Source: Botryllus schlosseri
Lineage: Eukaryota
Length of the DNA stretch: 64,000 bases
Direction of reading: 5' to 3'
NCBI GenBank assembly: GCA_051294905.1
Contig: CM119371.1
Location: 22,010,001-22,074,000, forward strand
The translations under genes were made by a program, and so were the position numbers. The notes under the pieces are model-generated. The model did no database searches. It worked only from the letters and a program-made list of their open reading frames with translations, and had not been told where the DNA came from. Every line of letters begins with the position of its first letter. Within the stretch, counting starts at the first letter, position 1. Shown piece after piece: positions 1 to 64,000 of the stretch.

Positions 1-1700
1 ATGTCTCTTTATGAATTTAGTTTTTGCTGCAATTAATGATCGATGCGTAATACAGCCCGTCGGAAATGATATTCTAGCATATTTCGTGGCTGCACCCATC
101 ACCCGACTACATGCGTAACTAAGAATGACATTACAGTGATGATTATAATTATTCTTAATCCTTAATTTAAGGTTCAATGACACCGTGATCTTCAAAACAT
201 TAGTCAATCAAACCGACAGAAATCGTGTAATTGATTTGCTTGAATTGATGAACAACAGACCAACGGTGAACCAGATAGATGCTGCGACAGTTAACGACGA
301 ACCGAGACATGTGAATTACAAATGACGGATTGCTATGACAGCTGGTTCGTACAGCGGTACGGAATGGAATAAACTGAGAACCCTCATAGCTAGAATGAAT
401 CCTAATATAAGTGCCGTGCACGAATTTGGATATTATTCGAGTCACACGGTCTGCCCTGCAACGTTGTTTTCTGACCGAGAAGATTAATACTACCCACTTT
501 TTTTACTGCTGATCAGCTTCATTGCGGTTCTCTTCATGCTCGTGTGCTATATCGCATTATCCAGGTAATATTTTAAGTCAAAGTTTGTAGGTCTATAACG
601 GAAAGCGATAGGGATTGATTCCATTATGTTCCAAAATATAAGATATGGATAATGTACGTACAGCACGGTTTCCGGCAGATAACGAAAGCTCAGACGTCAC
701 GTTTATATATTTCCCTTATTAGCGCTAAAACTGTAATGACCAAGAATGTTACCTGAGCTACAAGTCTGAACACAACGATTCGAGTGGGTCACGCAATATA
801 CTACGTAACCGAGTAACGATGACTGATTTAGTCGAAATATCTCTTGCGCGTAAAAGTTGATCCATAAAAGAGGCATTTTCTTCTGGAAAGTATCATGCGA
901 GCCCGGTTAACCGCTCAAAGTGACACAGAATTGTGGAAATCCTTTCTCATACGTAAACTAAAGTGTGTTTAGTTTTGATTTCAGGCTATACTTCCACTGC
1001 TATTAGTTTTCGGCTTTTAGGCAAAACCAGTCCAAGTGTACTTATTTTTTTTGCTCACGTGGAAATGGCTATCTCTACTGAGACATGATGAAAATTCCCG
1101 ACGTGATTTCTGCTGCTACTTGTGCACCAACGGTAATTCTAATTACTCATCCGTACCGAGACAGAAGCCCTCAAGGAGAGAGGAAAGCCGTAGCAAAGCC
1201 ATATTAACGTTCATTGCGTGATAGCGTTTTATTATTCCCGAAAATGAATGTACAACGGTTGCACTATTGATTGCTGACATGAGTAGGGAGTATATATATA
1301 TATGTATTCTGCGCATATGTTAAATGTGCGCAGCTCAGTGCCACTTCAGCTGATTTGCCTACGTGTATTTACGATTGCAATGCGTAGACCGATACCATCT
1401 AATTGAAAGGAGTGTGTATTTCCACCCGTGTACCACACCTGATATAGGGGCGTGAATATACCTATGGCGCACAAATCCCGAACACACTTCATACTTAAGC
1501 CTCGGTATAAATCAAGTAGAACATTGCAATCAAAATTATACAAATATACATGCACGTAGGCAAGTAGAATTTATGCCCGCGATATAATTCTGAGTTAGGT
1601 CCTTTTTTCGTGTAGCACCCATCTCCGCCCTTTGGGTTTGAATACAGAATCTTTTCTTTAAGAGTGTACCATGTTGAATGCGATGTGTTGAGCCGATAGG
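1..1700 (+). pseudogene. LGR/RXFP/GRL101-like GPCR pseudogene, copy 1 (7TM exons, 5' part outside window)
   Basis: AG..GT-bounded exon 355-564 reads GTEWNKLRTLIARMNPNISAVHEFGYYSSHTVCPATLFSDRED*YYPLFLLLISFIAVLFMLVCYIALS (ECL2+TM5, premature TAA at 485-487); block 1-1750 aligns by eye with 5905-8730. Confidence 0.65.
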
Positions 1701-1789
1701 AGGACGTCACGACGATTTAACGTTGTTCGATATTGGTCGTGAAGTTATCCTACTTTTAATGCTTCTCTCGTTCTTTTCAATCGCTTTCT

Positions 1790-2210
1790 TGTATTCGCTG
1801 TAAGAACGACGAAGCGGGGAGGACGAGCCGATATTCGCCTCGGTAAATTCAAAATGTGCCAGCTATCCGCCAGTCATCGCGCATGTCCACATTGAAGTCG
1901 AAGTACAAACAATTTTTACTGAATAAATGCTAAAGTTAATCCTCCAGTTTAGAGGACCACCACCTGGCATATCGATTTCGCCTTTCGACACATGCCACCT
2001 ATCCTTTTATATTATCTTCTTTTACTTTTAATTCAGTGTGCATATGCCTCCTTTTCCACATCGCCTATAGGCCAGGTGAGTGTCTGATTTCGAAGACTAA
2101 TCCAAGTCGTTTCGACACCTTCCTGTCTTTCATTGCATCACAGTCTTTTGGTGATTTGAAATGATGAAAATTATAGCAATAAATGGAATTGAATTTTTTA
2201 ATTGAATTGC
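1790..2210 (+). mobile_element. decayed L2/CR1-group LINE 3' end
   Basis: Similar to the ORF end and 3' UTR of the element at 2640-2863 plus 3536-3660 (e.g. ...aagtacaaacaatttttact..., cacatgccacct, gtgtctgat...tttcgacaccttcct). Confidence 0.55.
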
Positions 2211-2314
2211 CACTGCCTATAGCAATACTCTCGAGCCGATGGCATCGAAATATCAGCCGCACTATATTTCTATTTACAGCCTATTTGTAGCTACGTATTG
2301 TCCTGAGTTTTTAA

Positions 2315-2420
2315 TTGATTGACTTGACTCGAGTCACTGCTCTGAATTGACTTGACTTAACTCGAATTTAAATCTGCATTGACTCGTATGACTTGCGACT
2401 TAGAAGCAACGGCTTGACTT
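2315..2420. repeat. (GACTT)n-rich short repeat / MITE fragment
   Basis: Repeated ttgac/gactt units; the reverse motif (aagtc)n also occurs near 12355, 43125 and 60115. Confidence 0.4.
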
Positions 2421-2427
2421 GGTGTTC

Positions 2428-3660
2428 TAAACTTAGAAGATATGAGGAAGCTAGAAATTGCCAAGTTTGTGTATCAGTTCCATTGCGGTCAATGTCCCTC
2501 TAATTTCAACGACTACTTCACCTCGGAGACAAAGCGCACAAGTACAGCACACGCGCGTCAACGAAGAACAACTACCTTATGATCAGGACTGAATACAAGA
2601 AAACGCATTGCTCTATCAAGTATGCCGGACCCCAATTGTGGAACAGCATTTCGCCGGCAATCCGACAGTCGTCGAGCATGTCCGCATTCTAGTCGAAATA
2701 CAAGCAATTTCTTCTAAATCAATACTAGCCAGTCTTCAGGATTACCGGATCACGACCTAACATCGACCTCGCCCTCCGCCACATGCCACCTCATTTTGTC
2801 GCTGGCGTCTTATATTCTCTGCATTACTTTTCATTCAGTGTGCATGCCTTACTTCGCCTAGGCCAGGGGTCACCAACACGTGGCTCGCGAGCCACATGCG
2901 GCCCGTGAGGTCATGTTCTGCGGCCCGCGACTTGTTTTCCTACTTTGGGAGTACGCTTGGTAAAGCATTTTAAATACTGAAATTGATTTCAGTTTAAAAA
3001 TGGCTGTTGTTGTTCAAAATAAGCTATTCTCCTGTGCCAAACGTCACACTCACTAACTGATATAGTTTCGGCGATGGTAATAGCATTCCATGGAGGAATA
3101 ATAAGCTGATATGATTGGTCTTAGACATATCGCTAGACTTTTGTAATGCCCCAAAACTGCCAAGAGCAAGACGCTTGGAAAACGACTTCAGGCTTCCCAA
3201 CAGGATGAAACTTGCAAGAAGCGATAGCTTTCGAACATCGTGTCTAACCCCAATATCGATTATTTAGTCGCTGAAAAGTATTGTTAGGTATCGTGCGCAG
3301 CTCACAGTTGACGATAGAATGAAAGTGATGATCATTATAATTTTGAATAAAATATTATTTACTTTGTAGGCCTACTAACCAAGCCCGTCGCCCAGTTTAG
3401 AGAGCTCAGCGTTGTACAGTCGTAAAGTCTCAGAACCGTGTGGCCTATTTTATCTCGATAGTGAATTCATGCGACCCGCGGCCTCTACGAAATTTGAAAA
3501 GGGGCCCATGAACCGTCCTGAGTTGGCGACCCCTGGCCTAGGCTAAGGTGGGTGTCTGATCTTATTGGCTATACTCCAAGTTGTTTCGACACCTTCCTAT
3601 CTTTTCATTGTATCGCAGTCTTGTGATGTTTGGAAACGATAAAATATTAATAGACCTGAT
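2428..3660 (+). mobile_element. L2/Crack/CR1-group LINE 3' fragment, interrupted by a hAT MITE
   Basis: Conceptual translation LEDMRKLEIAKFVYQFHCG...HKYSTRAST...SIKYAGPQLWNSISPAIRQSSSMSAF*SKYKQFLLNQY* is the typical non-LTR RT C-terminal tail (TR...GP.LWN.L); 3' UTR resumes after 3543. Confidence 0.8.
2864..3535. mobile_element. non-autonomous hAT (Buster/Charlie-type) element
   Basis: TIR CAGGGGTCACCAAC / GTTGGCGACCCCTG (13/14); perfect 8-bp TSD GCCTAGGC at 2856-2863 and 3536-3543. Confidence 0.9.
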
Positions 3661-4379
3661 TCATTGATCCCTATGCTTAATGACAATAATCAATGACCAA
3701 TTACCATCTTCAAGTGCAGGCAGTACTGTGAATTCTCAACACAGTTACAAGTCGAAGTAGCGATTTTCATAGCATGTTCAATGTTCATGTGAGTAGTATA
3801 GTGCTATAGTAGTAGTAGTAGTATAGTAGTAGTATAGTGCTATATCTAGCTTTATATCGATATGGGATGGTTGGAAACCGTCAAAATAATCCGTTCAACA
3901 GCAATAGTACAGATCTTTCGTTAAAGAAACTATAATTACCCTATATTTTCAATTGCCAATGTCAATCCACTATGACGTCACCATTGAATATTCGTGACGT
4001 CATGGCTCTAAATTAAACAATAAAAAACATGTTTTAAATTAGGGCCTTGTTTTAAACATGTCTGTTTTAAATTGATTTCTGTTTTAAATACAACCATATG
4101 TTACACATTACACAAGAATCGTGCATTTACGCATCGACGAAATCCCATAACTGGATCATAGGATTCATAACAAAATCATGGACATTAATTTCGTTCACAT
4201 TGGAAAGCCGTCAGTGAATTTGTATAGGAGATAATGCTACAATGGAGAGTAGGCCTATTGCTGAATAAATATACATAAATTTGCTGTTACTTATGATTTT
4301 GAGGTAACGGAAAATGGGCGTAAGGTTATTATGGCCTAAAAACATGATTTTCCTCTAAGTTTAAACTGTTGGTTGTTGT

Positions 4380-5646
4380 CAGGGCCGTAACAGCACTTCG
4401 TCAGCCCCCCCCCCAAAAAACGTCACCCACATGATGATGATGATGAACCGAACCTATGGGGGGCTTTGCCCCCAATCCCTCCTCATGCTATCCGCTGTTT
4501 ACCGTTATACTTGTCATCTAGATTGGGCGCCTTTGACTGGGCCAGCTTTTCTCGCGTAGACGCGCCAAGCGCGAAAATTTTAAATAATTCATGATTGAAT
4601 CGGCCAATATCATCGGGAATTGCATATATAATGCTATTAATTTATATCCTCGCACATCTCACGTAATCAGATTTACAGGTGAGGTGTGTTTGAAAAGGTA
4701 GGACCCCTCAATAATAATTAAACACCTTCGGGCGTATACCCGTTGGCAGGATCAAAACAGCACTTCGTCAGGCCCCCCAAAAAAACTTGGGTCTTGGGCT
4801 ACCATAGGGTGATAAACCTACCCCCAATCACGTTGTTCGCTTTTGCCAGAAAATTTGCCGTACTGTGTAGTGAGCCAGCGCGAGGCGCGAAAATCTTCGA
4901 TAAATCATGATAAAATCGGTCGAAAAGATAGGGAATTGCACATCAAGTGCATTCAATTTCTTATCATCTCTGCTCTTGTAATCAGATTTACCGGCAGAGT
5001 TGAGAGAAGTGTCTTGGAAACTGTAGCGCCCTTTGGTACGACTCCGTAACATGATGTTATTTAGTGACCTCATGTCTGCTATATCAAAATATATAGAATC
5101 GCCCAAACGTATGCTGCTACAGTAAAAGACGCCCACGATTTTAAATTGGTATTTCTTCACTGGCATATAATTTTTCCCTGTGGGATGGTATTTGTCTTGT
5201 GAGGTTCAGATTGCCAAAAGACAGGAATATTCGGCGCCAGTCATTTAGGCGCCTATGGACAATTAAACCTATTTGTATTTTGTCAACATAAGGGCGGTCC
5301 TTTTCTGCCAAGGTTTTCTCGCTGTCGATCGTCCTGGCCCACTTCTCGGAGTCGCATGTTACATGGCCTAAACCTTTATATGTCTTGGTAAATCGTGGCG
5401 CGGTAATGTCCAATGCCGACATGCCCATTTCTATAAATCCTGCGTATTTTTTCTTCGGGGAAGAGTACTCAAAATTCAAGACCTTTGGCAACTTGAAATC
5501 GCGCGTAGCGCGAAAAACTTTTGAAAAAGTTGCATGAGTTTTCAAAAATACTCTATAATTTATGCTAATTCACGAAATAATTTTGGGCCCCCTTCGATCT
5601 CGGCCCCCCCAATTGGGGGTTTTGGGGTGTGACAGTTACGGTCCTG
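4380..5646. mobile_element. non-autonomous hAT-like element
   Basis: TIR CAGGGCCGTAAC / GTTACGGTCCTG (11/12); 8-bp TSD GTTGTTGT at 4372-4379 and 5647-5654; internal direct repeat of the left-end region near 4750-5000. Confidence 0.85.
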
Positions 5647-5839
5647 GTTGTTGTAGTTTAGCTTCATGCTTGTGTGTTATTCTGTAACAAGCTCTTCTGC
5701 GGAACAAAACTTAACAATTTCCAATAATGGGATATGTTCATCTTTCTATACATAGGCCCTATTTATTGCAAGCGCTTTGACTTACCGTCAACGGGTAAAC
5801 CACAAATAAATGCGCAATTAGAAAATGTTAATTGAAGCA

Positions 5840-8700
5840 GATATCATTACCATGAGAAATAGATTTGCCCCATACAGAGTCCGTCGCAAAGCTTGAAGTG
5901 AATATATGTCGTTTTTTGTATTCGTTTTGCTCCAATTAATGATAGATGCGCTATGCAGCCTGCTGAGATTGATATTTTATCATATTTCCGTCGTGGCTGC
6001 GCCGCTCACCTAACTCTGCGTGATTCAGGTTGAAATTACAATGCTGATTATTCGTAATCCTGAATTTAAAGTTCAATGACACCGTGATATTCAAAACAAA
6101 GCTCAATAAACCGACAGAGATCGTGTCAATAATTGGGTTGGTTTGATGAACAACAGTACAAACCATAAATAAGCTGACAGGTAACGAATAACGAGACATG
6201 TGAATTAAAAATGAAGGATTGCTATGATAGCTGGCTTGATTTTACAGCGGTACGGAATGGAATAAACTGAGAACCCTCATAGCTCGAATGAATCCTAATA
6301 TAAGGGCCGTGCAGGAATTGGATATTATTCAAGTCACACGGTCTGCCTTCCGACGTTGTTCCCTGACCGAGAAGACAAATCATTTACGTACTCGCTTGTT
6401 CTGCTGCTGATCAACTTCCTGGCGTTTGTCTTCATGGTCGCGGGCTACATCGCATTATGCAGGTAATATTTCAAGTCGAAGCTCATATAACCACAGTAAC
6501 CATAACCAGTATAACAATACGGTTAACATATTTTGGAATCCGGAAAAGAGGGCACATTTTAAAAATCATAAAAGTTAGTATGGTAATCCTGTATAACAGA
6601 AGCGATTGGAATTGATTCCATATGGTTCCAAAGATATGCGAAATGGTTAATGTCCAGCGAGGTTTCAGGCGGATAACGCAAACTCAGACATCACGTTACT
6701 AAATGTCCCTCATTAGCGCTACGACTGAATCGACCAGTTATGCAACAGGTCTGAGCACAACGATTCGAGGTGGACAAGTATTATACCGATTACCAAATCA
6801 TATCTCTTGCGAGTAAAATTTATTCCTTAAAAGAGGCGTCTTCTTGAAAGTCTTCTAACCAGCATCAGAGCAATGATATCAGGTAAGACTGCGGGCGCAA
6901 TTAGCTGCTCTAAGAAACCTGAAATTGCGGACAATATTCCACGTAGGCCTAACTAAAGGACACATATACCCATCGAGACACAACGGGCGATAACAGTATA
7001 TTATATTCATCAGTTTTCATATTGACAGAATGTTTGTTGGCTGTAATCTGGCGTGACCGTGGTTCAAAATGGAGCTGAATTTAACTGGACTATGGTAGCC
7101 TATCTATTGTGAACCAATTACCCAAAAACAATTCGGTGCTCATCACCCTTAGAGGTGGACACGCACTGGACAGTGGACACTAATAATATATATACTTCTA
7201 CTTTTCGATGTAGGACTAATTAATATGTTCTATCTAAGCAGTCAAGTGGCATTTGATTTCATGCAAACTATAGGCCATGGCTGGGCAATTATTTTTCTCC
7301 GGAGGCCAAATGAGAAGCATAAAATACGTTGGCGGGTCGATTCAAAAAAAAATTAGCTGTGTTTTCTAGTACATTAATTTAATTTCTAAATTGAAAGCAG
7401 TGGATTACACTGTTAATAAATTCTGCTCAGTGGATGTGTTGATATTAGGGAATGAGAAGGTGAGGGTTAATTACCAAAAATAATATTTGCTTGTGGTCAT
7501 ATTTCGAAGAAATGTTAAATATATACATTTTGAACTCTATTTAAATCCATATCCTTGCCCATGCCCCCAATAATGGTTAATATGACAATGACAACAAAGA
7601 AGGTTTGGTGACTTTAATTGTCAAGGCATCATTTTCCTAATTAAGTTTATATTTTGAATCTGGATTACGCATGCAAGGCTGCTTAATCGCGGCATATTAA
7701 TAAACAGGCTTGAAAGTAAACGAATTGTCGGTTCAGTTTATACAGCCAATGGTTTTATTCCACGCAGGAGCATTAAAAAGTAGGTTTTATGTTTTGAATC
7801 CCAAGCAACTTTTCGCGGGCCGCACTGAATAGCCCCGCAGGCCGCACTCTGCCCAGGTCTGCTACAGGCCCTACTTCCACTTCTAGTAGCTTTTGTATAT
7901 AGGCTAAACTCGCTCTAAAACACTTACTTTATTACTTATGCCCGGCGTTACTTCTACACTGCTGCTTGAGTACCAATGATCACTACTTTGACCACTTCTC
8001 CTCGCCATTTCCGTGCCAGAAGGCTTCAAAGAGAAAGTAAACCCACAGCAAGCCCATAATTGAATGTACATTTTACAACACTTGTGCTATTGGCCGCGCG
8101 CGCGCGCGAAAATGCGCGCGAAAAAAATATGAAAGAGACTGCCGCCACCGATTTTCTGTGCTGGATGCCAGTCTGCGTGATGGGTTTCGTGAAGTTAGCA
8201 GGTAGGCCTACATATAATTGAACTGAAGCGGATGATTTCAATCTCAATCACCATAGCCAGGAAACGACATATTTCCTTTTCACCACGAACTTGTATCAGT
8301 TCAACATTAAAACTTGGGCTGTGCATTATATATCTCTGATAAGCAACAGATTGCGGCCCGTAAAAAGTATAGGTTGTGCCAATTCTGAACGATGTGCGGC
8401 CTGCGCAGTAGATTTATAATTTTGCTTGATCCGGTTAGATATGGTATCATTGCATTGGAATATTTTAACATCGATTTGTGAACATGAATATGAAATTAGT
8501 TTTTTGCTTCAGCTGATTTGCGTGCAGTTATTTACGATTGCAACGCGCGGTCCGAATCAAATTAAATTGAGAATTCCCGCTATCGTCGTACGTATTTTAA
8601 AAGCCTATTGGCGGGTTTATAGTCTTCACATTCGTATTCAACGGTTCTACCATTTTGATTCTCTCAGGACATACCATTTTAAATGCGATTAATTGAACAA
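5840..8700 (+). pseudogene. LGR/RXFP/GRL101-like GPCR pseudogene, copy 2 (TM3-TM7 exons)
   Basis: Exon 6248-6462 gives GYYSSHTVCLPTLFPDREDKSFTYSLVLLLINFLAFVFMVAGYIALC after a 1-nt deletion near 6318; exon ending at donor 8201/8202 gives ATDFLCWMPVCVMGFVKLAG, the TM6 signature (TDFxCWxP) of leucine-rich-repeat GPCRs; multiple stops elsewhere. Confidence 0.8.
7276..7861. mobile_element. hAT (Buster/Charlie-type) MITE
   Basis: Ends CATGGCTGGGCA / TGCCCAGGTCTG; 8-bp TSD CTATAGGC (7268-7275) / CTACAGGC (7862-7869); subterminal gcggcccg/gggccgc motifs. Confidence 0.75.
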
Positions 8701-8834
8701 ATAGGACGACGTCGTGCAGTTATGACGTGCTGGCGTCGGAACACACCAACCGCACTATAACTCCATTGACAAGTTCTGATTGTTTAATGCCTTGACTTTA
8801 CTCCATTCGCTGTCCTGAAATAACTCGACATAAC

Positions 8835-9500
8835 CCGAGTAAAAAAAATGGACATTGGCAATGTTTTATTGGCTGATTTAAACAGATATTGTGTCTGCAG
8901 GACAAATAAAGTGCGAGTTTGGGGGTCCAAATTTACGCTAGTAACCCATACTTCTGTGGGTTGTCACGTTTGAGACAGGAGCAATAGTCAGTTAACATAA
9001 AGCTCCAATCTACTCTGGTATCTTATCTAAAATTATCTTCGGATATTGTGGGTCACTTTCTCCTTGTCCATCGCTGACTACGCGGAGGTTTTCCGGGAAA
9101 TTATTTCGATGTTTTAGCTTTTTTTCATTTTTGTCCGACATAAACATATGGAAGTGACACATGTGTACCAGGGCCTGGCCACTAGGAAACACAATATTTT
9201 AAAGCTATCTACATATGGGTATAATAAATTATTATAGAGTTCTAGTGCACAAAATGAGCTGTGCAACAAGAGTTTTCCAGTTGTTTGGCTTGGAGTCTAC
9301 TTTTATCAGAATATGCCAACCAAGTTTGTGTGAACAGACGGAGTTCGTTTGCCGTCTGAAAATAGTACATCCCTTCACCCCGATGATTCAGTGATACGAT
9401 TGTTGACACACAACTATTTCTTTCGAATTCTCTACAAGTTGCTTACGATTACTCCTGACGAGTGTGAACCGAAAATATTAGGGTCCTTTTTAACATAAGT
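8835..9500 (-). pseudogene. partial copy of the putative TLR-like (TIR) relic
   Basis: Nucleotide similarity to 43450-44250 and 60360-60960 is clear; the protein assignment is weak (see 43440-45160). Confidence 0.3.
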
Positions 9501-11029
9501 ATACTATTCATTTGTATTTAAAGTTCTGTATCCCTAAGAAGCTCTTCAAAACAAAAACAGTATGATTAATTTTTATTGAAAATCAGTGACTTCTGCTATT
9601 CCATTTTAGAAACTCGATAAGAAATTTTTGTTGTTACTAGCAAAGCTGCTTCATGGATCTCAGATCTATAAATCTCAACCGGCACTATGCGTATGAATGC
9701 GCAGTATGTACAACACCAGGTTGAATGGAAAATACCCCAAAACAGCTACAAATGGCGGATGATAGTGAAACAATCATGCATTATAATATCCCTTTCAAAT
9801 TCAAAATTTCGAATGCAGTCTTGATTACAATAAGGTACTTACTAATTATGCGCGAATTATTGTTTTGTTAGCATCACAAAATAATAAATATAGCAGATCA
9901 TGAAGGGTCTACTTCATGCAAAGTTCAAGCCTGCTGTTGAACCAGTGGTTCACCAACAGATCATCAAGTGTCATATATGAGACAATCTAGCTACAAATAT
10001 CCGTGAATGTATCCAGACGTATATAGGGGCGAAGAAAGTGAGGTTAAGGTCAAGGCTATGGTATTTGCCCGTCATTCTACATAAGAGTCTCCGGGTATTC
10101 CTCGAACAATTTGATTGGCTTGTTCAACGGAGTAGGCTACAGTTGCGCACTATGAACATTTGCACAGTCCAGTTGCAGATCTTGGAAGGTTTAGTGAGAA
10201 ATCAGCAAAAATGTCACAGTCTAGTCTGGAAAGCGCTGAGTTGAATCATATTTCAATTTTGTTGAACCGCTTTGACGACAGGAAACGCACTGATGTTCAT
10301 CCAGCAAATGCACATATGCATGTGGAAATCTTGGTATTGTTACCGTCTATTTCACAAAGCATACGGGGATACCTTTTAGGTCGCCCTTTTCCACATGACT
10401 AACACTCATAGGTTCTGACTCGGGTATGTGTATTTTCATGTGTTTACAAGTGACTGATCAAAGCAAACGCTTTTCTGCAGATCTGACATGCATAAGTTTT
10501 GACTCCAGTATGCGTATTACAATGTTTTCCAAGTTACCAATCCGGTTAAACGCTTTTCCGCAGATCTGACGTCCACAGTTTTTGACTCTGGCATGTGTAT
10601 TTAGCAGTGGCGGCTCGTCCTATAGGGCTACTGGGGCAGTGCCCCACCTAAAATTCTGTTCATAAACAATTTAACCATTTATAGACGCAAAGCAATCAAT
10701 ATATACCGAGATCACAGCGAAACCCGCGTTCTTCTTGTGCTTTCGCTTGCAAATGCCCATACATAGCGAAGTCTCTGCGAAAATCGAATTCTCTTCTGTG
10801 TTTTCGCTTTGTGAATGCCTAGCCGGGGCTTGCCCCGGTAGCGCTCATAACAAGCTTTCACTATCTATTCTCTCAAAGCCGCGCACAATAAAGAAACGGT
10901 GATTTACTCTCTCCTATTCGTATAATGGCCGAGCAACCGGGGCAAATATGCCTGGTCGCCCCTAAGGTGTGATGTAACAATCGTATCTATATCTGAACTC
11001 GGTTACCGTAATATGCGTTGAGTCGACCT

Positions 11030-12100
11030 TTGCTGGTATAGGTCGATTTTGACGGTGTTTCGCACCATGATAATTCTTGAAACTTGGTATGATATGTCGT
11101 GAAGGTAGTATTTAACACTGCTCCAAGTTTCAGGCTTGCTACTTAAAGATAAGGGTAGTAATTCCGTTTCCGAAGTTCAGTGTGTGCTGATCTATCATAT
11201 ACATAGTACAGCAAACAGATTTTACTCAAAAGCCGGTATTGGTCTCCATTGATTTTGACGATGTTCTATACCGAGATCGGTCATGACATTTGGCACGGTA
11301 AGTGTTAGTATCGACCGCTGTAACAAGTTTTAAGTTTGTCACTGAACTATGTGGGTGGTAATTTCGTTTCCAAAGTCGAGTAAGAGCTGACTCTTCATTT
11401 ATCGCCAACAAATTTACGCAAAAGCCGTTATTGGTCTCTATTGATTTTAACGATGTTCCATACCGAGATCTGTCATGAGCTTTTGAACGGTATGTCTTGA
11501 TTTTAGTATCGAACGCAGTGCCAAGTCTTAAAGTTGACACTCAATGCTTGGGGCAGTTATTTCGTTTTCGAGGTCGAGTATGGTCGAGATGCGCGCTGAT
11601 CTGAAACTTAGCCTACCTACGTCATTGCGGATCTCACGCAAAAGTCGGTGTCGGTCTGTGCTAATCTATAGTCTGCGTTCCATAACGAGATCGGTGATGA
11701 TATTTCCAATGGTATATCTCGATGATCGCATGAAACAGCTAACCAAGATTCTCGGTTTGCATTCAAATATTCACATAATTTTATGTTCGCCAATGTCCAT
11801 TTCACTGTGAAATTGTGGCCTTCAAACCATTTGCTTACAATCCCCTGTCAAATGCGATAGCTATTTCATTTTCGATGTCGGCTAACAGCTGATCATTCGA
11901 TCAGCCTATTCCTCGATCTATTTTACTCAAAGTTCGGTGTTCGTCTGTTTGTATTGATTTTGATAGTGTACCATACCGGAATGGGTTATGAGATTGCGTA
12001 TGCTACTTCTCGATGATTTCTTGTAGCAGTATACTAAGTTTACGGCTTTTATTCATGTATTTATTGATTAATATATTTTCCAACGGCGATTTCGCAGCAG
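11030..12100. repeat. diverged ~200-290 bp direct repeats inside the hAT element
   Basis: Motif ttta(c)..caaaag.cggt.ttggtct...attgatttt.acgatgttc.ataccgagatc.gt.atga recurs at about 11030, 11222, 11414, 11634 and 11922. Confidence 0.6.
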
Positions 12101-12515
12101 ACTTATAGACAGTAAGCCGTATGTGTTGTGTCACAGTCTCCGGTTTCAAGGCCAAAATGTCCTATGTTGTTCCGAGACCGAAGTTCCGAGGCTGCTGTCC
12201 TTAGTTCTTCAAAGACCATTCAAATTGATGTTCTGGATTCAATATGACAGGCTCAATCTATGAGATAACAATTGCGTATGTGTCCGAACTCGTTGACCTT
12301 TCCAGTTAGGCTTACGCAATCTCTCGAGTTCTAGTCATTGGATTTGTCAGGTCAAGTCAAGTGCGAACATGAATCGTATTGAATCTTTGCTCCGTACGTA
12401 GTTTACGCAGTTGCCTTTAGAGTGAAAATGAGAGGTCTAGAAGTTGTCCAGTCTATTGATCCAATCGTACGCCGGGTGCCTCCGCTTTGGTTGCCTATTA
12501 TCACCTGGTCGTAAC

Positions 12516-12790
12516 CAGAGATGGCCACAGTCCGGTTCAGGAGCCGGAGCAGGATTTAAATGTTTTTTTACCTGGCCGGTCTGGATCCGGATTTTGAATT
12601 TGGGGTGACGGTCGGATTTTAGCCGGATTTTTTTGCTGTGATATGATTAATTAGCATTGTTCTGGTAGGATTTTTTTCGGATTTCGAACTGGACATTCAC
12701 CAGCCGGATTTCTTTGGACTCTGAATTTCCAATTGCCAGCCGGATCCGGATGGATTCGGATCCCGAAATTTTGGAATCCGCCCATCTCTG
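12516..12790. mobile_element. hAT MITE nested in the 10605-13212 element
   Basis: TIR CAGAGATGG / CCATCTCTG; 8-bp TSD GTCGTAAC at 12508-12515 and 12791-12798; internal CCGGAT repeats. Confidence 0.9.
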
Positions 12791-13449
12791 GTCGTAACCA
12801 CCAGCTCAGTGGTCGTAACACACCAGGATCGTGTACGAAACACTTTCGGACGGGCTTAGAAAAATTAGGGTCTATCGATTTGCGTAATCTCTAACTCTAC
12901 CATAACGCATGCTACTAAGGATGACCTGATACTTGATTCGTGGCATAGGGACGATTCTTAGTTCACGTATATTTTGAAAAAATAATCCTTTGATTAAAAA
13001 TAAATGAATAAAACATTTGTTACCACACTTCAAGTCACGGCTCACCGGCAAACCTCTCGCGGCACCTACGTTAAAATCACTGTTGTCGGGAAATTCATGT
13101 GACCATCATAAAGTTACTTTTTTACGTTGGAAAACGCCATTGTGACGTCATGTTGATAAAAGTCGCTCGCAGCCCTTGCCACACCACCCGATATTGTCAC
13201 GAGCCGCCACTGGTATTTAGGTATATGCATTAGCTTGAAAACACAAACGCTTTGAAACATTCAGTCGAACTGACAATTTATCGAATATAAAATGCTTGAT
13301 TATACAAAAAGTCCAGTACAATGGATGTACAGTGGATGTTTTTTCTGTTCACGAAAATATGCTTTTATCTGGAGTGACTTTTCAGAGATATCCCACCACC
13401 TGGGACATGAATATTCTCACATATTCTCAAAATACTGGTGAATACGTAA

Positions 13450-14673
13450 CTAATCTTCCAGGGATCTAACACTCATAGGCCTTGACTCGGTATGTGTATG
13501 TCCATGTCTTTTCAAGGAAGCAAGCAGGCTAAACGCTTTTCCGCAGATCTGACATGCATATATTTTGACTCCGGCATGTGTATTTTCATGTATTTTCAAC
13601 TGAGAATGCTGCCTAAAGGCTTTTCCGCAGACCTGGCACACATAGTTTTTGACTCCAGTATGTGTATTTCCATGTGTTTTCAAGTGACTAAGCTGGCTGA
13701 ACGCTTTTCCGCAGATCTGACATATATATTGTTTGACTCCGGTATGTATATGTCCATGTGTCTTCAAGTTGCCAAGCATGGCAAACGCTTTTCCACAGAT
13801 CTGACACTCATAATTTTTGAATCCAGTGTGTATATTTTCATGTCGTTTCAAGTCACCAATCTGGGTAAACACTCTTCCGCAGATCTGACATGCATACGTT
13901 TTGACTCCAGTATGTGTCTTTTCGTGTTTTTTCATGTCATCATGCCGGATAAATGCTCTTCCGCATATCTGACATGCATATTGTTTGACTCCAGTATGTG
14001 TATTCTGATGTGTTTTCAAGTTACTGATCTGATTAAACACTTTTCCACAAATCTCACATTCATAGTTTTTGACTCCAGTATGTATATTTCCATGTGTTTT
14101 CAAGTTACCAAGAAGGGTAAACGCTTTTCCGCAGATCTGACATGTATAGTTTTTGACTCCGGTATGTGTATTTCTGTGTCTTTTCAAGTCACCGTGCTGA
14201 GTAAACGCTTTCCCACATATCTCACACTCATAGTTTTTGACTCCCATATGTGCATTCAAGTGTGTCTTCAAGTTACCGAGGGATGTGAATGCTTTTCCGC
14301 AGATCTGACATGTGTAGTCTTTTATTCCAGTGTGAATATGCATGTGTCTTGTTAAATGTCTATTGAAGTTACCGATCCAAATAAACTTTCTGCCACAGAT
14401 ATCACATTCATGGCCTTTCACTCCATTATGTGTATTTCTATGTATCTTCAAATCCCTGCTCCCAATACACTTTTCGCCACAGACATCACATTCATGGTCG
14501 TCGAAAACAGTGTGAACTGTTCGATGTGCTCTCAATGCAGCCGTTGTAGAATAGGCTTTACCACAGATATCACATTCATCTTTCCTCGCTTCAATGTGGG
14601 ATTGCAGGTGAGTTTTCATTTCGCCACGACGATGGACGCATTTCCCACAGATCCAACACTTTTTTCTGGTCAT
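13450..14673 (-). CDS. tandem C2H2 zinc-finger protein, subfamily T, 407 aa, 14 fingers
   Basis: Open frame of C-x2-C-x12-H-x3-H units with HTGVKNYxC linkers; candidate 3' splice acceptor (ttcag) at 14812-14811; in-frame TGA 9 codons upstream of the ATG. Confidence 0.9.
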   Translation of the reverse strand: MTRKKCWICGKCVHRRGEMKTHLQSHIEARKDECDICGKAYSTTAALRAHRTVHTVFDDHECDVCGEKCIGSRDLKIHRNTHNGVKGHECDICGRKFIWIGNFNRHLTRHMHIHTGIKDYTCQICGKAFTSLGNLKTHLNAHMGVKNYECEICGKAFTQHGDLKRHRNTHTGVKNYTCQICGKAFTLLGNLKTHGNIHTGVKNYECEICGKVFNQISNLKTHQNTHTGVKQYACQICGRAFIRHDDMKKHEKTHTGVKTYACQICGRVFTQIGDLKRHENIHTGFKNYECQICGKAFAMLGNLKTHGHIHTGVKQYICQICGKAFSQLSHLKTHGNTHTGVKNYVCQVCGKAFRQHSQLKIHENTHAGVKIYACQICGKAFSLLASLKRHGHTHTESRPMSVRSLED

Positions 14674-15889
14674 TCTTGCGGATGAATGTAATCTACTCCA
14701 TCAAGCGTCACACAATAACACCGACAGTTCTTTGTCCAATACCGGATTTTGTGTTCTTGCAATCCAAAGGCTATTGCGTAGTATGATACTTGTTATAATA
14801 TAACATTAGTCTGAATCGCAATATCATCAGAGAACAAGTTATTCAATGACGGATCAGTCTAATGATGAAAGAATTATAATAATTTCTAGAATCACCAACA
14901 TATGACATATTGATAGGCGTTACCTCGAATATATCTCAGCATTGTAATAATCTGTAACCAGACACATTGTTATGAAATAATCGACACATTTTTCGCTAGG
15001 CTGCAATTGCGGAGAATAAACAAATTTTCAGAACAGGGTGATCTTGAAGGAATCTGGTAACTTGGCTGGAATAATTTAAATTTTCAGAATATATCGTAGA
15101 TGACCGAATTTCAACTCTGTATTTGTTGGAAATTGTCGATGCATATGCTGAATTATAAGATAGCCAGTTCTCGTAGGTCATGTGTAAGTCTCAGCTCATT
15201 TAAATGACAAATAATATAGAACCAATTCACAACAAGTAGTACAATTACCATGAATCATTTCATTGCAACCTTGTGTATGATTTGCAATAGAAACACATTC
15301 ATCGCAGAGTCTATGTTCTAAATTTTCCTAGCAATAATGAGTACGTTTAAATATCCCCGCTACGACAGCACAAGTAATGAAATTCGAACCGATGGGTATT
15401 TAGTGAATGGTAAATTTGTGAAAGTCGTGGCCGGCATACTTTTCAACATAAAAATATATCATCTAACATGAATTCCATGTGGTGTACTTCTTGATGTACT
15501 AATCACAAAGACCTGACTCAAAGGAAACGTGACACGAAGTTGATTGAAATCATATCGGGAATGATAGCTCTTTATTATTGATGTCGAAAGTGTTATATTT
15601 CTTCAACTCAAACATTTTTCAATGTATCACTCACAAGATATGAGCCTTGGGTGTGAGTATACTTTTTGGCATGATCTGATCAAGTAAATCGTTGCTGAGT
15701 AGAGAATCGTCACTCAAAAATAGAAGGAGTTGGTGTCCCCCCTTAATTATAAACTCCAGACTTCAAGCCAAACAAGGGTAATTTCTGTATATGAATATTA
15801 GTTTCTTGTTATGAATTGATTTTCAAAAAATATTTTTGTGGGATTTTCAAACGTCAATGAGATCCACAAGAAGGGTAGCTGCGAGCGGC

Positions 15890-16340
15890 AGTTGGGAACT
15901 ACTGGTTTAAACGCTTTTCTGCAGACCTGACATACATAGTTTTTGAATTCAGTATGTGTATTTCCATGTCTTTTCAAGTGCCCAAGCAGGGTAAATGCTT
16001 TCGGTAGATCTGACATGCATACTTTCTGACTCCAGTATGTATATTTCCATGTGTTTTCCACACAAACGATTTACCACAGATCTGACAGTCATGGATTTTG
16101 ACTCCAACGTGAGCAGCAATATGATCTGTTAAAGATGTCTTCCTAGTGAAAGACTTCCGACACATCTCACATTGATACTTTACTTCCGTTTGTGTATCCA
16201 GATGTCTTTTCGCGTGACCGATCGGATTATAATCTTTGACAATGACCTTGCATTCATGATTTTCCAAAACAGTGTGGGACAGTAAATGTTTTTCAATGTT
16301 GCGATTGTAGTAAAGGCTTTTACAGAGGAAAAATAGCAAT
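15890..16340 (-). pseudogene. truncated, frameshifted C2H2 ZF remnant (subfamily A)
   Basis: Finger fragments (CEMCRKSFTRKTSLTDHIAAHVGVKIHDCQICGKSF) spread over several frames; 5' part deleted. Confidence 0.8.
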
Positions 16341-18019
16341 AACGGTTCAGTTTGATAAAATACAAAATCCAATCAATACAGGAATAACAATCATATGATA
16401 GCTTAATAGGCTACCAGTTTGGTTGGATTTGCTAGGCATCGTAATGATGAATAAGCAGACAATTCGGACAGTTACCAATTTAGAACAGTTGTTCCAGATA
16501 GATTATTGATTCTCAAACTGGGATCCGTGGTCCGTTTCAAAAATTCAAATGATCGAGGAAATTTTTTAAAAAGCAATTTTTTAAAAGTGTGTCGAGCGAT
16601 TCAAGATTCCAATACGTGCAAAATTGGGTACACAGTTTATGATATTGGATATGATATCAACGTCCGCTATCGTTTTTACCATTATGCAAACTCCTTATGG
16701 AATTAGACAGATTAGATTTGTCTGATCTAAACTCCTGAACAGTGACGTGCTGTCAAATGAGGCAGGTGAGGTATTGCCTTACCTGTCGTCAGGGTGAGCA
16801 AGAGAAAATTGTGAAAACCCTCAATGATAATTGATATTTTTCATCGATATTCATAAATAACTAAATTGTGAACATTGTTTTCACCCAACATCATCAATTT
16901 GCATAATTATTATTCAAAAATACATCGCGAAAGGAGAGGCGAGGCACGGGCGGGTCGTGACTCACCTGCGACAATGCAATTCATCATAAACAGCTCGGGA
17001 TTCATAATAATTGGTCTCAGTCAAATGCTGTCGTCGTACTGATTCCGAAAACCCAAATATTAACAGTCTCATAGCATCAGAACCCCTCAAAATGATCAAG
17101 GAATGTGAAATTCGGCTTTATTACAGACGATGCCATACAGCACTTGGACAATCTAAGCACAGTGAAGCGCGCTATCGATTTCGAGAAAACAACAGTCTTG
17201 TAGGACTTGTTTAGTAGCGACGGCCAATACGTAATGTGGAGAAAATACATTTCCAACTGATGTATAGCTGATATGTTCTGGCAAAATTGCGAGAGTATGG
17301 AAAAAATTTTCATCTCATATTTGGAAATTTCCATACTATACCATACATGTAGTTTCCCCTATTCCATACTGAAATTTCGTTCCATACCATATCAAACCAT
17401 GACCTAGCTTTATTGAATCTGATTTGTGCAGTGCGAGCCAAATATCACAGGTGCTAATCATACGATGTAATTTGAATGTTACAGCAACAGGAAAAATACT
17501 AACATTCTCATCTAGAAACAGATAAGTGAGAAAAAACGACGTATACCAAGAATTTCCGTGGCAGCTATAATGGACGTATGCAAGAGGCTTAGTGACACGA
17601 AGATACCAGCCCACCAGCATTTCTACAATCTTAGCCCAGTAATCATACAGCCGGAAAGCTTATCCATAGATATATGCGCTGTGTACTTGTTAAGATTTGA
17701 TCCTAATATTAAATCATATTGATATGGTGGCAGTTTTGTTCTTATGACAGTGTCATGTTCAAGATAATCATCACCAAACGGAACCGACTCGTTTTTCGCT
17801 ATTTTTCTGCTCATTCCCAAGTAGTATAAAATTGATGTATCAGCAGGAACAATCAACATTTAAATGCAATACCGTTTTGCAGCATGGCAACACAAAGGTT
17901 TCGAAACATTCCATATGTCTGAATGAAATATTTGTCAATCTGACAATTCATTAAATGTAAGGTGTTAACGATGCAAAAATTTCAAGATATGTGATGTATC
18001 CTGTGTTCAATAAAATGTG

Positions 18020-18918
18020 CTTTCAGCTAGAATGGCACTCCAGATATATCCCACAATTTATTGTCACCTCTGGCATGATATTCACACATCTCCTTAAAAT
18101 ACTGGTGAGTAAGTAAACGCTTTCCACGAGTCCAACACTCATATTTTCTGACACCGGTTATGTGCATTTTCATATGGCTTCTAGTGACCAAGCCGGATAA
18201 ACGCTTTCCTGTAGACCTGACAGTCATAGTTTCTGATTCCAGTATGTATGTTGCCATGTGTTTTCAAGTGATCAAGCCGGCTGAACGCTTTTCCGCATAT
18301 CTGACATGCATAGCATTTGACTCCGGCATGTGCAATTTCATGTCTTTTCACGTGACCGTGCCGTGTAAATGCTTTTCTGCACGTCTGAAATTCATAGTTT
18401 TTTACTCCTGTATGTGTATACTAATGTATTTTCAAGTTATTGAGTTGACTAAAACCTCTTCCACATATCTCACATTCATAGTTCTTGACTCCGGTATGTG
18501 TATGTCCATGTCTTTTGAAGTCAACAAGATGGGTAATCGCTTTTCCGCAAATCTGAAATGCATACTTTTTGACGCCAGTATGTGCATTTCCATGTGTTTT
18601 CAGGTGGCCGAGCCTCACAAACAAATTTCCACAGATATGACAATCGTGGTTTTTGACTCCAAGGGGAGAAGTATGTGTATATGCATGTATTTTCGAGTGA
18701 CAATTCAGATTGTCCTCTTTGCCAATGGTCATACATTCATTATTTTTCAAACCAGTGTGAGATAGCGTATGTTTTTTCAGTGTAGCGATTGCAGCAAAGG
18801 CTTTTCAGCAGATCTCACATTCAGTATTTCCATCTATAAGGTGGAATCGCAAGTGGGTTTTCAAACCGTCATGACGATGGAAGCTCATTCCACAGAGCCA
18901 GCACATCTTCTTCGTCAT
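18020..18918 (-). pseudogene. C2H2 ZF pseudogene (subfamily A)
   Basis: Starts MTKKMCWLCGMSFHRHDGLKTHLRFH; premature TGA at 18807-18805 in finger 2, further stops and shifts downstream; acceptor at 19059-19058. Confidence 0.9.
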
Positions 18919-19174
18919 CTTTCTGGAATTTCTGTATATCACTTTAATTCATCAAGCATCGCGCATGAACCGCTCTCTGTTTGAAAACGAGTACTCAACG
19001 ATAGCTTGGAATGAGCTATTAAAGAGTACTATAATTCTTGTATTATAGCAACCTTGTCTGAAACACAGAGGATAAATCGCAATATTGAATAAGTTTGATA
19101 AATTACAAAATCCAACCAATACATGAATAAAAACATAATAAATATTATTATTTGTTAAGTTGAATTTTTGTAAT

Positions 19175-19195
19175 TGTAATGATCGGTAATCAGAT
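19175..19195. promoter_or_regulatory. conserved ~21-bp motif upstream of ZF coding exons (representative copy; nine copies in the window)
   Basis: TGTAATGATCGGTAATCAGAT-like motif at 14943, 16440, 19175, 34693, 42958, 47965, 49181, 59949 and 63178; function inferred only. Confidence 0.4.
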
Positions 19196-20289
19196 AATTC
19201 AGATGAGTAGTTCCATAAAGATGTTACGCCTGTATTTTGGAGATCACAATTAGATTTCAGATACCCTTTCGAAAATTTGCTACAGATAGAACATTTGGGA
19301 CGTTCAGGTTTCAACTTGATCGTCTGATAGAATCCAGCTCCAAGACACTGAACCGTAAAGTTACTCTGCTTTCAGCGAGTCCATCGAAAGACTGACTATC
19401 ACATTACAAACAGTTCCGGATCAACTGTGACATTTTCAGCACGGTTCGGCTAGGCGATTGGCGACGGATAACTGGTTCGGAGTAGGGACCTGGTCCCTTT
19501 AAACACCAGCACCGATAGCACTAGCCGACACAGGATTGTGTCTGTAGACCAGTAGTTCTTCAACGTTTTCAACCACGACGCAAATCCAAGTGATATTGTC
19601 ATCTTGCGATCCAAGACTCGCTCATAGAAATGAATACATTTCAAACGCTACTATGCTACATTTTTCACGGGCAAGCTGTACGTAACGGCTTTCTATGAAA
19701 CATGATTCATCACATTGATCACAATAACTATATTAGTCATTGAAGTCACATAATATTCATCATCCATGGTATTATTTGTGCACAATTTTCTTTATGCGCA
19801 TATTTAGGGTTTCCAAAATTTTTCTACTCACAAGCTCTTTGCAGCAAATTTTCAAGATTAGGGTCACCTGAACCATTGGTCGCGATCGATTTTACAGAAG
19901 CAAGTAGGCCTAAGAGAAAACGACAAGCACCACTGGCAGGTAGAATTATATGATTTTTATCCGGACCTCCATGAATTTTATGTTCTGCCCCCCCATTTAC
20001 CCATTACGACAGAATGCTAGAGTGGGAAAATGTTGACGCAATATTGATGATTTAACCTCAGCAAGTGACGCGACTCTTTTCCCTTCTCCCTCTTTCCGTC
20101 TCTTTCTCTTTCCCAGAACCGAAACACACATGATTAAGAATCTGCGCATTGGCCTCGATGCAAAATTCATATTAAGGTAATTGAACTTCTTTGCTGACAG
20201 GAAAAATATTGGTATCCATCCACCTAATGTGCATATGCATATGCATGAGGGTAACTTGGCATTGTTACCGTTTATTTCAACAATCAAAC

Positions 20290-22250
20290 AGGGATCCCCT
20301 TCAGGTTGGCTTTGTAAGGATGCTGCATACTGCATACTGGCAGAACACCATATCAGACCATAAGGAGCTGCCAGTTGTAGCGCTAAGATACTCTAGCAAT
20401 CTGAACGAAACAGAATGTTAAGGAGTGAAAATGTCAATAAGTTGTGTGAAATGGATGGCAGAAACAAGCACATATTTACAAGATAGTTACTACACTGAAA
20501 CTTATAATGAAATCGAACCTAAAGTACACCGACTGCTAATTATGAGAGAATATGGGAATGGATATGTAGCCTACTTGCAGATTGAAATGTTTGTGCAACG
20601 AACATAAGCATTAGCTCATCACACTGTGATACAAAAATTTTAACATCCACATCAAACTGCTTTGTTCTGGTCTGCTCTGTTTTATTGAAGCAGATTGGTG
20701 CAGTGCAAACCAGATTTTTCAGTTAGTAAGCATACACTTTCATTTAAATGTGAAGGAGAGGCACTCATATTCACGTAGTGAAACAAGTGAGTATGTAGTG
20801 GTAAAAAGACCAAAGACACGTAACCATTAGTTCAATATCATCCCAGAAATTAGGCGTCCCAAAATGGTGCTCCATAGATATATGTGCTACATGATAGTAC
20901 ATATTTCATTGCAATATTAAATCAAATTTATGTGCAGGCAGAGTGAATGGACGATGCCACTGAGTAACGGCATATTTTACTATTGGCTATCCAATGTTAC
21001 TGTATAACGGTATATTAAAAATTATCATCACGGATATCATCTATTCCTTGCTCCTTCATTTCAAAGTTGTTTTAAATTTGTGTGTCAACAGTAACATCCA
21101 GCAGCTAAATGCGGAAACGGTTCTTCAGCTCGAACACACAAACGATTCGAAGCATTTAGTATGAAAGTATGAAACATTTATCTGACAATTTATCAAATAC
21201 AAAATGTTAACGATGGTTGCTGATTCAAAAAGTCTAGTACATTGGATGCATCTTGTGTTCACGAAAACTCGGTTCTCGCTGTAATGACTTTTCATAGATA
21301 TCACAGAAACACCGTACTTGCTACCTCTAGCATGAATATACAGTGGACACGATCCATACATGTTCTAAAATTAACACTGGTGAATAGTAAGTAAGCGCAT
21401 TTCAGCAGATCTGACATGCATAGTTTTTGAGCCCAATATGTATATTTTCATGTATTTCCAAGTTACCAAGCAGGGTAATAGCTTTTTCGTGGACCTGACA
21501 CTCATAGTCTTTGCCTCCAGTATGTGTATTTCCATAGGTTTTGAAGTCACTAAGCTGGATAAACACTTTTCCGCAGATTTGATATTCATTAGTTTGTGAA
21601 TCCGGTATGTGCATTATCATGTGCTTTCAAGTCATTGAGCAGGGTAAACGGCTTTCTGCAGATCTGCCATGCATAGTTTTCGACAACAGTATGTGCATTT
21701 CCATGTATTTCCAAGTTACCAAGCCATGTAAACGCTTTTCTGTAGATCTGAAATGCATTAGTTTCTGATTCCGGTTTAAGTTACTGAGCCACGTAAACGG
21801 TTTTCCGCAGATCTGCCATGCGCAGTTTTTGACTCCGATGTGCGCATTTCCATGTATTTTCAAGTGAAAAAGCCGTTTATACGGTTTTCCGCCGACCTGA
21901 CACTCATTGTTTTTGACTCCAATATGTTTATTTCGATATGTTTTCAGATCAACAAGCCGGTTAAACGCTTTTCCGCAGCTTTATCCTGCAAATGCTTCGA
22001 ATCCAGTATGTGTATGTCCGTGTAATTTCAAGTGATCAAGCTGGCTAAACGTTTTCCTGCTGATCTGCAACGCATAGCTATCGACTCCAGTAAGAGTATT
22101 TCCATTTCCTATCAAGTTGGCAAGTCTGGTAAACGCTTTTCCATAGACCTGACACTCAGTTTTTGACTCGAGCATGTGTATTTTCATGTGTTTTCAGGTG
22201 ATGAAGCATGCTAAACGCTTTTCCGCAGATCTGACATGCATAGTTTTTTA
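20290..22250. repeat. segmental duplication unit, paralogous to 31175-33100
   Basis: Collinear alignable sequence (gggatcccc...aaggatgctgcatactg through the degenerate finger tail) with scattered substitutions and indels. Confidence 0.9.
21260..22247 (-). pseudogene. degenerate finger tail downstream of the 22248-23445 array
   Basis: About ten 84-bp finger units with stops and frameshifts (short ORFs 21371-21589, 21402-21620, 21627-21863, 21981-22187). Confidence 0.85.
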
Positions 22251-23445
22251 CTCCATATGTGTATTGCCATGTCTTCTCAAGTTCGAAAGGTGGCTAAATG
22301 TTTTTCCGCAGATCTGACATGCATAGTTTTTTACTCTAGTATGTGTATAAACATGTGTTATTAAGCACGAATGCTGGCCAAATTTTTTTCCGCAGATCTG
22401 ACATGCATATTGTTTGACTCCAGTATGTGTATGGCAATGTGTTTTCAAGTCATGAAGCTGGCTAAACGCTTTTCCGCAGATCTGACATGCATAGTTTTTG
22501 ACTCCAGTATGTGTATTTTCATGTCTTTTCAAGTCGTGAAGCTGGCTGAATGCTTTCGCGCAGATCTGACATTCATAGTTTTTGACTCTTGTGTGTGTAT
22601 TTTCATGTTTTTTCAAATCAGAACGCCGGGTAAATGCTTTTCCGCAGATGTGACATTCATAGTTTGTGACTCCGGTATGTGTAATCCCATGTGTTTTCAA
22701 GTTACCGATCTGACTAAATGCTTTTCCGCATATCTCACACTCATAGTTTTTGACTCCAGTATGTGTATTTTCATGTCTTTTCAAGCCGTGAAGCATGCTA
22801 AACGCTTTTCCGCAGATCTGACATGCATAGTTTTTGACTCCAGTATGTGTATTGCCATGTCTTCTCAAGTTCGAATGCTGGCTAAATGTTTTTCCGCAGA
22901 TCTGACATGCATAGTTTTTTACCCCAGTATGTGTATTAATATGTGTTTTTAAGCACCAATGCCGGCCAAATTTTTTTCCGCAGATCTGACATGCATATTG
23001 TTTGACTCCGGTATGTGTATGGCAATGTGTTTTCAAGTCATGAAGCTGGCTCAACGCTTTTCCGCAGATCCGACATGCATAGTTTTTGACTCCAGTATGT
23101 GTATTTTCATGTCTTTTCAAGTCGTGAAGCCGGCTAAATGCTTTTGCGCAGATCTGACATTCATAGTTTTTGACTCCTGTGTGTGTATTCTCATGTTTTT
23201 TCAAATCATAACGCCGGGTAAATGCTTTTCCGCAGATGAGACATTCATAGATTGTGACTCCGGTATGTGTAATCCCATGTGATTTCAAGTTACCGATCTG
23301 ACTAAATGCTTTTCGGCATATCTCACACTCATGGTTTTTGACTCCAGCATGTGTATTTCCATGTTCTTTCAAGCTGCTATGCTGAGTAATTGCTTTTCCA
23401 CATAATTCACATTCATACTTTTTGATTCCAGTATGTATATCTCCA
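22248..23445 (-). pseudogene. 5'-truncated C2H2 ZF gene, 14 intact fingers in open frame, native start removed by the Penelope-like insertion
   Basis: Open frame 22248-23456; the first codons derive from the antisense PLE; 588-bp (7-finger) internal duplication. Confidence 0.85.
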
Positions 23446-23467
23446 TCACCCATCACTGAAATTCACC

Positions 23468-24349
23468 ATGGAAAAAGAGGTTAATAATTCATTAGCATTC
23501 CTTGATGTTGTAGTGGAAAAGACGGGTGCTAATTTTGTTACATCAGTTTACCGTAAGCCTACATTCAGTGGGCAATACATTTCGTGGGATTCTTTCTGTC
23601 CAGTAAAACGTAAAGTAAATTTGATAAGAACTCTGGTACACAGGGCTCTGATGATTTGTAGTAAAGTCAAACTTGATTCTGAATTGGAGAACATTCGGTC
23701 AATCTTTCAGTCAAATGGTTATCCCGATCATATCATTAAAATGACCATAGATCGTAAACTCAAAGATTTCAGAAAAGTTAAACCGTTTGGACCTAGAAAA
23801 TGTCCTGTTTATTTGCATCTTCCTTGGATTGGGAAAGTGTCCAACAGGTTTGAAAAACAAATTAAATCGTCAGTGAGCCATTGTTTTTCACAAGTAGAAC
23901 CTCAGATAATCTTCATGACGAAATCTCTGATGCCTGCAACGCAAAAGGATGTGCTACCTGCGACAAATCAAAGCAACATAATATATGAATACACGTGCCG
24001 ATGTGAGAGTCGGTATGTAGGTCGCACGTCTCAGCGCTTGCAGCAAAGAATTCGCCAGCATGTCCCACGGCAAATTAGAATAAATAATGTTTCTCCAACT
24101 CCTTCATCGCAGTCTGTTGACACACTGCGTGATTATGATCAAGTTACTGCTTGTAATTCGGCTATTGGACAGCATCTCTTATCCCATCCAGAATGTGCTG
24201 ATCATTACAATGACAGTCAATTTTCTATACTCGCTCGTGGCCGTTCTCTTTTTCATTTAAAGGTCCTGGAATCTACGATCATAAAGCTACGAAAGCCGAT
24301 TCTCTGTCGCCAGAAGGAACGCCTCTACACTCTTGGAATATTTCATTAA
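23468..24349 (+). CDS. 5'-truncated PLE ORF (RT thumb + GIY-YIG endonuclease)
   Basis: Identical to the C-terminal 293 aa of the full ORFs. Confidence 0.85.
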   Translation: MEKEVNNSLAFLDVVVEKTGANFVTSVYRKPTFSGQYISWDSFCPVKRKVNLIRTLVHRALMICSKVKLDSELENIRSIFQSNGYPDHIIKMTIDRKLKDFRKVKPFGPRKCPVYLHLPWIGKVSNRFEKQIKSSVSHCFSQVEPQIIFMTKSLMPATQKDVLPATNQSNIIYEYTCRCESRYVGRTSQRLQQRIRQHVPRQIRINNVSPTPSSQSVDTLRDYDQVTACNSAIGQHLLSHPECADHYNDSQFSILARGRSLFHLKVLESTIIKLRKPILCRQKERLYTLGIFH

Positions 24350-24522
24350 TGTTATGTGTTGTGTTTTCGGTTATTTGTAACCGAATATGTACTCGTTAAC
24401 GTTTGTTTTGTACCGTTACTACCGTATCTAGCCCGTCTACTAGTTGTTTGTTTTTGTTATTATTACGTCATACAGACAAAATAGTTCTTACATTTCGAAT
24501 TTGATTCACCCCATCACTAACG

Positions 24523-24562
24523 TTCGCTACTGATGAGAGTTAGTCGAAAAGCTTTTAGCGAA
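24523..24562 (+). ncRNA. minimal type I hammerhead ribozyme, copy 1
   Basis: TTCGCTA-CTGATGA-GA gttag TC-GAAA-AGCTT-T-TAGCGAA: 7-bp stem I, CUGAUGA and GAAA cores, 2-bp stem II, palindromic stem III (AAGCTT); predicted cleavage after 24555. Confidence 0.9.
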
Positions 24563-24574
24563 TAAATTAACAAT

Positions 24575-27127
24575 ATGAAGTTATTGTTTCGCGTTATTCT
24601 GAAGTTCTGTACCACAAATCACTTGTTCAAATACTTTCGCAAAAGGTACAGTGACCAACAATTGGAGATCCTTAATAAGTTGGTCAGAACTCGGGGGAAA
24701 ATTCGAAATCTACGGTATCATGTAGCCTTTCTTAAGGCTTGTATAAAGAAAAGAGTTGTACCAAAGTTTCTGAAGACGAGGATAGAGAAATCGCGTGCTC
24801 GCATCAACTCCAGGATTGAGAGTGCATTTTTACATGATGAGATCGAGAACAGCGTAAAAGAGATGAGTACCGTAACTCAACGTTGTGCCAAGCTTAAGCA
24901 GCAGGCAGTGCAGTTTTTATCTTATTTTGACCTGATACGGTTTTGTCGTTATATGGCCAAAATTGATGCACGTAAAGAGGATGAGAAGGTACGGCAGAAT
25001 GAGCGTAACATCAACTTGCTTCTCAAGACACGATACGGTACCAAGGCAGTTGCTGGTAGTAAGGTTATTACCAACTTATCGGACTATGAGCTGAGTGACA
25101 CAGAAGAGTTGGTACTATCCCTTGGTCTTGATTTTTCTGTGCCACCGACAGAAATCAAGCGTGAGGAAGTCTTTGCTGAATTTGAGGTATTACTTGGACA
25201 ATTGTCACATCATCACCAGAAATTTGATGATGAAAGCAGAGCTAAGGAACACAGTGAGAAAATTGTGGCCCTTAAAGCCAAACTAAGTAGCTTAGCGCAT
25301 GGTTTTTGTGGAACTCCAATCGACAGAAGTGATTTCACGATGACGTCCGATTGTTACAGGAGCATCAGATCCCTGAAATCCAATAAGTCAATTCACATAA
25401 CCAAACCTGATAAAGGATCTGGTGTAGTCATTTTGAATAAGTGTGACTACATTTCTAAAATGGATTCAATTCTCGGCGACAAGTCTAAATTTGAAATCCT
25501 TGGCCCTGCGTGTGACAATGACAACACCTCCAAGATAGAAGCTCGTATTCAGCGTCTACTATTGACCCTCAAGAAGGCGGGAAAAATCTCTTCTGCTGAA
25601 TACGACGACATCAGACCCACTGGCTCTATTCGACCACGTATGTATGGTCTTCCGAAGACCCATAAATCGAATGTACCCTTACGTCCGATACTATCGATGG
25701 TTGGATCAGCGTATCACAAAGTCGCGAAGTGGATTGCAAGATATCTTGAGCCGGTGAGTTTGTTCTATGGTGGTAACTGCATTCGTGACTCGTTCACATT
25801 TGCTGATACCATTCGTAATGTTGATCTCGATGAGTCCGAAATCTCTATGTGTTCGTTTGATATATCTAGTTTATTCACGAACGTGCCAGTTCAAGAGACT
25901 ATAGAGATTTGTGCCAATGAGCTCTATGGTGGTGTCCTTCCATCTCCTCCATTCTCAAGGTCTTCTTTTGTTAAATTAATGCGATTGATCACTTGTGATG
26001 TCGAATTTAGTTTCAATAACACCATATATACACAGATCGATGGTGTTGCAATGGGATCGCCGCTTGGTCCCATTCTGGCTAACATTTTTGTGGGGTATTA
26101 CGAAAAACGGTTATTCGAAGATATTGATCGACCATTAATGTATCAAAGATATGTTGATGACACCTTCGCCATATTTGAAAATGAATCCCAGTGTGATTTG
26201 TTTCTGAGCAAATTGAATGGTCTTCACCCATCACTGAAATTCACCATGGAAAAAGAGGTTAATAATTCATTAGCATTCCTTGATGTTGTAGTGGAAAAGA
26301 CGGGTGCTAATTTTGTTACATCAGTTTACCGTAAGCCTACATTCAGTGGGCAATACATTTCGTGGGATTCTTTCTGTCCAGTAAAACGTAAAGTAAATTT
26401 GATAAGAACTCTGGTACACAGGGCTCTGATGATTTGTAGTAAAGTCAAACTTGATTCTGAATTGGAGAACATTCGGTCAATCTTTCAGTCAAATGGTTAT
26501 CCCGATCATATCATTAAAATGACCATAGATCGTAAACTCAAAGATTTCAGAAAAGTTAAACCGTTTGGACCTAGAAAATGTCCTGTTTATTTGCATCTTC
26601 CTTGGATTGGGAAAGTGTCCAACAGGTTTGAAAAACAAATTAAATCGTCAGTGAGCCATTGTTTTTCACAAGTAGAACCTCAGATAATCTTCATGACGAA
26701 ATCTCTGATGCCTGCAACGCAAAAGGATGTGCTACCTGCGACAAATCAAAGCAACATAATATATGAATACACGTGCCGATGTGAGAGTCGGTATGTAGGT
26801 CGCACGTCTCAGCGCTTGCAGCAAAGAATTCGCCAGCATGTCCCACGGCAAATTAGAATAAATAATGTTTCTCCAACTCCTTCATCGCAGTCTGTTGACA
26901 CACTGCGTGATTATGATCAAGTTACTGCTTGTAATTCGGCTATTGGACAGCATCTCTTATCCCATCCAGAATGTGCTGATCATTACAATGACAGTCAATT
27001 TTCTATACTCGCTCGTGGCCGTTCTCTTTTTCATTTAAAGGTCCTGGAATCTACGATCATAAAGCTACGAAAGCCGATTCTCTGTCGCCAGAAGGAACGC
27101 CTCTACACTCTTGGAATATTTCATTAA
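24575..27127 (+). CDS. PLE reverse transcriptase / GIY-YIG endonuclease, 850 aa
   Basis: KPDKG, YGLPKTHK..PLRPI, SFDISSLFTNVP, GVAMGSPLGP, YVDD, AFLDV, VYRKPT RT motifs; IIYEYTCRCESRYVGRT..L..RI.QH GIY-YIG motif. Confidence 0.95.
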   Translation: MKLLFRVILKFCTTNHLFKYFRKRYSDQQLEILNKLVRTRGKIRNLRYHVAFLKACIKKRVVPKFLKTRIEKSRARINSRIESAFLHDEIENSVKEMSTVTQRCAKLKQQAVQFLSYFDLIRFCRYMAKIDARKEDEKVRQNERNINLLLKTRYGTKAVAGSKVITNLSDYELSDTEELVLSLGLDFSVPPTEIKREEVFAEFEVLLGQLSHHHQKFDDESRAKEHSEKIVALKAKLSSLAHGFCGTPIDRSDFTMTSDCYRSIRSLKSNKSIHITKPDKGSGVVILNKCDYISKMDSILGDKSKFEILGPACDNDNTSKIEARIQRLLLTLKKAGKISSAEYDDIRPTGSIRPRMYGLPKTHKSNVPLRPILSMVGSAYHKVAKWIARYLEPVSLFYGGNCIRDSFTFADTIRNVDLDESEISMCSFDISSLFTNVPVQETIEICANELYGGVLPSPPFSRSSFVKLMRLITCDVEFSFNNTIYTQIDGVAMGSPLGPILANIFVGYYEKRLFEDIDRPLMYQRYVDDTFAIFENESQCDLFLSKLNGLHPSLKFTMEKEVNNSLAFLDVVVEKTGANFVTSVYRKPTFSGQYISWDSFCPVKRKVNLIRTLVHRALMICSKVKLDSELENIRSIFQSNGYPDHIIKMTIDRKLKDFRKVKPFGPRKCPVYLHLPWIGKVSNRFEKQIKSSVSHCFSQVEPQIIFMTKSLMPATQKDVLPATNQSNIIYEYTCRCESRYVGRTSQRLQQRIRQHVPRQIRINNVSPTPSSQSVDTLRDYDQVTACNSAIGQHLLSHPECADHYNDSQFSILARGRSLFHLKVLESTIIKLRKPILCRQKERLYTLGIFH

Positions 27128-27300
27128 TGTTATGTGTTGTGTTTTCGGTTATTTGTAACCGAATATGTACTCGTTAACGTTTGTTTTGTACCGTTACTAC
27201 CGTATCTAGCCCGTCTACTAGTTGTTTGTTTTTGTTATTATTACGTCATACAGACAAAATAGTTCTTACATTTCGAATTTGATTCACCCCATCACTAACG

Positions 27301-27340
27301 TTCGCTACTGATGAGAGTTAGTCGAAAAGCTTTTAGCGAA
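27301..27340 (+). ncRNA. minimal type I hammerhead ribozyme, copy 2
   Basis: Identical to 24523-24562, +2778. Confidence 0.9.
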
Positions 27341-27352
27341 TAAATTAACAAT

Positions 27353-29905
27353 ATGAAGTTATTGTTTCGCGTTATTCTGAAGTTCTGTACCACAAATCAC
27401 TTGTTCAAATACTTTCGCAAAAGGTACAGTGACCAACAATTGGAGATCCTTAATAAGTTGGTCAGAACTCGGGGGAAAATTCGAAATCTACGGTATCATG
27501 TAGCCTTTCTTAAGGCTTGTATAAAGAAAAGAGTTGTACCAAAGTTTCTGAAGACGAGGATAGAGAAATCGCGTGCTCGCATCAACTCCAGGATTGAGAG
27601 TGCATTTTTACATGATGAGATCGAGAACAGCGTAAAAGAGATGAGTACCGTAACTCAACGTTGTGCCAAGCTTAAGCAGCAGGCAGTGCAGTTTTTATCT
27701 TATTTTGACCTGATACGGTTTTGTCGTTATATGGCCAAAATTGATGCACGTAAAGAGGATGAGAAGGTACGGCAGAATGAGCGTAACATCAACTTGCTTC
27801 TCAAGACACGATACGGTACCAAGGCAGTTGCTGGTAGTAAGGTTATTACCAACTTATCGGACTATGAGCTGAGTGACACAGAAGAGTTGGTACTATCCCT
27901 TGGTCTTGATTTTTCTGTGCCACCGACAGAAATCAAGCGTGAGGAAGTCTTTGCTGAATTTGAGGTATTACTTGGACAATTGTCACATCATCACCAGAAA
28001 TTTGATGATGAAAGCAGAGCTAAGGAACACAGTGAGAAAATTGTGGCCCTTAAAGCCAAACTAAGTAGCTTAGCGCATGGTTTTTGTGGAACTCCAATCG
28101 ACAGAAGTGATTTCACGATGACGTCCGATTGTTACAGGAGCATCAGATCCCTGAAATCCAATAAGTCAATTCACATAACCAAACCTGATAAAGGATCTGG
28201 TGTAGTCATTTTGAATAAGTGTGACTACATTTCTAAAATGGATTCAATTCTCGGCGACAAGTCTAAATTTGAAATCCTTGGCCCTGCGTGTGACAATGAC
28301 AACACCTCCAAGATAGAAGCTCGTATTCAGCGTCTACTATTGACCCTCAAGAAGGCGGGAAAAATCTCTTCTGCTGAATACGACGACATCAGACCCACTG
28401 GCTCTATTCGACCACGTATGTATGGTCTTCCGAAGACCCATAAATCGAATGTACCCTTACGTCCGATACTATCGATGGTTGGATCAGCGTATCACAAAGT
28501 CGCGAAGTGGATTGCAAGATATCTTGAGCCGGTGAGTTTGTTCTATGGTGGTAACTGCATTCGTGACTCGTTCACATTTGCTGATACCATTCGTAATGTT
28601 GATCTCGATGAGTCCGAAATCTCTATGTGTTCGTTTGATATATCTAGTTTATTCACGAACGTGCCAGTTCAAGAGACTATAGAGATTTGTGCCAATGAGC
28701 TCTATGGTGGTGTCCTTCCATCTCCTCCATTCTCAAGGTCTTCTTTTGTTAAATTAATGCGATTGATCACTTGTGATGTCGAATTTAGTTTCAATAACAC
28801 CATATATACACAGATCGATGGTGTTGCAATGGGATCGCCGCTTGGTCCCATTCTGGCTAACATTTTTGTGGGGTATTACGAAAAACGGTTATTCGAAGAT
28901 ATTGATCGACCATTAATGTATCAAAGATATGTTGATGACACCTTCGCCATATTTGAAAATGAATCCCAGTGTGATTTGTTTCTGAGCAAATTGAATGGTC
29001 TTCACCCATCACTGAAATTCACCATGGAAAAAGAGGTTAATAATTCATTAGCATTCCTTGATGTTGTAGTGGAAAAGACGGGTGCTAATTTTGTTACATC
29101 AGTTTACCGTAAGCCTACATTCAGTGGGCAATACATTTCGTGGGATTCTTTCTGTCCAGTAAAACGTAAAGTAAATTTGATAAGAACTCTGGTACACAGG
29201 GCTCTGATGATTTGTAGTAAAGTCAAACTTGATTCTGAATTGGAGAACATTCGGTCAATCTTTCAGTCAAATGGTTATCCCGATCATATCATTAAAATGA
29301 CCATAGATCGTAAACTCAAAGATTTCAGAAAAGTTAAACCGTTTGGACCTAGAAAATGTCCTGTTTATTTGCATCTTCCTTGGATTGGGAAAGTGTCCAA
29401 CAGGTTTGAAAAACAAATTAAATCGTCAGTGAGCCATTGTTTTTCACAAGTAGAACCTCAGATAATCTTCATGACGAAATCTCTGATGCCTGCAACGCAA
29501 AAGGATGTGCTACCTGCGACAAATCAAAGCAACATAATATATGAATACACGTGCCGATGTGAGAGTCGGTATGTAGGTCGCACGTCTCAGCGCTTGCAGC
29601 AAAGAATTCGCCAGCATGTCCCACGGCAAATTAGAATAAATAATGTTTCTCCAACTCCTTCATCGCAGTCTGTTGACACACTGCGTGATTATGATCAAGT
29701 TACTGCTTGTAATTCGGCTATTGGACAGCATCTCTTATCCCATCCAGAATGTGCTGATCATTACAATGACAGTCAATTTTCTATACTCGCTCGTGGCCGT
29801 TCTCTTTTTCATTTAAAGGTCCTGGAATCTACGATCATAAAGCTACGAAAGCCGATTCTCTGTCGCCAGAAGGAACGCCTCTACACTCTTGGAATATTTC
29901 ATTAA
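27353..29905 (+). CDS. PLE reverse transcriptase / GIY-YIG endonuclease, 850 aa, second identical copy
   Basis: Translation identical to 24575-27127. Confidence 0.95.
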   Translation: MKLLFRVILKFCTTNHLFKYFRKRYSDQQLEILNKLVRTRGKIRNLRYHVAFLKACIKKRVVPKFLKTRIEKSRARINSRIESAFLHDEIENSVKEMSTVTQRCAKLKQQAVQFLSYFDLIRFCRYMAKIDARKEDEKVRQNERNINLLLKTRYGTKAVAGSKVITNLSDYELSDTEELVLSLGLDFSVPPTEIKREEVFAEFEVLLGQLSHHHQKFDDESRAKEHSEKIVALKAKLSSLAHGFCGTPIDRSDFTMTSDCYRSIRSLKSNKSIHITKPDKGSGVVILNKCDYISKMDSILGDKSKFEILGPACDNDNTSKIEARIQRLLLTLKKAGKISSAEYDDIRPTGSIRPRMYGLPKTHKSNVPLRPILSMVGSAYHKVAKWIARYLEPVSLFYGGNCIRDSFTFADTIRNVDLDESEISMCSFDISSLFTNVPVQETIEICANELYGGVLPSPPFSRSSFVKLMRLITCDVEFSFNNTIYTQIDGVAMGSPLGPILANIFVGYYEKRLFEDIDRPLMYQRYVDDTFAIFENESQCDLFLSKLNGLHPSLKFTMEKEVNNSLAFLDVVVEKTGANFVTSVYRKPTFSGQYISWDSFCPVKRKVNLIRTLVHRALMICSKVKLDSELENIRSIFQSNGYPDHIIKMTIDRKLKDFRKVKPFGPRKCPVYLHLPWIGKVSNRFEKQIKSSVSHCFSQVEPQIIFMTKSLMPATQKDVLPATNQSNIIYEYTCRCESRYVGRTSQRLQQRIRQHVPRQIRINNVSPTPSSQSVDTLRDYDQVTACNSAIGQHLLSHPECADHYNDSQFSILARGRSLFHLKVLESTIIKLRKPILCRQKERLYTLGIFH

Positions 29906-30078
29906 TGTTATGTGTTGTGTTTTCGGTTATTTGTAACCGAATATGTACTCGTTAACGTTTGTTTTGTACCGTTACTACCGTATCTAGCCCGTCTACTAGT
30001 TGTTTGTTTTTGTTATTATTACGTCATACAGACAAAATAGTTCTTACATTTCGAATTTGATTCACCCCATCACTAACG

Positions 30079-30118
30079 TTCGCTACTGATGAGAGTTAGT
30101 CGAAAAGCTTTTAGCGAA
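30079..30118 (+). ncRNA. minimal type I hammerhead ribozyme, copy 3
   Basis: Identical to 24523-24562, +5556; the array ends 39 nt after its predicted cleavage site (30111). Confidence 0.9.
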
Positions 30119-30389
30119 TAAATTAACAATATGAAGTTATTGTTTCGCGTAAAAAACAAAGTACACTGAAATTTTTTTGATATGTGGAAGAGGCTTAATG
30201 ACACGAAGACACAAGCACATCAATATTTCTACAATATGTCTCGGAATCAAGCAGCCTGTATGGTGATCCAAACATGTGTTCGCTATTTACTTATAAAGAT
30301 TTGATCACAGTACTTGATCATAGTGATATGGTGCCACAGTGAATGGAGGACTCCATCGAGGAACAGCATATTTTAATATAGGGTGTTTC

Positions 30390-30982
30390 CGTCTATGGTA
30401 CTGTATCATGAAAGTGCGCGACCTCTGCACTTATGAAATTGCCAAGACCATGTACCGATATCACCATGGTGAATTCCCTTCTGCTCTTAGCCGCATCTTT
30501 ACGCCATCTGCCGGTGTCCACTCTCACGGAACCAGATCCGCCACTGCTGGAAATATCTTTATACAGAATTTAGCCGCTAGTGTGTGCCAGAGATCCTTGA
30601 CTTTTGTTGGTCCAAGGATTTGGAACTCCTTATCAATAGAGCACAGAGGTTTGTCATTTGCATCATTCTGTCGGAATTTTAAGTCTCAACTCATTTCCAC
30701 ATATTGAGACCTGAGAGTATAATCTGGTATTTATTTTGAACTAGTGTTATAGTTTTTTTTGTTTCTACTACCACTGTTTTGCGATTGCGTTTTGTTGTTT
30801 ATTCTTTTGTTGAAATGTTACTGACCGACAGTTGCATGATATAAATGTTCTAACGTTACGCCTTGACTACAGCTGACTTGAAGACTACACATCTTGATGT
30901 GGTCATATCGCTGTGTTTGTCTTTTTTACATATTTGTGTGAACAACCATCGTACGAATAAAGAATCTGTCTGTCTGTCTGTC
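30390..30982 (+). mobile_element. L2/Crack/CR1-group LINE 3' fragment with (TCTG)n tail
   Basis: MKVRDLCTYEIAKTMYRY...HSHGTRS...SLTFVGPRIWNSL...FKSQLISTY* followed by a 3' UTR, AATAAA and (tctg)n at 30965-30982. Confidence 0.85.
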
Positions 30983-31174
30983 CCAGATCATTATCACAAG
31001 ACGAAATAGACTTGCGTTTTCATAGTCCTTTGCTCATTTTAGAGTTGTCCTAAATTTATGTATCAGCAGTAATGCAAACACTGTAATGCAAAAACTATTC
31101 TTTAGCTTGACAACAAAAACGATTGGAAGATTTCGAATATAAAAAGCTAACGATGCTATAAGACTAGAAAATTC

Positions 31175-33100
31175 CGGGATCCCCTTCTGGTTGTCTTTGT
31201 AAGGATGCTGCATACTGACAGAACACCATATCAGACCATAAGGAGCTGCCAGTGTTAGCGCTAAGATACTCTAGCAATCTGAACGAAACGGAATGTAATG
31301 AGGGAGTGAAAATGTCAATAAGTTGTGTGAAATGGATGGCAGAAACAAGCACATATTTACAAGATAGTTACTACACTGAAACTTATGAAATCGAACCTAA
31401 TGTACACAGACTGCTGATTACGAGATAATATGGGAATTGATATGTAGCCTACTTGCAGCTTGAAATGTTTGTGCAATGAACATAGCATTAGCTCATCATA
31501 CTGTGATACAAAAATTTTAACATCCACATCAAACTGCTTTGTTCTGGTCTGCTCTGTTTTATTGAAGCTAATTGGTGCAGTCCAAACCAGATCTTTCAGT
31601 TAGTAAGCATACGCTTTCATTTAAATGTGAAGGAGAGGCACTCATATTCTCGTAGTGAAACAAGTGAGTATGTAGTGGTATGAAGACCAAAGGCACGCAA
31701 CCATTTATTCAATGCCATCCCAGAAATTAGGCATCCAAAAATGGTGCTCCATAGATATATGTGCTACATACTAGTACATATTTCATTGCAATATTAAATC
31801 AAATTGATGTGCTGGCAGAGTGAATGGACGATTCCACTGAGTAACGGCATATTTTACTATTGGCTTTCCAATGTTACTGTATTACGGTATATTGAAAATT
31901 ATCATCACGGATATCATCTATTCCTTGCTCCTTCATTTCAAAGTTGTTATAAATTTGTGTGTCAACAGTAACATCCAGCAGCTAAATGCGGAAACGGTTC
32001 TTCAGCTCGAACACACAAACAATTCGAAGGATTTAGTACGAAAGTATGGAACATTTATCTGACAATTTATCAAATACATAATGTTAACGATGGTTGCTGA
32101 TTCAAAAAGTCTAGTACATTGGGTGCATTTTGTGTTCACGAAAACTCGGTTCTCGCTGCAATGAATTTTCATAGATATCACAGAAACACCGTACTTGCTA
32201 CCCCTAGCATGAATATATAGTGGATACGATCCATACAAAATCTAAAATTAACACTGGTTAATAGTAAGTAAACACATTTCAGCAGATCTGACATGCATAG
32301 TTTTTGAGCCCAAAATGTATATTTTCATGTATTTCCAAGTTACCAAGCAGGGTGATAGCTTTTTCGTGGACCTGACACTCATAGTCTTTGACTCCAGTAT
32401 GTGTATTTCCATAGATTTTGAAGTCACTAAGCTGGATAAATACTTTTCCGCAGATTTGATATTAATTAGTTTGTGATTCCGGTATGCGCATTCTCATGTG
32501 CTTTCAAGTTATTGAGCAGGGTAAACGGCTTTCTGCAGATCTGCCATGCATAGTTTTCGACAACAGTATGTGCATTTCCATGTCTTTTCAAGTTACCAAG
32601 CCATGTAACCGCTTTTCTGTAGATCAGTAATTCATTAGTCTCTGATTCCGGTTCAAGTTATTGAACCACGTAAACGGTTTTCCGCAGATCTGCCATGCGT
32701 TGTTTTTGACTCCGATGTGCGCATTTCCATGTATTTTCAAGTGAAAAAACCGTTTATACCGTTTTCCGCGACCTGACACTCATTGTTTTTGACTCCAATA
32801 TGTTTATTTCGATGTGTTTTCAGATGAACAAGCCGGTTAAACGCTTTTCCGCAGCTTTAACCCGCAAATGCTTGGAATCCAGTAGGTGTATGTCCGTGTA
32901 ATTTCAAGTGATCAAGCTGGCTAAACGCTTTTCTGCGGATCTGCAACGCATGGCTATCAACTCCAGTAAGAGTATTTCCATTTCTTTTCAAGTTGGCAAG
33001 TCTGGTAAACGCTTTTCCATAGACCTGACCCTCAGTTTTTGACTCAAGCATGTGTATTTCCATGTGTTTTCAAGTCATGAAGCTGGCTAAACGCTTTTCT
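31175..33100. repeat. segmental duplication unit, paralogous to 20290-22250 (includes degenerate finger tail ~32140-33043)
   Basis: Collinear alignment including shared frame-breaking lesions. Confidence 0.9.
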
Positions 33101-34438
33101 GCAGATCTGACATGCATAGTTTTTGACTCCAGTATGTGTATTTTCATGTCTTTTCAAGTCGTGAAGCCGGCTAAATGCTTTTGCGCAGATCTGACATTCA
33201 TAATTTTTGACTCCAGTATGTGTATGACCATGTCTTTTCAAGTTATCGAGACGATTGAATGCTTTACCACAGATCTGACACTCGTAGTTTTTGACTCCAG
33301 TATGTGTATTTCCATGTCTGTTCAAGTCACCAAGATGAGTGAATAGTTTACCACAGATCTGACACGTATAGTCTTTAAATCCGGTATGTGCGTGACCATG
33401 TGTTTTCAAGGTGCCAAGCTGACTGAATGATTTTCCACAGATCTGACACTCGTGTTTTTTGACTCCTATATGTACATGATCATGTGTTTTCAAGGAACTT
33501 AAATGACTAAATGATTTTCCACAGATCTCACACTTATAGTCTTTGACTCCGGCATGTGCATTCTTGTGTGTTTTCAAGTTACTTGGATGATTGAACGCTT
33601 TCCCGCAAATCTGACATTCATAGTTTTTGACTCCAGTATGTGTATTTCCATGTCTGTTCAAGTCACCAAGCTGGGTGAACGATTTACCACAGATCTCACA
33701 TTTGTAGTCTTTGACTCCGGCATGTGCATTCTTGTGTGTTTTCAAGTTACTTGGATGATTGAACGCTTTCCCGCAAATCTGACATTCATAGTTTTTGACT
33801 CCAGTATGTGTATTTCCATGTCTGTTCAAGTCACCAAGCTGGGTGAACGATTTACCACAGATCTGACACTCATAGTCTTTGACTCCGGTATGTGCATTCT
33901 CGTGTCTTTTCAAGTTACCTGAATGAATAAACGCTTTCCCGCAAATCTGGCATTCATAGTTTTTGACTCTTGTATGTGTATTTAGATGTATTCTCAAGTC
34001 AGCGACAAGAGTAAACGTCATTCCACAGATCTCACACTCATGGTTTCTGAGTCCAGTATGTATCCTTCCTCGTGTTTTCGAGTCATTGAATCGCACAAAC
34101 GACCTTCCAAAGATCTGGTGCTCATGGTCTCTGATTCCGGCGTGAGTTATAATGTGTTTTGCTGAAAATGTCTTCCCAGCAAAAGACTTCCCACACATCT
34201 CACGTTCATAATTTTTTTCTTCAGTGCGTGTGTCTCTATGTCTATTCAAGTTGTCGCTCAGATATTTCAAACCAGTGTGCGATAATACATGTTTTTTCAG
34301 TGCATAGATTGCAGCAAAGGATTTTCCGCAGATCTCACATTCGGTATTCCTATCTTCAAGGTGAAATCGCAGGTGAGTTTTCAATCCATCATGACGATAG
34401 AAGCTCTTTCCACGTATCGAGCACATCTTCTTAGTCAT
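33044..34438 (-). CDS. tandem C2H2 zinc-finger protein, subfamily A, 464 aa (13 canonical plus several degenerate N-terminal fingers)
   Basis: Open frame; ATG preceded by in-frame TAA 4 codons upstream; acceptor (ttacag) at 34574-34573; near-exact 168-bp two-finger duplication at about 33554-33889. Confidence 0.9.
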   Translation of the reverse strand: MTKKMCSIRGKSFYRHDGLKTHLRFHLEDRNTECEICGKSFAAIYALKKHVLSHTGLKYLSDNLNRHRDTRTEEKNYEREMCGKSFAGKTFSAKHIITHAGIRDHEHQIFGRSFVRFNDSKTRGRIHTGLRNHECEICGMTFTLVADLRIHLNTHTRVKNYECQICGKAFIHSGNLKRHENAHTGVKDYECQICGKSFTQLGDLNRHGNTHTGVKNYECQICGKAFNHPSNLKTHKNAHAGVKDYKCEICGKSFTQLGDLNRHGNTHTGVKNYECQICGKAFNHPSNLKTHKNAHAGVKDYKCEICGKSFSHLSSLKTHDHVHIGVKKHECQICGKSFSQLGTLKTHGHAHTGFKDYTCQICGKLFTHLGDLNRHGNTHTGVKNYECQICGKAFNRLDNLKRHGHTHTGVKNYECQICAKAFSRLHDLKRHENTHTGVKNYACQICRKAFSQLHDLKTHGNTHA

Positions 34439-34753
34439 TCTTCTGGATTATCCGTAAATTACTTCTTCAAGCATCACACCTCAAACATTCCCTGCTCGTA
34501 AACGAATATTCAACAATAGCTTGGAATGAGCTATTACATAGTATTTAAATTCTTGTATTGTAGCAACCCAGTCTGTAACACAAAAAATAAATTAGCAATA
34601 TCGAATCAGTTTCAAAAAGTACAAAATCCAACCAATGCAAGAAAATCAAACATACAGTAAATGTCTACCAGTTTAGTAGAATTTTTAGGCCTTGTAGTGA
34701 TCGATAAGCCGACAATTCGGACAGTGGCATATTTAAACGAGTCATTCCTGGCC

Positions 34754-35004
34754 GACAAGATAACATAATGGTGAAGCGTCCGGCTACTTGATCGGTAGGT
34801 CGAGGGTTCAATCGACGGCCGGGTTAGACCAAAGAGCTGATTAGTAACAAAGTAATCCATGAATTTCCCGCTTGGCGCACGTGCATTACTGGGATAGCGT
34901 GGAGGGGTGATGCAAGACTTAGACAGCCGTACAAGGCTATATATGCAGTTTCCCTGTCCAGCAGTATATGAGCATCAAGTACTCATGGTATGCATATGCA
35001 CAGA
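34754..35004 (+). mobile_element. tRNA-derived SINE, 3'-truncated copy
   Basis: Diverged copy of 51502-51800; its 3' side is fused to ZF sequence through a CACAGA microhomology. Confidence 0.75.
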
Positions 35005-35201
35005 CATCACATTCATGGTTTTTCAAACCTGAGTGAGCTGTTCTATGTTCTATGTGCTTCCAATGCAGTCATTGTAGTGAAGGCTTTCCCACAGATATCA
35101 CATACATCTTTTCTCTCTTCAATGTGGAATTGCAAGCGAGTTTCAATTACGTAATGACCATTGACGCATTTCCCACAGATCCAACAAGTCTTTTTAGGCA
35201 T
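35005..35201 (-). pseudogene. ZF remnant subfamily T (first two fingers then stop)
   Basis: MPKKTCWICGKCVNGHYVIETRLQFHIEERKDVCDICGKAFTTMTALEAHRT*; acceptor near 35334. Confidence 0.85.
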
Positions 35202-35789
35202 TCTTCCAGGTTACATGTAATACACTCCTTCATGCATTACACATCAACAGTTCTTTGCCTAATAACGAATATTGTTCTCTTGCATTACATAGGATATTGC
35301 ATAGAATCGAACTTGTTATTTTAGTACATCAGTCTAAAATGCAATATCATAACAGAAAAACTGATCAATGATGAATCCGTTTGACGATGAAGAAAATACT
35401 ATAAATATCAGAACAAAGAACATATGATATATTGATATGCGTCACTTTCAATGAATCCCTCACAAGTTATGAGCCTTTAACAGGTAGAGCGTCAACATGA
35501 AACAAGCATACTATGTGAACATGTTATCATCGATATTTGAAGCACAGCAAACTGTTTAACTTGCAAGTCTTAGCAGTGCGACTTCAGCATAAGAGGAGAG
35601 GAAAGAAACAAGAGAAGAAAAACCATAAAACACTTGCAAAACGCCCAGTGCAATCATTCTTCGCCCGTCTAATGAATTTAAAATGGCAAATACGGTCAAG
35701 CATACCATTGAAACACCGAACTACAGAGATGAAAGACAAATCGAAACACAAGAGGATACCATCACATATAAGAGCCACCGTGACATTAA

Positions 35790-37640
35790 CCGATTGGCGC
35801 CGGCTGCAATTTTCGAAAAATTTTACTTCAATTTTCAAAGTCGAAAAACTGTACCTTAATGGGATTGGAACACGTCAAGCAAGGTGTCGTTCGATTCAGA
35901 ACTTCAGCGCGCATCCGATTGCGCCACTCAAATCATTTCGAGCACTGTGTCTGGCCACTTATATCAAGAGCAAGCCGAGAATTCGTTGATGAGAAACGTA
36001 TTACATTTACTGTACTCTTTATAAACCTTAACATGGATATCTGGTGACATAGGCTTCTTGTGAATCATATCGGCGAGGAAATCATGATCATGGAGATAGC
36101 TCAGTCGATCTAATACGCCCTAATATCGCCATTATCTAATAGATACAATACTGACGGTTTGCACAATAAACACGCGCCAGGCCGCAGAGTGAATGAGTCA
36201 TCGGCGAGTGAGCGAGTGACGCGCGTGTATTTATTAGGTAGCGTTGCCTTCCAGGGCATTTACAAAGCTTATAGAGCACGTAAATGGGTCACTTTAGTAT
36301 TGATAAACGGAGATTGTCAAGACCTAACCATAAGGACAAACCACAAACGCATATCTTACTACTACGTAAGGTTTATGACGTTAGTTGGTAGCACTTCATA
36401 CAGACATGATACACACGTTTGCGGGGAATACACAGCGTGTAGAATTGGTCTTGTTGCGATATATACATCACTATTAGCTGTTAGTCTGATGTAGATATAA
36501 TCTTATGGACATGTACTCTCCACAGAAACAATCTAAGAATGTCTACTACCGATAAAATTCAGGATATAACACACTATGTTACAGATATTCGTCCCTGCGT
36601 TTGACACTAGTGTGGTAGTCTGCAGGAATTCTCTTCACGATTTTTAGAAGCGGCCTTGGGGTGACATAGGAATAACTAATGTTGTTTATTTTGGCCTTGA
36701 AGGTGGAGATTGGCTAGATCTATTGAAAGAGACAATCCGTAAATGCCTTTCATTACTACAACGAAAGATATATATCGTCATACGACAGCTCTTTGTATAT
36801 CCAGATGAACACTTTTGCGTAGGTATATGCGCTGAGTAATATTGTATTTATTCCGAATTATACTTGACTATTAGCCATTATTTAGAATCGTATAGGCAGC
36901 AACTATTCACAGACACAATCTATGAAGGTATATCACTATTAGAACTCGATACATATCCCGTTTTGTGACCAGTATTCATCCATCTGCTTGAAGCTGGTAC
37001 GGTAGGCTGCGAGAATTCTCTTCCCGGTTTTCAAATGCAACCTTGAGCGATGCAGACATAACTAGTATAGTTGTTTTAGCAAGAAAATCAGAAGCTGACA
37101 AGCACTATTCATAGAAACAAACTACAACAACTGGCTATGAGGAATAAAACCAAATATACGACAGGGTATATGATGGGTATCGGGAACGCGCGTTTCCACG
37201 AAATGATGCGGTCGGCGGATATCTTTGTCACGTGGCCTATCACATAGATTTATAACACCTTATATGTAACTAATATCAGATACGAAGATATGTGTGAACT
37301 TGTATGGACACTAGCTTTTCACAGAAAGAAACAACTATGCTCTAAGACGGCTAGAACAAAACATACAGTACGTTATCTGAGAGTGGTCAATGACGCGCGT
37401 GTTGCCGAGACAGTGTATTTTGCAACAAATTTATCTACGGTATTTGATATCCGATTTCGACGTCTTAGATATAATATATATCAAATAATATGGTATCAAT
37501 GAACTGGCACAAACAATATCTATCCGCAGACATGAACAGCAGCGACCTAGCACGATTAGAACGGGATATATAGTGGTTCTAATACAGTACGCTTCCCTCT
37601 AACGGCAATGGGTAAAAATACCCACGCCGGCGGGAGACGG
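35790..37640. mobile_element. piggyBac-like non-autonomous element
   Basis: TTAA duplicated at 35786-35789 and 37641-37644; imperfect TIR CCGATTGGCGCCGGC / GCCGGCGGGAGACGG; empty single-TTAA site in the paralog at 57386-57389. Confidence 0.8.
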
Positions 37641-37724
37641 TTAAATGTCAAATCACCTGCAATAACGCCAACAGCAAATGACCTGAAATAAACTTATGCA
37701 CAAACAGTCGGATACCACATACTA

Positions 37725-38653
37725 CCGTAATTTTCCAAATATAGTACGCCCCCATGCATAATACGCACCCCTAAAATAACATGTAAATTCTGGGAAAAAG
37801 CCTGTATCCATGTATAGTACGCACCCTGCATTTCAGTACATGTTCCGATTTGGTGTAAGATGTCATTCTGTTTTGCGATGTCACTCTTGAACAATCATTA
37901 CACAACGATCGCTAATCATTATACAATTAGCGGGATTGTCTTTATACGATAGTAGATAGCATCCAAAGCCTGCGAGGCGGGCGGCGCAATAGTTCAGGCT
38001 AGCGACACGACATCTTGAGCACCAGGAGACCTTTTACAGATGCGATTGCTAATCCTTATACAATTAACGGTATTGTCTCTAAACGATAGTAGATAGCAGC
38101 CAAAGCCTGCGGGGCCGGCGAAGAGTTAGTTTAGGCCAACGAACCGACATCTTGTGCACGATGCCTATTACAGATGCGATTACGCCTAGGCTAACGGTTA
38201 TGTCATGCGCAACAAGTCTGTTGGAGATGCGACTGATTACGCAAGCGATTATATCTTGCGCACATGGCCTCTTGTGTCTGTATATTGTATAAATTGCATA
38301 TGCGATTGTTCGGGCCTGTCGTTGACGCGATGAATTGGCGAGAATTGCCGCGCGCTATTGTCTATCAGTGACCTAATTTCGCTCGCGTATAAACGGCAAA
38401 CCAACTCAGCAGGAGATCGCGTGCTTTTGCACACGACTCTCGGTAATTGGCAACACGCTTCCCACTAACTACTACGCGAGATGGCTGAAAGTGATGCGCG
38501 ATTGAAAAAAAGCATGAAGATAGGTGTGATTTCAAGTTTTTTATAGAGGGAAATTTTTTTCCAAGGCTTATTGTACCAATGTACAATATGCACCCCCCTA
38601 TTTTAGGGCAAAAAATCGTGAAAATTTTGTGGATTATACATGGAAAATTATGG
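37725..38653. mobile_element. Tc1/mariner-superfamily (Tigger/pogo-like) MITE
   Basis: TIR CCGTAATTTTCCAAATATA / TATACATGGAAAATTATGG; TA duplication; empty site catacTAcatac in the paralog near 57462-57473. Confidence 0.85.
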
Positions 38654-39849
38654 TACATACCATGCTTTAAACAGCAATCTAAATCGTCGACGCACTGGCC
38701 TGCAAACAAATCAGCAAGGCACTGTATCAGCAAGGCACTGTTATGCGTCGAATAGGCCAAAGTCAGAGGGTTTGAGGGCACAACGAATTGACAACACGAT
38801 CCATTACACTGGTCAACACAATTTTTGTTGACTTTGATCAGACAATTGATCTTGACTAACTCTTGGACAGTGAATTAAAAAATAACTTCTGTTTTTCTCT
38901 ATCACGGTCCAAAAGGAGTCCGCAAAGACAAATAGGTAAAGAACCACTGCCCTAGACGGCTTCGGCGGTCTGGGGTTGTGTCTGGGCTAATGAATTACAC
39001 ATTTTCTGAATTACAACAATACTGCTAGGCAAAATGATAATTGTTCATCGTACGTTTACATACGGGGTGAAATATCACCTTCTAATGAGCAATAAAAATA
39101 GCATCGGGAATTTGTGAAGTAGAAAGTTTATAAATTCAGAATTGATGTGCACATTAATAGTACGAAATATGGCAGAAAAACTCGTCGATTTTCAAGCAGC
39201 TTTTCTCAAATCACACACTGATAGTTACCTACCACAGATGCTCATTCCCAGGACTCACATTCATTGTTCTTGACTACAGTGCAGTATTGCAAGTGCGCTG
39301 CAAAATCTTCTTTAGGAACGAAGAAAATCTCGCATATATCTCACTGATGATTTCCGGATCTATTAGGCACTTTCCTGTGTCTATTCCAGATGTCGCCAAC
39401 TCAAAAAAGGTCGCAGGCCCCTATTAAAATTTCGTAGTGTTCCCATGAATTCAATATCGATATATAATAGGCTACACAGCTTAGAAACCACGATTTAAAA
39501 CTTTATGTTACTACAACGCAGTGTTATCTTACATAGGCATTGTGCATATAGTTACCACAATAGAAGTTATGATTTATCAAGGGAATACAAATACAGCAAA
39601 AATCATGATAATCAATTTCATTCGGGCCATTGGGCGTCAAGGCCCATTCAGATCAACTGATTTTCCCTCGATGATATGCTGTTGCCAATACTTGCCATCG
39701 CTAAAGCCGTTTCGGTTAGTGAGGAATAGTAATGTTGGGCACAGGAAAAAAGTTTATTTTGAAACAAAAACAACAATATGTTGAAACTGTAAACAATTTC
39801 AGCATTTCAAAATGCTTTTCATAGCATTCTTCCGAAATCACAAATCAAG

Positions 39850-42707
39850 TCGTAGGCCGTAGAATATAACCTCGCGGGCCACATTTTGGAGACCTGGTCT
39901 ATTAAATGTACCCTTGCAATTTAACGTCTTACAGCAGATCTTGCATGCTAAGTCTTTCACAGTTTGACTGCAGTGTGAATATTGATGTGTGATGCGAACT
40001 ATGCCATTCTGACAACGGACTTCCCACAGATCTCTCAAGCGTATTTTTTTAGGCTCCAATGGTCTTTCAATAGGCCGAGATGAGTAAACGCTTTGCCACA
40101 GATCACATGGCCATAATTTTTGAAACCACAGTGTGTTATTAGATGAGTTTTCATTAAAGAGTTCGCAGCGAAAGCTACACTATACATCTCACATTTACAG
40201 TTTTCAACTTTGTATTCGTACTCGTACTTGTGTATTCATATTACTTTTTAATTGGCCAATCTGTGTAAACACTTTGCAACAGATCCCACACTTGGAGTTT
40301 TTAACTCCGGTGTTTACTAGAATATGATGCTCCATGTTTGTCTTTGAAGCGAAAGACATTCCACATATTTCACATTCATGGTTCTTGAAACCAGTATGGA
40401 TCATGAGATGTACCTTTGTAGCGAAGGACTTAACACACATCTCAGATTCTCAGTTTTTCACTCCAGTGTATATTCTCATGTCTTTTCAAGTCACTCTTCG
40501 CAGTGAACACTTTCTCACAGATCAAACTGTCATAGTTTCTTACTCAAGTATGTCTATTCATATGTCTCTTCAAGTGATGAAGACGACTAAACGCTTTCCC
40601 GCAGGCCTCACATCCATAGTTCTTCACTTCAATGTGAATATTATTGTGAGCAGCTAAAGATTGCTTCGTAAGACAGGACTTCCCGCAGATCTCACATGCG
40701 TAGTTTCTAGCTCCAAGATGTGCGTTCCAATGGTATTTCAGTATGTCGAGAGAAGTAAACGCTTTGCCACAGATCATACAGTCATAATTTTTTAAATCAC
40801 TCTGGGTTAATAAATGTGTTTTCAATGAAGAGTTCACAGTAAATGCTTTACCACACACTTCACATTTATAGTTTCTGACTCCGTCATGTGTATTCGTGTG
40901 AGTTTTCAATTGGCCAATCAGTGTAAACACTTTGCCACAGATCCCGCACTCATAGTTTTTTACTCCAGTGTGAACTCGAATGTGATGCTCTAAATTCGTC
41001 TTTGAAGTTAACGACTTTCCACATATCTCACATTCATGATTTTTGAAACCAGTGTGGATCATCATATGTGTTTTCAATGAATGCTTCTCAGTCAAGGTTT
41101 TACCACAGATCTCACAATAATGACTTTTGCTTCCTGTATGTGTATTGTGATGTTTTTTCAAATCACTGATCCGCATACAAGTCTTACCACATATCCAACA
41201 TTCATAGTTTTTTACCCCAGTATGTATATACATATGCTGTTTCAAGTTGCTGACTCGACTACAGGCACTACCACAGATCTCACATTCACAATTTCTGATT
41301 CCACTGTGAATAATCATGTGTTTTGTTAAATATTTCTTTGTAGCGAAAGACTTTCCACACATCTCACATTCATGGTTTCTCACTGCAGTGTGTGTATTCA
41401 CATGTCTTTTCAAGTCACTGTTCGCACTGAACGCTCTCCCACAGATTTCAGTCATAGTTTCTGACTCCAGTATGTTTATTCACATGTCTCTGTAAGTGAT
41501 GAAGGCGACTAAACGCTTTTCCACATGCCTCATATCCATAGTTCTTCACTGTACGGTGAATATCGATGTGCTTAGCTAACGATGCCTTTGTAAGACAGGA
41601 CTTCCCGCATATCTCACATCTGTAGTTTTCGGATCCAATATGTGCGTACCAATGGCTTTTCAATGCGCCAAGAGAAGAAAACGCTTTGCCACAGATCATG
41701 CAGTCATAATTTTTGAAACCACCGTGGGTTATTACATGTGTTTTCAATGACGAGTTCGCAGAAAATGCTTTATCACACACCTCACATTTATAATTTTCAC
41801 CTCCGTCATGTGTATTTGTGTGACGTTTCAAATGGCCAATCTGTGTAAACACTTTGCCACAGATCCCACACTCATAGTTTTTTACTCCGGTATGAACTTG
41901 AATATGATGCTCCAAGTTCGTCTTTAAAGCGAAAGATTTTCCACATATTTCACAATCATTGTTTTTGAAACCAGTGTGGATCATCATATGTCTCTTCAAT
42001 GAACACTTCTCAGTTAAGGTTTTACAACAGATCTCACAACCATGACCTTTGTTTCTTGTATGTGTATTCTGATGATTTTCCAAGTCACCGATCCGTGTAC
42101 AAGTCTTACCACAGACTCCGATATGCGTCTTCCAATGTCCATGCAATTTGCTGAACCAAGTGAACGCTTTGCCACAGATCTCGCATTCATGATTTTTTCA
42201 CATCACTGTGGGTCATCAGATGTGCTTCAAACAAAGAAATTGTAGTGAAGGCTTTCTTACACGTCTCACATTCATAGTTTTTACCTTCAATATGTATATT
42301 CCCATGACTCTTCAAGTGGCTGATGCTAGTGAATGCTTTGTCACAGATCTCACATGCATATTTCTTGTCTCCAATATGTACACTAGTTACATGTCTTGTC
42401 AATGCTGCGTTGTCAGAGAATGATTTTGCACAGATATCACATTCGTGGTTTCTGACTCCAATGTGAATATGCATGTGTCTTGCTAAGTGTGACTTAGTAG
42501 ATAATGACTTCCCACAGGTCTCACATTCGTGGAATTTGACACTGGTATGTCTGTAAACATGTCTTTTCAAGCCAACAATTGAAGTGAATGCTTTTCCACA
42601 GATTTCACATTCGGCTTTTTGTCATTAATGTCGAATCGCAGGTGACTTTTCATTCCACCATAACGATCAAAGATTTGTCCACAGATCGAACATTTGATTT
42701 TTCTCAT
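39850..42707 (-). pseudogene. C2H2 ZF pseudogene subfamily R (~30 finger units, three-fold module repetition)
   Basis: ATG at 42707 (MRKIKCSICGQIFDRYGGMKSH); 1-nt deletion near 42620 and further shifts split it into ORFs 42187-42570, 41448-42146 and 40544-41455; degenerate tail below 40540. Confidence 0.9.
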
Positions 42708-43439
42708 TCTTCCAGCATATGTGGAAATTAATTCTTCAAGCCTCACACCTCAATGGTTCTTTTTTCATCGATTTCCAACACTTGTATGGACAATTGCCGT
42801 TCTACTGTGCAGTATTTGAATTGTTATCATAGAATAGCAATCTGCAAAGCAATGTGAGAACAAATAAAATGTTTACCGATCAGTTCGAAAAAAAATCATC
42901 ATTCCAAAATAATAAAAATGATAATTAATATCATTGTCGTTGAACATATTTCAGCATCGTAATGATCAGTAACCAGATAATTAGGATATTGACCACTACG
43001 GATGTTCAACACATATTTTGAACATCGTGAATCCCATTTCTCATATTTGCCTAGGACAGGCGTTGGGAAAATGTATAGATGAATCACACGGCATATCTCG
43101 TAATTGTACATTTTGACTCAAGTCAGGTCAAGTCAAGTCACTCGATTTTCGGAGGTGACTCGAATTATTGAAGTAGCCGACAAGGCATTGTAATTTGCAA
43201 AATTATTGAAGTACTAATTGAGTCAGCATTCATTCATAACACCGGTCAACACAATTTTTGTTGGCCTTTATCAACACCTTTTTTAGTGACTTTTTGGCGC
43301 TGAATTAAAAAATGGCTTTCATTTTTCTCTATCACGTCAAGTTTTTGGGTTAGGCCCTTACCACATTGTCTCAAAAATCCAACATAATAGTACTACTTTT
43401 AATATTTTGTGTTTATTGTATAAAACGTTTCAAATCCAC

Positions 43440-45160
43440 AAGCAGCCGAAAGTAAATCAATTGACTTCAAATAAACATTTTCACTGCTTTATTTGGTCTA
43501 TTTAAACTGATATTGCTTCTGCAGGATAAATAAAGTGCGAGCTTCAGGGTCCAAATTTATGCCAATAATTCATAATTCTGTGGGTTGTCTCATATGATAC
43601 TGGAGCAATAGTCTGCTAACATGTGAAAGCTCCAATCTACTCTTGTATCGTACCTCTAACCTCTTTAGATATTATAGGACAATTTCTTCTTGCTGACTAT
43701 GCCAAGGTTTTCCAGTGACTGCGTGATCCACCCATGCCCTGACCTCCTTACAAGATTGATGAATCACTTGATAATACTATTATTAGTTGAATAATTCATA
43801 TTAATAGATGTTATTACACTTTAAATTCATATTCATAGTTGTTAATACACCTTATTACAAAATTTTCCGATGGCCGAATTCACCAAGTGCCGAGTTCACC
43901 AAGTGCCGAGTTTGTCCGGCCGAATTCACCAAGTGCCGAGTTCACTGGCAACCAATTATTTCGATACTTTAGCTTTTTTTAATGTCTCCGGTACGACATA
44001 AACATATGGAAGTGGCACATCAGGGTTACATGTGCATCCTCATTATCTGGCCACTAAGAAACACAATATTTCAAAGGTGACAGATATGATCCGATCGTGC
44101 TTGTGATATTGCAACAATTTAACCTATCTCTATTATTCACGAAGACTAACTGAGTGTGAAATTTTTACTACACTTAAGAAGTTGCCAATTTGGAGAATGT
44201 TTCACATTAGGATCCTTTTTGAGCTACCAACATACATTTGCCATTTACTTGAGTTGTTAATCAGGATTCCTAACTCCTCCAGAAACCAATGGTAACAGTA
44301 TCATGCCAAAGCCACTATCACAGCAATACACATAGCTACCGAAAGTAGCCCTATGATGAAAACGTCGTTTCTCATGATCGAAAGTGAGATATCTTCCCAA
44401 TTACCAACCATGCTAGAAGTTCCGAATATTTTTATTTCCAGTCCCAAAGCCTACGTAGGATTATTTAATTTGTGTCGATGGACTACTCTACGTTCTGAAT
44501 CATCTTCAATTTCAAAATCTTCATCATTCGGCCTGCTATCCCTAATATCATCATCTTGATTCAAATTATGTAGCGTATAGGAGTTTCAAGTTACACCAGA
44601 TAACCTGAATGGGTACATTTGAATAATAGCTGTTAGTAAACGTAATATTTATTTATTTTTGCCATATCCTGCAGATTCATCAAACATGTGTCTGAAAGAT
44701 CCTCGGATGATTACATCCTCCAACCAAAAATGGGTGAAAGCATCAGTATAGATCGATACTAGTACTTTAAACTGAGAGACGAGTACCTTCTTAATAATTC
44801 AATTAGGCCCTTAGCTATATAACTTACCATAAGATAAAATTGGGGATTTCTATACGGTATGGAAAAGTGATATGGCAAAATTCGCGAAAATTTGCATATT
44901 TTCGGCATATGCCATAGCGAAAAAACTTGACGTGATAGAAGGAAACCAGCGGAACTTTTGGAACCAGGAAGCCCAAAGTAGCCTAAATCAAGTCAAATAT
45001 CAAAGTCAACAATTCTCTGTTCGGAAATGATGCTTTTGAAACCAAGTTGGTTACTGTATCTGTATGTATAGCAATTGCGCTGTTTAACTACTAATTTGCT
45101 TCTGAGACAAATACGGTCGAGCATGGCTCATTTTGGAAATCTGTTGGATTATGTCTAGTT
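43440..45160 (-). pseudogene. possible Toll-like receptor relic (LRR-CT / TM / TIR-like)
   Basis: Stitched translation across several shifts gives a TM helix VFIIGLLSVAMCIAVIVALA(W)YCYHW followed by TIR-reminiscent ICLCRTGD...ENL..S.RRKCNIISK...DWSFH; heavily decayed. Confidence 0.35.
43717..43953. repeat. insertion with GCCGA(A/G)TTCACC tandem motifs (transposon end fragment)
   Basis: Absent at the paralogous site 60669-60671; gccgaattcaccaagt repeated about four times at 43872-43950. Confidence 0.6.
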
Positions 45161-47539
45161 AGTGAGATTTGGCGTTATGCCAAAATGTGCTGACCATGGA
45201 CACACACCAGAGCAGGGGTGTGCAAACTGCGAATCGCGAGCCGCATGCGGCTCGTTCAGCCTTTGATTGCGGTTCTTTATTGATTTCACTTGTGTTTCGC
45301 CATTTTGCAAGATAGGTCCAACCTCATTATAAATTGATGCATTCTGTCGCGAATTAACAATGTGCATTTTGTTTTCGTATCGATTCTTTTCTTGTGATTT
45401 ACCGCAATTTTCCGTCAGAATTTACACACCATTTTAAGGGTGCGTATTATATATACTATATTTGGAAAATTACTGTAAACAAAATTTAGGGGAAGGTGGC
45501 ACTATGGCTAGAACTTTGCAATTGAACTCTCGAATCGAGTTCACATAAATATTTTACTGACAACAATGTTGCCTGGTCATCAATCAATGATAAATCTGAA
45601 CTTGCTTATTGCATATTCCTACACTAGTTCATCCCAACGGTCTTTGTGCATGTTTTCCAGTAAAACTATTCGGACTAATCGTATCATGAATTCAAACCAA
45701 AGGTCGGCAGAGTCACATGATCAAGTCATATTTCAGCACGTCTCGCTCATTGGCTACAGTGCCCAACACAGTGACCTTGGATGTGTAACAACTATCGCAG
45801 GATTTTTGCAATCAATTCAACAAATATTACACATACATATCAACAGATAGCTCTAGGCACCAGGTCGACCCAAACTTATACCCTTCGAGTTCCATACTTT
45901 ATTAACCCTTGAAGAGGTGAAAATTTGTGTTACAGTAACTGGCAAATGTCAGTGTGCAAGACAGACTCTACGAGGTTGTGCGTCAGCCATCAAGCCGTGG
46001 TGCCGCCATTGGACGCTGGTCTTTCAAATGAATACATACACAACAAATTCTACAGTAACCTTCTGGAGACAGATTGCACAAATATTACAACATAAAGACT
46101 TACGCCCTGCATTAGACTGGTAATAATAAACATGTTCACATTTATTGAGCCGACTCAATAGTTGACACAGACTGGCAAACGTCTCCGGACTGGCAGTCGA
46201 GAACCACTAGTTACAGCAATGCAGTTTCCAGACTGCAAATAAGCATAACGAGTTGGCGCAATGTTTGATGGAGCTATGCACACTTCTCCCGATAGGAAAT
46301 TCTATATGGCCTGAAACTTTGATAAAATAGGGACATACATTGGTTTTTCTCTACAGCTGCTGAGTTGTTCGAAAAGCAGCCGTCACGAATCAAACAATAA
46401 ATATCTGGCCTGCTGGGTGAATACACTGACCAAAAGTGATATTCTGTACAGCCTGCAGGTATATCCGAACCTTAGCCAGAAGTGGAAGCTCTTGGTGGTT
46501 CAATTATGCATCATGATTATTCAAATTACGATTTACCTCAGTTTGTCTCTTTAGTAAACAGTGTTCACGACTTTGACGTAGCAACTTCATCGGTTCATCA
46601 AACAAATAAGGTTATAGAGCACTGTGGTGCAGTGTTGTAGGACTATGAATCACAAGTAATCTGAAGGAAACAAAATCGAATGGAGGATTGAAATTGTTGA
46701 CAAGATGCAGCAAGTGTATCACATAAATACACACAGAATTTATCAGATATTCAATCGATTTCTAAGCAAAATAGACTAAAAATAATGTGTGCTGAGATTG
46801 ACTGTTTATCATCACATCATCACAATAGATAGCGATCAATGTTGTGCCTATCATTTGTATCACAAAGCATACGGGGAACCAATTAACATCGGTTTTTTGA
46901 AGGATGCTGCATACTGCTGGAAATAGGAGATGCTACTTGCAAAAAAAAGCTGGCAGAACAACATATCACGCTATATGGAGCTTTCTATTTTAGCTCCATG
47001 AATTACCATTAATTTGAAAAAATTGAAATCTCAATAAGGAAAGAAAATGTTGACAAAATGCAGGAAGATGATGGCAGAAAAACATATTCACAAAATGGTC
47101 ACATTACAACTTGAAACAAAATTAAAAACCATATGTGCAGTCTGCTAATTACCAGATAATTTTACAAGGGATAATACATGCACAGCTTCAAATTTAAGTG
47201 AAATAAACCATAGTATTAACTCATCACATTGTGATACAACGATTTGAATATCTGCATTAAACTGCAGTGAACCCACCGCAAATTACCACAAACAACTGCT
47301 TATAGAAATTAATTCATTCTGTGAGAACCAAATTTCTCAGGTACTTATCATACGCTGTAATTGAAATGTGGAAATTCAGAAAAAAAAACATTTTCAAACA
47401 GAAACAATTAGGTGAGAATAACCACGTACAAGGAAAATTTCTGACACTGCGATAACATACATGAGCAACAGGCTTACTGACAAGACACAGCACACCACCA
47501 TTTCTAAATTCTCAGCCCAGGAATCATGTAGCACATCAT

Positions 47540-47736
47540 GCACAGATTTTACAATTATGGTTTTTCACTCCAGTATGTGTATTTCAATGTCTTTTCAAGT
47601 CGCAAAGCCAGGCAAACGCTTTCCCACAGATCTCACATTCGGTATTCCTATATTTAAGGTGGAATTGCAAATGAGTTTTCAATCCGTCATGACAATGGAA
47701 GCTCTTTCCACAGATCCAACACATATTGTTTGTCAT
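47540..47736 (-). pseudogene. ZF remnant subfamily A (two fingers then stop)
   Basis: MTNNMCWICGKSFHCHDGLKTHLQFHLKYRNTECEICGKAFAWLCDLKRH*; acceptor at 47871-47870. Confidence 0.85.
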
Positions 47737-48733
47737 TCTTCTGGATTATCTGTAAATTACTTCTTCAACTACACACATTAATCTATCTCTGATTGAAAAT
47801 GAATATTTACCAATAGCTTGTAATAAGCTATTAAATTGTATTATAATTCTTATATTATAGCAACCCAGTCTGAACACACAGAGGATAGATTGCAATAATG
47901 AATTATATTTACAATTATAATTACAAAATCCAACAAATACAAGAATACAAGAATTTTTAGGCATTGTAATGATCGGTAATCAGATAATTCAGACGGTAGT
48001 TCCATATAGATATTTCGCCTAGATTTTGGAGATCACAATTACATTTCTATTTCCCTTTCGGAAATTTGCTTTGGACAGAACATTTGCTATGTTCAGGTTT
48101 CAACTAGACCGTCTGATAGAATTCAACTGCAAGACACTGAACCGTAAAGTTACTCTGCCTTCAGCAAGTCCATCGGATGACTTACTATTACATTCCAAAC
48201 AGTTCTGGACCAACTGTGACATTATCATCACGGTTCGGCTGGGTGTTTAGGGACGAACATCTGGTTCGGAGTAAGCACCTGGCTCTGGTCACGTTAAACA
48301 CCAGCACCAATAGCACCAGCCGACAGAGGATTGTGTTTGACAATATCTTGGAGACCAGTTGTTCTTCAACATTTTTCACCACGACCCAAATCTAAGTGGT
48401 TTTGCCATTTTGCTTTCCAAGACTTGCTAATAGAAATGAATACATGTCAAATGCTAGCATGCTACACTTTATACTAGCATGTATGAAATATCGAAGGTGC
48501 GCACAGCCAGCTGTATGCAACAGAATTCTATGAAACATGTTTCATTACAATACCAATAATAGTCGTTGAAGTCACATGATATCCATCATTCAGGAAACGC
48601 TGTCAAAGATCTCACATCCATTCCTGTCGTAAATGTTCTTTCCATCAATCAAGAAATTGCGATAAAGTTATCCCCACAGATCTGAAATTCTGCTTTCTCT
48701 CTTGTGAGTTGTTGAGATTTCATTCCGCCGTTA

Positions 48734-48937
48734 CTATTGAAGCTTTTCCACAGATCGAATATATCTTAAACCAGTGTGAGCTGTTCGATGTGTTTTCATC
48801 ACAAACATTGCAGTGAAGGCTCCCTCACGGATATCACATTCATCTTTTCTCTCATCAATGTGGTATTGCAGGTGAGTTTTGATTTCGCAATGACCATTGA
48901 TACATTTCCCACAGATCCAACAAGTCTTATTTGACAT
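48734..48937 (-). pseudogene. ZF remnant subfamily T (67-aa ORF)
   Basis: MSNKTCWICGKCINGHCEIKTHLQYH...; acceptor at 49052-49051. Confidence 0.8.
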
Positions 48938-49269
48938 TCTTCAAGGTTACATGTAACATGCTTCTTCAAGCATTACACATCAACAGTTCTTTTCCCCGTA
49001 ATGATTATTGTATCTTTATTGCGCAGTGTTGTTATATTATATACATATGTCTGAAAAGCAATATCATCAGAGAAATCTAATCAATGACGCATCAGTTTGA
49101 TGATGAAAAAAATATAATTAATTCCAGAATTATCAACATATGATATATTGATAGGCATTTTCCCGAATACATGTCAGCATTGTAATGATCTGTAACCGGA
49201 CACGTAGGTAGTTATGAAGTAATCGACGCATTTTTCGTTGCGTTGCATTTGCAGAGAACGAGCAAATTC

Positions 49270-50700
49270 TCTTTGCGGGCCGCGACCTGATTTGCAATTT
49301 CGTAAGAACGATTGCTAAATCCTTTTGAAATGCTGAAATTGATTTCAGTTTAACCATATTGTTGTTGTTGATCAAAATAAGTTATTCTCCTGTGCAATAT
49401 TACTATTCCTCACTAGCTGATACGGCTTCGGCGATGGTTGTACCATTCCATGGAGGAAGAATTTGCTGATATGAATGGGCAATGGTCATATTGCCTTGAT
49501 ATGCAATATCCCACCACTGGCAAGACCGACACGCTTAGAAAACAACTTCGGGCTCTCTGAAAGACCAAGCTTTACGAGGAGATCATTTTTCAGCAATTAC
49601 CGTGTCTAGTTACCCCAATATCGATGTTTTTGTACAGGGGTGACCAATCTGCAACAGTAGAAGGAAAATTATGTGGCCGTCGACACTTACTTCGATAAGA
49701 ATGTGTTGGCGGCCGTCAATATTCTAATTGAATTTATGAATTGACTCCCTAATTTACGAGGTTTGAATCATATTCATAATTTTCTTCGCGCCCTACGCGA
49801 TTCAATTCGACTTGATTTTTCATTTAAATATGGTAGGCCTACTGTCCTTTGTAATCTGAGCCCCAGTACAGATACGACCAGCGGAGGAGAATGATGCTCC
49901 CATAAAGAACTACCAATTTTTAATAGTGTTCTCTTCCTCACAGGGGAAATAATTTTCTGGTGGGCCCACGGTTGGGCAAATCCTATATTTTTCCGCTATA
50001 CCGACAATACTGATTGGTTGCCAAAAATAACGGCATGTAACAAAGGGGACTAATAACAATTGGTTCACTCAAATATGCAGCATAGCACTAATAGCTTCCC
50101 CAAATTTTCGAAGAACCCCTGCATTAACTTAACCGACGAATTTGATCACCTTGACTGAGAAAGGATAAATATTTGAAAGTAAATAAAAAAATTTTTTGCG
50201 CATTGCGTCACTAGAAAACGATTATCTGTGGCTATTCATAGCAAACATACTCACTATTTCGGTGCGCACAGTAAGCCGATATGAATAAATAGAATAGTCC
50301 GGAGTTCACAGGCAATGAACATGGATACTGGACAGTATAAAGTGGATAATTGGGCTACAGTTAGTTTATTCCGACTTTGCATTGGAATGCGGCCGTATAG
50401 GCTACATAAGTAATCGAAAGGCGGCTGTGACTAGCAAATAGGTTGGCAAAATCTGCTTTAGTTGTTGAAAAGCTTGTTAGGTATCGTGCACAGCTCATAG
50501 TTCAACATCGAGTGAAAGTGATGATCATGATTTTTTTGTTGTATTTGTATTTCTTCAATGAAATATCATTTCTTCTTTGATAGGCTAACTATGCCCGTCG
50601 CCCATGCTAGAGAGCACATAGAGTTATCAAAACAGGGCTATTAAACTATTTCAATCTCGATAATCAAGTCATGCGGCCCGCGACCCGTTTTGAGTTGGCG
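49270..50700. mobile_element. decayed copy of the 2864-3535 hAT family with a nested ~0.8-kb insertion (~49635-50455)
   Basis: Shares tgaaattgatttcagttta...ggcgatgg...ccatggagga and ttgttaggtatcgtgc.cagctca...gagttggcgac segments with 2864-3535; boundaries uncertain. Confidence 0.6.
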
Positions 50701-51501
50701 ACTGGTGCATCAACAGGTAGAGCGTCCACATGAAACAACCAAACTATGTGAACATGTTTTCATGGATTTTTTGCCGGCCAGCAAACTGTTTAACTTGCAA
50801 GCTTTCATCAGTGCGATTTCAGCATAAGAGGAAAGAAACAATAGAACGACAACCATAAAATGCGTGCAAAACGCTCAGCACCCTCATTCTGTGGCCGTCT
50901 AATGAGATTTAAATGGCAAATACGGTTAAGCACATCAATGAAACACCGATCCAGGGGATGAAATACAAGACGACACTAGCACAAACTTACGCACAAACAG
51001 TCGAATACCACGGACATGCGAACTACATACCGCAATATAATCAGCAATCAGCAAACAAATCGGCTTTGCACTGTTATGGCTAGAATAGGACAACGTCAGT
51101 TGGTTTGAGGGCACTACGAATTGACAACTAGGTCTATTATCGATACATTTCTAGATGGGGTCCACTGATATTTAAGATTGCAATCACGAGACCATTTGTC
51201 AAGCAGACAAAAAGTGCAAAATGTAATGACATAAGGCTAAAATATTGCAGGACCTCGGAAGATTATTTGAAAACCCTAGACCAGACATTCTCTACTGCGG
51301 GTCCGCGTTACCTCCAAATTTGCAACATAATTGATAGCCTATATAATTTTTATTTTTTTAAACTAGAAGAAGCACTTCATAACTGCTAAAACTTCGGAAC
51401 TCGCAAAAGCAGAATTGGTGTCTGAGCTGACATATTCTATGTTGCAAGCTCATTTTAATTGCCAAATCGCCAATAGCCAACTGATACAAACATATTTAAC
51501 T

Positions 51502-51800
51502 GACAAGATAGCGTAATGGTTAAGCGTCCGGCTTCTTGATCGGTAGGTCGTGGGTTCGATTCCCGGCCGGGTCAGACCAAAGACCTGATTAGTAACACTG
51601 GTATCCATGGCTTCCCTGCTTGGCGCTCATGCATTACTGGGATAACGTGGAGGGGTGGTGCATGACTTAGAAAGTCGTAAAGGCTATATCTGCACTTCCT
51701 TGTCCAGCGGCATATGCACATCATGCACTCATGGTATGCATATGCGCAGATCGTGTGTATGTGTATCATGAGTCGGTGTATATTCCGCAAAAATATCAAG
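51502..51800 (+). mobile_element. tRNA-derived SINE
   Basis: Pol III A box (TAGCGTAATGG, 51509) and B box (GGTTCGATTCC, 51553), then a non-tRNA body GGGTCAGACCAAAGAC...CCCTGCTTGGCGCTCA; second copy at 34754. Confidence 0.8.
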
Positions 51801-52665
51801 GACAAAAATAGACAACGTCCTTTCCTTGCTGTATCGAATGTTTTGTTTGGCTTTTGTAAATAATTCTTTGCAAAAAGACATTTTTTCCGGTGATATACAT
51901 AACAGCTATTTCAAACATATTATTACATTCGTCACCACCTCTCTTTGTAGAATGGATTTTCGGCACTCGTTCATATCAAATCGAAAGCGCGAATTTCCAA
52001 AACACAGCCACGTATCATAAGAATTGCAGCTACATGAGTAACGTTGGAATAATAAAAGTTTTCCCTATTTCTACATAAATAATATGATGTCAGTTTCAAG
52101 AAAGGTCATTTTGTTGCTATTTAGCACTAGCCTACAGCTAATATTTTCTCTTGTAGTAGTAGTAGACAGCAGAGTTGGATCAATTACAATTATTTCAGTT
52201 CAATTACATTACAATTACAATTACTTTCATGAATGTTTCAATTACATTACAATTACAATTACTTCATGCTAAAAATATCAAATTACAATTACAATTACAA
52301 TTACTCCTTGCATGCTTCAATTACATTACAATTACAATTACAATTGCTGCTGTTGAACATGTAATTGAATAATCATAAATTCAACCGTGCTCCTTGACAA
52401 CCGTAGCGTCGTATTTAACAACAATTCAAGCCTAGTTCAGATTGTGTGGTAATAAATGCGTTTATGTGCGTACATAGTATGCTATGTGAGATGTCAGTGT
52501 GACGTAATATAAGCGTGTTTTGTATGCTTGGTAATTATGGCTCACGTAATTGGAAATGTAAAATGTTATTTACCTAATTTCCTATGGGTTAGGATTAAGG
52601 ATAGGGTGCAGTATGTCGTTGAAAAAGTATTATAACATATGCACGTGTTGGATTTGCGTATATAG

Positions 52666-53601
52666 CAGTGGTCGGGAACCTTTTTTGTCCGAAGAGCCAT
52701 ATTGACCCTATTTTTTCCATCTCAACTCCCAAAGAGCCATACATTCCAATCAACTGTTACGTCACAATTGAAAAGTCGTGACGTCATGGTAGTACTAATG
52801 CGAGCTCACTACATGGGATTCCTCGTATGCGCAATAATTTCTCTGTAAAAACTGTTATTTTTTGTTCGAAAATAAAGCTCGAAACGAGAGGTAAGGCACA
52901 GACGGGCCAAGTATCACCATTGATAACACAATTCATCGTAAGTAGCATAGAAATTATTATAACTGATATTAATCGAATGTGACTGTCACACTGATTCCGA
53001 AAATCTAAATACGTACCGATTTCCCAATTCTCAAAGTATTCGGCGGTAACATAACGTTGCGCTACACGCCTACATTTTATCGCCGGTACTACACAGAGCT
53101 ACTTACCAATCGAGAACGTGGATAGCTATGACGTTGTTTGTAATTCGAGTTTGTAATTGTCACATCCACAACCGTTCATTTCGCGCCATAGATCAATGAA
53201 TCAATTAAGTCAATGCGTATTTGAAAACTGCGTATTGAAATGGGCGTCGCCATGTCTGCTATATGCTCTTTGATTAATCAACGTATCGCACAATTCAAGA
53301 TTTCGAGTCGGGTACATAGAATTCGCGAGTGATATTGGCCGCCGGCGTCACAGTAACTAAAATTTGATGATTTTTAAAATAGGGGGTTTTAGCCCCTAAA
53401 CCTGAAGAAAACATTGTCTTTGACTCCCAAAAACATGTTTATATTGCCACGAGAATAATTATTCTGGCCGAGATGAAGATTTTCCAACCAGTCGCTGCAA
53501 TATTGATCAATTCGGTACAAAAATAAGTATTTGGCAAAGAGCCATATCTTATACCCAAAAGAGCCATGTATGGCTCGCCAGCCATAGGTTCCCGACCACT
53601 G
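52666..53601. mobile_element. hAT MITE nested in 52170-54681
   Basis: 16-bp perfect TIR CAGTGGTCGGGAACCT; perfect TSD GTATATAG at 52658-52665 and 53602-53609. Confidence 0.92.
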
Positions 53602-53774
53602 GTATATAGTATATAATTAAAGAAATAATATTATTTTTATCGAGGGACGTAGGAATTAGGATGAGGAGTGAAAAAAAACCGTGCTTTGTCAGATAAGACG
53701 TTATAAAATATCCAGTGGTCTGGTTAGTTAGCCAAACGAAATAACGATGCAGCATCGTGATCTGAAATCGTATT

Positions 53775-54340
53775 GTAGATTGCCAACCCACGGATAGATG
53801 CCCAAGATGTGAGTCACGGATGAATGCACCGACAAACGTACTGCAGAGCCGGCTAAAAGCAGCAAACTTTGTGGTCCTAAAGCTGGCGATCCATGCGTCC
53901 AAATTTGATGCATTTGTTCTTTATCGTAAGTTATCGATATACTAATTCCGAAAATACAAAATAAAATCTCGTCAGGGCAATATAACTGCTCCAAAATAGC
54001 CGTTTAAGGCCGACTGTTCTGAAAAGTGAGAGCGCTGCAGCAGCATGACAACAAGAATTACCAATTACGCCTAGCGATTGTTCAGAACAATGCCGATTCC
54101 CAGACTTTCACGACTATTTTGGGATGGTACCATTGCCTGGAAATATACTTTTATTGCGGAATCAGTGCGACACTAGCTTTCGATTAGGACCATACATATC
54201 AAATTTCGACGCTTGGATCGCCAGCTATGGGAATATCAATTCTGCTGCTTTTAGCCGGCTCAACAGTTCGCTTCTCGGCGTATTCAATCGTGAGTCACGT
54301 GTTGCGAATACATCCGTTGGTTAGGTTAGTAATCTAAAAA
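53775..54340. repeat. diverged long inverted repeat (~230-bp arms, ~100-bp spacer)
   Basis: 53775-54005 is the reverse complement of ~54105-54340 (e.g. gccggctaaaagcagca / tgctgcttttagccggc; gctggcgatcca / tggatcgccagc). Confidence 0.75.
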
Positions 54341-55267
54341 TTGTATACAATGGCAGCCTAGGCCAGCATAGCGGTAAAAATAGAAAAAAACTTCGCCCGC
54401 AAGGGCGCAGTCAAGGGCTTCCGCGAATGGATCCACCAAATTCCTTGTCGACATTTAAACAGAATGCATTATAAGTCAATTATTTTATATGTGCTTGTCA
54501 GGTCTCAATAGCAATTTAATGTAATTGAAATTGTAATTGAGCAAAATTTTTGTCAAATTACAATTACAATTACAATTACACAAAATAAAAAAGCTTCAAT
54601 TACAATTACATTACAATTACATTGAAAAATGTAATTAATTACATTCAATTACAATTACAAATTACAATTGATCCAACTCTGGTAGACAGTTGTACGATAG
54701 AGCTGAATTTGTAATAAAACATGGCGAGGGGTCGGTGACAGTTCGAAGGGGGTATGCAAAGACAAATAGTTCGAGAACCACACTGTCCTAGACGGCTTAG
54801 ACAGTCTGGGGCTTGTTTCTTGGCTAATGAATTACCGTTATTTTCCATGTACAATCCGCAAAATTTTCAAGATATTTTGTCCCCGATAGCTTTCAGCCAT
54901 CGTGCCGAGTAATTCGTCATATCTGTGTAACGCGCTACAAATTAGTGAAAAGCGTGTTGTCAATTAACGAGAGTCGTCTGCACAGAACGCAACCTCCTGC
55001 TGAGTTGGTTTGACGTTTGCACGCGAGCGAAATTATCGCTAATTCATCGACAGGCCATGTGTGCAAAATATAGTCGCTTGCGTAATCAGTCGCACCTCCA
55101 GCAGGCGTGGTGTGCACGACATACCCGTTGTCCGTCGCAATCGCATCTGACCCCGTGCGCAAGATGTCGCGTCACCAGCCTCGCAGGCTTTGATTGCTAT
55201 CTACTATCGTAGAGAGCAGTGGTTCTCAACCTTTTTCTAGACACGCTCCCTTTTTGATAGTGAAAAA

Positions 55268-55590
55268 TTAGTAGTGAAGGTGAGCAGTATGTGTATCCGC
55301 ATGTCTTTTCGAGTGACTGATCAGATTATCCTCTTTGGTAATGAGCTTGCATTCATGATTTTTAAAATCAGGGTCAGATAGTATATGTTTTTTCAGTGTA
55401 GCGATTGCAGCAATGGCTTTTCCGCAGATCTCACATTCGGTATTTCTATCTACAACGTGGAATCGCAAGTGAGCTTTCAATCCGTCAGGACGATGGAAGC
55501 CCTTTTCACACATCGAGCAGATCATCTTCGTCAGTTTTCAGGATTCAGGATGGAAGCTCTTTCCACGGATCCAGCACATCTTCTTTGTCA
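55268..55590 (-). pseudogene. ZF remnant subfamily A
   Basis: CSMCEKGFHRPDGLKAHLRFH...CEICGKAIAAIATLKKHILSD, with a small duplication of the first finger; truncated at a hAT end (cagtggttctcaacct, 55217); acceptor near 55731. Confidence 0.85.
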
Positions 55591-56574
55591 TTCTTCTAGA
55601 TTATCTGCACATTACTTTACTTCTTCAAGCATATCACAGCAACCGTTCTCAGCTTGAAAACGAGTATTCAACGATAGCTTGGAATGAGCTATAACATAGT
55701 ATTATAGTTCTTATATTATAGCAACCCAGTCTGAAATACAGAAGAAATTAGCAATAACGAAGCAGATCATGAATAAAAAGATCCAAGAATAACAAACATA
55801 TGACTTCAACTTGAAAAGAAATTGATACTGATATGCGCAAATTGCTAATGACCAGAGAATATGCTAAAATGGATATCACTGGTCATCACATATTTTGGTG
55901 TCAAGAAAGTTTCAATTGATTTAGCGTAATTGCATGTTGCTGAATCGAAAAAGGAATTCCGAATTGGCTCAATTTTTTGAGATATTCTATATTTTATTAA
56001 AAAAAAACTGCTAAATATACCGAATTTTGACGAAGGTGAATTTTTTTTTCAACAACTTTGACGAATCTATATCTGTCTTCAAGCATGTGTATACCGTATT
56101 CTTCTAGTTCTGAAGCGATATAGTTTAACACGCAATCGGTAACACAGATATCCTTGTAAATGGGAATCATGTTTCACGTGAAGATCAAGCAAAAACTAGG
56201 CGATATTAGCAGTAAACAAACACAGCTGACGTCAAAGCACAAGCACTACTTTTTGTAACCCTCGAAGTACATTTAGTAAGGTGTCAAAAAAAAGAACCTT
56301 ACACAGTTATTGAACTACGATATAGCTTTAAAATGATATATTGATGTCATGTGATAACTGTAGGGAGTACTCGACATTGTAGATATGATTAACAATACAA
56401 AGAAACTGCATCTTATCAGAATATTGCTTATACTTTTATCCTACGATCGCCTGATTTACTGTATGATGCTGTACAGTTTGTAGAAAGCTGAGGAAATCAC
56501 TCATAGCGGTAGAGATATAGAGAACAGAAAACAGAGAACAGAAAATATTGGGTATAGGCTGCAGCTCAATATCT

Positions 56575-56714
56575 TGTGCAGTCATTGCAGTGAAGGCTTT
56601 CCCACAGATATCACATTCATCTTTTCTCTCTTCGTTGTGGAATTGCAGGTGAGTTTCAATTTCGCCAGGACCATTGACGCATTTCCTACAGATCCAACAA
56701 GTCTTTTTAGGCAT
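56575..56714 (-). pseudogene. ZF remnant subfamily T (finger 1 and half of finger 2)
   Basis: MPKKTCWICRKCVNGPGEIETHLQFHNEERKDECDICGKAFTAMTA then unrelated sequence; paralog of 35005-35201. Confidence 0.85.
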
Positions 56715-57869
56715 TCTTCCAGGTTACATGTAATACACTCCTTCAAGCATTATACATCAACAGTTCTTTGCCCAATAACGAATATTGTCTTCTTGCATGA
56801 CATAGTATATTGCATAGTATCGTACTTGTTATTTTAGTACATCAGTCTAAAATGCAATATCATAACAGAAAAATTGATCAATGATGAATCCGTTTGACGA
56901 TGAATAAAATACAATAAATTCCAGAACCATCAACATATGATATATTGATAGACGTCACTTTCAATGCACCCCTCACAAGTTATGAGCCTTAGTTGCCGAA
57001 AACAACTTGACTAAATATTTAAATGGAATGCATAAGATGACAGTATAATTGTACTATTGCCAGATATACCAAAGCTTTAACAGGTAGAGCGTCAACATGA
57101 AACAACGATACTATGTGAACATGTTATCATCGATTCTTGAAGCACAGCAAACTGTTTAATCTGCAAGTCTTAGCAGTGCGATCTCAGCATAAGAGGAGAG
57201 GAAAAAAACAAGAGAAGAAAAACCATAAAACGCTTGCAAAACGCCCAGTGGAATCATTCTGTGCCCGTCTAATGAAATTAAAATGGCAAATACGGTCAAG
57301 CATACCATTGAAACACCGAACTACAGGGATGAAATACAAATCGAAACACAAGACGATACCATCACATATAAGAGCCACCGTGACATTAAAGGTCAAATCC
57401 CCTGCAATAACACCAACAGCAAATGACCTAAAATAAACTTATGCACAAACAGTTGAATACCACATACTACATACCATGCTATAAACAGCAATCTAAATCG
57501 TCGACACACTGGCCTGCAAACAAATCAGCAAGGCACTGTTATGGGTAGAATAGGCCAAAGTCAGAGGGTTTGAGGGCACAACGAGGGCACAATACAAATA
57601 CAGCAAAAATCATGATGATCAATTTCATTTGGGCCATTGGATTTTCCCTCGATGATAAGCTGTTGCCAATACTTGCCATCGCTAAAGCCGTTTCGGTTAG
57701 TGAGGAATAGTAATGTTGGGCACAGGAAAAAAGTTTATTTTGAAACAAAAACAACAATATGTTGAAACTGTAAACAATTTCAGCATTTCAAAATGCTTTT
57801 CTTAGCATTCTTCCGAAATCACAAATCAAGTCGTGGGCCGTAGAATATAACCTGGCGGGCCACATTTTG

Positions 57870-58523
57870 GAGACCTGGTCTATTAAATGTACCCTTGCAA
57901 TTAAACGTTTTACCGCAGATCTTGCATGCAAAGTCTTTCACAGTTTGACTGCAGTGTGATTAATCATTATATGATGCTAACTTTGCCATTCTGACAACGG
58001 ACTTCCCACAGATCTCTCAAGCGTATTTTTTTTTGGCTCCAATGGTCTTTCAGTAGGCCGAGAGGAGTAAACGCTTTGCCACAGTTCACACGGTCATGAT
58101 TTTTGAAACCACTGTGTGTTATTAGATGAGTTTTCAATGAAGAGTTCGCAGTGAAAGCTACACTATATACCTCACATTTACAGTTTTCAACTCTGTATTC
58201 GTACTCGTACTTGTGTATTCGTATTACTTTTAATTGGCTAATCTGTGTAAACACTTTGCAACAGATCCCACACTCAGTTTTTGAGTCCGGTGTTTACTAG
58301 AATATGATGCTCTATGTTTGTCTTTGAAGCGAAAGACATTCCACATATTCCACATTCATGGTTCTTGAAACCGGTGTGGATCATGAGATGTACCTTTGTA
58401 GCGAAGGACTTAACACACATCTCAGATTCACAGTTTTTCACTCCAGTGTATATTCTCATGTTGTTTCAAGTCACTCTTCGCAGTGAACACTTTCTCACAG
58501 ATCAAACATTCATAATTTCTTAC
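57870..58523 (-). pseudogene. degenerate finger tail of the 58524-59696 gene
   Basis: Frameshifted finger module sharing lesions with 39850-40540. Confidence 0.85.
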
Positions 58524-59696
58524 TCAAGTATGTCTATTCATATGTCTCTTCAAGTGATGAAGCCGACTAAACGCTTTCCCGCAGGCCTCACATCCATAGT
58601 TCTTAACTTCAATGTGAATATCAAGGTGGGCAGCTAAAGATTGCTTCGTAAGACCGGACTTCCCGCAGATCTCACATGCGTAGTTTCTAGCTCTAAGATG
58701 TGTGTTCCAATGGTTTTTCAACATGTCGACAGAAGTAAACGCTTTGCCACAGATCATACAGTCATAATTTTTGAAATCACTGTGGGTTAAAAAATGTGTT
58801 TTCAATGAAGACTTCACAGTAAATGCTTTACCACACACTTCACATTTATAGTTACTGACTCCGTCATGTGTATTCGTGTGAGTTTTCAATTGGCCAATCT
58901 CTGTAAACACTTTGCCACAGATCCCGCACTCATAGTTTTTTACTCCAGTGTGAACTCGCATGTGACGCTCTAAATTCGTCCTTGAAGTTAACGACTTACC
59001 ACATATTTCACATTCATGATTCTTGAAACCAGTGTGGATCATCATGTGTGTCTTTAATGAATGCTTCTCAGTTAAGGTTTTACCACAGATCTCACAATCA
59101 TGACTTTTGCTTCCTGTATGTGTATTCTGATGTTTTTTCAAGTCACTCATCCTCATAAAAGTCTTACCACATATCCAACATTCATAGTTTTTTATTCCAG
59201 TATGTATATACATATGCTGTTTCAAGTTGGTGATCCGACTGAAGGCTGTACCACAGATCTCACATTCGCAACTTCTGATACTGTGAATATGAATGTGTTT
59301 TGCCAAATATTGCTTTGTAGCAAAAGACTTTCCACACATGCCACATTCATAGTTTTTCACTGCAGTGTGTGTATTCGCATGTCTCGTCAATGCTGCATTG
59401 TCAGAGAATGATTTTGCACAGATATCACATTTGTGGTTTCTGACTCCAATGTGAATATGAATGTGTCTTGCTAAGTGCGGCTTAGTAGCAAATGACTTCC
59501 CACAGGTCTCACATTCGTGGAATTCGACACTGGTATGTCTGTAAACATGTCTTTTCAAGCCAACAATTGAAGTGAATGCTTTTCCACAGATTTCACATTC
59601 GGCTTTTTTCTCATCAATGTGGAATCGCAGGTGGCTTTTCATTCCACCATAACGATCAAAGATTCGTCCACAGATCGAACATTGGATTTTTCTCAT
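58524..59696 (-). CDS. tandem C2H2 zinc-finger protein, subfamily R, 390 aa from the first ATG, 14 fingers
   Basis: Open frame MRKIQCSICGRIFDRYGGMKSHLRFH...; the ORF-track start at 59735 is a GTG preceded by an in-frame TGA; acceptor (ttgcag) at 59831-59830. Confidence 0.9.
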   Translation of the reverse strand: MRKIQCSICGRIFDRYGGMKSHLRFHIDEKKAECEICGKAFTSIVGLKRHVYRHTSVEFHECETCGKSFATKPHLARHIHIHIGVRNHKCDICAKSFSDNAALTRHANTHTAVKNYECGMCGKSFATKQYLAKHIHIHSIRSCECEICGTAFSRITNLKQHMYIHTGIKNYECWICGKTFMRMSDLKKHQNTHTGSKSHDCEICGKTLTEKHSLKTHMMIHTGFKNHECEICGKSLTSRTNLERHMRVHTGVKNYECGICGKVFTEIGQLKTHTNTHDGVSNYKCEVCGKAFTVKSSLKTHFLTHSDFKNYDCMICGKAFTSVDMLKNHWNTHLRARNYACEICGKSGLTKQSLAAHLDIHIEVKNYGCEACGKAFSRLHHLKRHMNRHT

Positions 59697-60349
59697 TCTT
59701 CCAGCATATGTGGAAATTAATTCTTCAAGCCTCACACCTCAATGGTTCTTTTTTCGTCGATTTCCAACACTTGTATGGACAATGCCGTGCTACTGTGCAG
59801 TATTTGAATTGTTATCATAGAATAGCAATCTGCAAAGCAATGTGAGAACAAATAAAATGTTGACCGATCAGTTCGAAAAAAAAAAATCATCATTCCAAAA
59901 TAATAAAAAGGATAATCAATATCATTGTCGTTGAACATATTTCAGCATCGTAATGATCAGTAACCAGATAATTAGGATATTGACCGCTACGGATGTTCAA
60001 CACATATTTTGAACATCGTGATTCCCATGTCTCATATTTGCCTAGGACAGGCGTTGGGAACATGCATATCATGGTATGTAATCACATGTCATATCTAGTA
60101 ATTGTACATTTTGACTCAAGTCACTGGATTTTCTGAGGTGACTCGAATTATTGAAGTAGCCGACAAGGCATTGTAATTTGCAAAATTATTGAAGTACTAA
60201 TTGAGTCAGCATTCATTCATAACACCGGTCAACACAATTTTTGTTGGCCTTTATCGACACCTTTTTTCCTGACTTTTCGGCGCTGAATTAAAAAATGACC
60301 AGTGACCACATTGTCTCAAAAATCCAATATAATAGTACTACTTTTAATA

Positions 60350-61870
60350 TTTTGTGTTTATTGTATAAAACGTTTCAAATCCACAAGCAGCCGAAAGTAA
60401 ATCAATTGACTTCAAATAAACATTTTCACTGCTTTATTTGGTCGATTTAAACTGATATTGCTTCTGCAGGTCAAATAAAGTGCGAGCTTCAGGGTCCAAA
60501 TTTATGCCAAAAACTCATATTTCTGTCAATCTGTGGGTTGTCTCGTATGATACTGGAGCAATAGTCTGCTAACATGTGAAAGCTCCAATCTACTCTTGTA
60601 TCGTACCTCTAACCTCTTTAGATATTATGTTACACTTTCTCCTTGCTGACTATGCCAAGGTTTTCCAGTAAATTATTTCGATACTTTAGCTTTTTTTAAT
60701 GTCTCCAGTACGACATAAACATATGGAAGTGGACATCAGGGTTACATGTGCATCCTCATTACCTGGCCACTAAGATACACAATATTTCCAAGGTGACAAA
60801 TATGATCCGATCGTGCTTGTGATATTGCAACAATTCAACCTTTCTTTATTATTCACAAAGACTGAGTGTGAAATTTTCACTACACTTAAGAAGTTGCTAA
60901 TTTGGAGAATGTTTCACTTTAGGGTCCTTTTTGAGCGACCAACAGACATTTTCCATTTACTCGAGTTGTAAATCAGGATTCCTAACTCCTCCAGCAACCT
61001 ACGGTAACAGTATCATGCCAAACCCACTATCACAGCTATTCACATAGCTATCGAAAGTAGCCCTACGATGAAAACGTCGTTTCTCATGATCGAAAGTGAG
61101 ATATCCTCTCAATTATCAACCATGATAAAAGTTCCGAATATTTTGATTTCAAGTCCCAAAGCCTACGTAGGATCATTTAATTTGTGTCGATGGACTTACT
61201 TTACGATCTGAATCACCTTCGATTTCAAAATCTTCATCATTAGGCCTGCTATCCCTATGACCTTCATCTTGATTCAAATTATGTAGCGATAGGAGTTTAA
61301 AGTTACACCAGATAAGCTGAATGGGGCATTTGAATAATAGCTGTTAGTAAACGTAATATTTATTTATTTTTGCCATATCCTGCAGATTCATCAAACATGT
61401 GTCTGAAATATCCTCGGATGATTACGTCCTCCAACCAAAAATGGATGAAAGCATCAGCCTAGATCGATACGAGTACTTTAAACTGAGAGACGAGTACCTT
61501 CTTAATAATTCAATTAGGCCCTTAGCTATATAACTTATCATATGATAAAATTGTGGATTTCTATACGGTATGGAAAAGTGATATGGAAAAATTCATGAAA
61601 ATTTACATATTTTCAGCATATGACATAGCAAAAAATCTTGACGTAATAGAAGGAAACCAGCGGAACATTTGGAACCAGAAGCCAAAATTAGCCTAAATCA
61701 AGTGAAAAATCAAAGTCAACAATTCTTTGTTCGGAAATGACGCTTGTGTAACTAAGTTGGTTACAGTATTTTTATTTGTAGCAATTGCACTGTTGAACTA
61801 CTAATTTGCTTCTGAGACAAATACGGTCGAGCATGGCTCATTTTGGAAATCTGTTGGATTATCTCTAGTC
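60350..61870 (-). pseudogene. second copy of the possible TLR-like relic
   Basis: Paralog of 43440-45160; TM-like VFIVGLLSIAM*IAVIVGLA*YCYRR. Confidence 0.35.
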
Positions 61871-62586
61871 AATGAGATGTGGCGTCATGCCAAAATGTGC
61901 TGACCACGGACACACACCATAGCAGGGGTGGGCAAACTGCGAATCGCGTGCCGCATTCGGCTCTTTCAGCCTTTGATTGCGGTTCTTTATTGATTTCACT
62001 CGTGTTTCGCCATTTTGCAAATAGGTCTAACCTCATTATAAATTGATGCATTCTGGCGCGAATTAACAATGTGCATTTTGTTTACGTATCGTTTCTTTTC
62101 TTGTGATTTACCGTAATTTTCCGTCAGAATTTACACGCCATTTTAAGGGTGCGTATTATACATGGGGGCGCACTATATCCGGAAAATTACGGTACACAAA
62201 ATTTAGGGGAAGGTGGCACTGTGGCTAGAACTTTGCAATTGAACTCTCGAATCGAGTTCACATAAACATTTTACTCACAACAATGGTGCCTGGTCATCAA
62301 TCAATGATAAATCTGAACTTGTTTATTGCAAATTCCTACACTAGTTCATCCCAACGGTCCTTGTGCATGTTTTCCAGTAAAACTATTCGGACTGATCTTA
62401 ACATGAATTCAAACCAAAGGTCGGCAGAGTCACATGATCAAGTCATATTTCAGCACGTCTCGCTCATTGGCTACAGTACCCAACACAGTGACCTTGGATA
62501 TGTAAGAACTATCGCAGGATTTTTGCAATCAATTCAACAAATATTACACATACATATCAACAGATAGCTCTAGGCACCAGGTCGAC

Positions 62587-62952
62587 AGGATGAACGCTTT
62601 TCCCCAGATCTGACACTCATAGTCTTTGAATCCAGTATGTATATTTCCATATGTTTTCAGGTCACCAAGCAGCACAAACAATTTTCCCCAGATCTGACAG
62701 CCAAGGTTCTTGACTCCAATGTGAGCAGTATGTGTATCCACACGTCTTTTTGAGTGACCGATCAGATTATACTCTTTGTCAATGACCCAGCATTCATGAT
62801 TTTTTAAGCCAGTGTGGGATAGCATATGTTTTTGAAACAAAGGCTTTTCCACAGTTCCCACATTCGGTATTTCTATCATCAATGTGGAATCGCAGGTGAG
62901 TTTTCAATTCGTCATGACGATGGAAGCTCTTTTCACACATCGAGCAGATCAT
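62587..62952 (-). pseudogene. ZF remnant subfamily A
   Basis: MICSMCEKSFHRHDELKTHLRFH then a frameshift in finger 2, plus fragments of later fingers; cut at the duplication breakpoint 62586; acceptor at 63106-63105. Confidence 0.85.
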
Positions 62953-64000
62953 CTTCGTCAGTTTTCAGGATTATCTATAAATCACGTTATTTCTTCGAGT
63001 ATCACACATCAACCGCTCTCTGCTTGAAAACAAGTATTTAACGATAGCTTGAAATTCATGAGCTATTACGTAATGGTAGAATTTTTATATTATAGCAACC
63101 CTGTCTGAAATACAGAAGAAATTAACAAGAACGATTGTATGATCTATTATTATCAGTTCAGTAGAAGTTTTAGGCATTGTAATGATCGGCAACCAGACAA
63201 TCCCGATGAGTAGTTCCTAATAGATATTTCGCACTTATTTTCGAGATCACAATTACATTTCAGATTCACTTTCGGTTATTTCTTGCGGATAGATCATTTA
63301 GGACGTTCATGTTTCAACAGGATCGTACCATAGATTTCAGCACCTAGACTTGTTAATTTACTAAGACAATTCATCAAATGCAAAATGTTCAACGATGCTT
63401 GATGATTCGAAAAGTTCCATGAATGGGCATGTACTAAAAATAAGCTGTAAGTAAAATGTAAAAACAACATGAAAACACTCACATTCTGCTACACAAACAG
63501 ATAAGTTAATATGGTGGCAGAGTAAATGAACGACTTTTTCGAGAAACAACATATGTCAATGGGTATTTCAGTCATTTCAGGGCTAATTCTAATTTAACAA
63601 TTTATCACATATAAAATGTTTTATGATGCTTGACAAAACAAACACCTCTTCGATTATACAATCGAATTCGAAGTAACCAAGTCTAAGTTATGGCGAATGT
63701 AAATGCCGCTTTTCCTCAATTCACTTGTTCGTAACCTTTAATAGCCAGGATTACCCTTACAATATTGTGAAAGCCATCGAGGGCGGGGGGAGTCATTACA
63801 CACTCATAACACTCATCCTTTACAGTAAAGAGTGGTTTCGCCATCTTTTGGAAATTTGATGCAAATAGAACATTTGGGACGTTCAGATTTCAACTTGACA
63901 GTCTAATAGAATTCAGCTCCATGACATTGAACCGTAAAGTTACTCTTTGACATTCATTCGCTTGTGATTCCGATAAAGTTTGTTCTCATGCGCTTTCAAG

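Follow-up and report, generated by a model that had tools for sequence, protein, structure and literature searches.

In vertebrate KRAB zinc-finger clusters, poly-C2H2 genes stand in tandem and each carries its whole finger array in one exon. These clusters evolve by block duplication and by unequal exchange within arrays, contain many pseudogenes, have variable contact residues, and lie in a transposon-rich setting. The same features are found in the window analysed here, a stretch of 64,000 nucleotides from Botryllus schlosseri. Ascidians are the sister group of vertebrates and are not known to possess KRAB-ZFP genes. Unlike the KRAB clusters, the genes of this locus have neither a KRAB exon nor another N-terminal domain, and translation starts 5 residues before finger 1. 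In addition, the finger linker reads TGVKNY instead of TGEKPY.

The FiNZ-ZNF genes of cyprinid fishes are also comparable. They form a lineage-specific, rapidly duplicating poly-ZNF family outside the KRAB clade, and their finger array occupies one exon behind a splice acceptor (PMC10547256), as appears to be the case here. However, FiNZ genes carry a conserved N-terminal domain of 28 aa on an upstream exon (PMC10547256), and the in-frame stops past the conserved acceptor of the present genes bar such an exon at that position.

Anatomy of the cluster

The stretch holds a genuine tandem cluster of finger-only zinc-finger genes. The anatomy and conservation of the cluster, its selection signatures, and the lack of any other domain in the window are direct observations of the present analysis. 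With the pattern C..C.{12}H.{3,4}H, the minus strand of the 64-kb window yields 91 strict C2H2 fingers and the plus strand none, compared with an average of 0.15 chance matches in shuffled sequences. Three ORFs remain open; their products have 407 aa (T), 464 aa (A), and 390 aa (R). In each of them the first Cys is residue 6, in agreement with the first-pass annotation, which had placed finger 1 five residues from the Met. The only Pfam domains in the three products are C2H2 families; PF00096 and PF13465 match with E values of 1e-72 to 1e-95 over 11–14 stretches per protein.

Gene T (13450–14673, minus strand) encodes 14 C2H2 fingers according to the ORF list, Pfam, and the finger count. The end of its ORF is a frameshifted finger remnant, with the C-terminal ESRPMSVRSLED reading like a finger out of frame. 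A decayed finger tail beyond the stop codon (13270–13449, minus strand) retains self-BLAST homology to other arrays down to position 13270. On the other side of the ORF, the 5′ untranslated part of the finger exon spans 137 nt (14674–14810, minus strand), and a TGA in frame with the ATG lies 10 codons ahead of it. This part is preceded, on the same strand, by the acceptor CAG (14811–14813), by an ACTGAT resembling a branch point (14853–14858), which lies 48 nt before the start of the exon, and by a copy (14939–14960) of a 22-nt motif common to the family, TGRTTACNGATCATTACAATGC, which is a candidate for a promoter or start-site element.

Gene A (33044–34438, minus strand) has 12 good C-terminal fingers and three degenerate N-terminal ones. 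Its finger 1 reads CSIRGK and has lost the second Cys, a zinc ligand, indicating that A shows early decay. About nine decayed fingers follow the stop codon in a dead tail (32268–33043, minus strand) that shares 95% identity with the tail of A', a dead copy described below. The 5′ untranslated part of A (34439–34572, minus strand) is 134 nt long and has in-frame stops ahead of the ATG, a TAA at 4 codons and a TGA at 15 codons; the acceptor CAG (34573–34575) and an AACTGAT (34605–34611) lie upstream on the same strand. The sequence at 34700–34900 has a SINE-like appearance, for which Rfam and ARAGORN gave no support; these two programs found no RNA families or tRNAs in the window.

Gene R (58524–59696, minus strand) encodes 14 fingers (ORF list, Pfam). 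One more finger stands in frame beyond the stop codon, within a dead finger tail (57998–58523, minus strand). In the 5′ untranslated part of 133 nt (59697–59829, minus strand), two upstream ATGs occur besides an in-frame TGA located 15 codons ahead of the start codon. Upstream, on the same strand, lie the acceptor CAG (59830–59832), an AACTGAT (59867–59873), and a copy of the 22-nt motif (59945–59966).

All three ORFs thus end at a stop or frameshift within arrays that were once longer, with decayed fingers downstream of each stop. The first-pass annotation had described three intact genes whose proteins end at or just after the last finger. The ORFs are open and do end there, but the ends are truncations, and in A finger 1 is damaged and three fingers are degenerate.

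The other 11 of the 14 units are dead or fragmentary (p10, p16, p18, A', p35, R', p47, p48, p55, p56, and p62), close to the 3 intact and 10 dead copies estimated before; all lie on the minus strand. A' (21391–23456) comprises 15 fingers, with a block of 7 fingers duplicated internally, and contains one frameshift. The array lacks an N-terminus and an ATG, and the place of its 5′ end is taken by an adjoining concatemer of a Penelope-like retroelement on the plus strand (23446–30150), the 2778-nt units of which are 100% identical. R' (39964–42707) is a dead paralogue of R in which ~840 nt are duplicated internally and several frameshifts have occurred; its ATG and finger 1 are still recognisable. 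The A-type pseudogene p18 (18050–18918) keeps its ATG and finger 1 and contains in-frame stops; p16 (15900–16372) and p10 (10300–10700), the latter with stops, are finger fragments. The remaining units are gene starts. Three are T-type: p35 (34999–35201), truncated by a stop after the ATG and fingers 1–2, and the remnants p48 (48768–48937) and p56 (56577–56714). Three are A-type: p47 (47550–47736), with two fingers and a stop, p55 (55277–55591), in which the start segment is duplicated, and p62 (62600–62961), in which the ATG is changed to CTG and stops follow finger 2.

In a word search with the whole proteins, only generic zinc-finger proteins were found, at 30–51% identity. Exact look-ups of T, A, and R in public protein collections gave no match, and a search of 5.8 billion proteins with the 60 N-terminal residues of A found no relative. 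Judged by these searches, the cluster is a private, lineage-restricted zinc-finger family.

Gene starts and effector domains

Ten gene starts were aligned. YAG/A is present in all ten, 113–143 nt before the ATG and behind a pyrimidine tract, and an ACTGAT-like branch point lies 38–48 nt further up in most of them. The acceptor that the first-pass annotation had placed upstream of the stops is therefore a conserved element. Eight of the starts were inspected codon by codon, and every one has an in-frame stop between acceptor and ATG. The intervals between stop and ATG are 9 codons in T (TGA), 3 in A (TAA), and 14 in R (TGA), essentially the 9, 4, and 14 given previously. The ATG is kept in an AAGA context in 9 of 10 starts. 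The 22-nt motif has seven matches in the window where none are expected, all upstream of gene starts. Both this motif and the splice-site elements are conserved across subfamilies, whereas the surrounding sequence is only 52–60% identical.

From the 22-nt motif to the branch point, the aligned starts contain no conserved GT donor. Conservation of an acceptor but of no donor is consistent with spliced-leader trans-splicing in a tunicate. In Ciona, SL trans-splicing affects about half of the genes, with a peak of outron length near 100 bp (PMC4691747). From these elements we infer that the acceptor is used and what kind of leader it receives: most likely a non-coding one, plausibly trans-spliced by analogy with Ciona, a short non-coding first exon being the alternative. 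The first-pass annotation probably overlooked this likeliest role of the acceptor.

Because the in-frame stops lie past the conserved acceptor, no upstream effector domain can be joined in frame at that acceptor. In Pfam searches, KRAB (PF01352) is absent from the gene products and the 20 neighbouring ORFs, and ZAD (PF07776), SCAN, and BTB domains were not found in T, A, R, or these ORFs. The 20 ORFs are the non-finger ORFs of at least 60 aa in the window, and none contains a Pfam domain. A phmmer comparison of 2209 six-frame ORFs with the N-terminal parts of 115 further zinc-finger proteins, of which many have KRAB, SCAN, or ZAD (BTB being covered by Pfam only), gave no match outside the arrays. 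An acidic N-terminal domain of 28 aa like that of FiNZ was not found either, finger 1 being preceded by just 5 residues, and the blocks conserved between the upstream regions of paralogues contain no open frame. The effector-less architecture is well supported at the level of sequence.

The earlier claim that no upstream domain can be added in frame consequently stands for the conserved acceptor, where stops follow and no domain-coding exon was found, and it needs qualification for cryptic acceptors downstream. AG dinucleotides occur past the last in-frame stop, ahead of the ATG, in T, A, and R, and a short effector exon could in principle be spliced to one of them before finger 1. The FiNZ precedent shows that such an exon can be both too short and too novel for domain searches (PMC10547256). 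However, the interval open to a cryptic acceptor is only 9–42 nt and has no pyrimidine tract. What is conserved across subfamilies is the acceptor ~134 nt before the ATG, with its branch point and tract, and not an AG near the ATG. The preserved context of the ATG and the lack of an open frame in the conserved upstream blocks also argue against such an exon, which we regard as highly improbable.

Selection, turnover, and expression

Selection has acted on the cluster. Among T, A, and R, the N-terminal 54 codons have a dN/dS of 0.24–0.53 at a dS of 0.7–1.2, and fingers 1–2 are comparatively constant across subfamilies. R and R' have a dN/dS of 0.40 over 220 orthologous codons, with a one-codon deletion and the non-orthologous 5′ part set aside. 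The frames of T, A, and R remain open over 390–464 codons, while the dead tails have repeated stops and frameshifts.

The helix positions −1, +2, +3, and +6 are variable, with entropy peaking there at 2.7–3.2 bits, and scaffold positions, among them Phe 8, Leu 14, and Lys 15, are conserved (~0.5–1.6 bits); the entropy of 0 at the zinc ligands is fixed by the search pattern itself. Sequence-specific DNA binding, present or past, is predicted, with scaffolds conserved and these helix positions variable; any biological role is likewise inferred. In the internal duplication of A', changes are enriched at contact residues (8 of 28, compared with 11 of 154 other residues; p=0.003). Between R and R' there is no such enrichment (4 of 32 contact positions, 17 of 188 elsewhere; p=0.52).

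The flanks of A and A' are 95% identical, and the live arrays are 75% identical, with one finger at 100%. Block duplications, mosaic arrays, dead tails, and one beheaded copy (A') are further traces of turnover, in support of the birth-and-death evolution proposed earlier. This is ordinary birth-and-death turnover, the usual evolution of such gene families.

RNA-seq reads were mapped to R together with 4.3 kb upstream, a small RNA sample. In three bulk runs of unspecified tissue or stage, at most 1–2 of ~30 million sampled reads match R, and these only partly; no read crosses the acceptor junction of R. A further run, X1, is DNA, with an even, low depth on intergenic DNA and a very high depth on repeats. 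The surveillance role suggested at first pass presupposes transcribed genes, and in these three runs of unspecified tissue R comes close to being untranscribed.

Interpretation and comparison with known systems

We assign a probability of roughly 70% to the reading that the locus is a lineage-restricted tandem cluster of poly-C2H2 genes evolving by birth and death, whose products are leader-spliced, single-exon finger proteins that bind, or once bound, specific DNA sequences. On this reading each gene is a self-contained unit. The 22-nt motif lies ~270 nt ahead of the ATG and is followed, at a distance of ~100 nt, by the branch-point-like ACTGAT, then by the pyrimidine tract and the CAG, at which a non-coding leader would be joined, either trans-spliced, as in Ciona, or as a short first exon. 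An untranslated stretch of ~134 nt with in-frame stops then leads to the ATG. The whole protein, a Met, four residues, and ~14 fingers, would be encoded in one exon. The cluster probably grew as a three-gene block (A-type, T-type, and R-type) was duplicated in tandem, with a period of ~21 kb. Its finger arrays would have been remodelled through unequal exchange and conversion, and copies would have been lost to nonsense mutations, frameshifts, deletions, and insertion of a retroelement.

The locus could instead be a remnant in which T, A, and R are the last copies yet to be disabled, unexpressed and without function. The high proportion of dead units, the truncation of all three open genes from longer arrays, the lost zinc ligand in finger 1 of A, and the upstream ATGs of R are in line with this, as are the near absence of RNA reads on R and the complete lack of an exact or close protein in public collections. 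However, frames of 390–464 codons have stayed open across a dS of 0.7–1.2 while the dead tails filled with stops and frameshifts, the dN/dS values point to constraint, and the splice elements and the 22-nt motif are conserved amid diverged neighbouring sequence. The RNA sample, moreover, is small and its tissue unspecified. We consider this account unlikely. The putative role in transposon surveillance, in which finger-only proteins would recognise young transposons and, with no separate effector, silence them by occupancy or through an interaction surface encoded in the fingers, is quite unlikely in our estimate. The hypervariable contact residues, with the enrichment of changes in A', are compatible with it, and the cluster is accompanied by high-copy repeats and by a very young Penelope element. 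Across metazoans, the number of ZNFs follows that of retroelements irrespective of the accessory domain (PMC10547256), and the comparatively constant fingers 1–2 could serve as a shared module. But diversification of contact residues is equally expected for ordinary transcription factors, R and R' differ without enrichment at contact positions, and R is essentially silent in the three RNA-seq runs. The window analysis provides no support for transposon control by the cluster. Very unlikely, in our view, is the more elaborate idea of a repeat-control family that evolved in ascidians, with leader-spliced genes of a single coding exon, a shared 22-nt promoter motif, and fingers 1–2 that recruit silencing factors in place of an effector domain.

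If the proteins were expressed and bound repeats, the closest invertebrate relatives of vertebrates would have KRAB-independent zinc-finger repeat control, and a finger array alone could suffice for it. Under the reading we prefer, the locus as it stands is a clean, ordinary case of birth and death, and its value lies mainly in annotation: a gene model here should consist of one coding exon behind a non-coding leader, and a pseudogene flag belongs on 11 of the 14 units.

Among the other known systems, the insect ZAD-ZNF clusters are likewise lineage-specific tandem C2H2 expansions; unlike them, the present genes have no ZAD. Vertebrate non-KRAB ZFPs (Xenopus gastrula XlCGF-type) share with this locus both the lack of KRAB and lineage-specific expansion. 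The uncharacterised C2H2 expansion of cephalopods (PMC12513265) is also lineage-specific, and its likeness to the present cluster lies in the lack of KRAB together with expansion. In contrast to these KRAB-less vertebrate and cephalopod genes, the family described here appears to be private, down to an N-terminal region of A that stands by itself. Dozens of uncharacterised lineage-specific ZNF families exist across animals (Wells et al. 2023, PMC10547256).

Open and dead zinc-finger units on the minus strand

Strict C2H2 finger matches number 91 in the window, all on the minus strand, compared with ~0.15 in shuffled sequence, and they are accounted for by 14 gene-derived units, three open and 11 dead. 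The open genes T (13450-14673, 407 aa), A (33044-34438, 464 aa), and R (58524-59696, 390 aa) all lie on the minus strand, and their products match no Pfam family besides C2H2. Among the dead units, named by approximate kb position or as paralogues of A and R, the gene start is recognisable in p18, p35, R', p47, p48, p55, p56, and p62, which are disabled by stops or frameshifts or break off after one or two fingers. The array of A' (21391-23456, minus) retains 15 fingers, lacks the N-terminus, and adjoins a Penelope-like concatemer, whereas only fragments are left of p10 and p16. The fingers share the linker consensus T-G-V-K-N-Y. Variability is highest at helix positions -1, +1, +2, +3, and +6, and the scaffold positions are almost fixed.

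The first-pass annotation had placed the end of each open frame at or just after its last finger. The observation is correct, but the ends arose because a stop or frameshift interrupted a once-longer array. Downstream of the A stop lie about nine decayed fingers, 95% identical to their A' counterparts. Downstream of the R stop, which is also found in R', one more in-frame finger is followed by decayed ones, and the T terminus is a finger remnant that is out of frame. Gene A, described as intact, has an open frame, but three N-terminal fingers are degenerate, and finger 1 reads CSIRGK and has therefore lost the second Cys.

On the plus strand, antisense ORFs of 122-287 aa overlie the finger arrays (13492-14355, 18160-18765, 22371-22952, and 33554-33922). 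We rejected them as genes, as they are produced by an 84-nt repeat without stops in one reverse frame. The Penelope-like concatemer (23446-30150, plus) contains two complete 850-aa ORFs with RVT_1 by Pfam, and 23446-27372 is 100% identical to 26224-30150. A full-length 100% match to its protein was called on a 2808-nt Logan contig from run SRR29245597, so the element must be very young and may be active. ORF fragments at 30327-30704 and 2504-2689 (both plus) resemble by eye the C terminus of ORF2 from a non-LTR retrotransposon; the former has no Pfam match and sits at the expected position of the absent 5' end of A'.

Gene starts and the search for an effector domain

In T, A, and R, residue 6 is the first Cys, and the closest in-frame stop precedes the ATG by 10, 4, and 15 codons, respectively, in agreement with the short N-termini and upstream stops reported from the first reading. 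All ten aligned gene starts present YAG|A behind a pyrimidine tract, 113-143 nt 5' of the ATG, and in most of them an ACTGAT-like motif lies another 38-48 nt upstream. Together, these elements form a complete predicted 3' splice-site set. The set is common to the T, A, and R subfamilies, although adjacent upstream identity is only 52-60% and N-terminal coding dS is 0.7-1.2. From acceptor to ATG, at least one in-frame stop is present in 8/8 starts examined codon by codon, and the R leader contains two upstream ATGs.

Further upstream, the 22-nt motif TGRTTACNGATCATTACAATGC has seven matches in the window (0 expected), all on the minus strand, and each precedes a zinc-finger gene start by 234-287 nt (14939-14960, 19171-19192, 42954-42975, 47961-47982, 49177-49198, 59945-59966, and 63174-63195). 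It is a candidate promoter or start-site element of the family. In the likeliest reading, every gene is compact, with a single coding exon preceded by a conserved acceptor that would take a non-coding leader and, further upstream, by a motif of its own. No conserved GT donor was found from the 22-nt motif to the branch point. If this is a sea squirt genome, an acceptor without a donor would fit spliced-leader trans-splicing, which in Ciona involves about half of genes, with a peak outron length near 100 bp (PMC4691747); here, the motif lies ~100-150 nt from the acceptor. The minus-strand segment from the truncated p35 to the A acceptor (34700-34900) has a tRNA-derived or SINE-like look, as its opposite strand carries a box-B-like GGTTCAATCG; neither ARAGORN nor Rfam gave a match there.

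The first-pass view of the genes as effector-less holds within the window. Pfam identified no domain in 20 non-finger ORFs of ≥60 aa, including those directly upstream of each gene. N-terminal regions were also taken from 115 other zinc-finger proteins, among which KRAB is frequent and SCAN or ZAD occasional; in phmmer searches against all 2209 six-frame ORFs of ≥20 aa in the window, their only matches with E≤1 fell within the finger arrays. Such searches would miss a novel short exon like that of FiNZ, a cyprinid family whose N-terminal domain of 28 aa is encoded on an upstream exon (PMC10547256). Such an exon here would need a cryptic acceptor inside the 9-42 nt separating the last stop from the ATG, where conservation is limited to the ATG context AAGAATG.

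RNA reads at R and p62

Three bulk RNA-seq runs, together with one run of contigs, were mapped to R and 4.3 kb upstream. The contigs have the profile of genomic DNA, with low even depth throughout and peaks on repeats: 60401-60600, 62001-62200, and 62401-62600 reach 128x, 1690x, and 277x against a background of 3-8x, and are high-copy dispersed repeats upstream of R. In the three RNA runs, a thin sample of ~30 million reads from two studies of unspecified tissue and stage, no more than one or two reads match R, each in part, and no read spans its acceptor; they therefore demonstrate neither exon structure nor expression for R. The near absence of R reads from these thinly sampled runs falls short of proving silence. 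A few reads of RNA-seq run X13 fall on the dead p62 unit (62601-63000). Their variant letters are identical to those of a DNA contig (run X1), so the reads resemble an allele of the p62 locus, suggesting that a pseudogene allele ~3% off the reference is transcribed at a low level.

Turnover, selection, and relation to known families

The cluster is most likely a private, finger-only poly-zinc-finger family under birth-and-death evolution. The latter had been proposed at first reading and is borne out by the excess of dead units (11/14), mosaic arrays, and repeating blocks. Block homologies reveal a higher-order repeat over 33000-62961, in which a block of three genes (A-type, T-type, R-type) recurs every ~21 kb: its copies are A-p35-R', then p47-p48, then p55-p56-R, with p62 after them. 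Between A and A', identity is 95% across the 3' flank and dead tail and only 75% across the live array, yet it reaches 100% between finger A11 of A and finger a4 of A'. Therefore, the arrays are mosaics from exchange between paralogues. Between R and R', identity is 94-96% in the flanks and ~94% over 660 nt of orthologous coding sequence, dropping to 70-88% at an internal duplication of R'.

The dN/dS ratio is 0.40 for R and R' (220 orthologous codons; 13 synonymous and 23 non-synonymous changes), with contact positions not enriched for change, and 0.24-0.53 among T, A, and R (N-terminal 54 codons). Over most of their history, the proteins clearly evolved under purifying selection at the protein level. 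In the seven-finger internal duplication of A', 8/28 contact residues are changed compared with 11/154 others (Fisher p=0.003), so at least one array has diversified at its contact residues. Purifying selection combined with contact-residue diversification fits DNA-binding factors and does not indicate their targets.

Wells et al. report a metazoan-wide correlation between the numbers of ZNF genes and retroelements, whatever the accessory domains, and mention dozens of uncharacterised ZNF families (PMC10547256). Therefore, the idea that genes of the T, A, and R types may act in transposon surveillance is reasonable yet generic. Close relatives of the finger-only family were not found in public protein collections, so the family itself is new; its kind is well known. 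The present analysis contributes the set of conserved splice-site elements, the 22-nt motif, the repeating block of three genes, the finding that all three stops arose by truncation, and the near-negative RNA test of R.

What the first reader, a model, noticed from the sequence alone, without database searches (positions are those of the whole stretch)
23446..30150. Perfect 2.41-unit Penelope concatemer consistent with rolling reverse transcription of a ribozyme-generated circular RNA
Seen: identical 2778-bp units joined head-to-tail with no spacer, 5'-truncated mid-RT and ending 39 nt past the third predicted ribozyme cut. Each unit is 2553 nt of ORF plus a 225-nt spacer containing one hammerhead. 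Established: PLEs form partial tandems with pseudo-LTRs and short 3' tails and encode minimal hammerheads; hammerhead retrozymes produce circular RNAs. Inference: cleavage at successive ribozymes releases an exact 2778-nt monomer that can circularise, and TPRT primed just 3' of the junction and running around about 2.4 times gives exactly this structure. That would be an autonomous protein-coding circRNA retrotransposon with intact, probably active copies. Alternatives are repeated template jumps, post-insertion unequal crossover or assembly over-expansion.
Basis: partly seen in the sequence, partly recalled or inferred. Interest (0 to 1): 0.85.

Follow-up and report, generated by a model that had tools for sequence, protein, structure and literature searches.

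The report
Perfect 2.4-unit Penelope retrotransposon concatemer
This is a very recent insertion of a Penelope-like retrotransposon laid down as 2.4 identical head-to-tail copies; this is typical for the family, and the data fit copying from a circular RNA (an idea published in 2014) without showing it.

Summary
Window 23446-30150 is a 6,705-bp array of period 2,778 with zero mismatches (2.41 units). Each unit holds an 850-aa RT + GIY-YIG ORF and a 225-nt spacer with a minimal type-I hammerhead core. The array ends 39 nt past the third predicted cut.

It is a very young canonical Penelope-like element (PLE) and is not exceptional in its genome. There are about 580 arms and 18 loci with at least one unit. 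Arms of 2.0-4.4 units occur in at least 4 lineages. Twin inverted arms, 9-12-bp target duplications and tails ending in two zones (~40 and ~70) match published PLE biochemistry.

New constraints:
- Units, and both arms, of one insertion are near-identical (1.8e-4/nt), while insertions differ by about 1%.
- Junctions are always intact.
- Almost no arm starts at the ribozyme cut.

The concatemer was therefore most likely born in one internally primed reverse-transcription event, on a continuous template carrying one unit's information. A circular RNA fits, but so does unprocessed multimeric or re-used linear RNA. Nothing here shows cleavage or a circle. Hammerhead-less PLEs make the same tandems, and the circle idea was published in 2014. 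This is an ordinary member of a known kind and a good test system.

The parts
23446..24555 (+). 5'-truncated first unit (unit positions 1669-2778): C-terminal third of the ORF (to 24349) plus the first spacer/pLTR
   Evidence: 100% identical to the matching part of the two full units; its 5' end is joined inside a zinc-finger repeat
24556..27333 (+). full unit 1, counted from predicted hammerhead cut to cut (2,778 nt)
27334..30111 (+). full unit 2, identical to unit 1
30112..30150 (+). 39-nt 'tail' (unit positions 1-39, including the first 20 nt of a third ORF copy); its end marks where reverse transcription started
   Evidence: Twenty-two tails at 15 loci end at ~37-49 or ~68-76. PMC11167929 shows that tails mark internal RT start sites
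24575..27127 (+). 850-aa ORF: N-terminal helical region, reverse transcriptase, C-terminal GIY-YIG endonuclease
   Evidence: RVT_1, E=7e-10, residues 367-548. GIY-YIG, E=0.0022 (below cut-off), at the IIYEYTC...YVGRT motif seen; nearest Atlas clusters have HTH_animal+DUF8422+RVT_1+GIY-YIG
27353..29905 (+). second, identical 850-aa ORF
24523..24562 (+). minimal type-I hammerhead motif, predicted cut 24555/24556 (copy 1 of 3)
   Evidence: read; fold energies; no Rfam match
27301..27340 (+). hammerhead motif, copy 2, predicted cut 27333/27334
   Evidence: identical by periodicity
30079..30118 (+). hammerhead motif, copy 3, predicted cut 30111/30112
   Evidence: identical by periodicity
24350..24574 (+). 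225-nt spacer (pseudo-LTR core) between ORF copies; repeated at 27128-27352 and 29906-30130
21391..23445 (-). left target flank: C2H2 zinc-finger array (84-bp period) of a minus-strand gene, cut off from its 5' part by the insertion
30151..31175 (.). right target flank: sequence with no full counterpart elsewhere in the window; it does not continue the zinc-finger exon and there is no target-site duplication

Best explanation
This is one retrotransposition event of a young, canonical (C-terminal endonuclease) Penelope-like element.

Inferred, by analogy with the Anolis element: the element's protein nicked the target.

Shown by the tail: reverse transcription started at an internal start zone of the RNA, 39 nt past the pLTR-ORF junction.

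Shown by the sequence: the enzyme copied backwards for 6.7 kb across three intact junctions.

Shown at family level: the template carried only one unit's worth of sequence information.

Shown: the cDNA's 5' end, at unit position 1669, was then joined inside a zinc-finger exon without a target duplication.

The concatemer was therefore born multi-unit at the RT step. It is not the product of later DNA events, nor of nested insertions.

What made the template effectively endless is not resolved. The options are a closed unit-length circle, a long unprocessed multimeric transcript, or homology-guided re-use of a terminally redundant linear RNA. My odds are about 0.25, 0.30 and 0.12 respectively.
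For: Periodicity is perfect over 6,705 bp.

The same architecture recurs at 15 sequenced loci:
- a 5'-truncated start;
- in-register units;
- a tail ending at ~37-49 or ~68-76;
- often an inverted partner arm with its own tail, joined by 3-6 nt of microhomology;
- 9-12-bp target duplications.
This matches the in vitro behaviour of a PLE protein: two internal RT start sites, with both strands cleaved and extended (PMC11167929).

The units carry one unit's worth of information. Of the variant sites covered more than once in a locus, 175 are present in all copies, and 41 of these are private to one locus. About 10 internal sites are heterogeneous. Within loci there are 19 differences in 103,090 compared positions, against a between-locus median of 27 per unit. 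Multi-unit arrays lie in at least 4 lineages that differ by 9-34 sites.

Unit starts per arm are 1:11, 2:8, 3:2, 4:1, with no obvious cap. The longest arm is 12,180 nt, or 4.38 units.

The 3.03-unit and 2.01-unit arms have only 84 and about 63 nt of terminal redundancy. That is a poor substrate for unequal crossover, so they were probably born multi-unit.

Junctions are intact in essentially all arms: 373 of 390 exact sites have a pyrimidine at the -12 position (T in the unit), and nearly all of the 100 listed show the complete upstream junction.
Against: - No spanning DNA reads were examined for this locus.
- Perfect identity would also follow from very recent unequal sister-chromatid exchange starting from a 1.41-unit insertion.
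- Survival through the second unit (11/16) is much higher than through the first (22/112; p=1.3e-4). That fits a processive subclass of RT complexes, but it also fits DNA-level growth once a tandem exists.
- This locus has no target duplication and no inverted partner, so its 5' junction is atypical.
- Three multi-unit loci (C11:0.89M, C11:23.98M, C13:6.13M) could not be fetched.
Confidence: 0.7

Rival explanations
1. Hammerheads at successive junctions cut out an exact 2,778-nt monomer. A host RNA ligase closes it. Target-primed RT starts 39 nt past the ligated junction and runs about 2.4 times round the circle.
For: A circle explains several facts at once:
- one unit's information per insertion;
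- always-intact, in-register junctions with no class of arms ending at the cut;
- unit numbers up to 4.38 with a roughly constant chance of ~0.3-0.5 of adding another unit;
- the need for some mechanism that regenerates more-than-unit copies in each lineage.

Hammerhead retrozymes, whose sequences resemble PLE pLTRs, do form abundant circles (PMC7229834; bioRxiv 10.64898/2026.07.22.740005). The hypothesis itself is published (PMC4209133). Two Logan assemblies give a closed 2,808-nt (2,778+30) cycle at depth 26 and 70, although tandem DNA or RNA would give the same result.
Against: - There is no direct sign of cleavage or of a circle.
- The hammerhead is of the weak, dimer-dependent minimal type. 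Helix II has 2 bp, and the monomer fold is -0.5 against -10.9 kcal/mol.
- In Anolis PAc, hammerhead-dead RNAs insert equally well, and no RNA-seq reads end at the cut (PMC11167929).
- Naiad and most Chlamys PLEs lack hammerheads yet form the same pLTRs and multicopy head-to-tail insertions (PMC8557442).
- In two raw RNA runs the reads pile up only on pLTR-plus-tail fragments embedded in other transcripts. Unit positions 55-900 have about zero depth, and no molecule ends pile up at 27333/27334.
- Three long arms end at 2729-2756, the zone where half of all arms stop. A template with a real 5' end would give that. On a circle it needs a special pause site.
Confidence: 0.25
2. The template was a long, unprocessed linear transcript of a multi-unit donor array. 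RT initiated at an internal start site of a downstream unit and copied back through upstream units. This is the published PAc scenario.
For: [quoted passage not shown] Eleven arms in this genome have at least 2 unit starts and could give such transcripts. Arms of 1.04, 2.01 and 3.03 units that begin at 2729-2756 look like run-off at a fixed RNA 5' end after whole numbers of units. A template-switch-oligo-tagged 5' end lies in the pLTR at unit 2601 in single-cell reads.
Against: On its own this model can only keep or lose units. It cannot explain how at least 4 diverged lineages each hold internally homogeneous arrays, and it needs an extra growth step. Stops in the 2720-2767 zone occur in ~52% of first passes but in only 3 of 24 later passes (p=7e-5). 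Most later junctions were therefore continuous, and donors would have to be at least as long as their progeny.
Confidence: 0.3
3. Homology-guided re-use of a terminally redundant, roughly 1.x-unit linear RNA. On reaching the RNA's 5' end in the pLTR, the cDNA end re-pairs with the identical pLTR copy near the 3' end and copies the unit again. This would be a kilobase-scale analogue of telomerase repeat addition or of retroviral strand transfer.
For: It would give in-register junctions, one unit's information and unlimited units. It works without a ribozyme, so it would also serve hammerhead-less PLEs (PMC8557442). PLE RTs are the sister group of telomerase RTs (PMC8557442). The 5' ends of three long arms fall in one pLTR zone.
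Against: If every later junction passage were a transfer at an RNA end, the stop rate there should match the first-pass stop rate. It is 3/24 against ~52%. No such activity has been reported for a PLE RT.
Confidence: 0.12
4. Post-insertion unequal crossover. An ordinary 1.41-unit insertion gained one unit by unequal sister-chromatid or homologue exchange within its 1,149-nt repeated part.
For: It gives identical units in the same register, with the same 5' end and tail. Kilobase tandem duplications are recombination-prone (general knowledge). Survival through a second unit is higher than through the first, as expected if tandems grow after insertion.
Against: Arms of 3.03 and 2.01 units started with only 84 and about 63 nt of repeat. 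In four twin-arm loci both arms reach at least one unit, and 6 of those 8 arms have at least 2 units; independent DNA expansions should rarely coincide like this. The unit-number distribution fits a single RT run-length model (and the arithmetic in the report).
Confidence: 0.12
5. Assembly over-expansion of a 1.41-unit insertion.
For: Perfect 2.8-kb repeats are hard to assemble. PLE structures are known to trouble short-read assemblies (PMC8557442).
Against: The genome is 495 Mb in 219 contigs. Eleven arms of 2-4.4 units at 9 loci, each with locus-specific variants and clean flanks, cannot all be artefacts.
Confidence: 0.03
6. Repeated end-to-end template jumps between ribozyme-cleaved linear monomers (positions 1-2778).
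For: It would give one unit's information and unit-length periodicity.
Against: Failed jumps would leave arms starting exactly at position 1. At most 17 of 390 exact sites could be such arms, and nearly all listed ones carry the intact upstream junction. All 37 internal junctions are in register.
Confidence: 0.03

Closest known systems
Canonical EN+ Penelope-like elements (Penelope/Poseidon type; biochemically, PAc of Anolis carolinensis, PMC11167929)
   Same: [quoted passage not shown]
- Pseudo-LTRs from partial tandems, and inverted 5'-truncated partner arms.
- A hammerhead at the pLTR-ORF junction.
- Tails that end at two start zones about 30 nt apart.
   Different: - Start zones lie 18-25 and 49-57 nt into the ORF (111-118 in PAc).
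- The hammerhead cut lies 19 nt before the ATG (26 nt after it in PAc).
- The family is extremely young, with copies differing by 1% or less.
- Arms of up to 4.4 perfect units are resolved in the assembly.
Circular-RNA hypothesis for PLE tandems (Cervera & de la Pena 2014, PMC4209133)
   Different: It remains untested. Here it is only constrained by family-level data: one unit's information per insertion, intact junctions, and no run-off at the cut.
Hammerhead retrozymes (plant LTR type, PMC4918200; animal non-LTR type, PMC7229834)
   Same: Tandem units each carry one hammerhead. Unit-length RNA circles are proposed as templates for tandem cDNA. Animal retrozymes are related to PLE pLTRs (bioRxiv 10.64898/2026.07.22.740005).
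   Different: Retrozymes are 170-1000 nt, non-coding and non-autonomous, and their circles have been demonstrated. This unit is 2.8 kb, encodes its own RT and endonuclease, and no circle has been shown.
L1 twin priming
   Same: Both DNA ends of a staggered break prime cDNA. This gives inverted arms joined by microhomology and flanked by a target duplication.
   Different: Here each arm begins at an internal RNA site and carries a tail. In 7 of 7 twin loci, one arm used the ~40 zone and the other the ~70 zone.

Membership tests
Penelope-like element (canonical, C-terminal EN) | single ORF with a reverse-transcriptase domain | tested here: met
   RVT_1, E=7e-10, above cut-off; weak palm-domain matches, including telomerase RT; nearest Atlas clusters are animal RVT_1 proteins with the same length and architecture.
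Penelope-like element (canonical, C-terminal EN) | C-terminal GIY-YIG endonuclease with a Cys motif | tested here: met
   GIY-YIG, E=0.0022, 18.7 bits (below the 22.6 cut-off), at the expected place. The motif IIYEYTCRCESRYVGRTSQRLQQRIRQH was read. Atlas clusters carry PF01541.
Penelope-like element (canonical, C-terminal EN) | partial tandems forming pLTRs, inverted 5'-truncated partners, 30-40-bp tail at one end | tested here: met
   In 7 of 7 twin-arm loci one arm has a tail about 30 nt longer than the other.
Penelope-like element (canonical, C-terminal EN) | RT branches with PLEs, next to telomerase RT, in a phylogeny | not tested
   No tree was built. There are only weak TERT matches.
Minimal type-I hammerhead of PLEs (Cervera & de la Pena 2014 descriptor) | conserved core CUGANGA...GAAA, cleavage triplet UH, helix I, very short helix III with a palindromic loop | tested here: met
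   CUGAUGA, GAAA, U16.1-U17|U, 7-bp helix I, A-U closing pair around AGCU. The 34-nt motif occurs 514 times, with 0 in the reversed control.
Minimal type-I hammerhead of PLEs (Cervera & de la Pena 2014 descriptor) | stable helix II / active fold | tested here: inconclusive
   Helix II has only 2 Watson-Crick pairs. The hammerhead fold is -0.5 kcal/mol against an MFE of -10.9. Two copies pair through the AAAAGCUUUU palindrome. There is no Rfam match. No covariation test was possible because all copies are near-identical.
Minimal type-I hammerhead of PLEs (Cervera & de la Pena 2014 descriptor) | self-cleavage | not testable with these tools
   Indirect evidence only: no cDNA run-off at the cut and no RNA read ends there.
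Retrozyme-type circular-RNA retroelement | unit bounded by two hammerheads in the same orientation | tested here: met
   cuts at 24555/6, 27333/4 and 30111/2, 2,778 nt apart.
Retrozyme-type circular-RNA retroelement | unit-length linear and circular RNAs accumulate | tested here: inconclusive
   the raw RNA runs cover only pLTR-plus-tail fragments, with about zero depth on unit positions 55-900. The closed 2,808-nt Logan contigs come from runs whose RNA status is a guess, and tandem copies would also close into a cycle. No holder run is on record as RNA.
Retrozyme-type circular-RNA retroelement | non-coding, non-autonomous, mobilised in trans | tested here: not met
   The unit encodes an intact 850-aa RT-EN protein.

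The most novel reading that the evidence does not exclude
An autonomous, protein-coding Penelope-like element propagates through a unit-length, ribozyme-made circular RNA. Rolling target-primed reverse transcription copies that circle, and this regenerates the more-than-unit copies the family needs in every generation. The family-level signature found here fits it: one unit's information per insertion, unbroken junctions, and unit numbers without a cap.
Probability: 0.25. Interest if true: 0.8.

Novelty: new member of a known kind. Interest (0 to 1): 0.45.

Why it matters
How PLEs build their tandem and inverted copies is still described as undefined (PMC8557442). The one in vitro study does not explain how more-than-unit copies are regenerated.

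This genome holds an unusually young family:
- between-copy divergence is 1% or less, and within-insertion divergence is 2e-4;
- about 580 arms are resolved, with intact ORFs and arrays of up to 4.4 units.

The competing templates (circle, multimer, re-used linear RNA) make different predictions that can be checked here with standard RNA and population data. The within- versus between-insertion variant test used here can be applied to any PLE family. The specific locus is otherwise ordinary. It also disrupts a zinc-finger gene.

Tried and rejected
- Rfam scan at E<=1 found no hammerhead, only chance lncRNA hits. The motif was checked by hand and by energy.
I used a 34-mer at unit positions 105-138 instead.
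C11:0.89M, C11:23.98M and C13:6.13M are therefore known only from pattern coordinates, and the ~560 short arms could not be read individually.
- A global-alignment script timed out. BLAST pieces were used instead.
- Leading Ns in a pattern were trimmed. Replacing the first N with Y showed the upstream 12 nt.
- Exact-match lists proved unreliable for presence or absence, because single SNPs hide copies. Counts at up to 3 mismatches were used.
- Read laying on RNA gave no unit-length signal, no ends at the cut and no way to tell a circle from a tandem. The 'goes back 2778' joint is an artefact of laying reads on a permuted unit.
- Neither run search found a holder on record as RNA.
- Earlier notes of the scan added nothing testable.
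- Self-homing or nested insertion as the source of the tandem is rejected. It would give out-of-register or heterogeneous units, whereas the units are in register and share private variants.
- An intrinsic sequence or structure stop at 2720-2767 acting equally on every pass is rejected (3/24 against ~52%).
All comparisons are pairwise against the window's own unit.

Full report
**1. The observation**

The window is perfectly periodic with period 2,778 from 23446 to 30150. There is no mismatch inside and an immediate breakdown outside. That is 6,705 bp, or 2.41 units.

Each unit holds a 2,553-nt ORF (850 aa; 24575-27127 and 27353-29905) and a 225-nt spacer. The array begins at unit position 1669, near the end of the RT domain. 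It ends 39 nt past the third junction, 20 nt into a third ORF copy.

The spacer carries a type-I hammerhead core: helix I UUCGCUA/UAGCGAA (7 bp), CUGAUGA, a 2-bp helix II, GAAA, an A-U pair closing a palindromic AGCU loop, and cleavage after UU at 24555, 27333 and 30111. Rfam does not recognise it. As a monomer the hammerhead fold is worth only -0.5 kcal/mol against -10.9 for the best alternative, and two copies pair through the AAAAGCUUUU palindrome. This is the weak, dimer-type 'minimal' hammerhead described for PLEs (PMC4209133).

**2. What it is**

The ORF has RVT_1 (E=7e-10). It has a sub-threshold GIY-YIG match exactly at an IIYEYTC...YVGRT...RQH motif near the C-terminus. It gives faint palm-domain matches to telomerase RT. 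Its nearest Atlas clusters are animal proteins of the same length with HTH_animal, DUF8422, RVT_1 and GIY-YIG. Together with the repeat structure described below, this is a canonical endonuclease-bearing Penelope-like element.

The insertion sits in a cluster of minus-strand C2H2 zinc-finger genes (84-bp arrays). Its 5' end is fused inside a finger repeat at 23445/23446. The right flank (30151-31175) neither continues that exon nor repeats the left flank. This locus therefore has no target duplication, and the zinc-finger gene has lost its 5' part.

**3. The family in the same genome**

The genome is 495 Mb in 219 contigs.

*Pattern counts.* Counts are at up to 3 mismatches, and reversed controls gave 0 in every case.

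| Unit positions | Count |
|---|---|
| 1-34 | 620 |
| 35-68 | 245 |
| 105-138 | 37 |
| 2000-2033 | 138 |
| 2650-2683 | 296 |
| 2719-2752 | 292 |
| 2737-2770 | 334 |
| 2753 to +8 | 514 |

There are therefore about 580 terminal 'arms'. Only 37 unit starts exist, in 18 loci. Counted per arm, unit starts are 1 in 11 arms, 2 in 8, 3 in 2 and 4 in 1.

*Fifteen loci read in full*. Examples:
- C10:6.49M has a 12,180-nt arm of 4.38 units (period 2,781) plus an inverted arm of 1.66 units.
- C6:30.41M has arms of 3.03 and 0.93 units.
- C13:13.06M has arms of 2.58 and 0.39 units.
- C3 has an arm of 2.30 units, and C7 one of 2.01 units.

From coordinates alone, C11:0.89M has arms of roughly 3.1-3.2 and 2.3-2.4 units, and C13:6.13M has two arms of about 2.9 units. 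The window's copy is therefore typical, not a record.

*Shared anatomy:*
- Every arm ends in a tail. After trimming alignment run-on, 22 tails end at 37-49 (11 tails) or 68-76 (11 tails). Genome-wide, about 36% are of the long class.
- Seven loci have two inverted arms meeting 5' end to 5' end, with 3-6 nt of microhomology or 1-30 nt of filler. In all seven, one tail is short and the other long.
- Target duplications of 9-12 bp flank such insertions, for example ACGTTGTAA and ACAATAGAAAAA.

This is the published PLE anatomy (PMC8557442). It matches the in vitro behaviour of the Anolis element: RT starts at two adjacent internal RNA sites, and both DNA strands are cleaved and extended (PMC11167929).

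**4. New constraints on the template**

(a) *One unit's information per insertion.* Relative to the window's unit, 175 variant sites that are covered more than once within a locus are present in every copy there, including both inverted arms. Forty-one of them are private to one locus. Only about 10 internal sites are heterogeneous. Within loci there are 19 differences in 103,090 compared positions (1.8e-4 per nt). Between loci the median is 27 per unit (9.9e-3 per nt). Multi-unit arrays occur in at least four lineages that differ by 9-34 sites. Arrays are thus regenerated from a single unit's sequence again and again. A chain of multimers copied from multimers would accumulate unit-specific variants. 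Nested insertions of different copies would be heterogeneous.

(b) *Junctions are intact.* Of 390 exact copies of positions 1-22, 373 have a pyrimidine at -12 (T in the unit). Nearly all of the 100 listed show the complete upstream TCGAAAAGCTTT. Arms that begin at the ribozyme cut are therefore at most 4%. Cleaved linear monomers were not run-off templates, which all but excludes end-to-end jumping between such monomers.

(c) *An early-stop zone.* About half of all arms end 11-60 nt upstream of the cut (620 falling to 292). There is then no further loss over the next 70 nt (292 against 296). Three long arms (1.04, 2.01 and 3.03 units) also begin at 2729-2756, against 0.2 expected (p=1e-3). The zone is therefore not a fixed block. 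Later junctions were mostly read straight through.

(d) *Run lengths.* I corrected the counts at 2650 and 2000 for upstream units, using my own arithmetic. Of the arms reaching position 2000 of the last unit, 22/112 go on to position 105. In the next unit, 11/16 do so (p=1.3e-4). A two-class model reproduces all counts: about 10% of complexes are processive with a hazard near 2e-4 per nt, and the rest have a hazard near 1.3e-3. It also reproduces the 11:8:2:1 unit distribution without any cap on template length.

(e) *Unequal crossover is an unlikely origin for two arms.* The 3.03- and 2.01-unit arms have only 84 and about 63 nt of terminal redundancy, so unequal crossover is an unlikely origin for them.

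**5. RNA evidence**

The element is held by 20 public runs of 11 studies, under five organism labels, but none is on record as RNA.

I laid a bulk and a single-cell RNA run (raw reads) on a permuted unit. Reads pile up only on unit ~2460-2778 plus 1-54, and 90% of the bulk reads run on into unrelated sequence. They are host transcripts carrying solo fragments. The 5' half of the unit (positions 55-900) has about zero depth and the rest of the ORF body 0-3x. No molecule ends accumulate at 27333/27334. Five template-switch-oligo-tagged reads mark a 5' end at unit 2601.

Two assemblies of uncertain library type each give one 2,808-nt contig. That is 2,778+30, a closed cycle. Tandem copies would give the same result as a circle.

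**6. Weighing the explanations**

Points (a) to (e) make it likely (0.7) that the window's concatemer was laid down in a single internally primed RT event, on a template that was continuous across junctions and carried one unit's information.

A ribozyme-made circle satisfies all of these points and supplies the growth mechanism the family needs. But:
- nothing here shows cleavage or circularity;
- the ribozyme is weak;
- the hammerhead is dispensable in vitro, and no reads end at its cut in Anolis (PMC11167929);
- hammerhead-less Naiad and Chlamys PLEs build the same pLTRs and multicopy head-to-tail insertions (PMC8557442), so some ribozyme-independent route must exist.

I put the circle at 0.25, unprocessed multimeric transcripts (with some added growth step) at 0.30, homology-guided re-use of a redundant linear RNA at 0.12, unequal crossover at 0.12, and assembly error and end-to-end jumps at 0.03 each.

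**7. Novelty**

The same authors proposed rolling copying of circles for retrozymes (PMC7229834). Multi-ORF tandems are part of the standard PLE description.

The locus is a new, very young member of a known kind. What is useful is the family: it is young and well assembled enough for the open question of PLE tandem formation to be tested, and the within/between-insertion variant comparison is a simple new handle on that question.

Noticed in passing
window 21391-23445 (-) and 30151-31175: The insertion cuts a minus-strand C2H2 zinc-finger gene off from its 5' part. There is no target-site duplication. The right flank does not continue the exon, and only 30185-30336 resembles 17579-17732 (75%). 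This suggests a target deletion or rearrangement at insertion.
   Followed up: partly
window 13482-14331, 18135-18661, 21391-23446, 32268-34061, ~58500-59700; 20291-20906 vs 31176-31783: There is a tandem cluster of zinc-finger genes with 84-bp finger arrays. A 91-94% segmental duplication spaced ~10.88 kb apart brackets the insertion.
   Followed up: no
G000 genome-wide: About half of the ~580 arms are 'mini-arms' of roughly 50-130 nt: 11-60 nt upstream of the cut plus a tail. Many lie as inverted pairs ~100-250 bp apart. This explains the solo and paired inverted minimal hammerheads scattered through the genome. The stop zone is sharp, with no further loss between unit positions 2719 and 2650.
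   Followed up: partly
L036+L037 (C6:30.41M), L033, L038, L041+L042, L031+L032, L044, C13:13.06M: In all 7 twin-arm insertions, one arm ends in the short-tail zone (37-49) and the other in the long-tail zone (68-76). Both arms share the locus's private variants, as if the two halves of one complex primed ~30 nt apart on the same RNA species.
   Followed up: partly
L041+L042 (G000:C10:6484400-6504300): The largest insertion read is a 12,180-nt arm of 4.38 units with period 2,781 (a 3-nt insertion present in every unit), plus an inverted arm of 1.66 units. By coordinates, C13:6.12-6.14M holds two inverted arms of about 2.9 units each (~16 kb).
   Followed up: partly
runs X1-X20: Runs labelled with five different organisms (A-E) hold at least 82% of the element's 31-mers. 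The family is near-identical across those labels. This means close relatives, mislabelling, or recent horizontal spread.
   Followed up: no
window 27156 (unit 2601) and 27155: Single-cell reads carry a template-switch oligo directly before 27156, a possible transcription start in the pLTR. Nearly all RNA reads have A where the window copy has G at 27155, so most expressed fragments come from other copies.
   Followed up: no
runs X7, X18: Each assembly contains one 2,808-nt contig (2,778 + k-1) that closes on itself, at depth 26 and 70. The whole unit including the junction is abundant there, but the library type is only guessed.
   Followed up: partly
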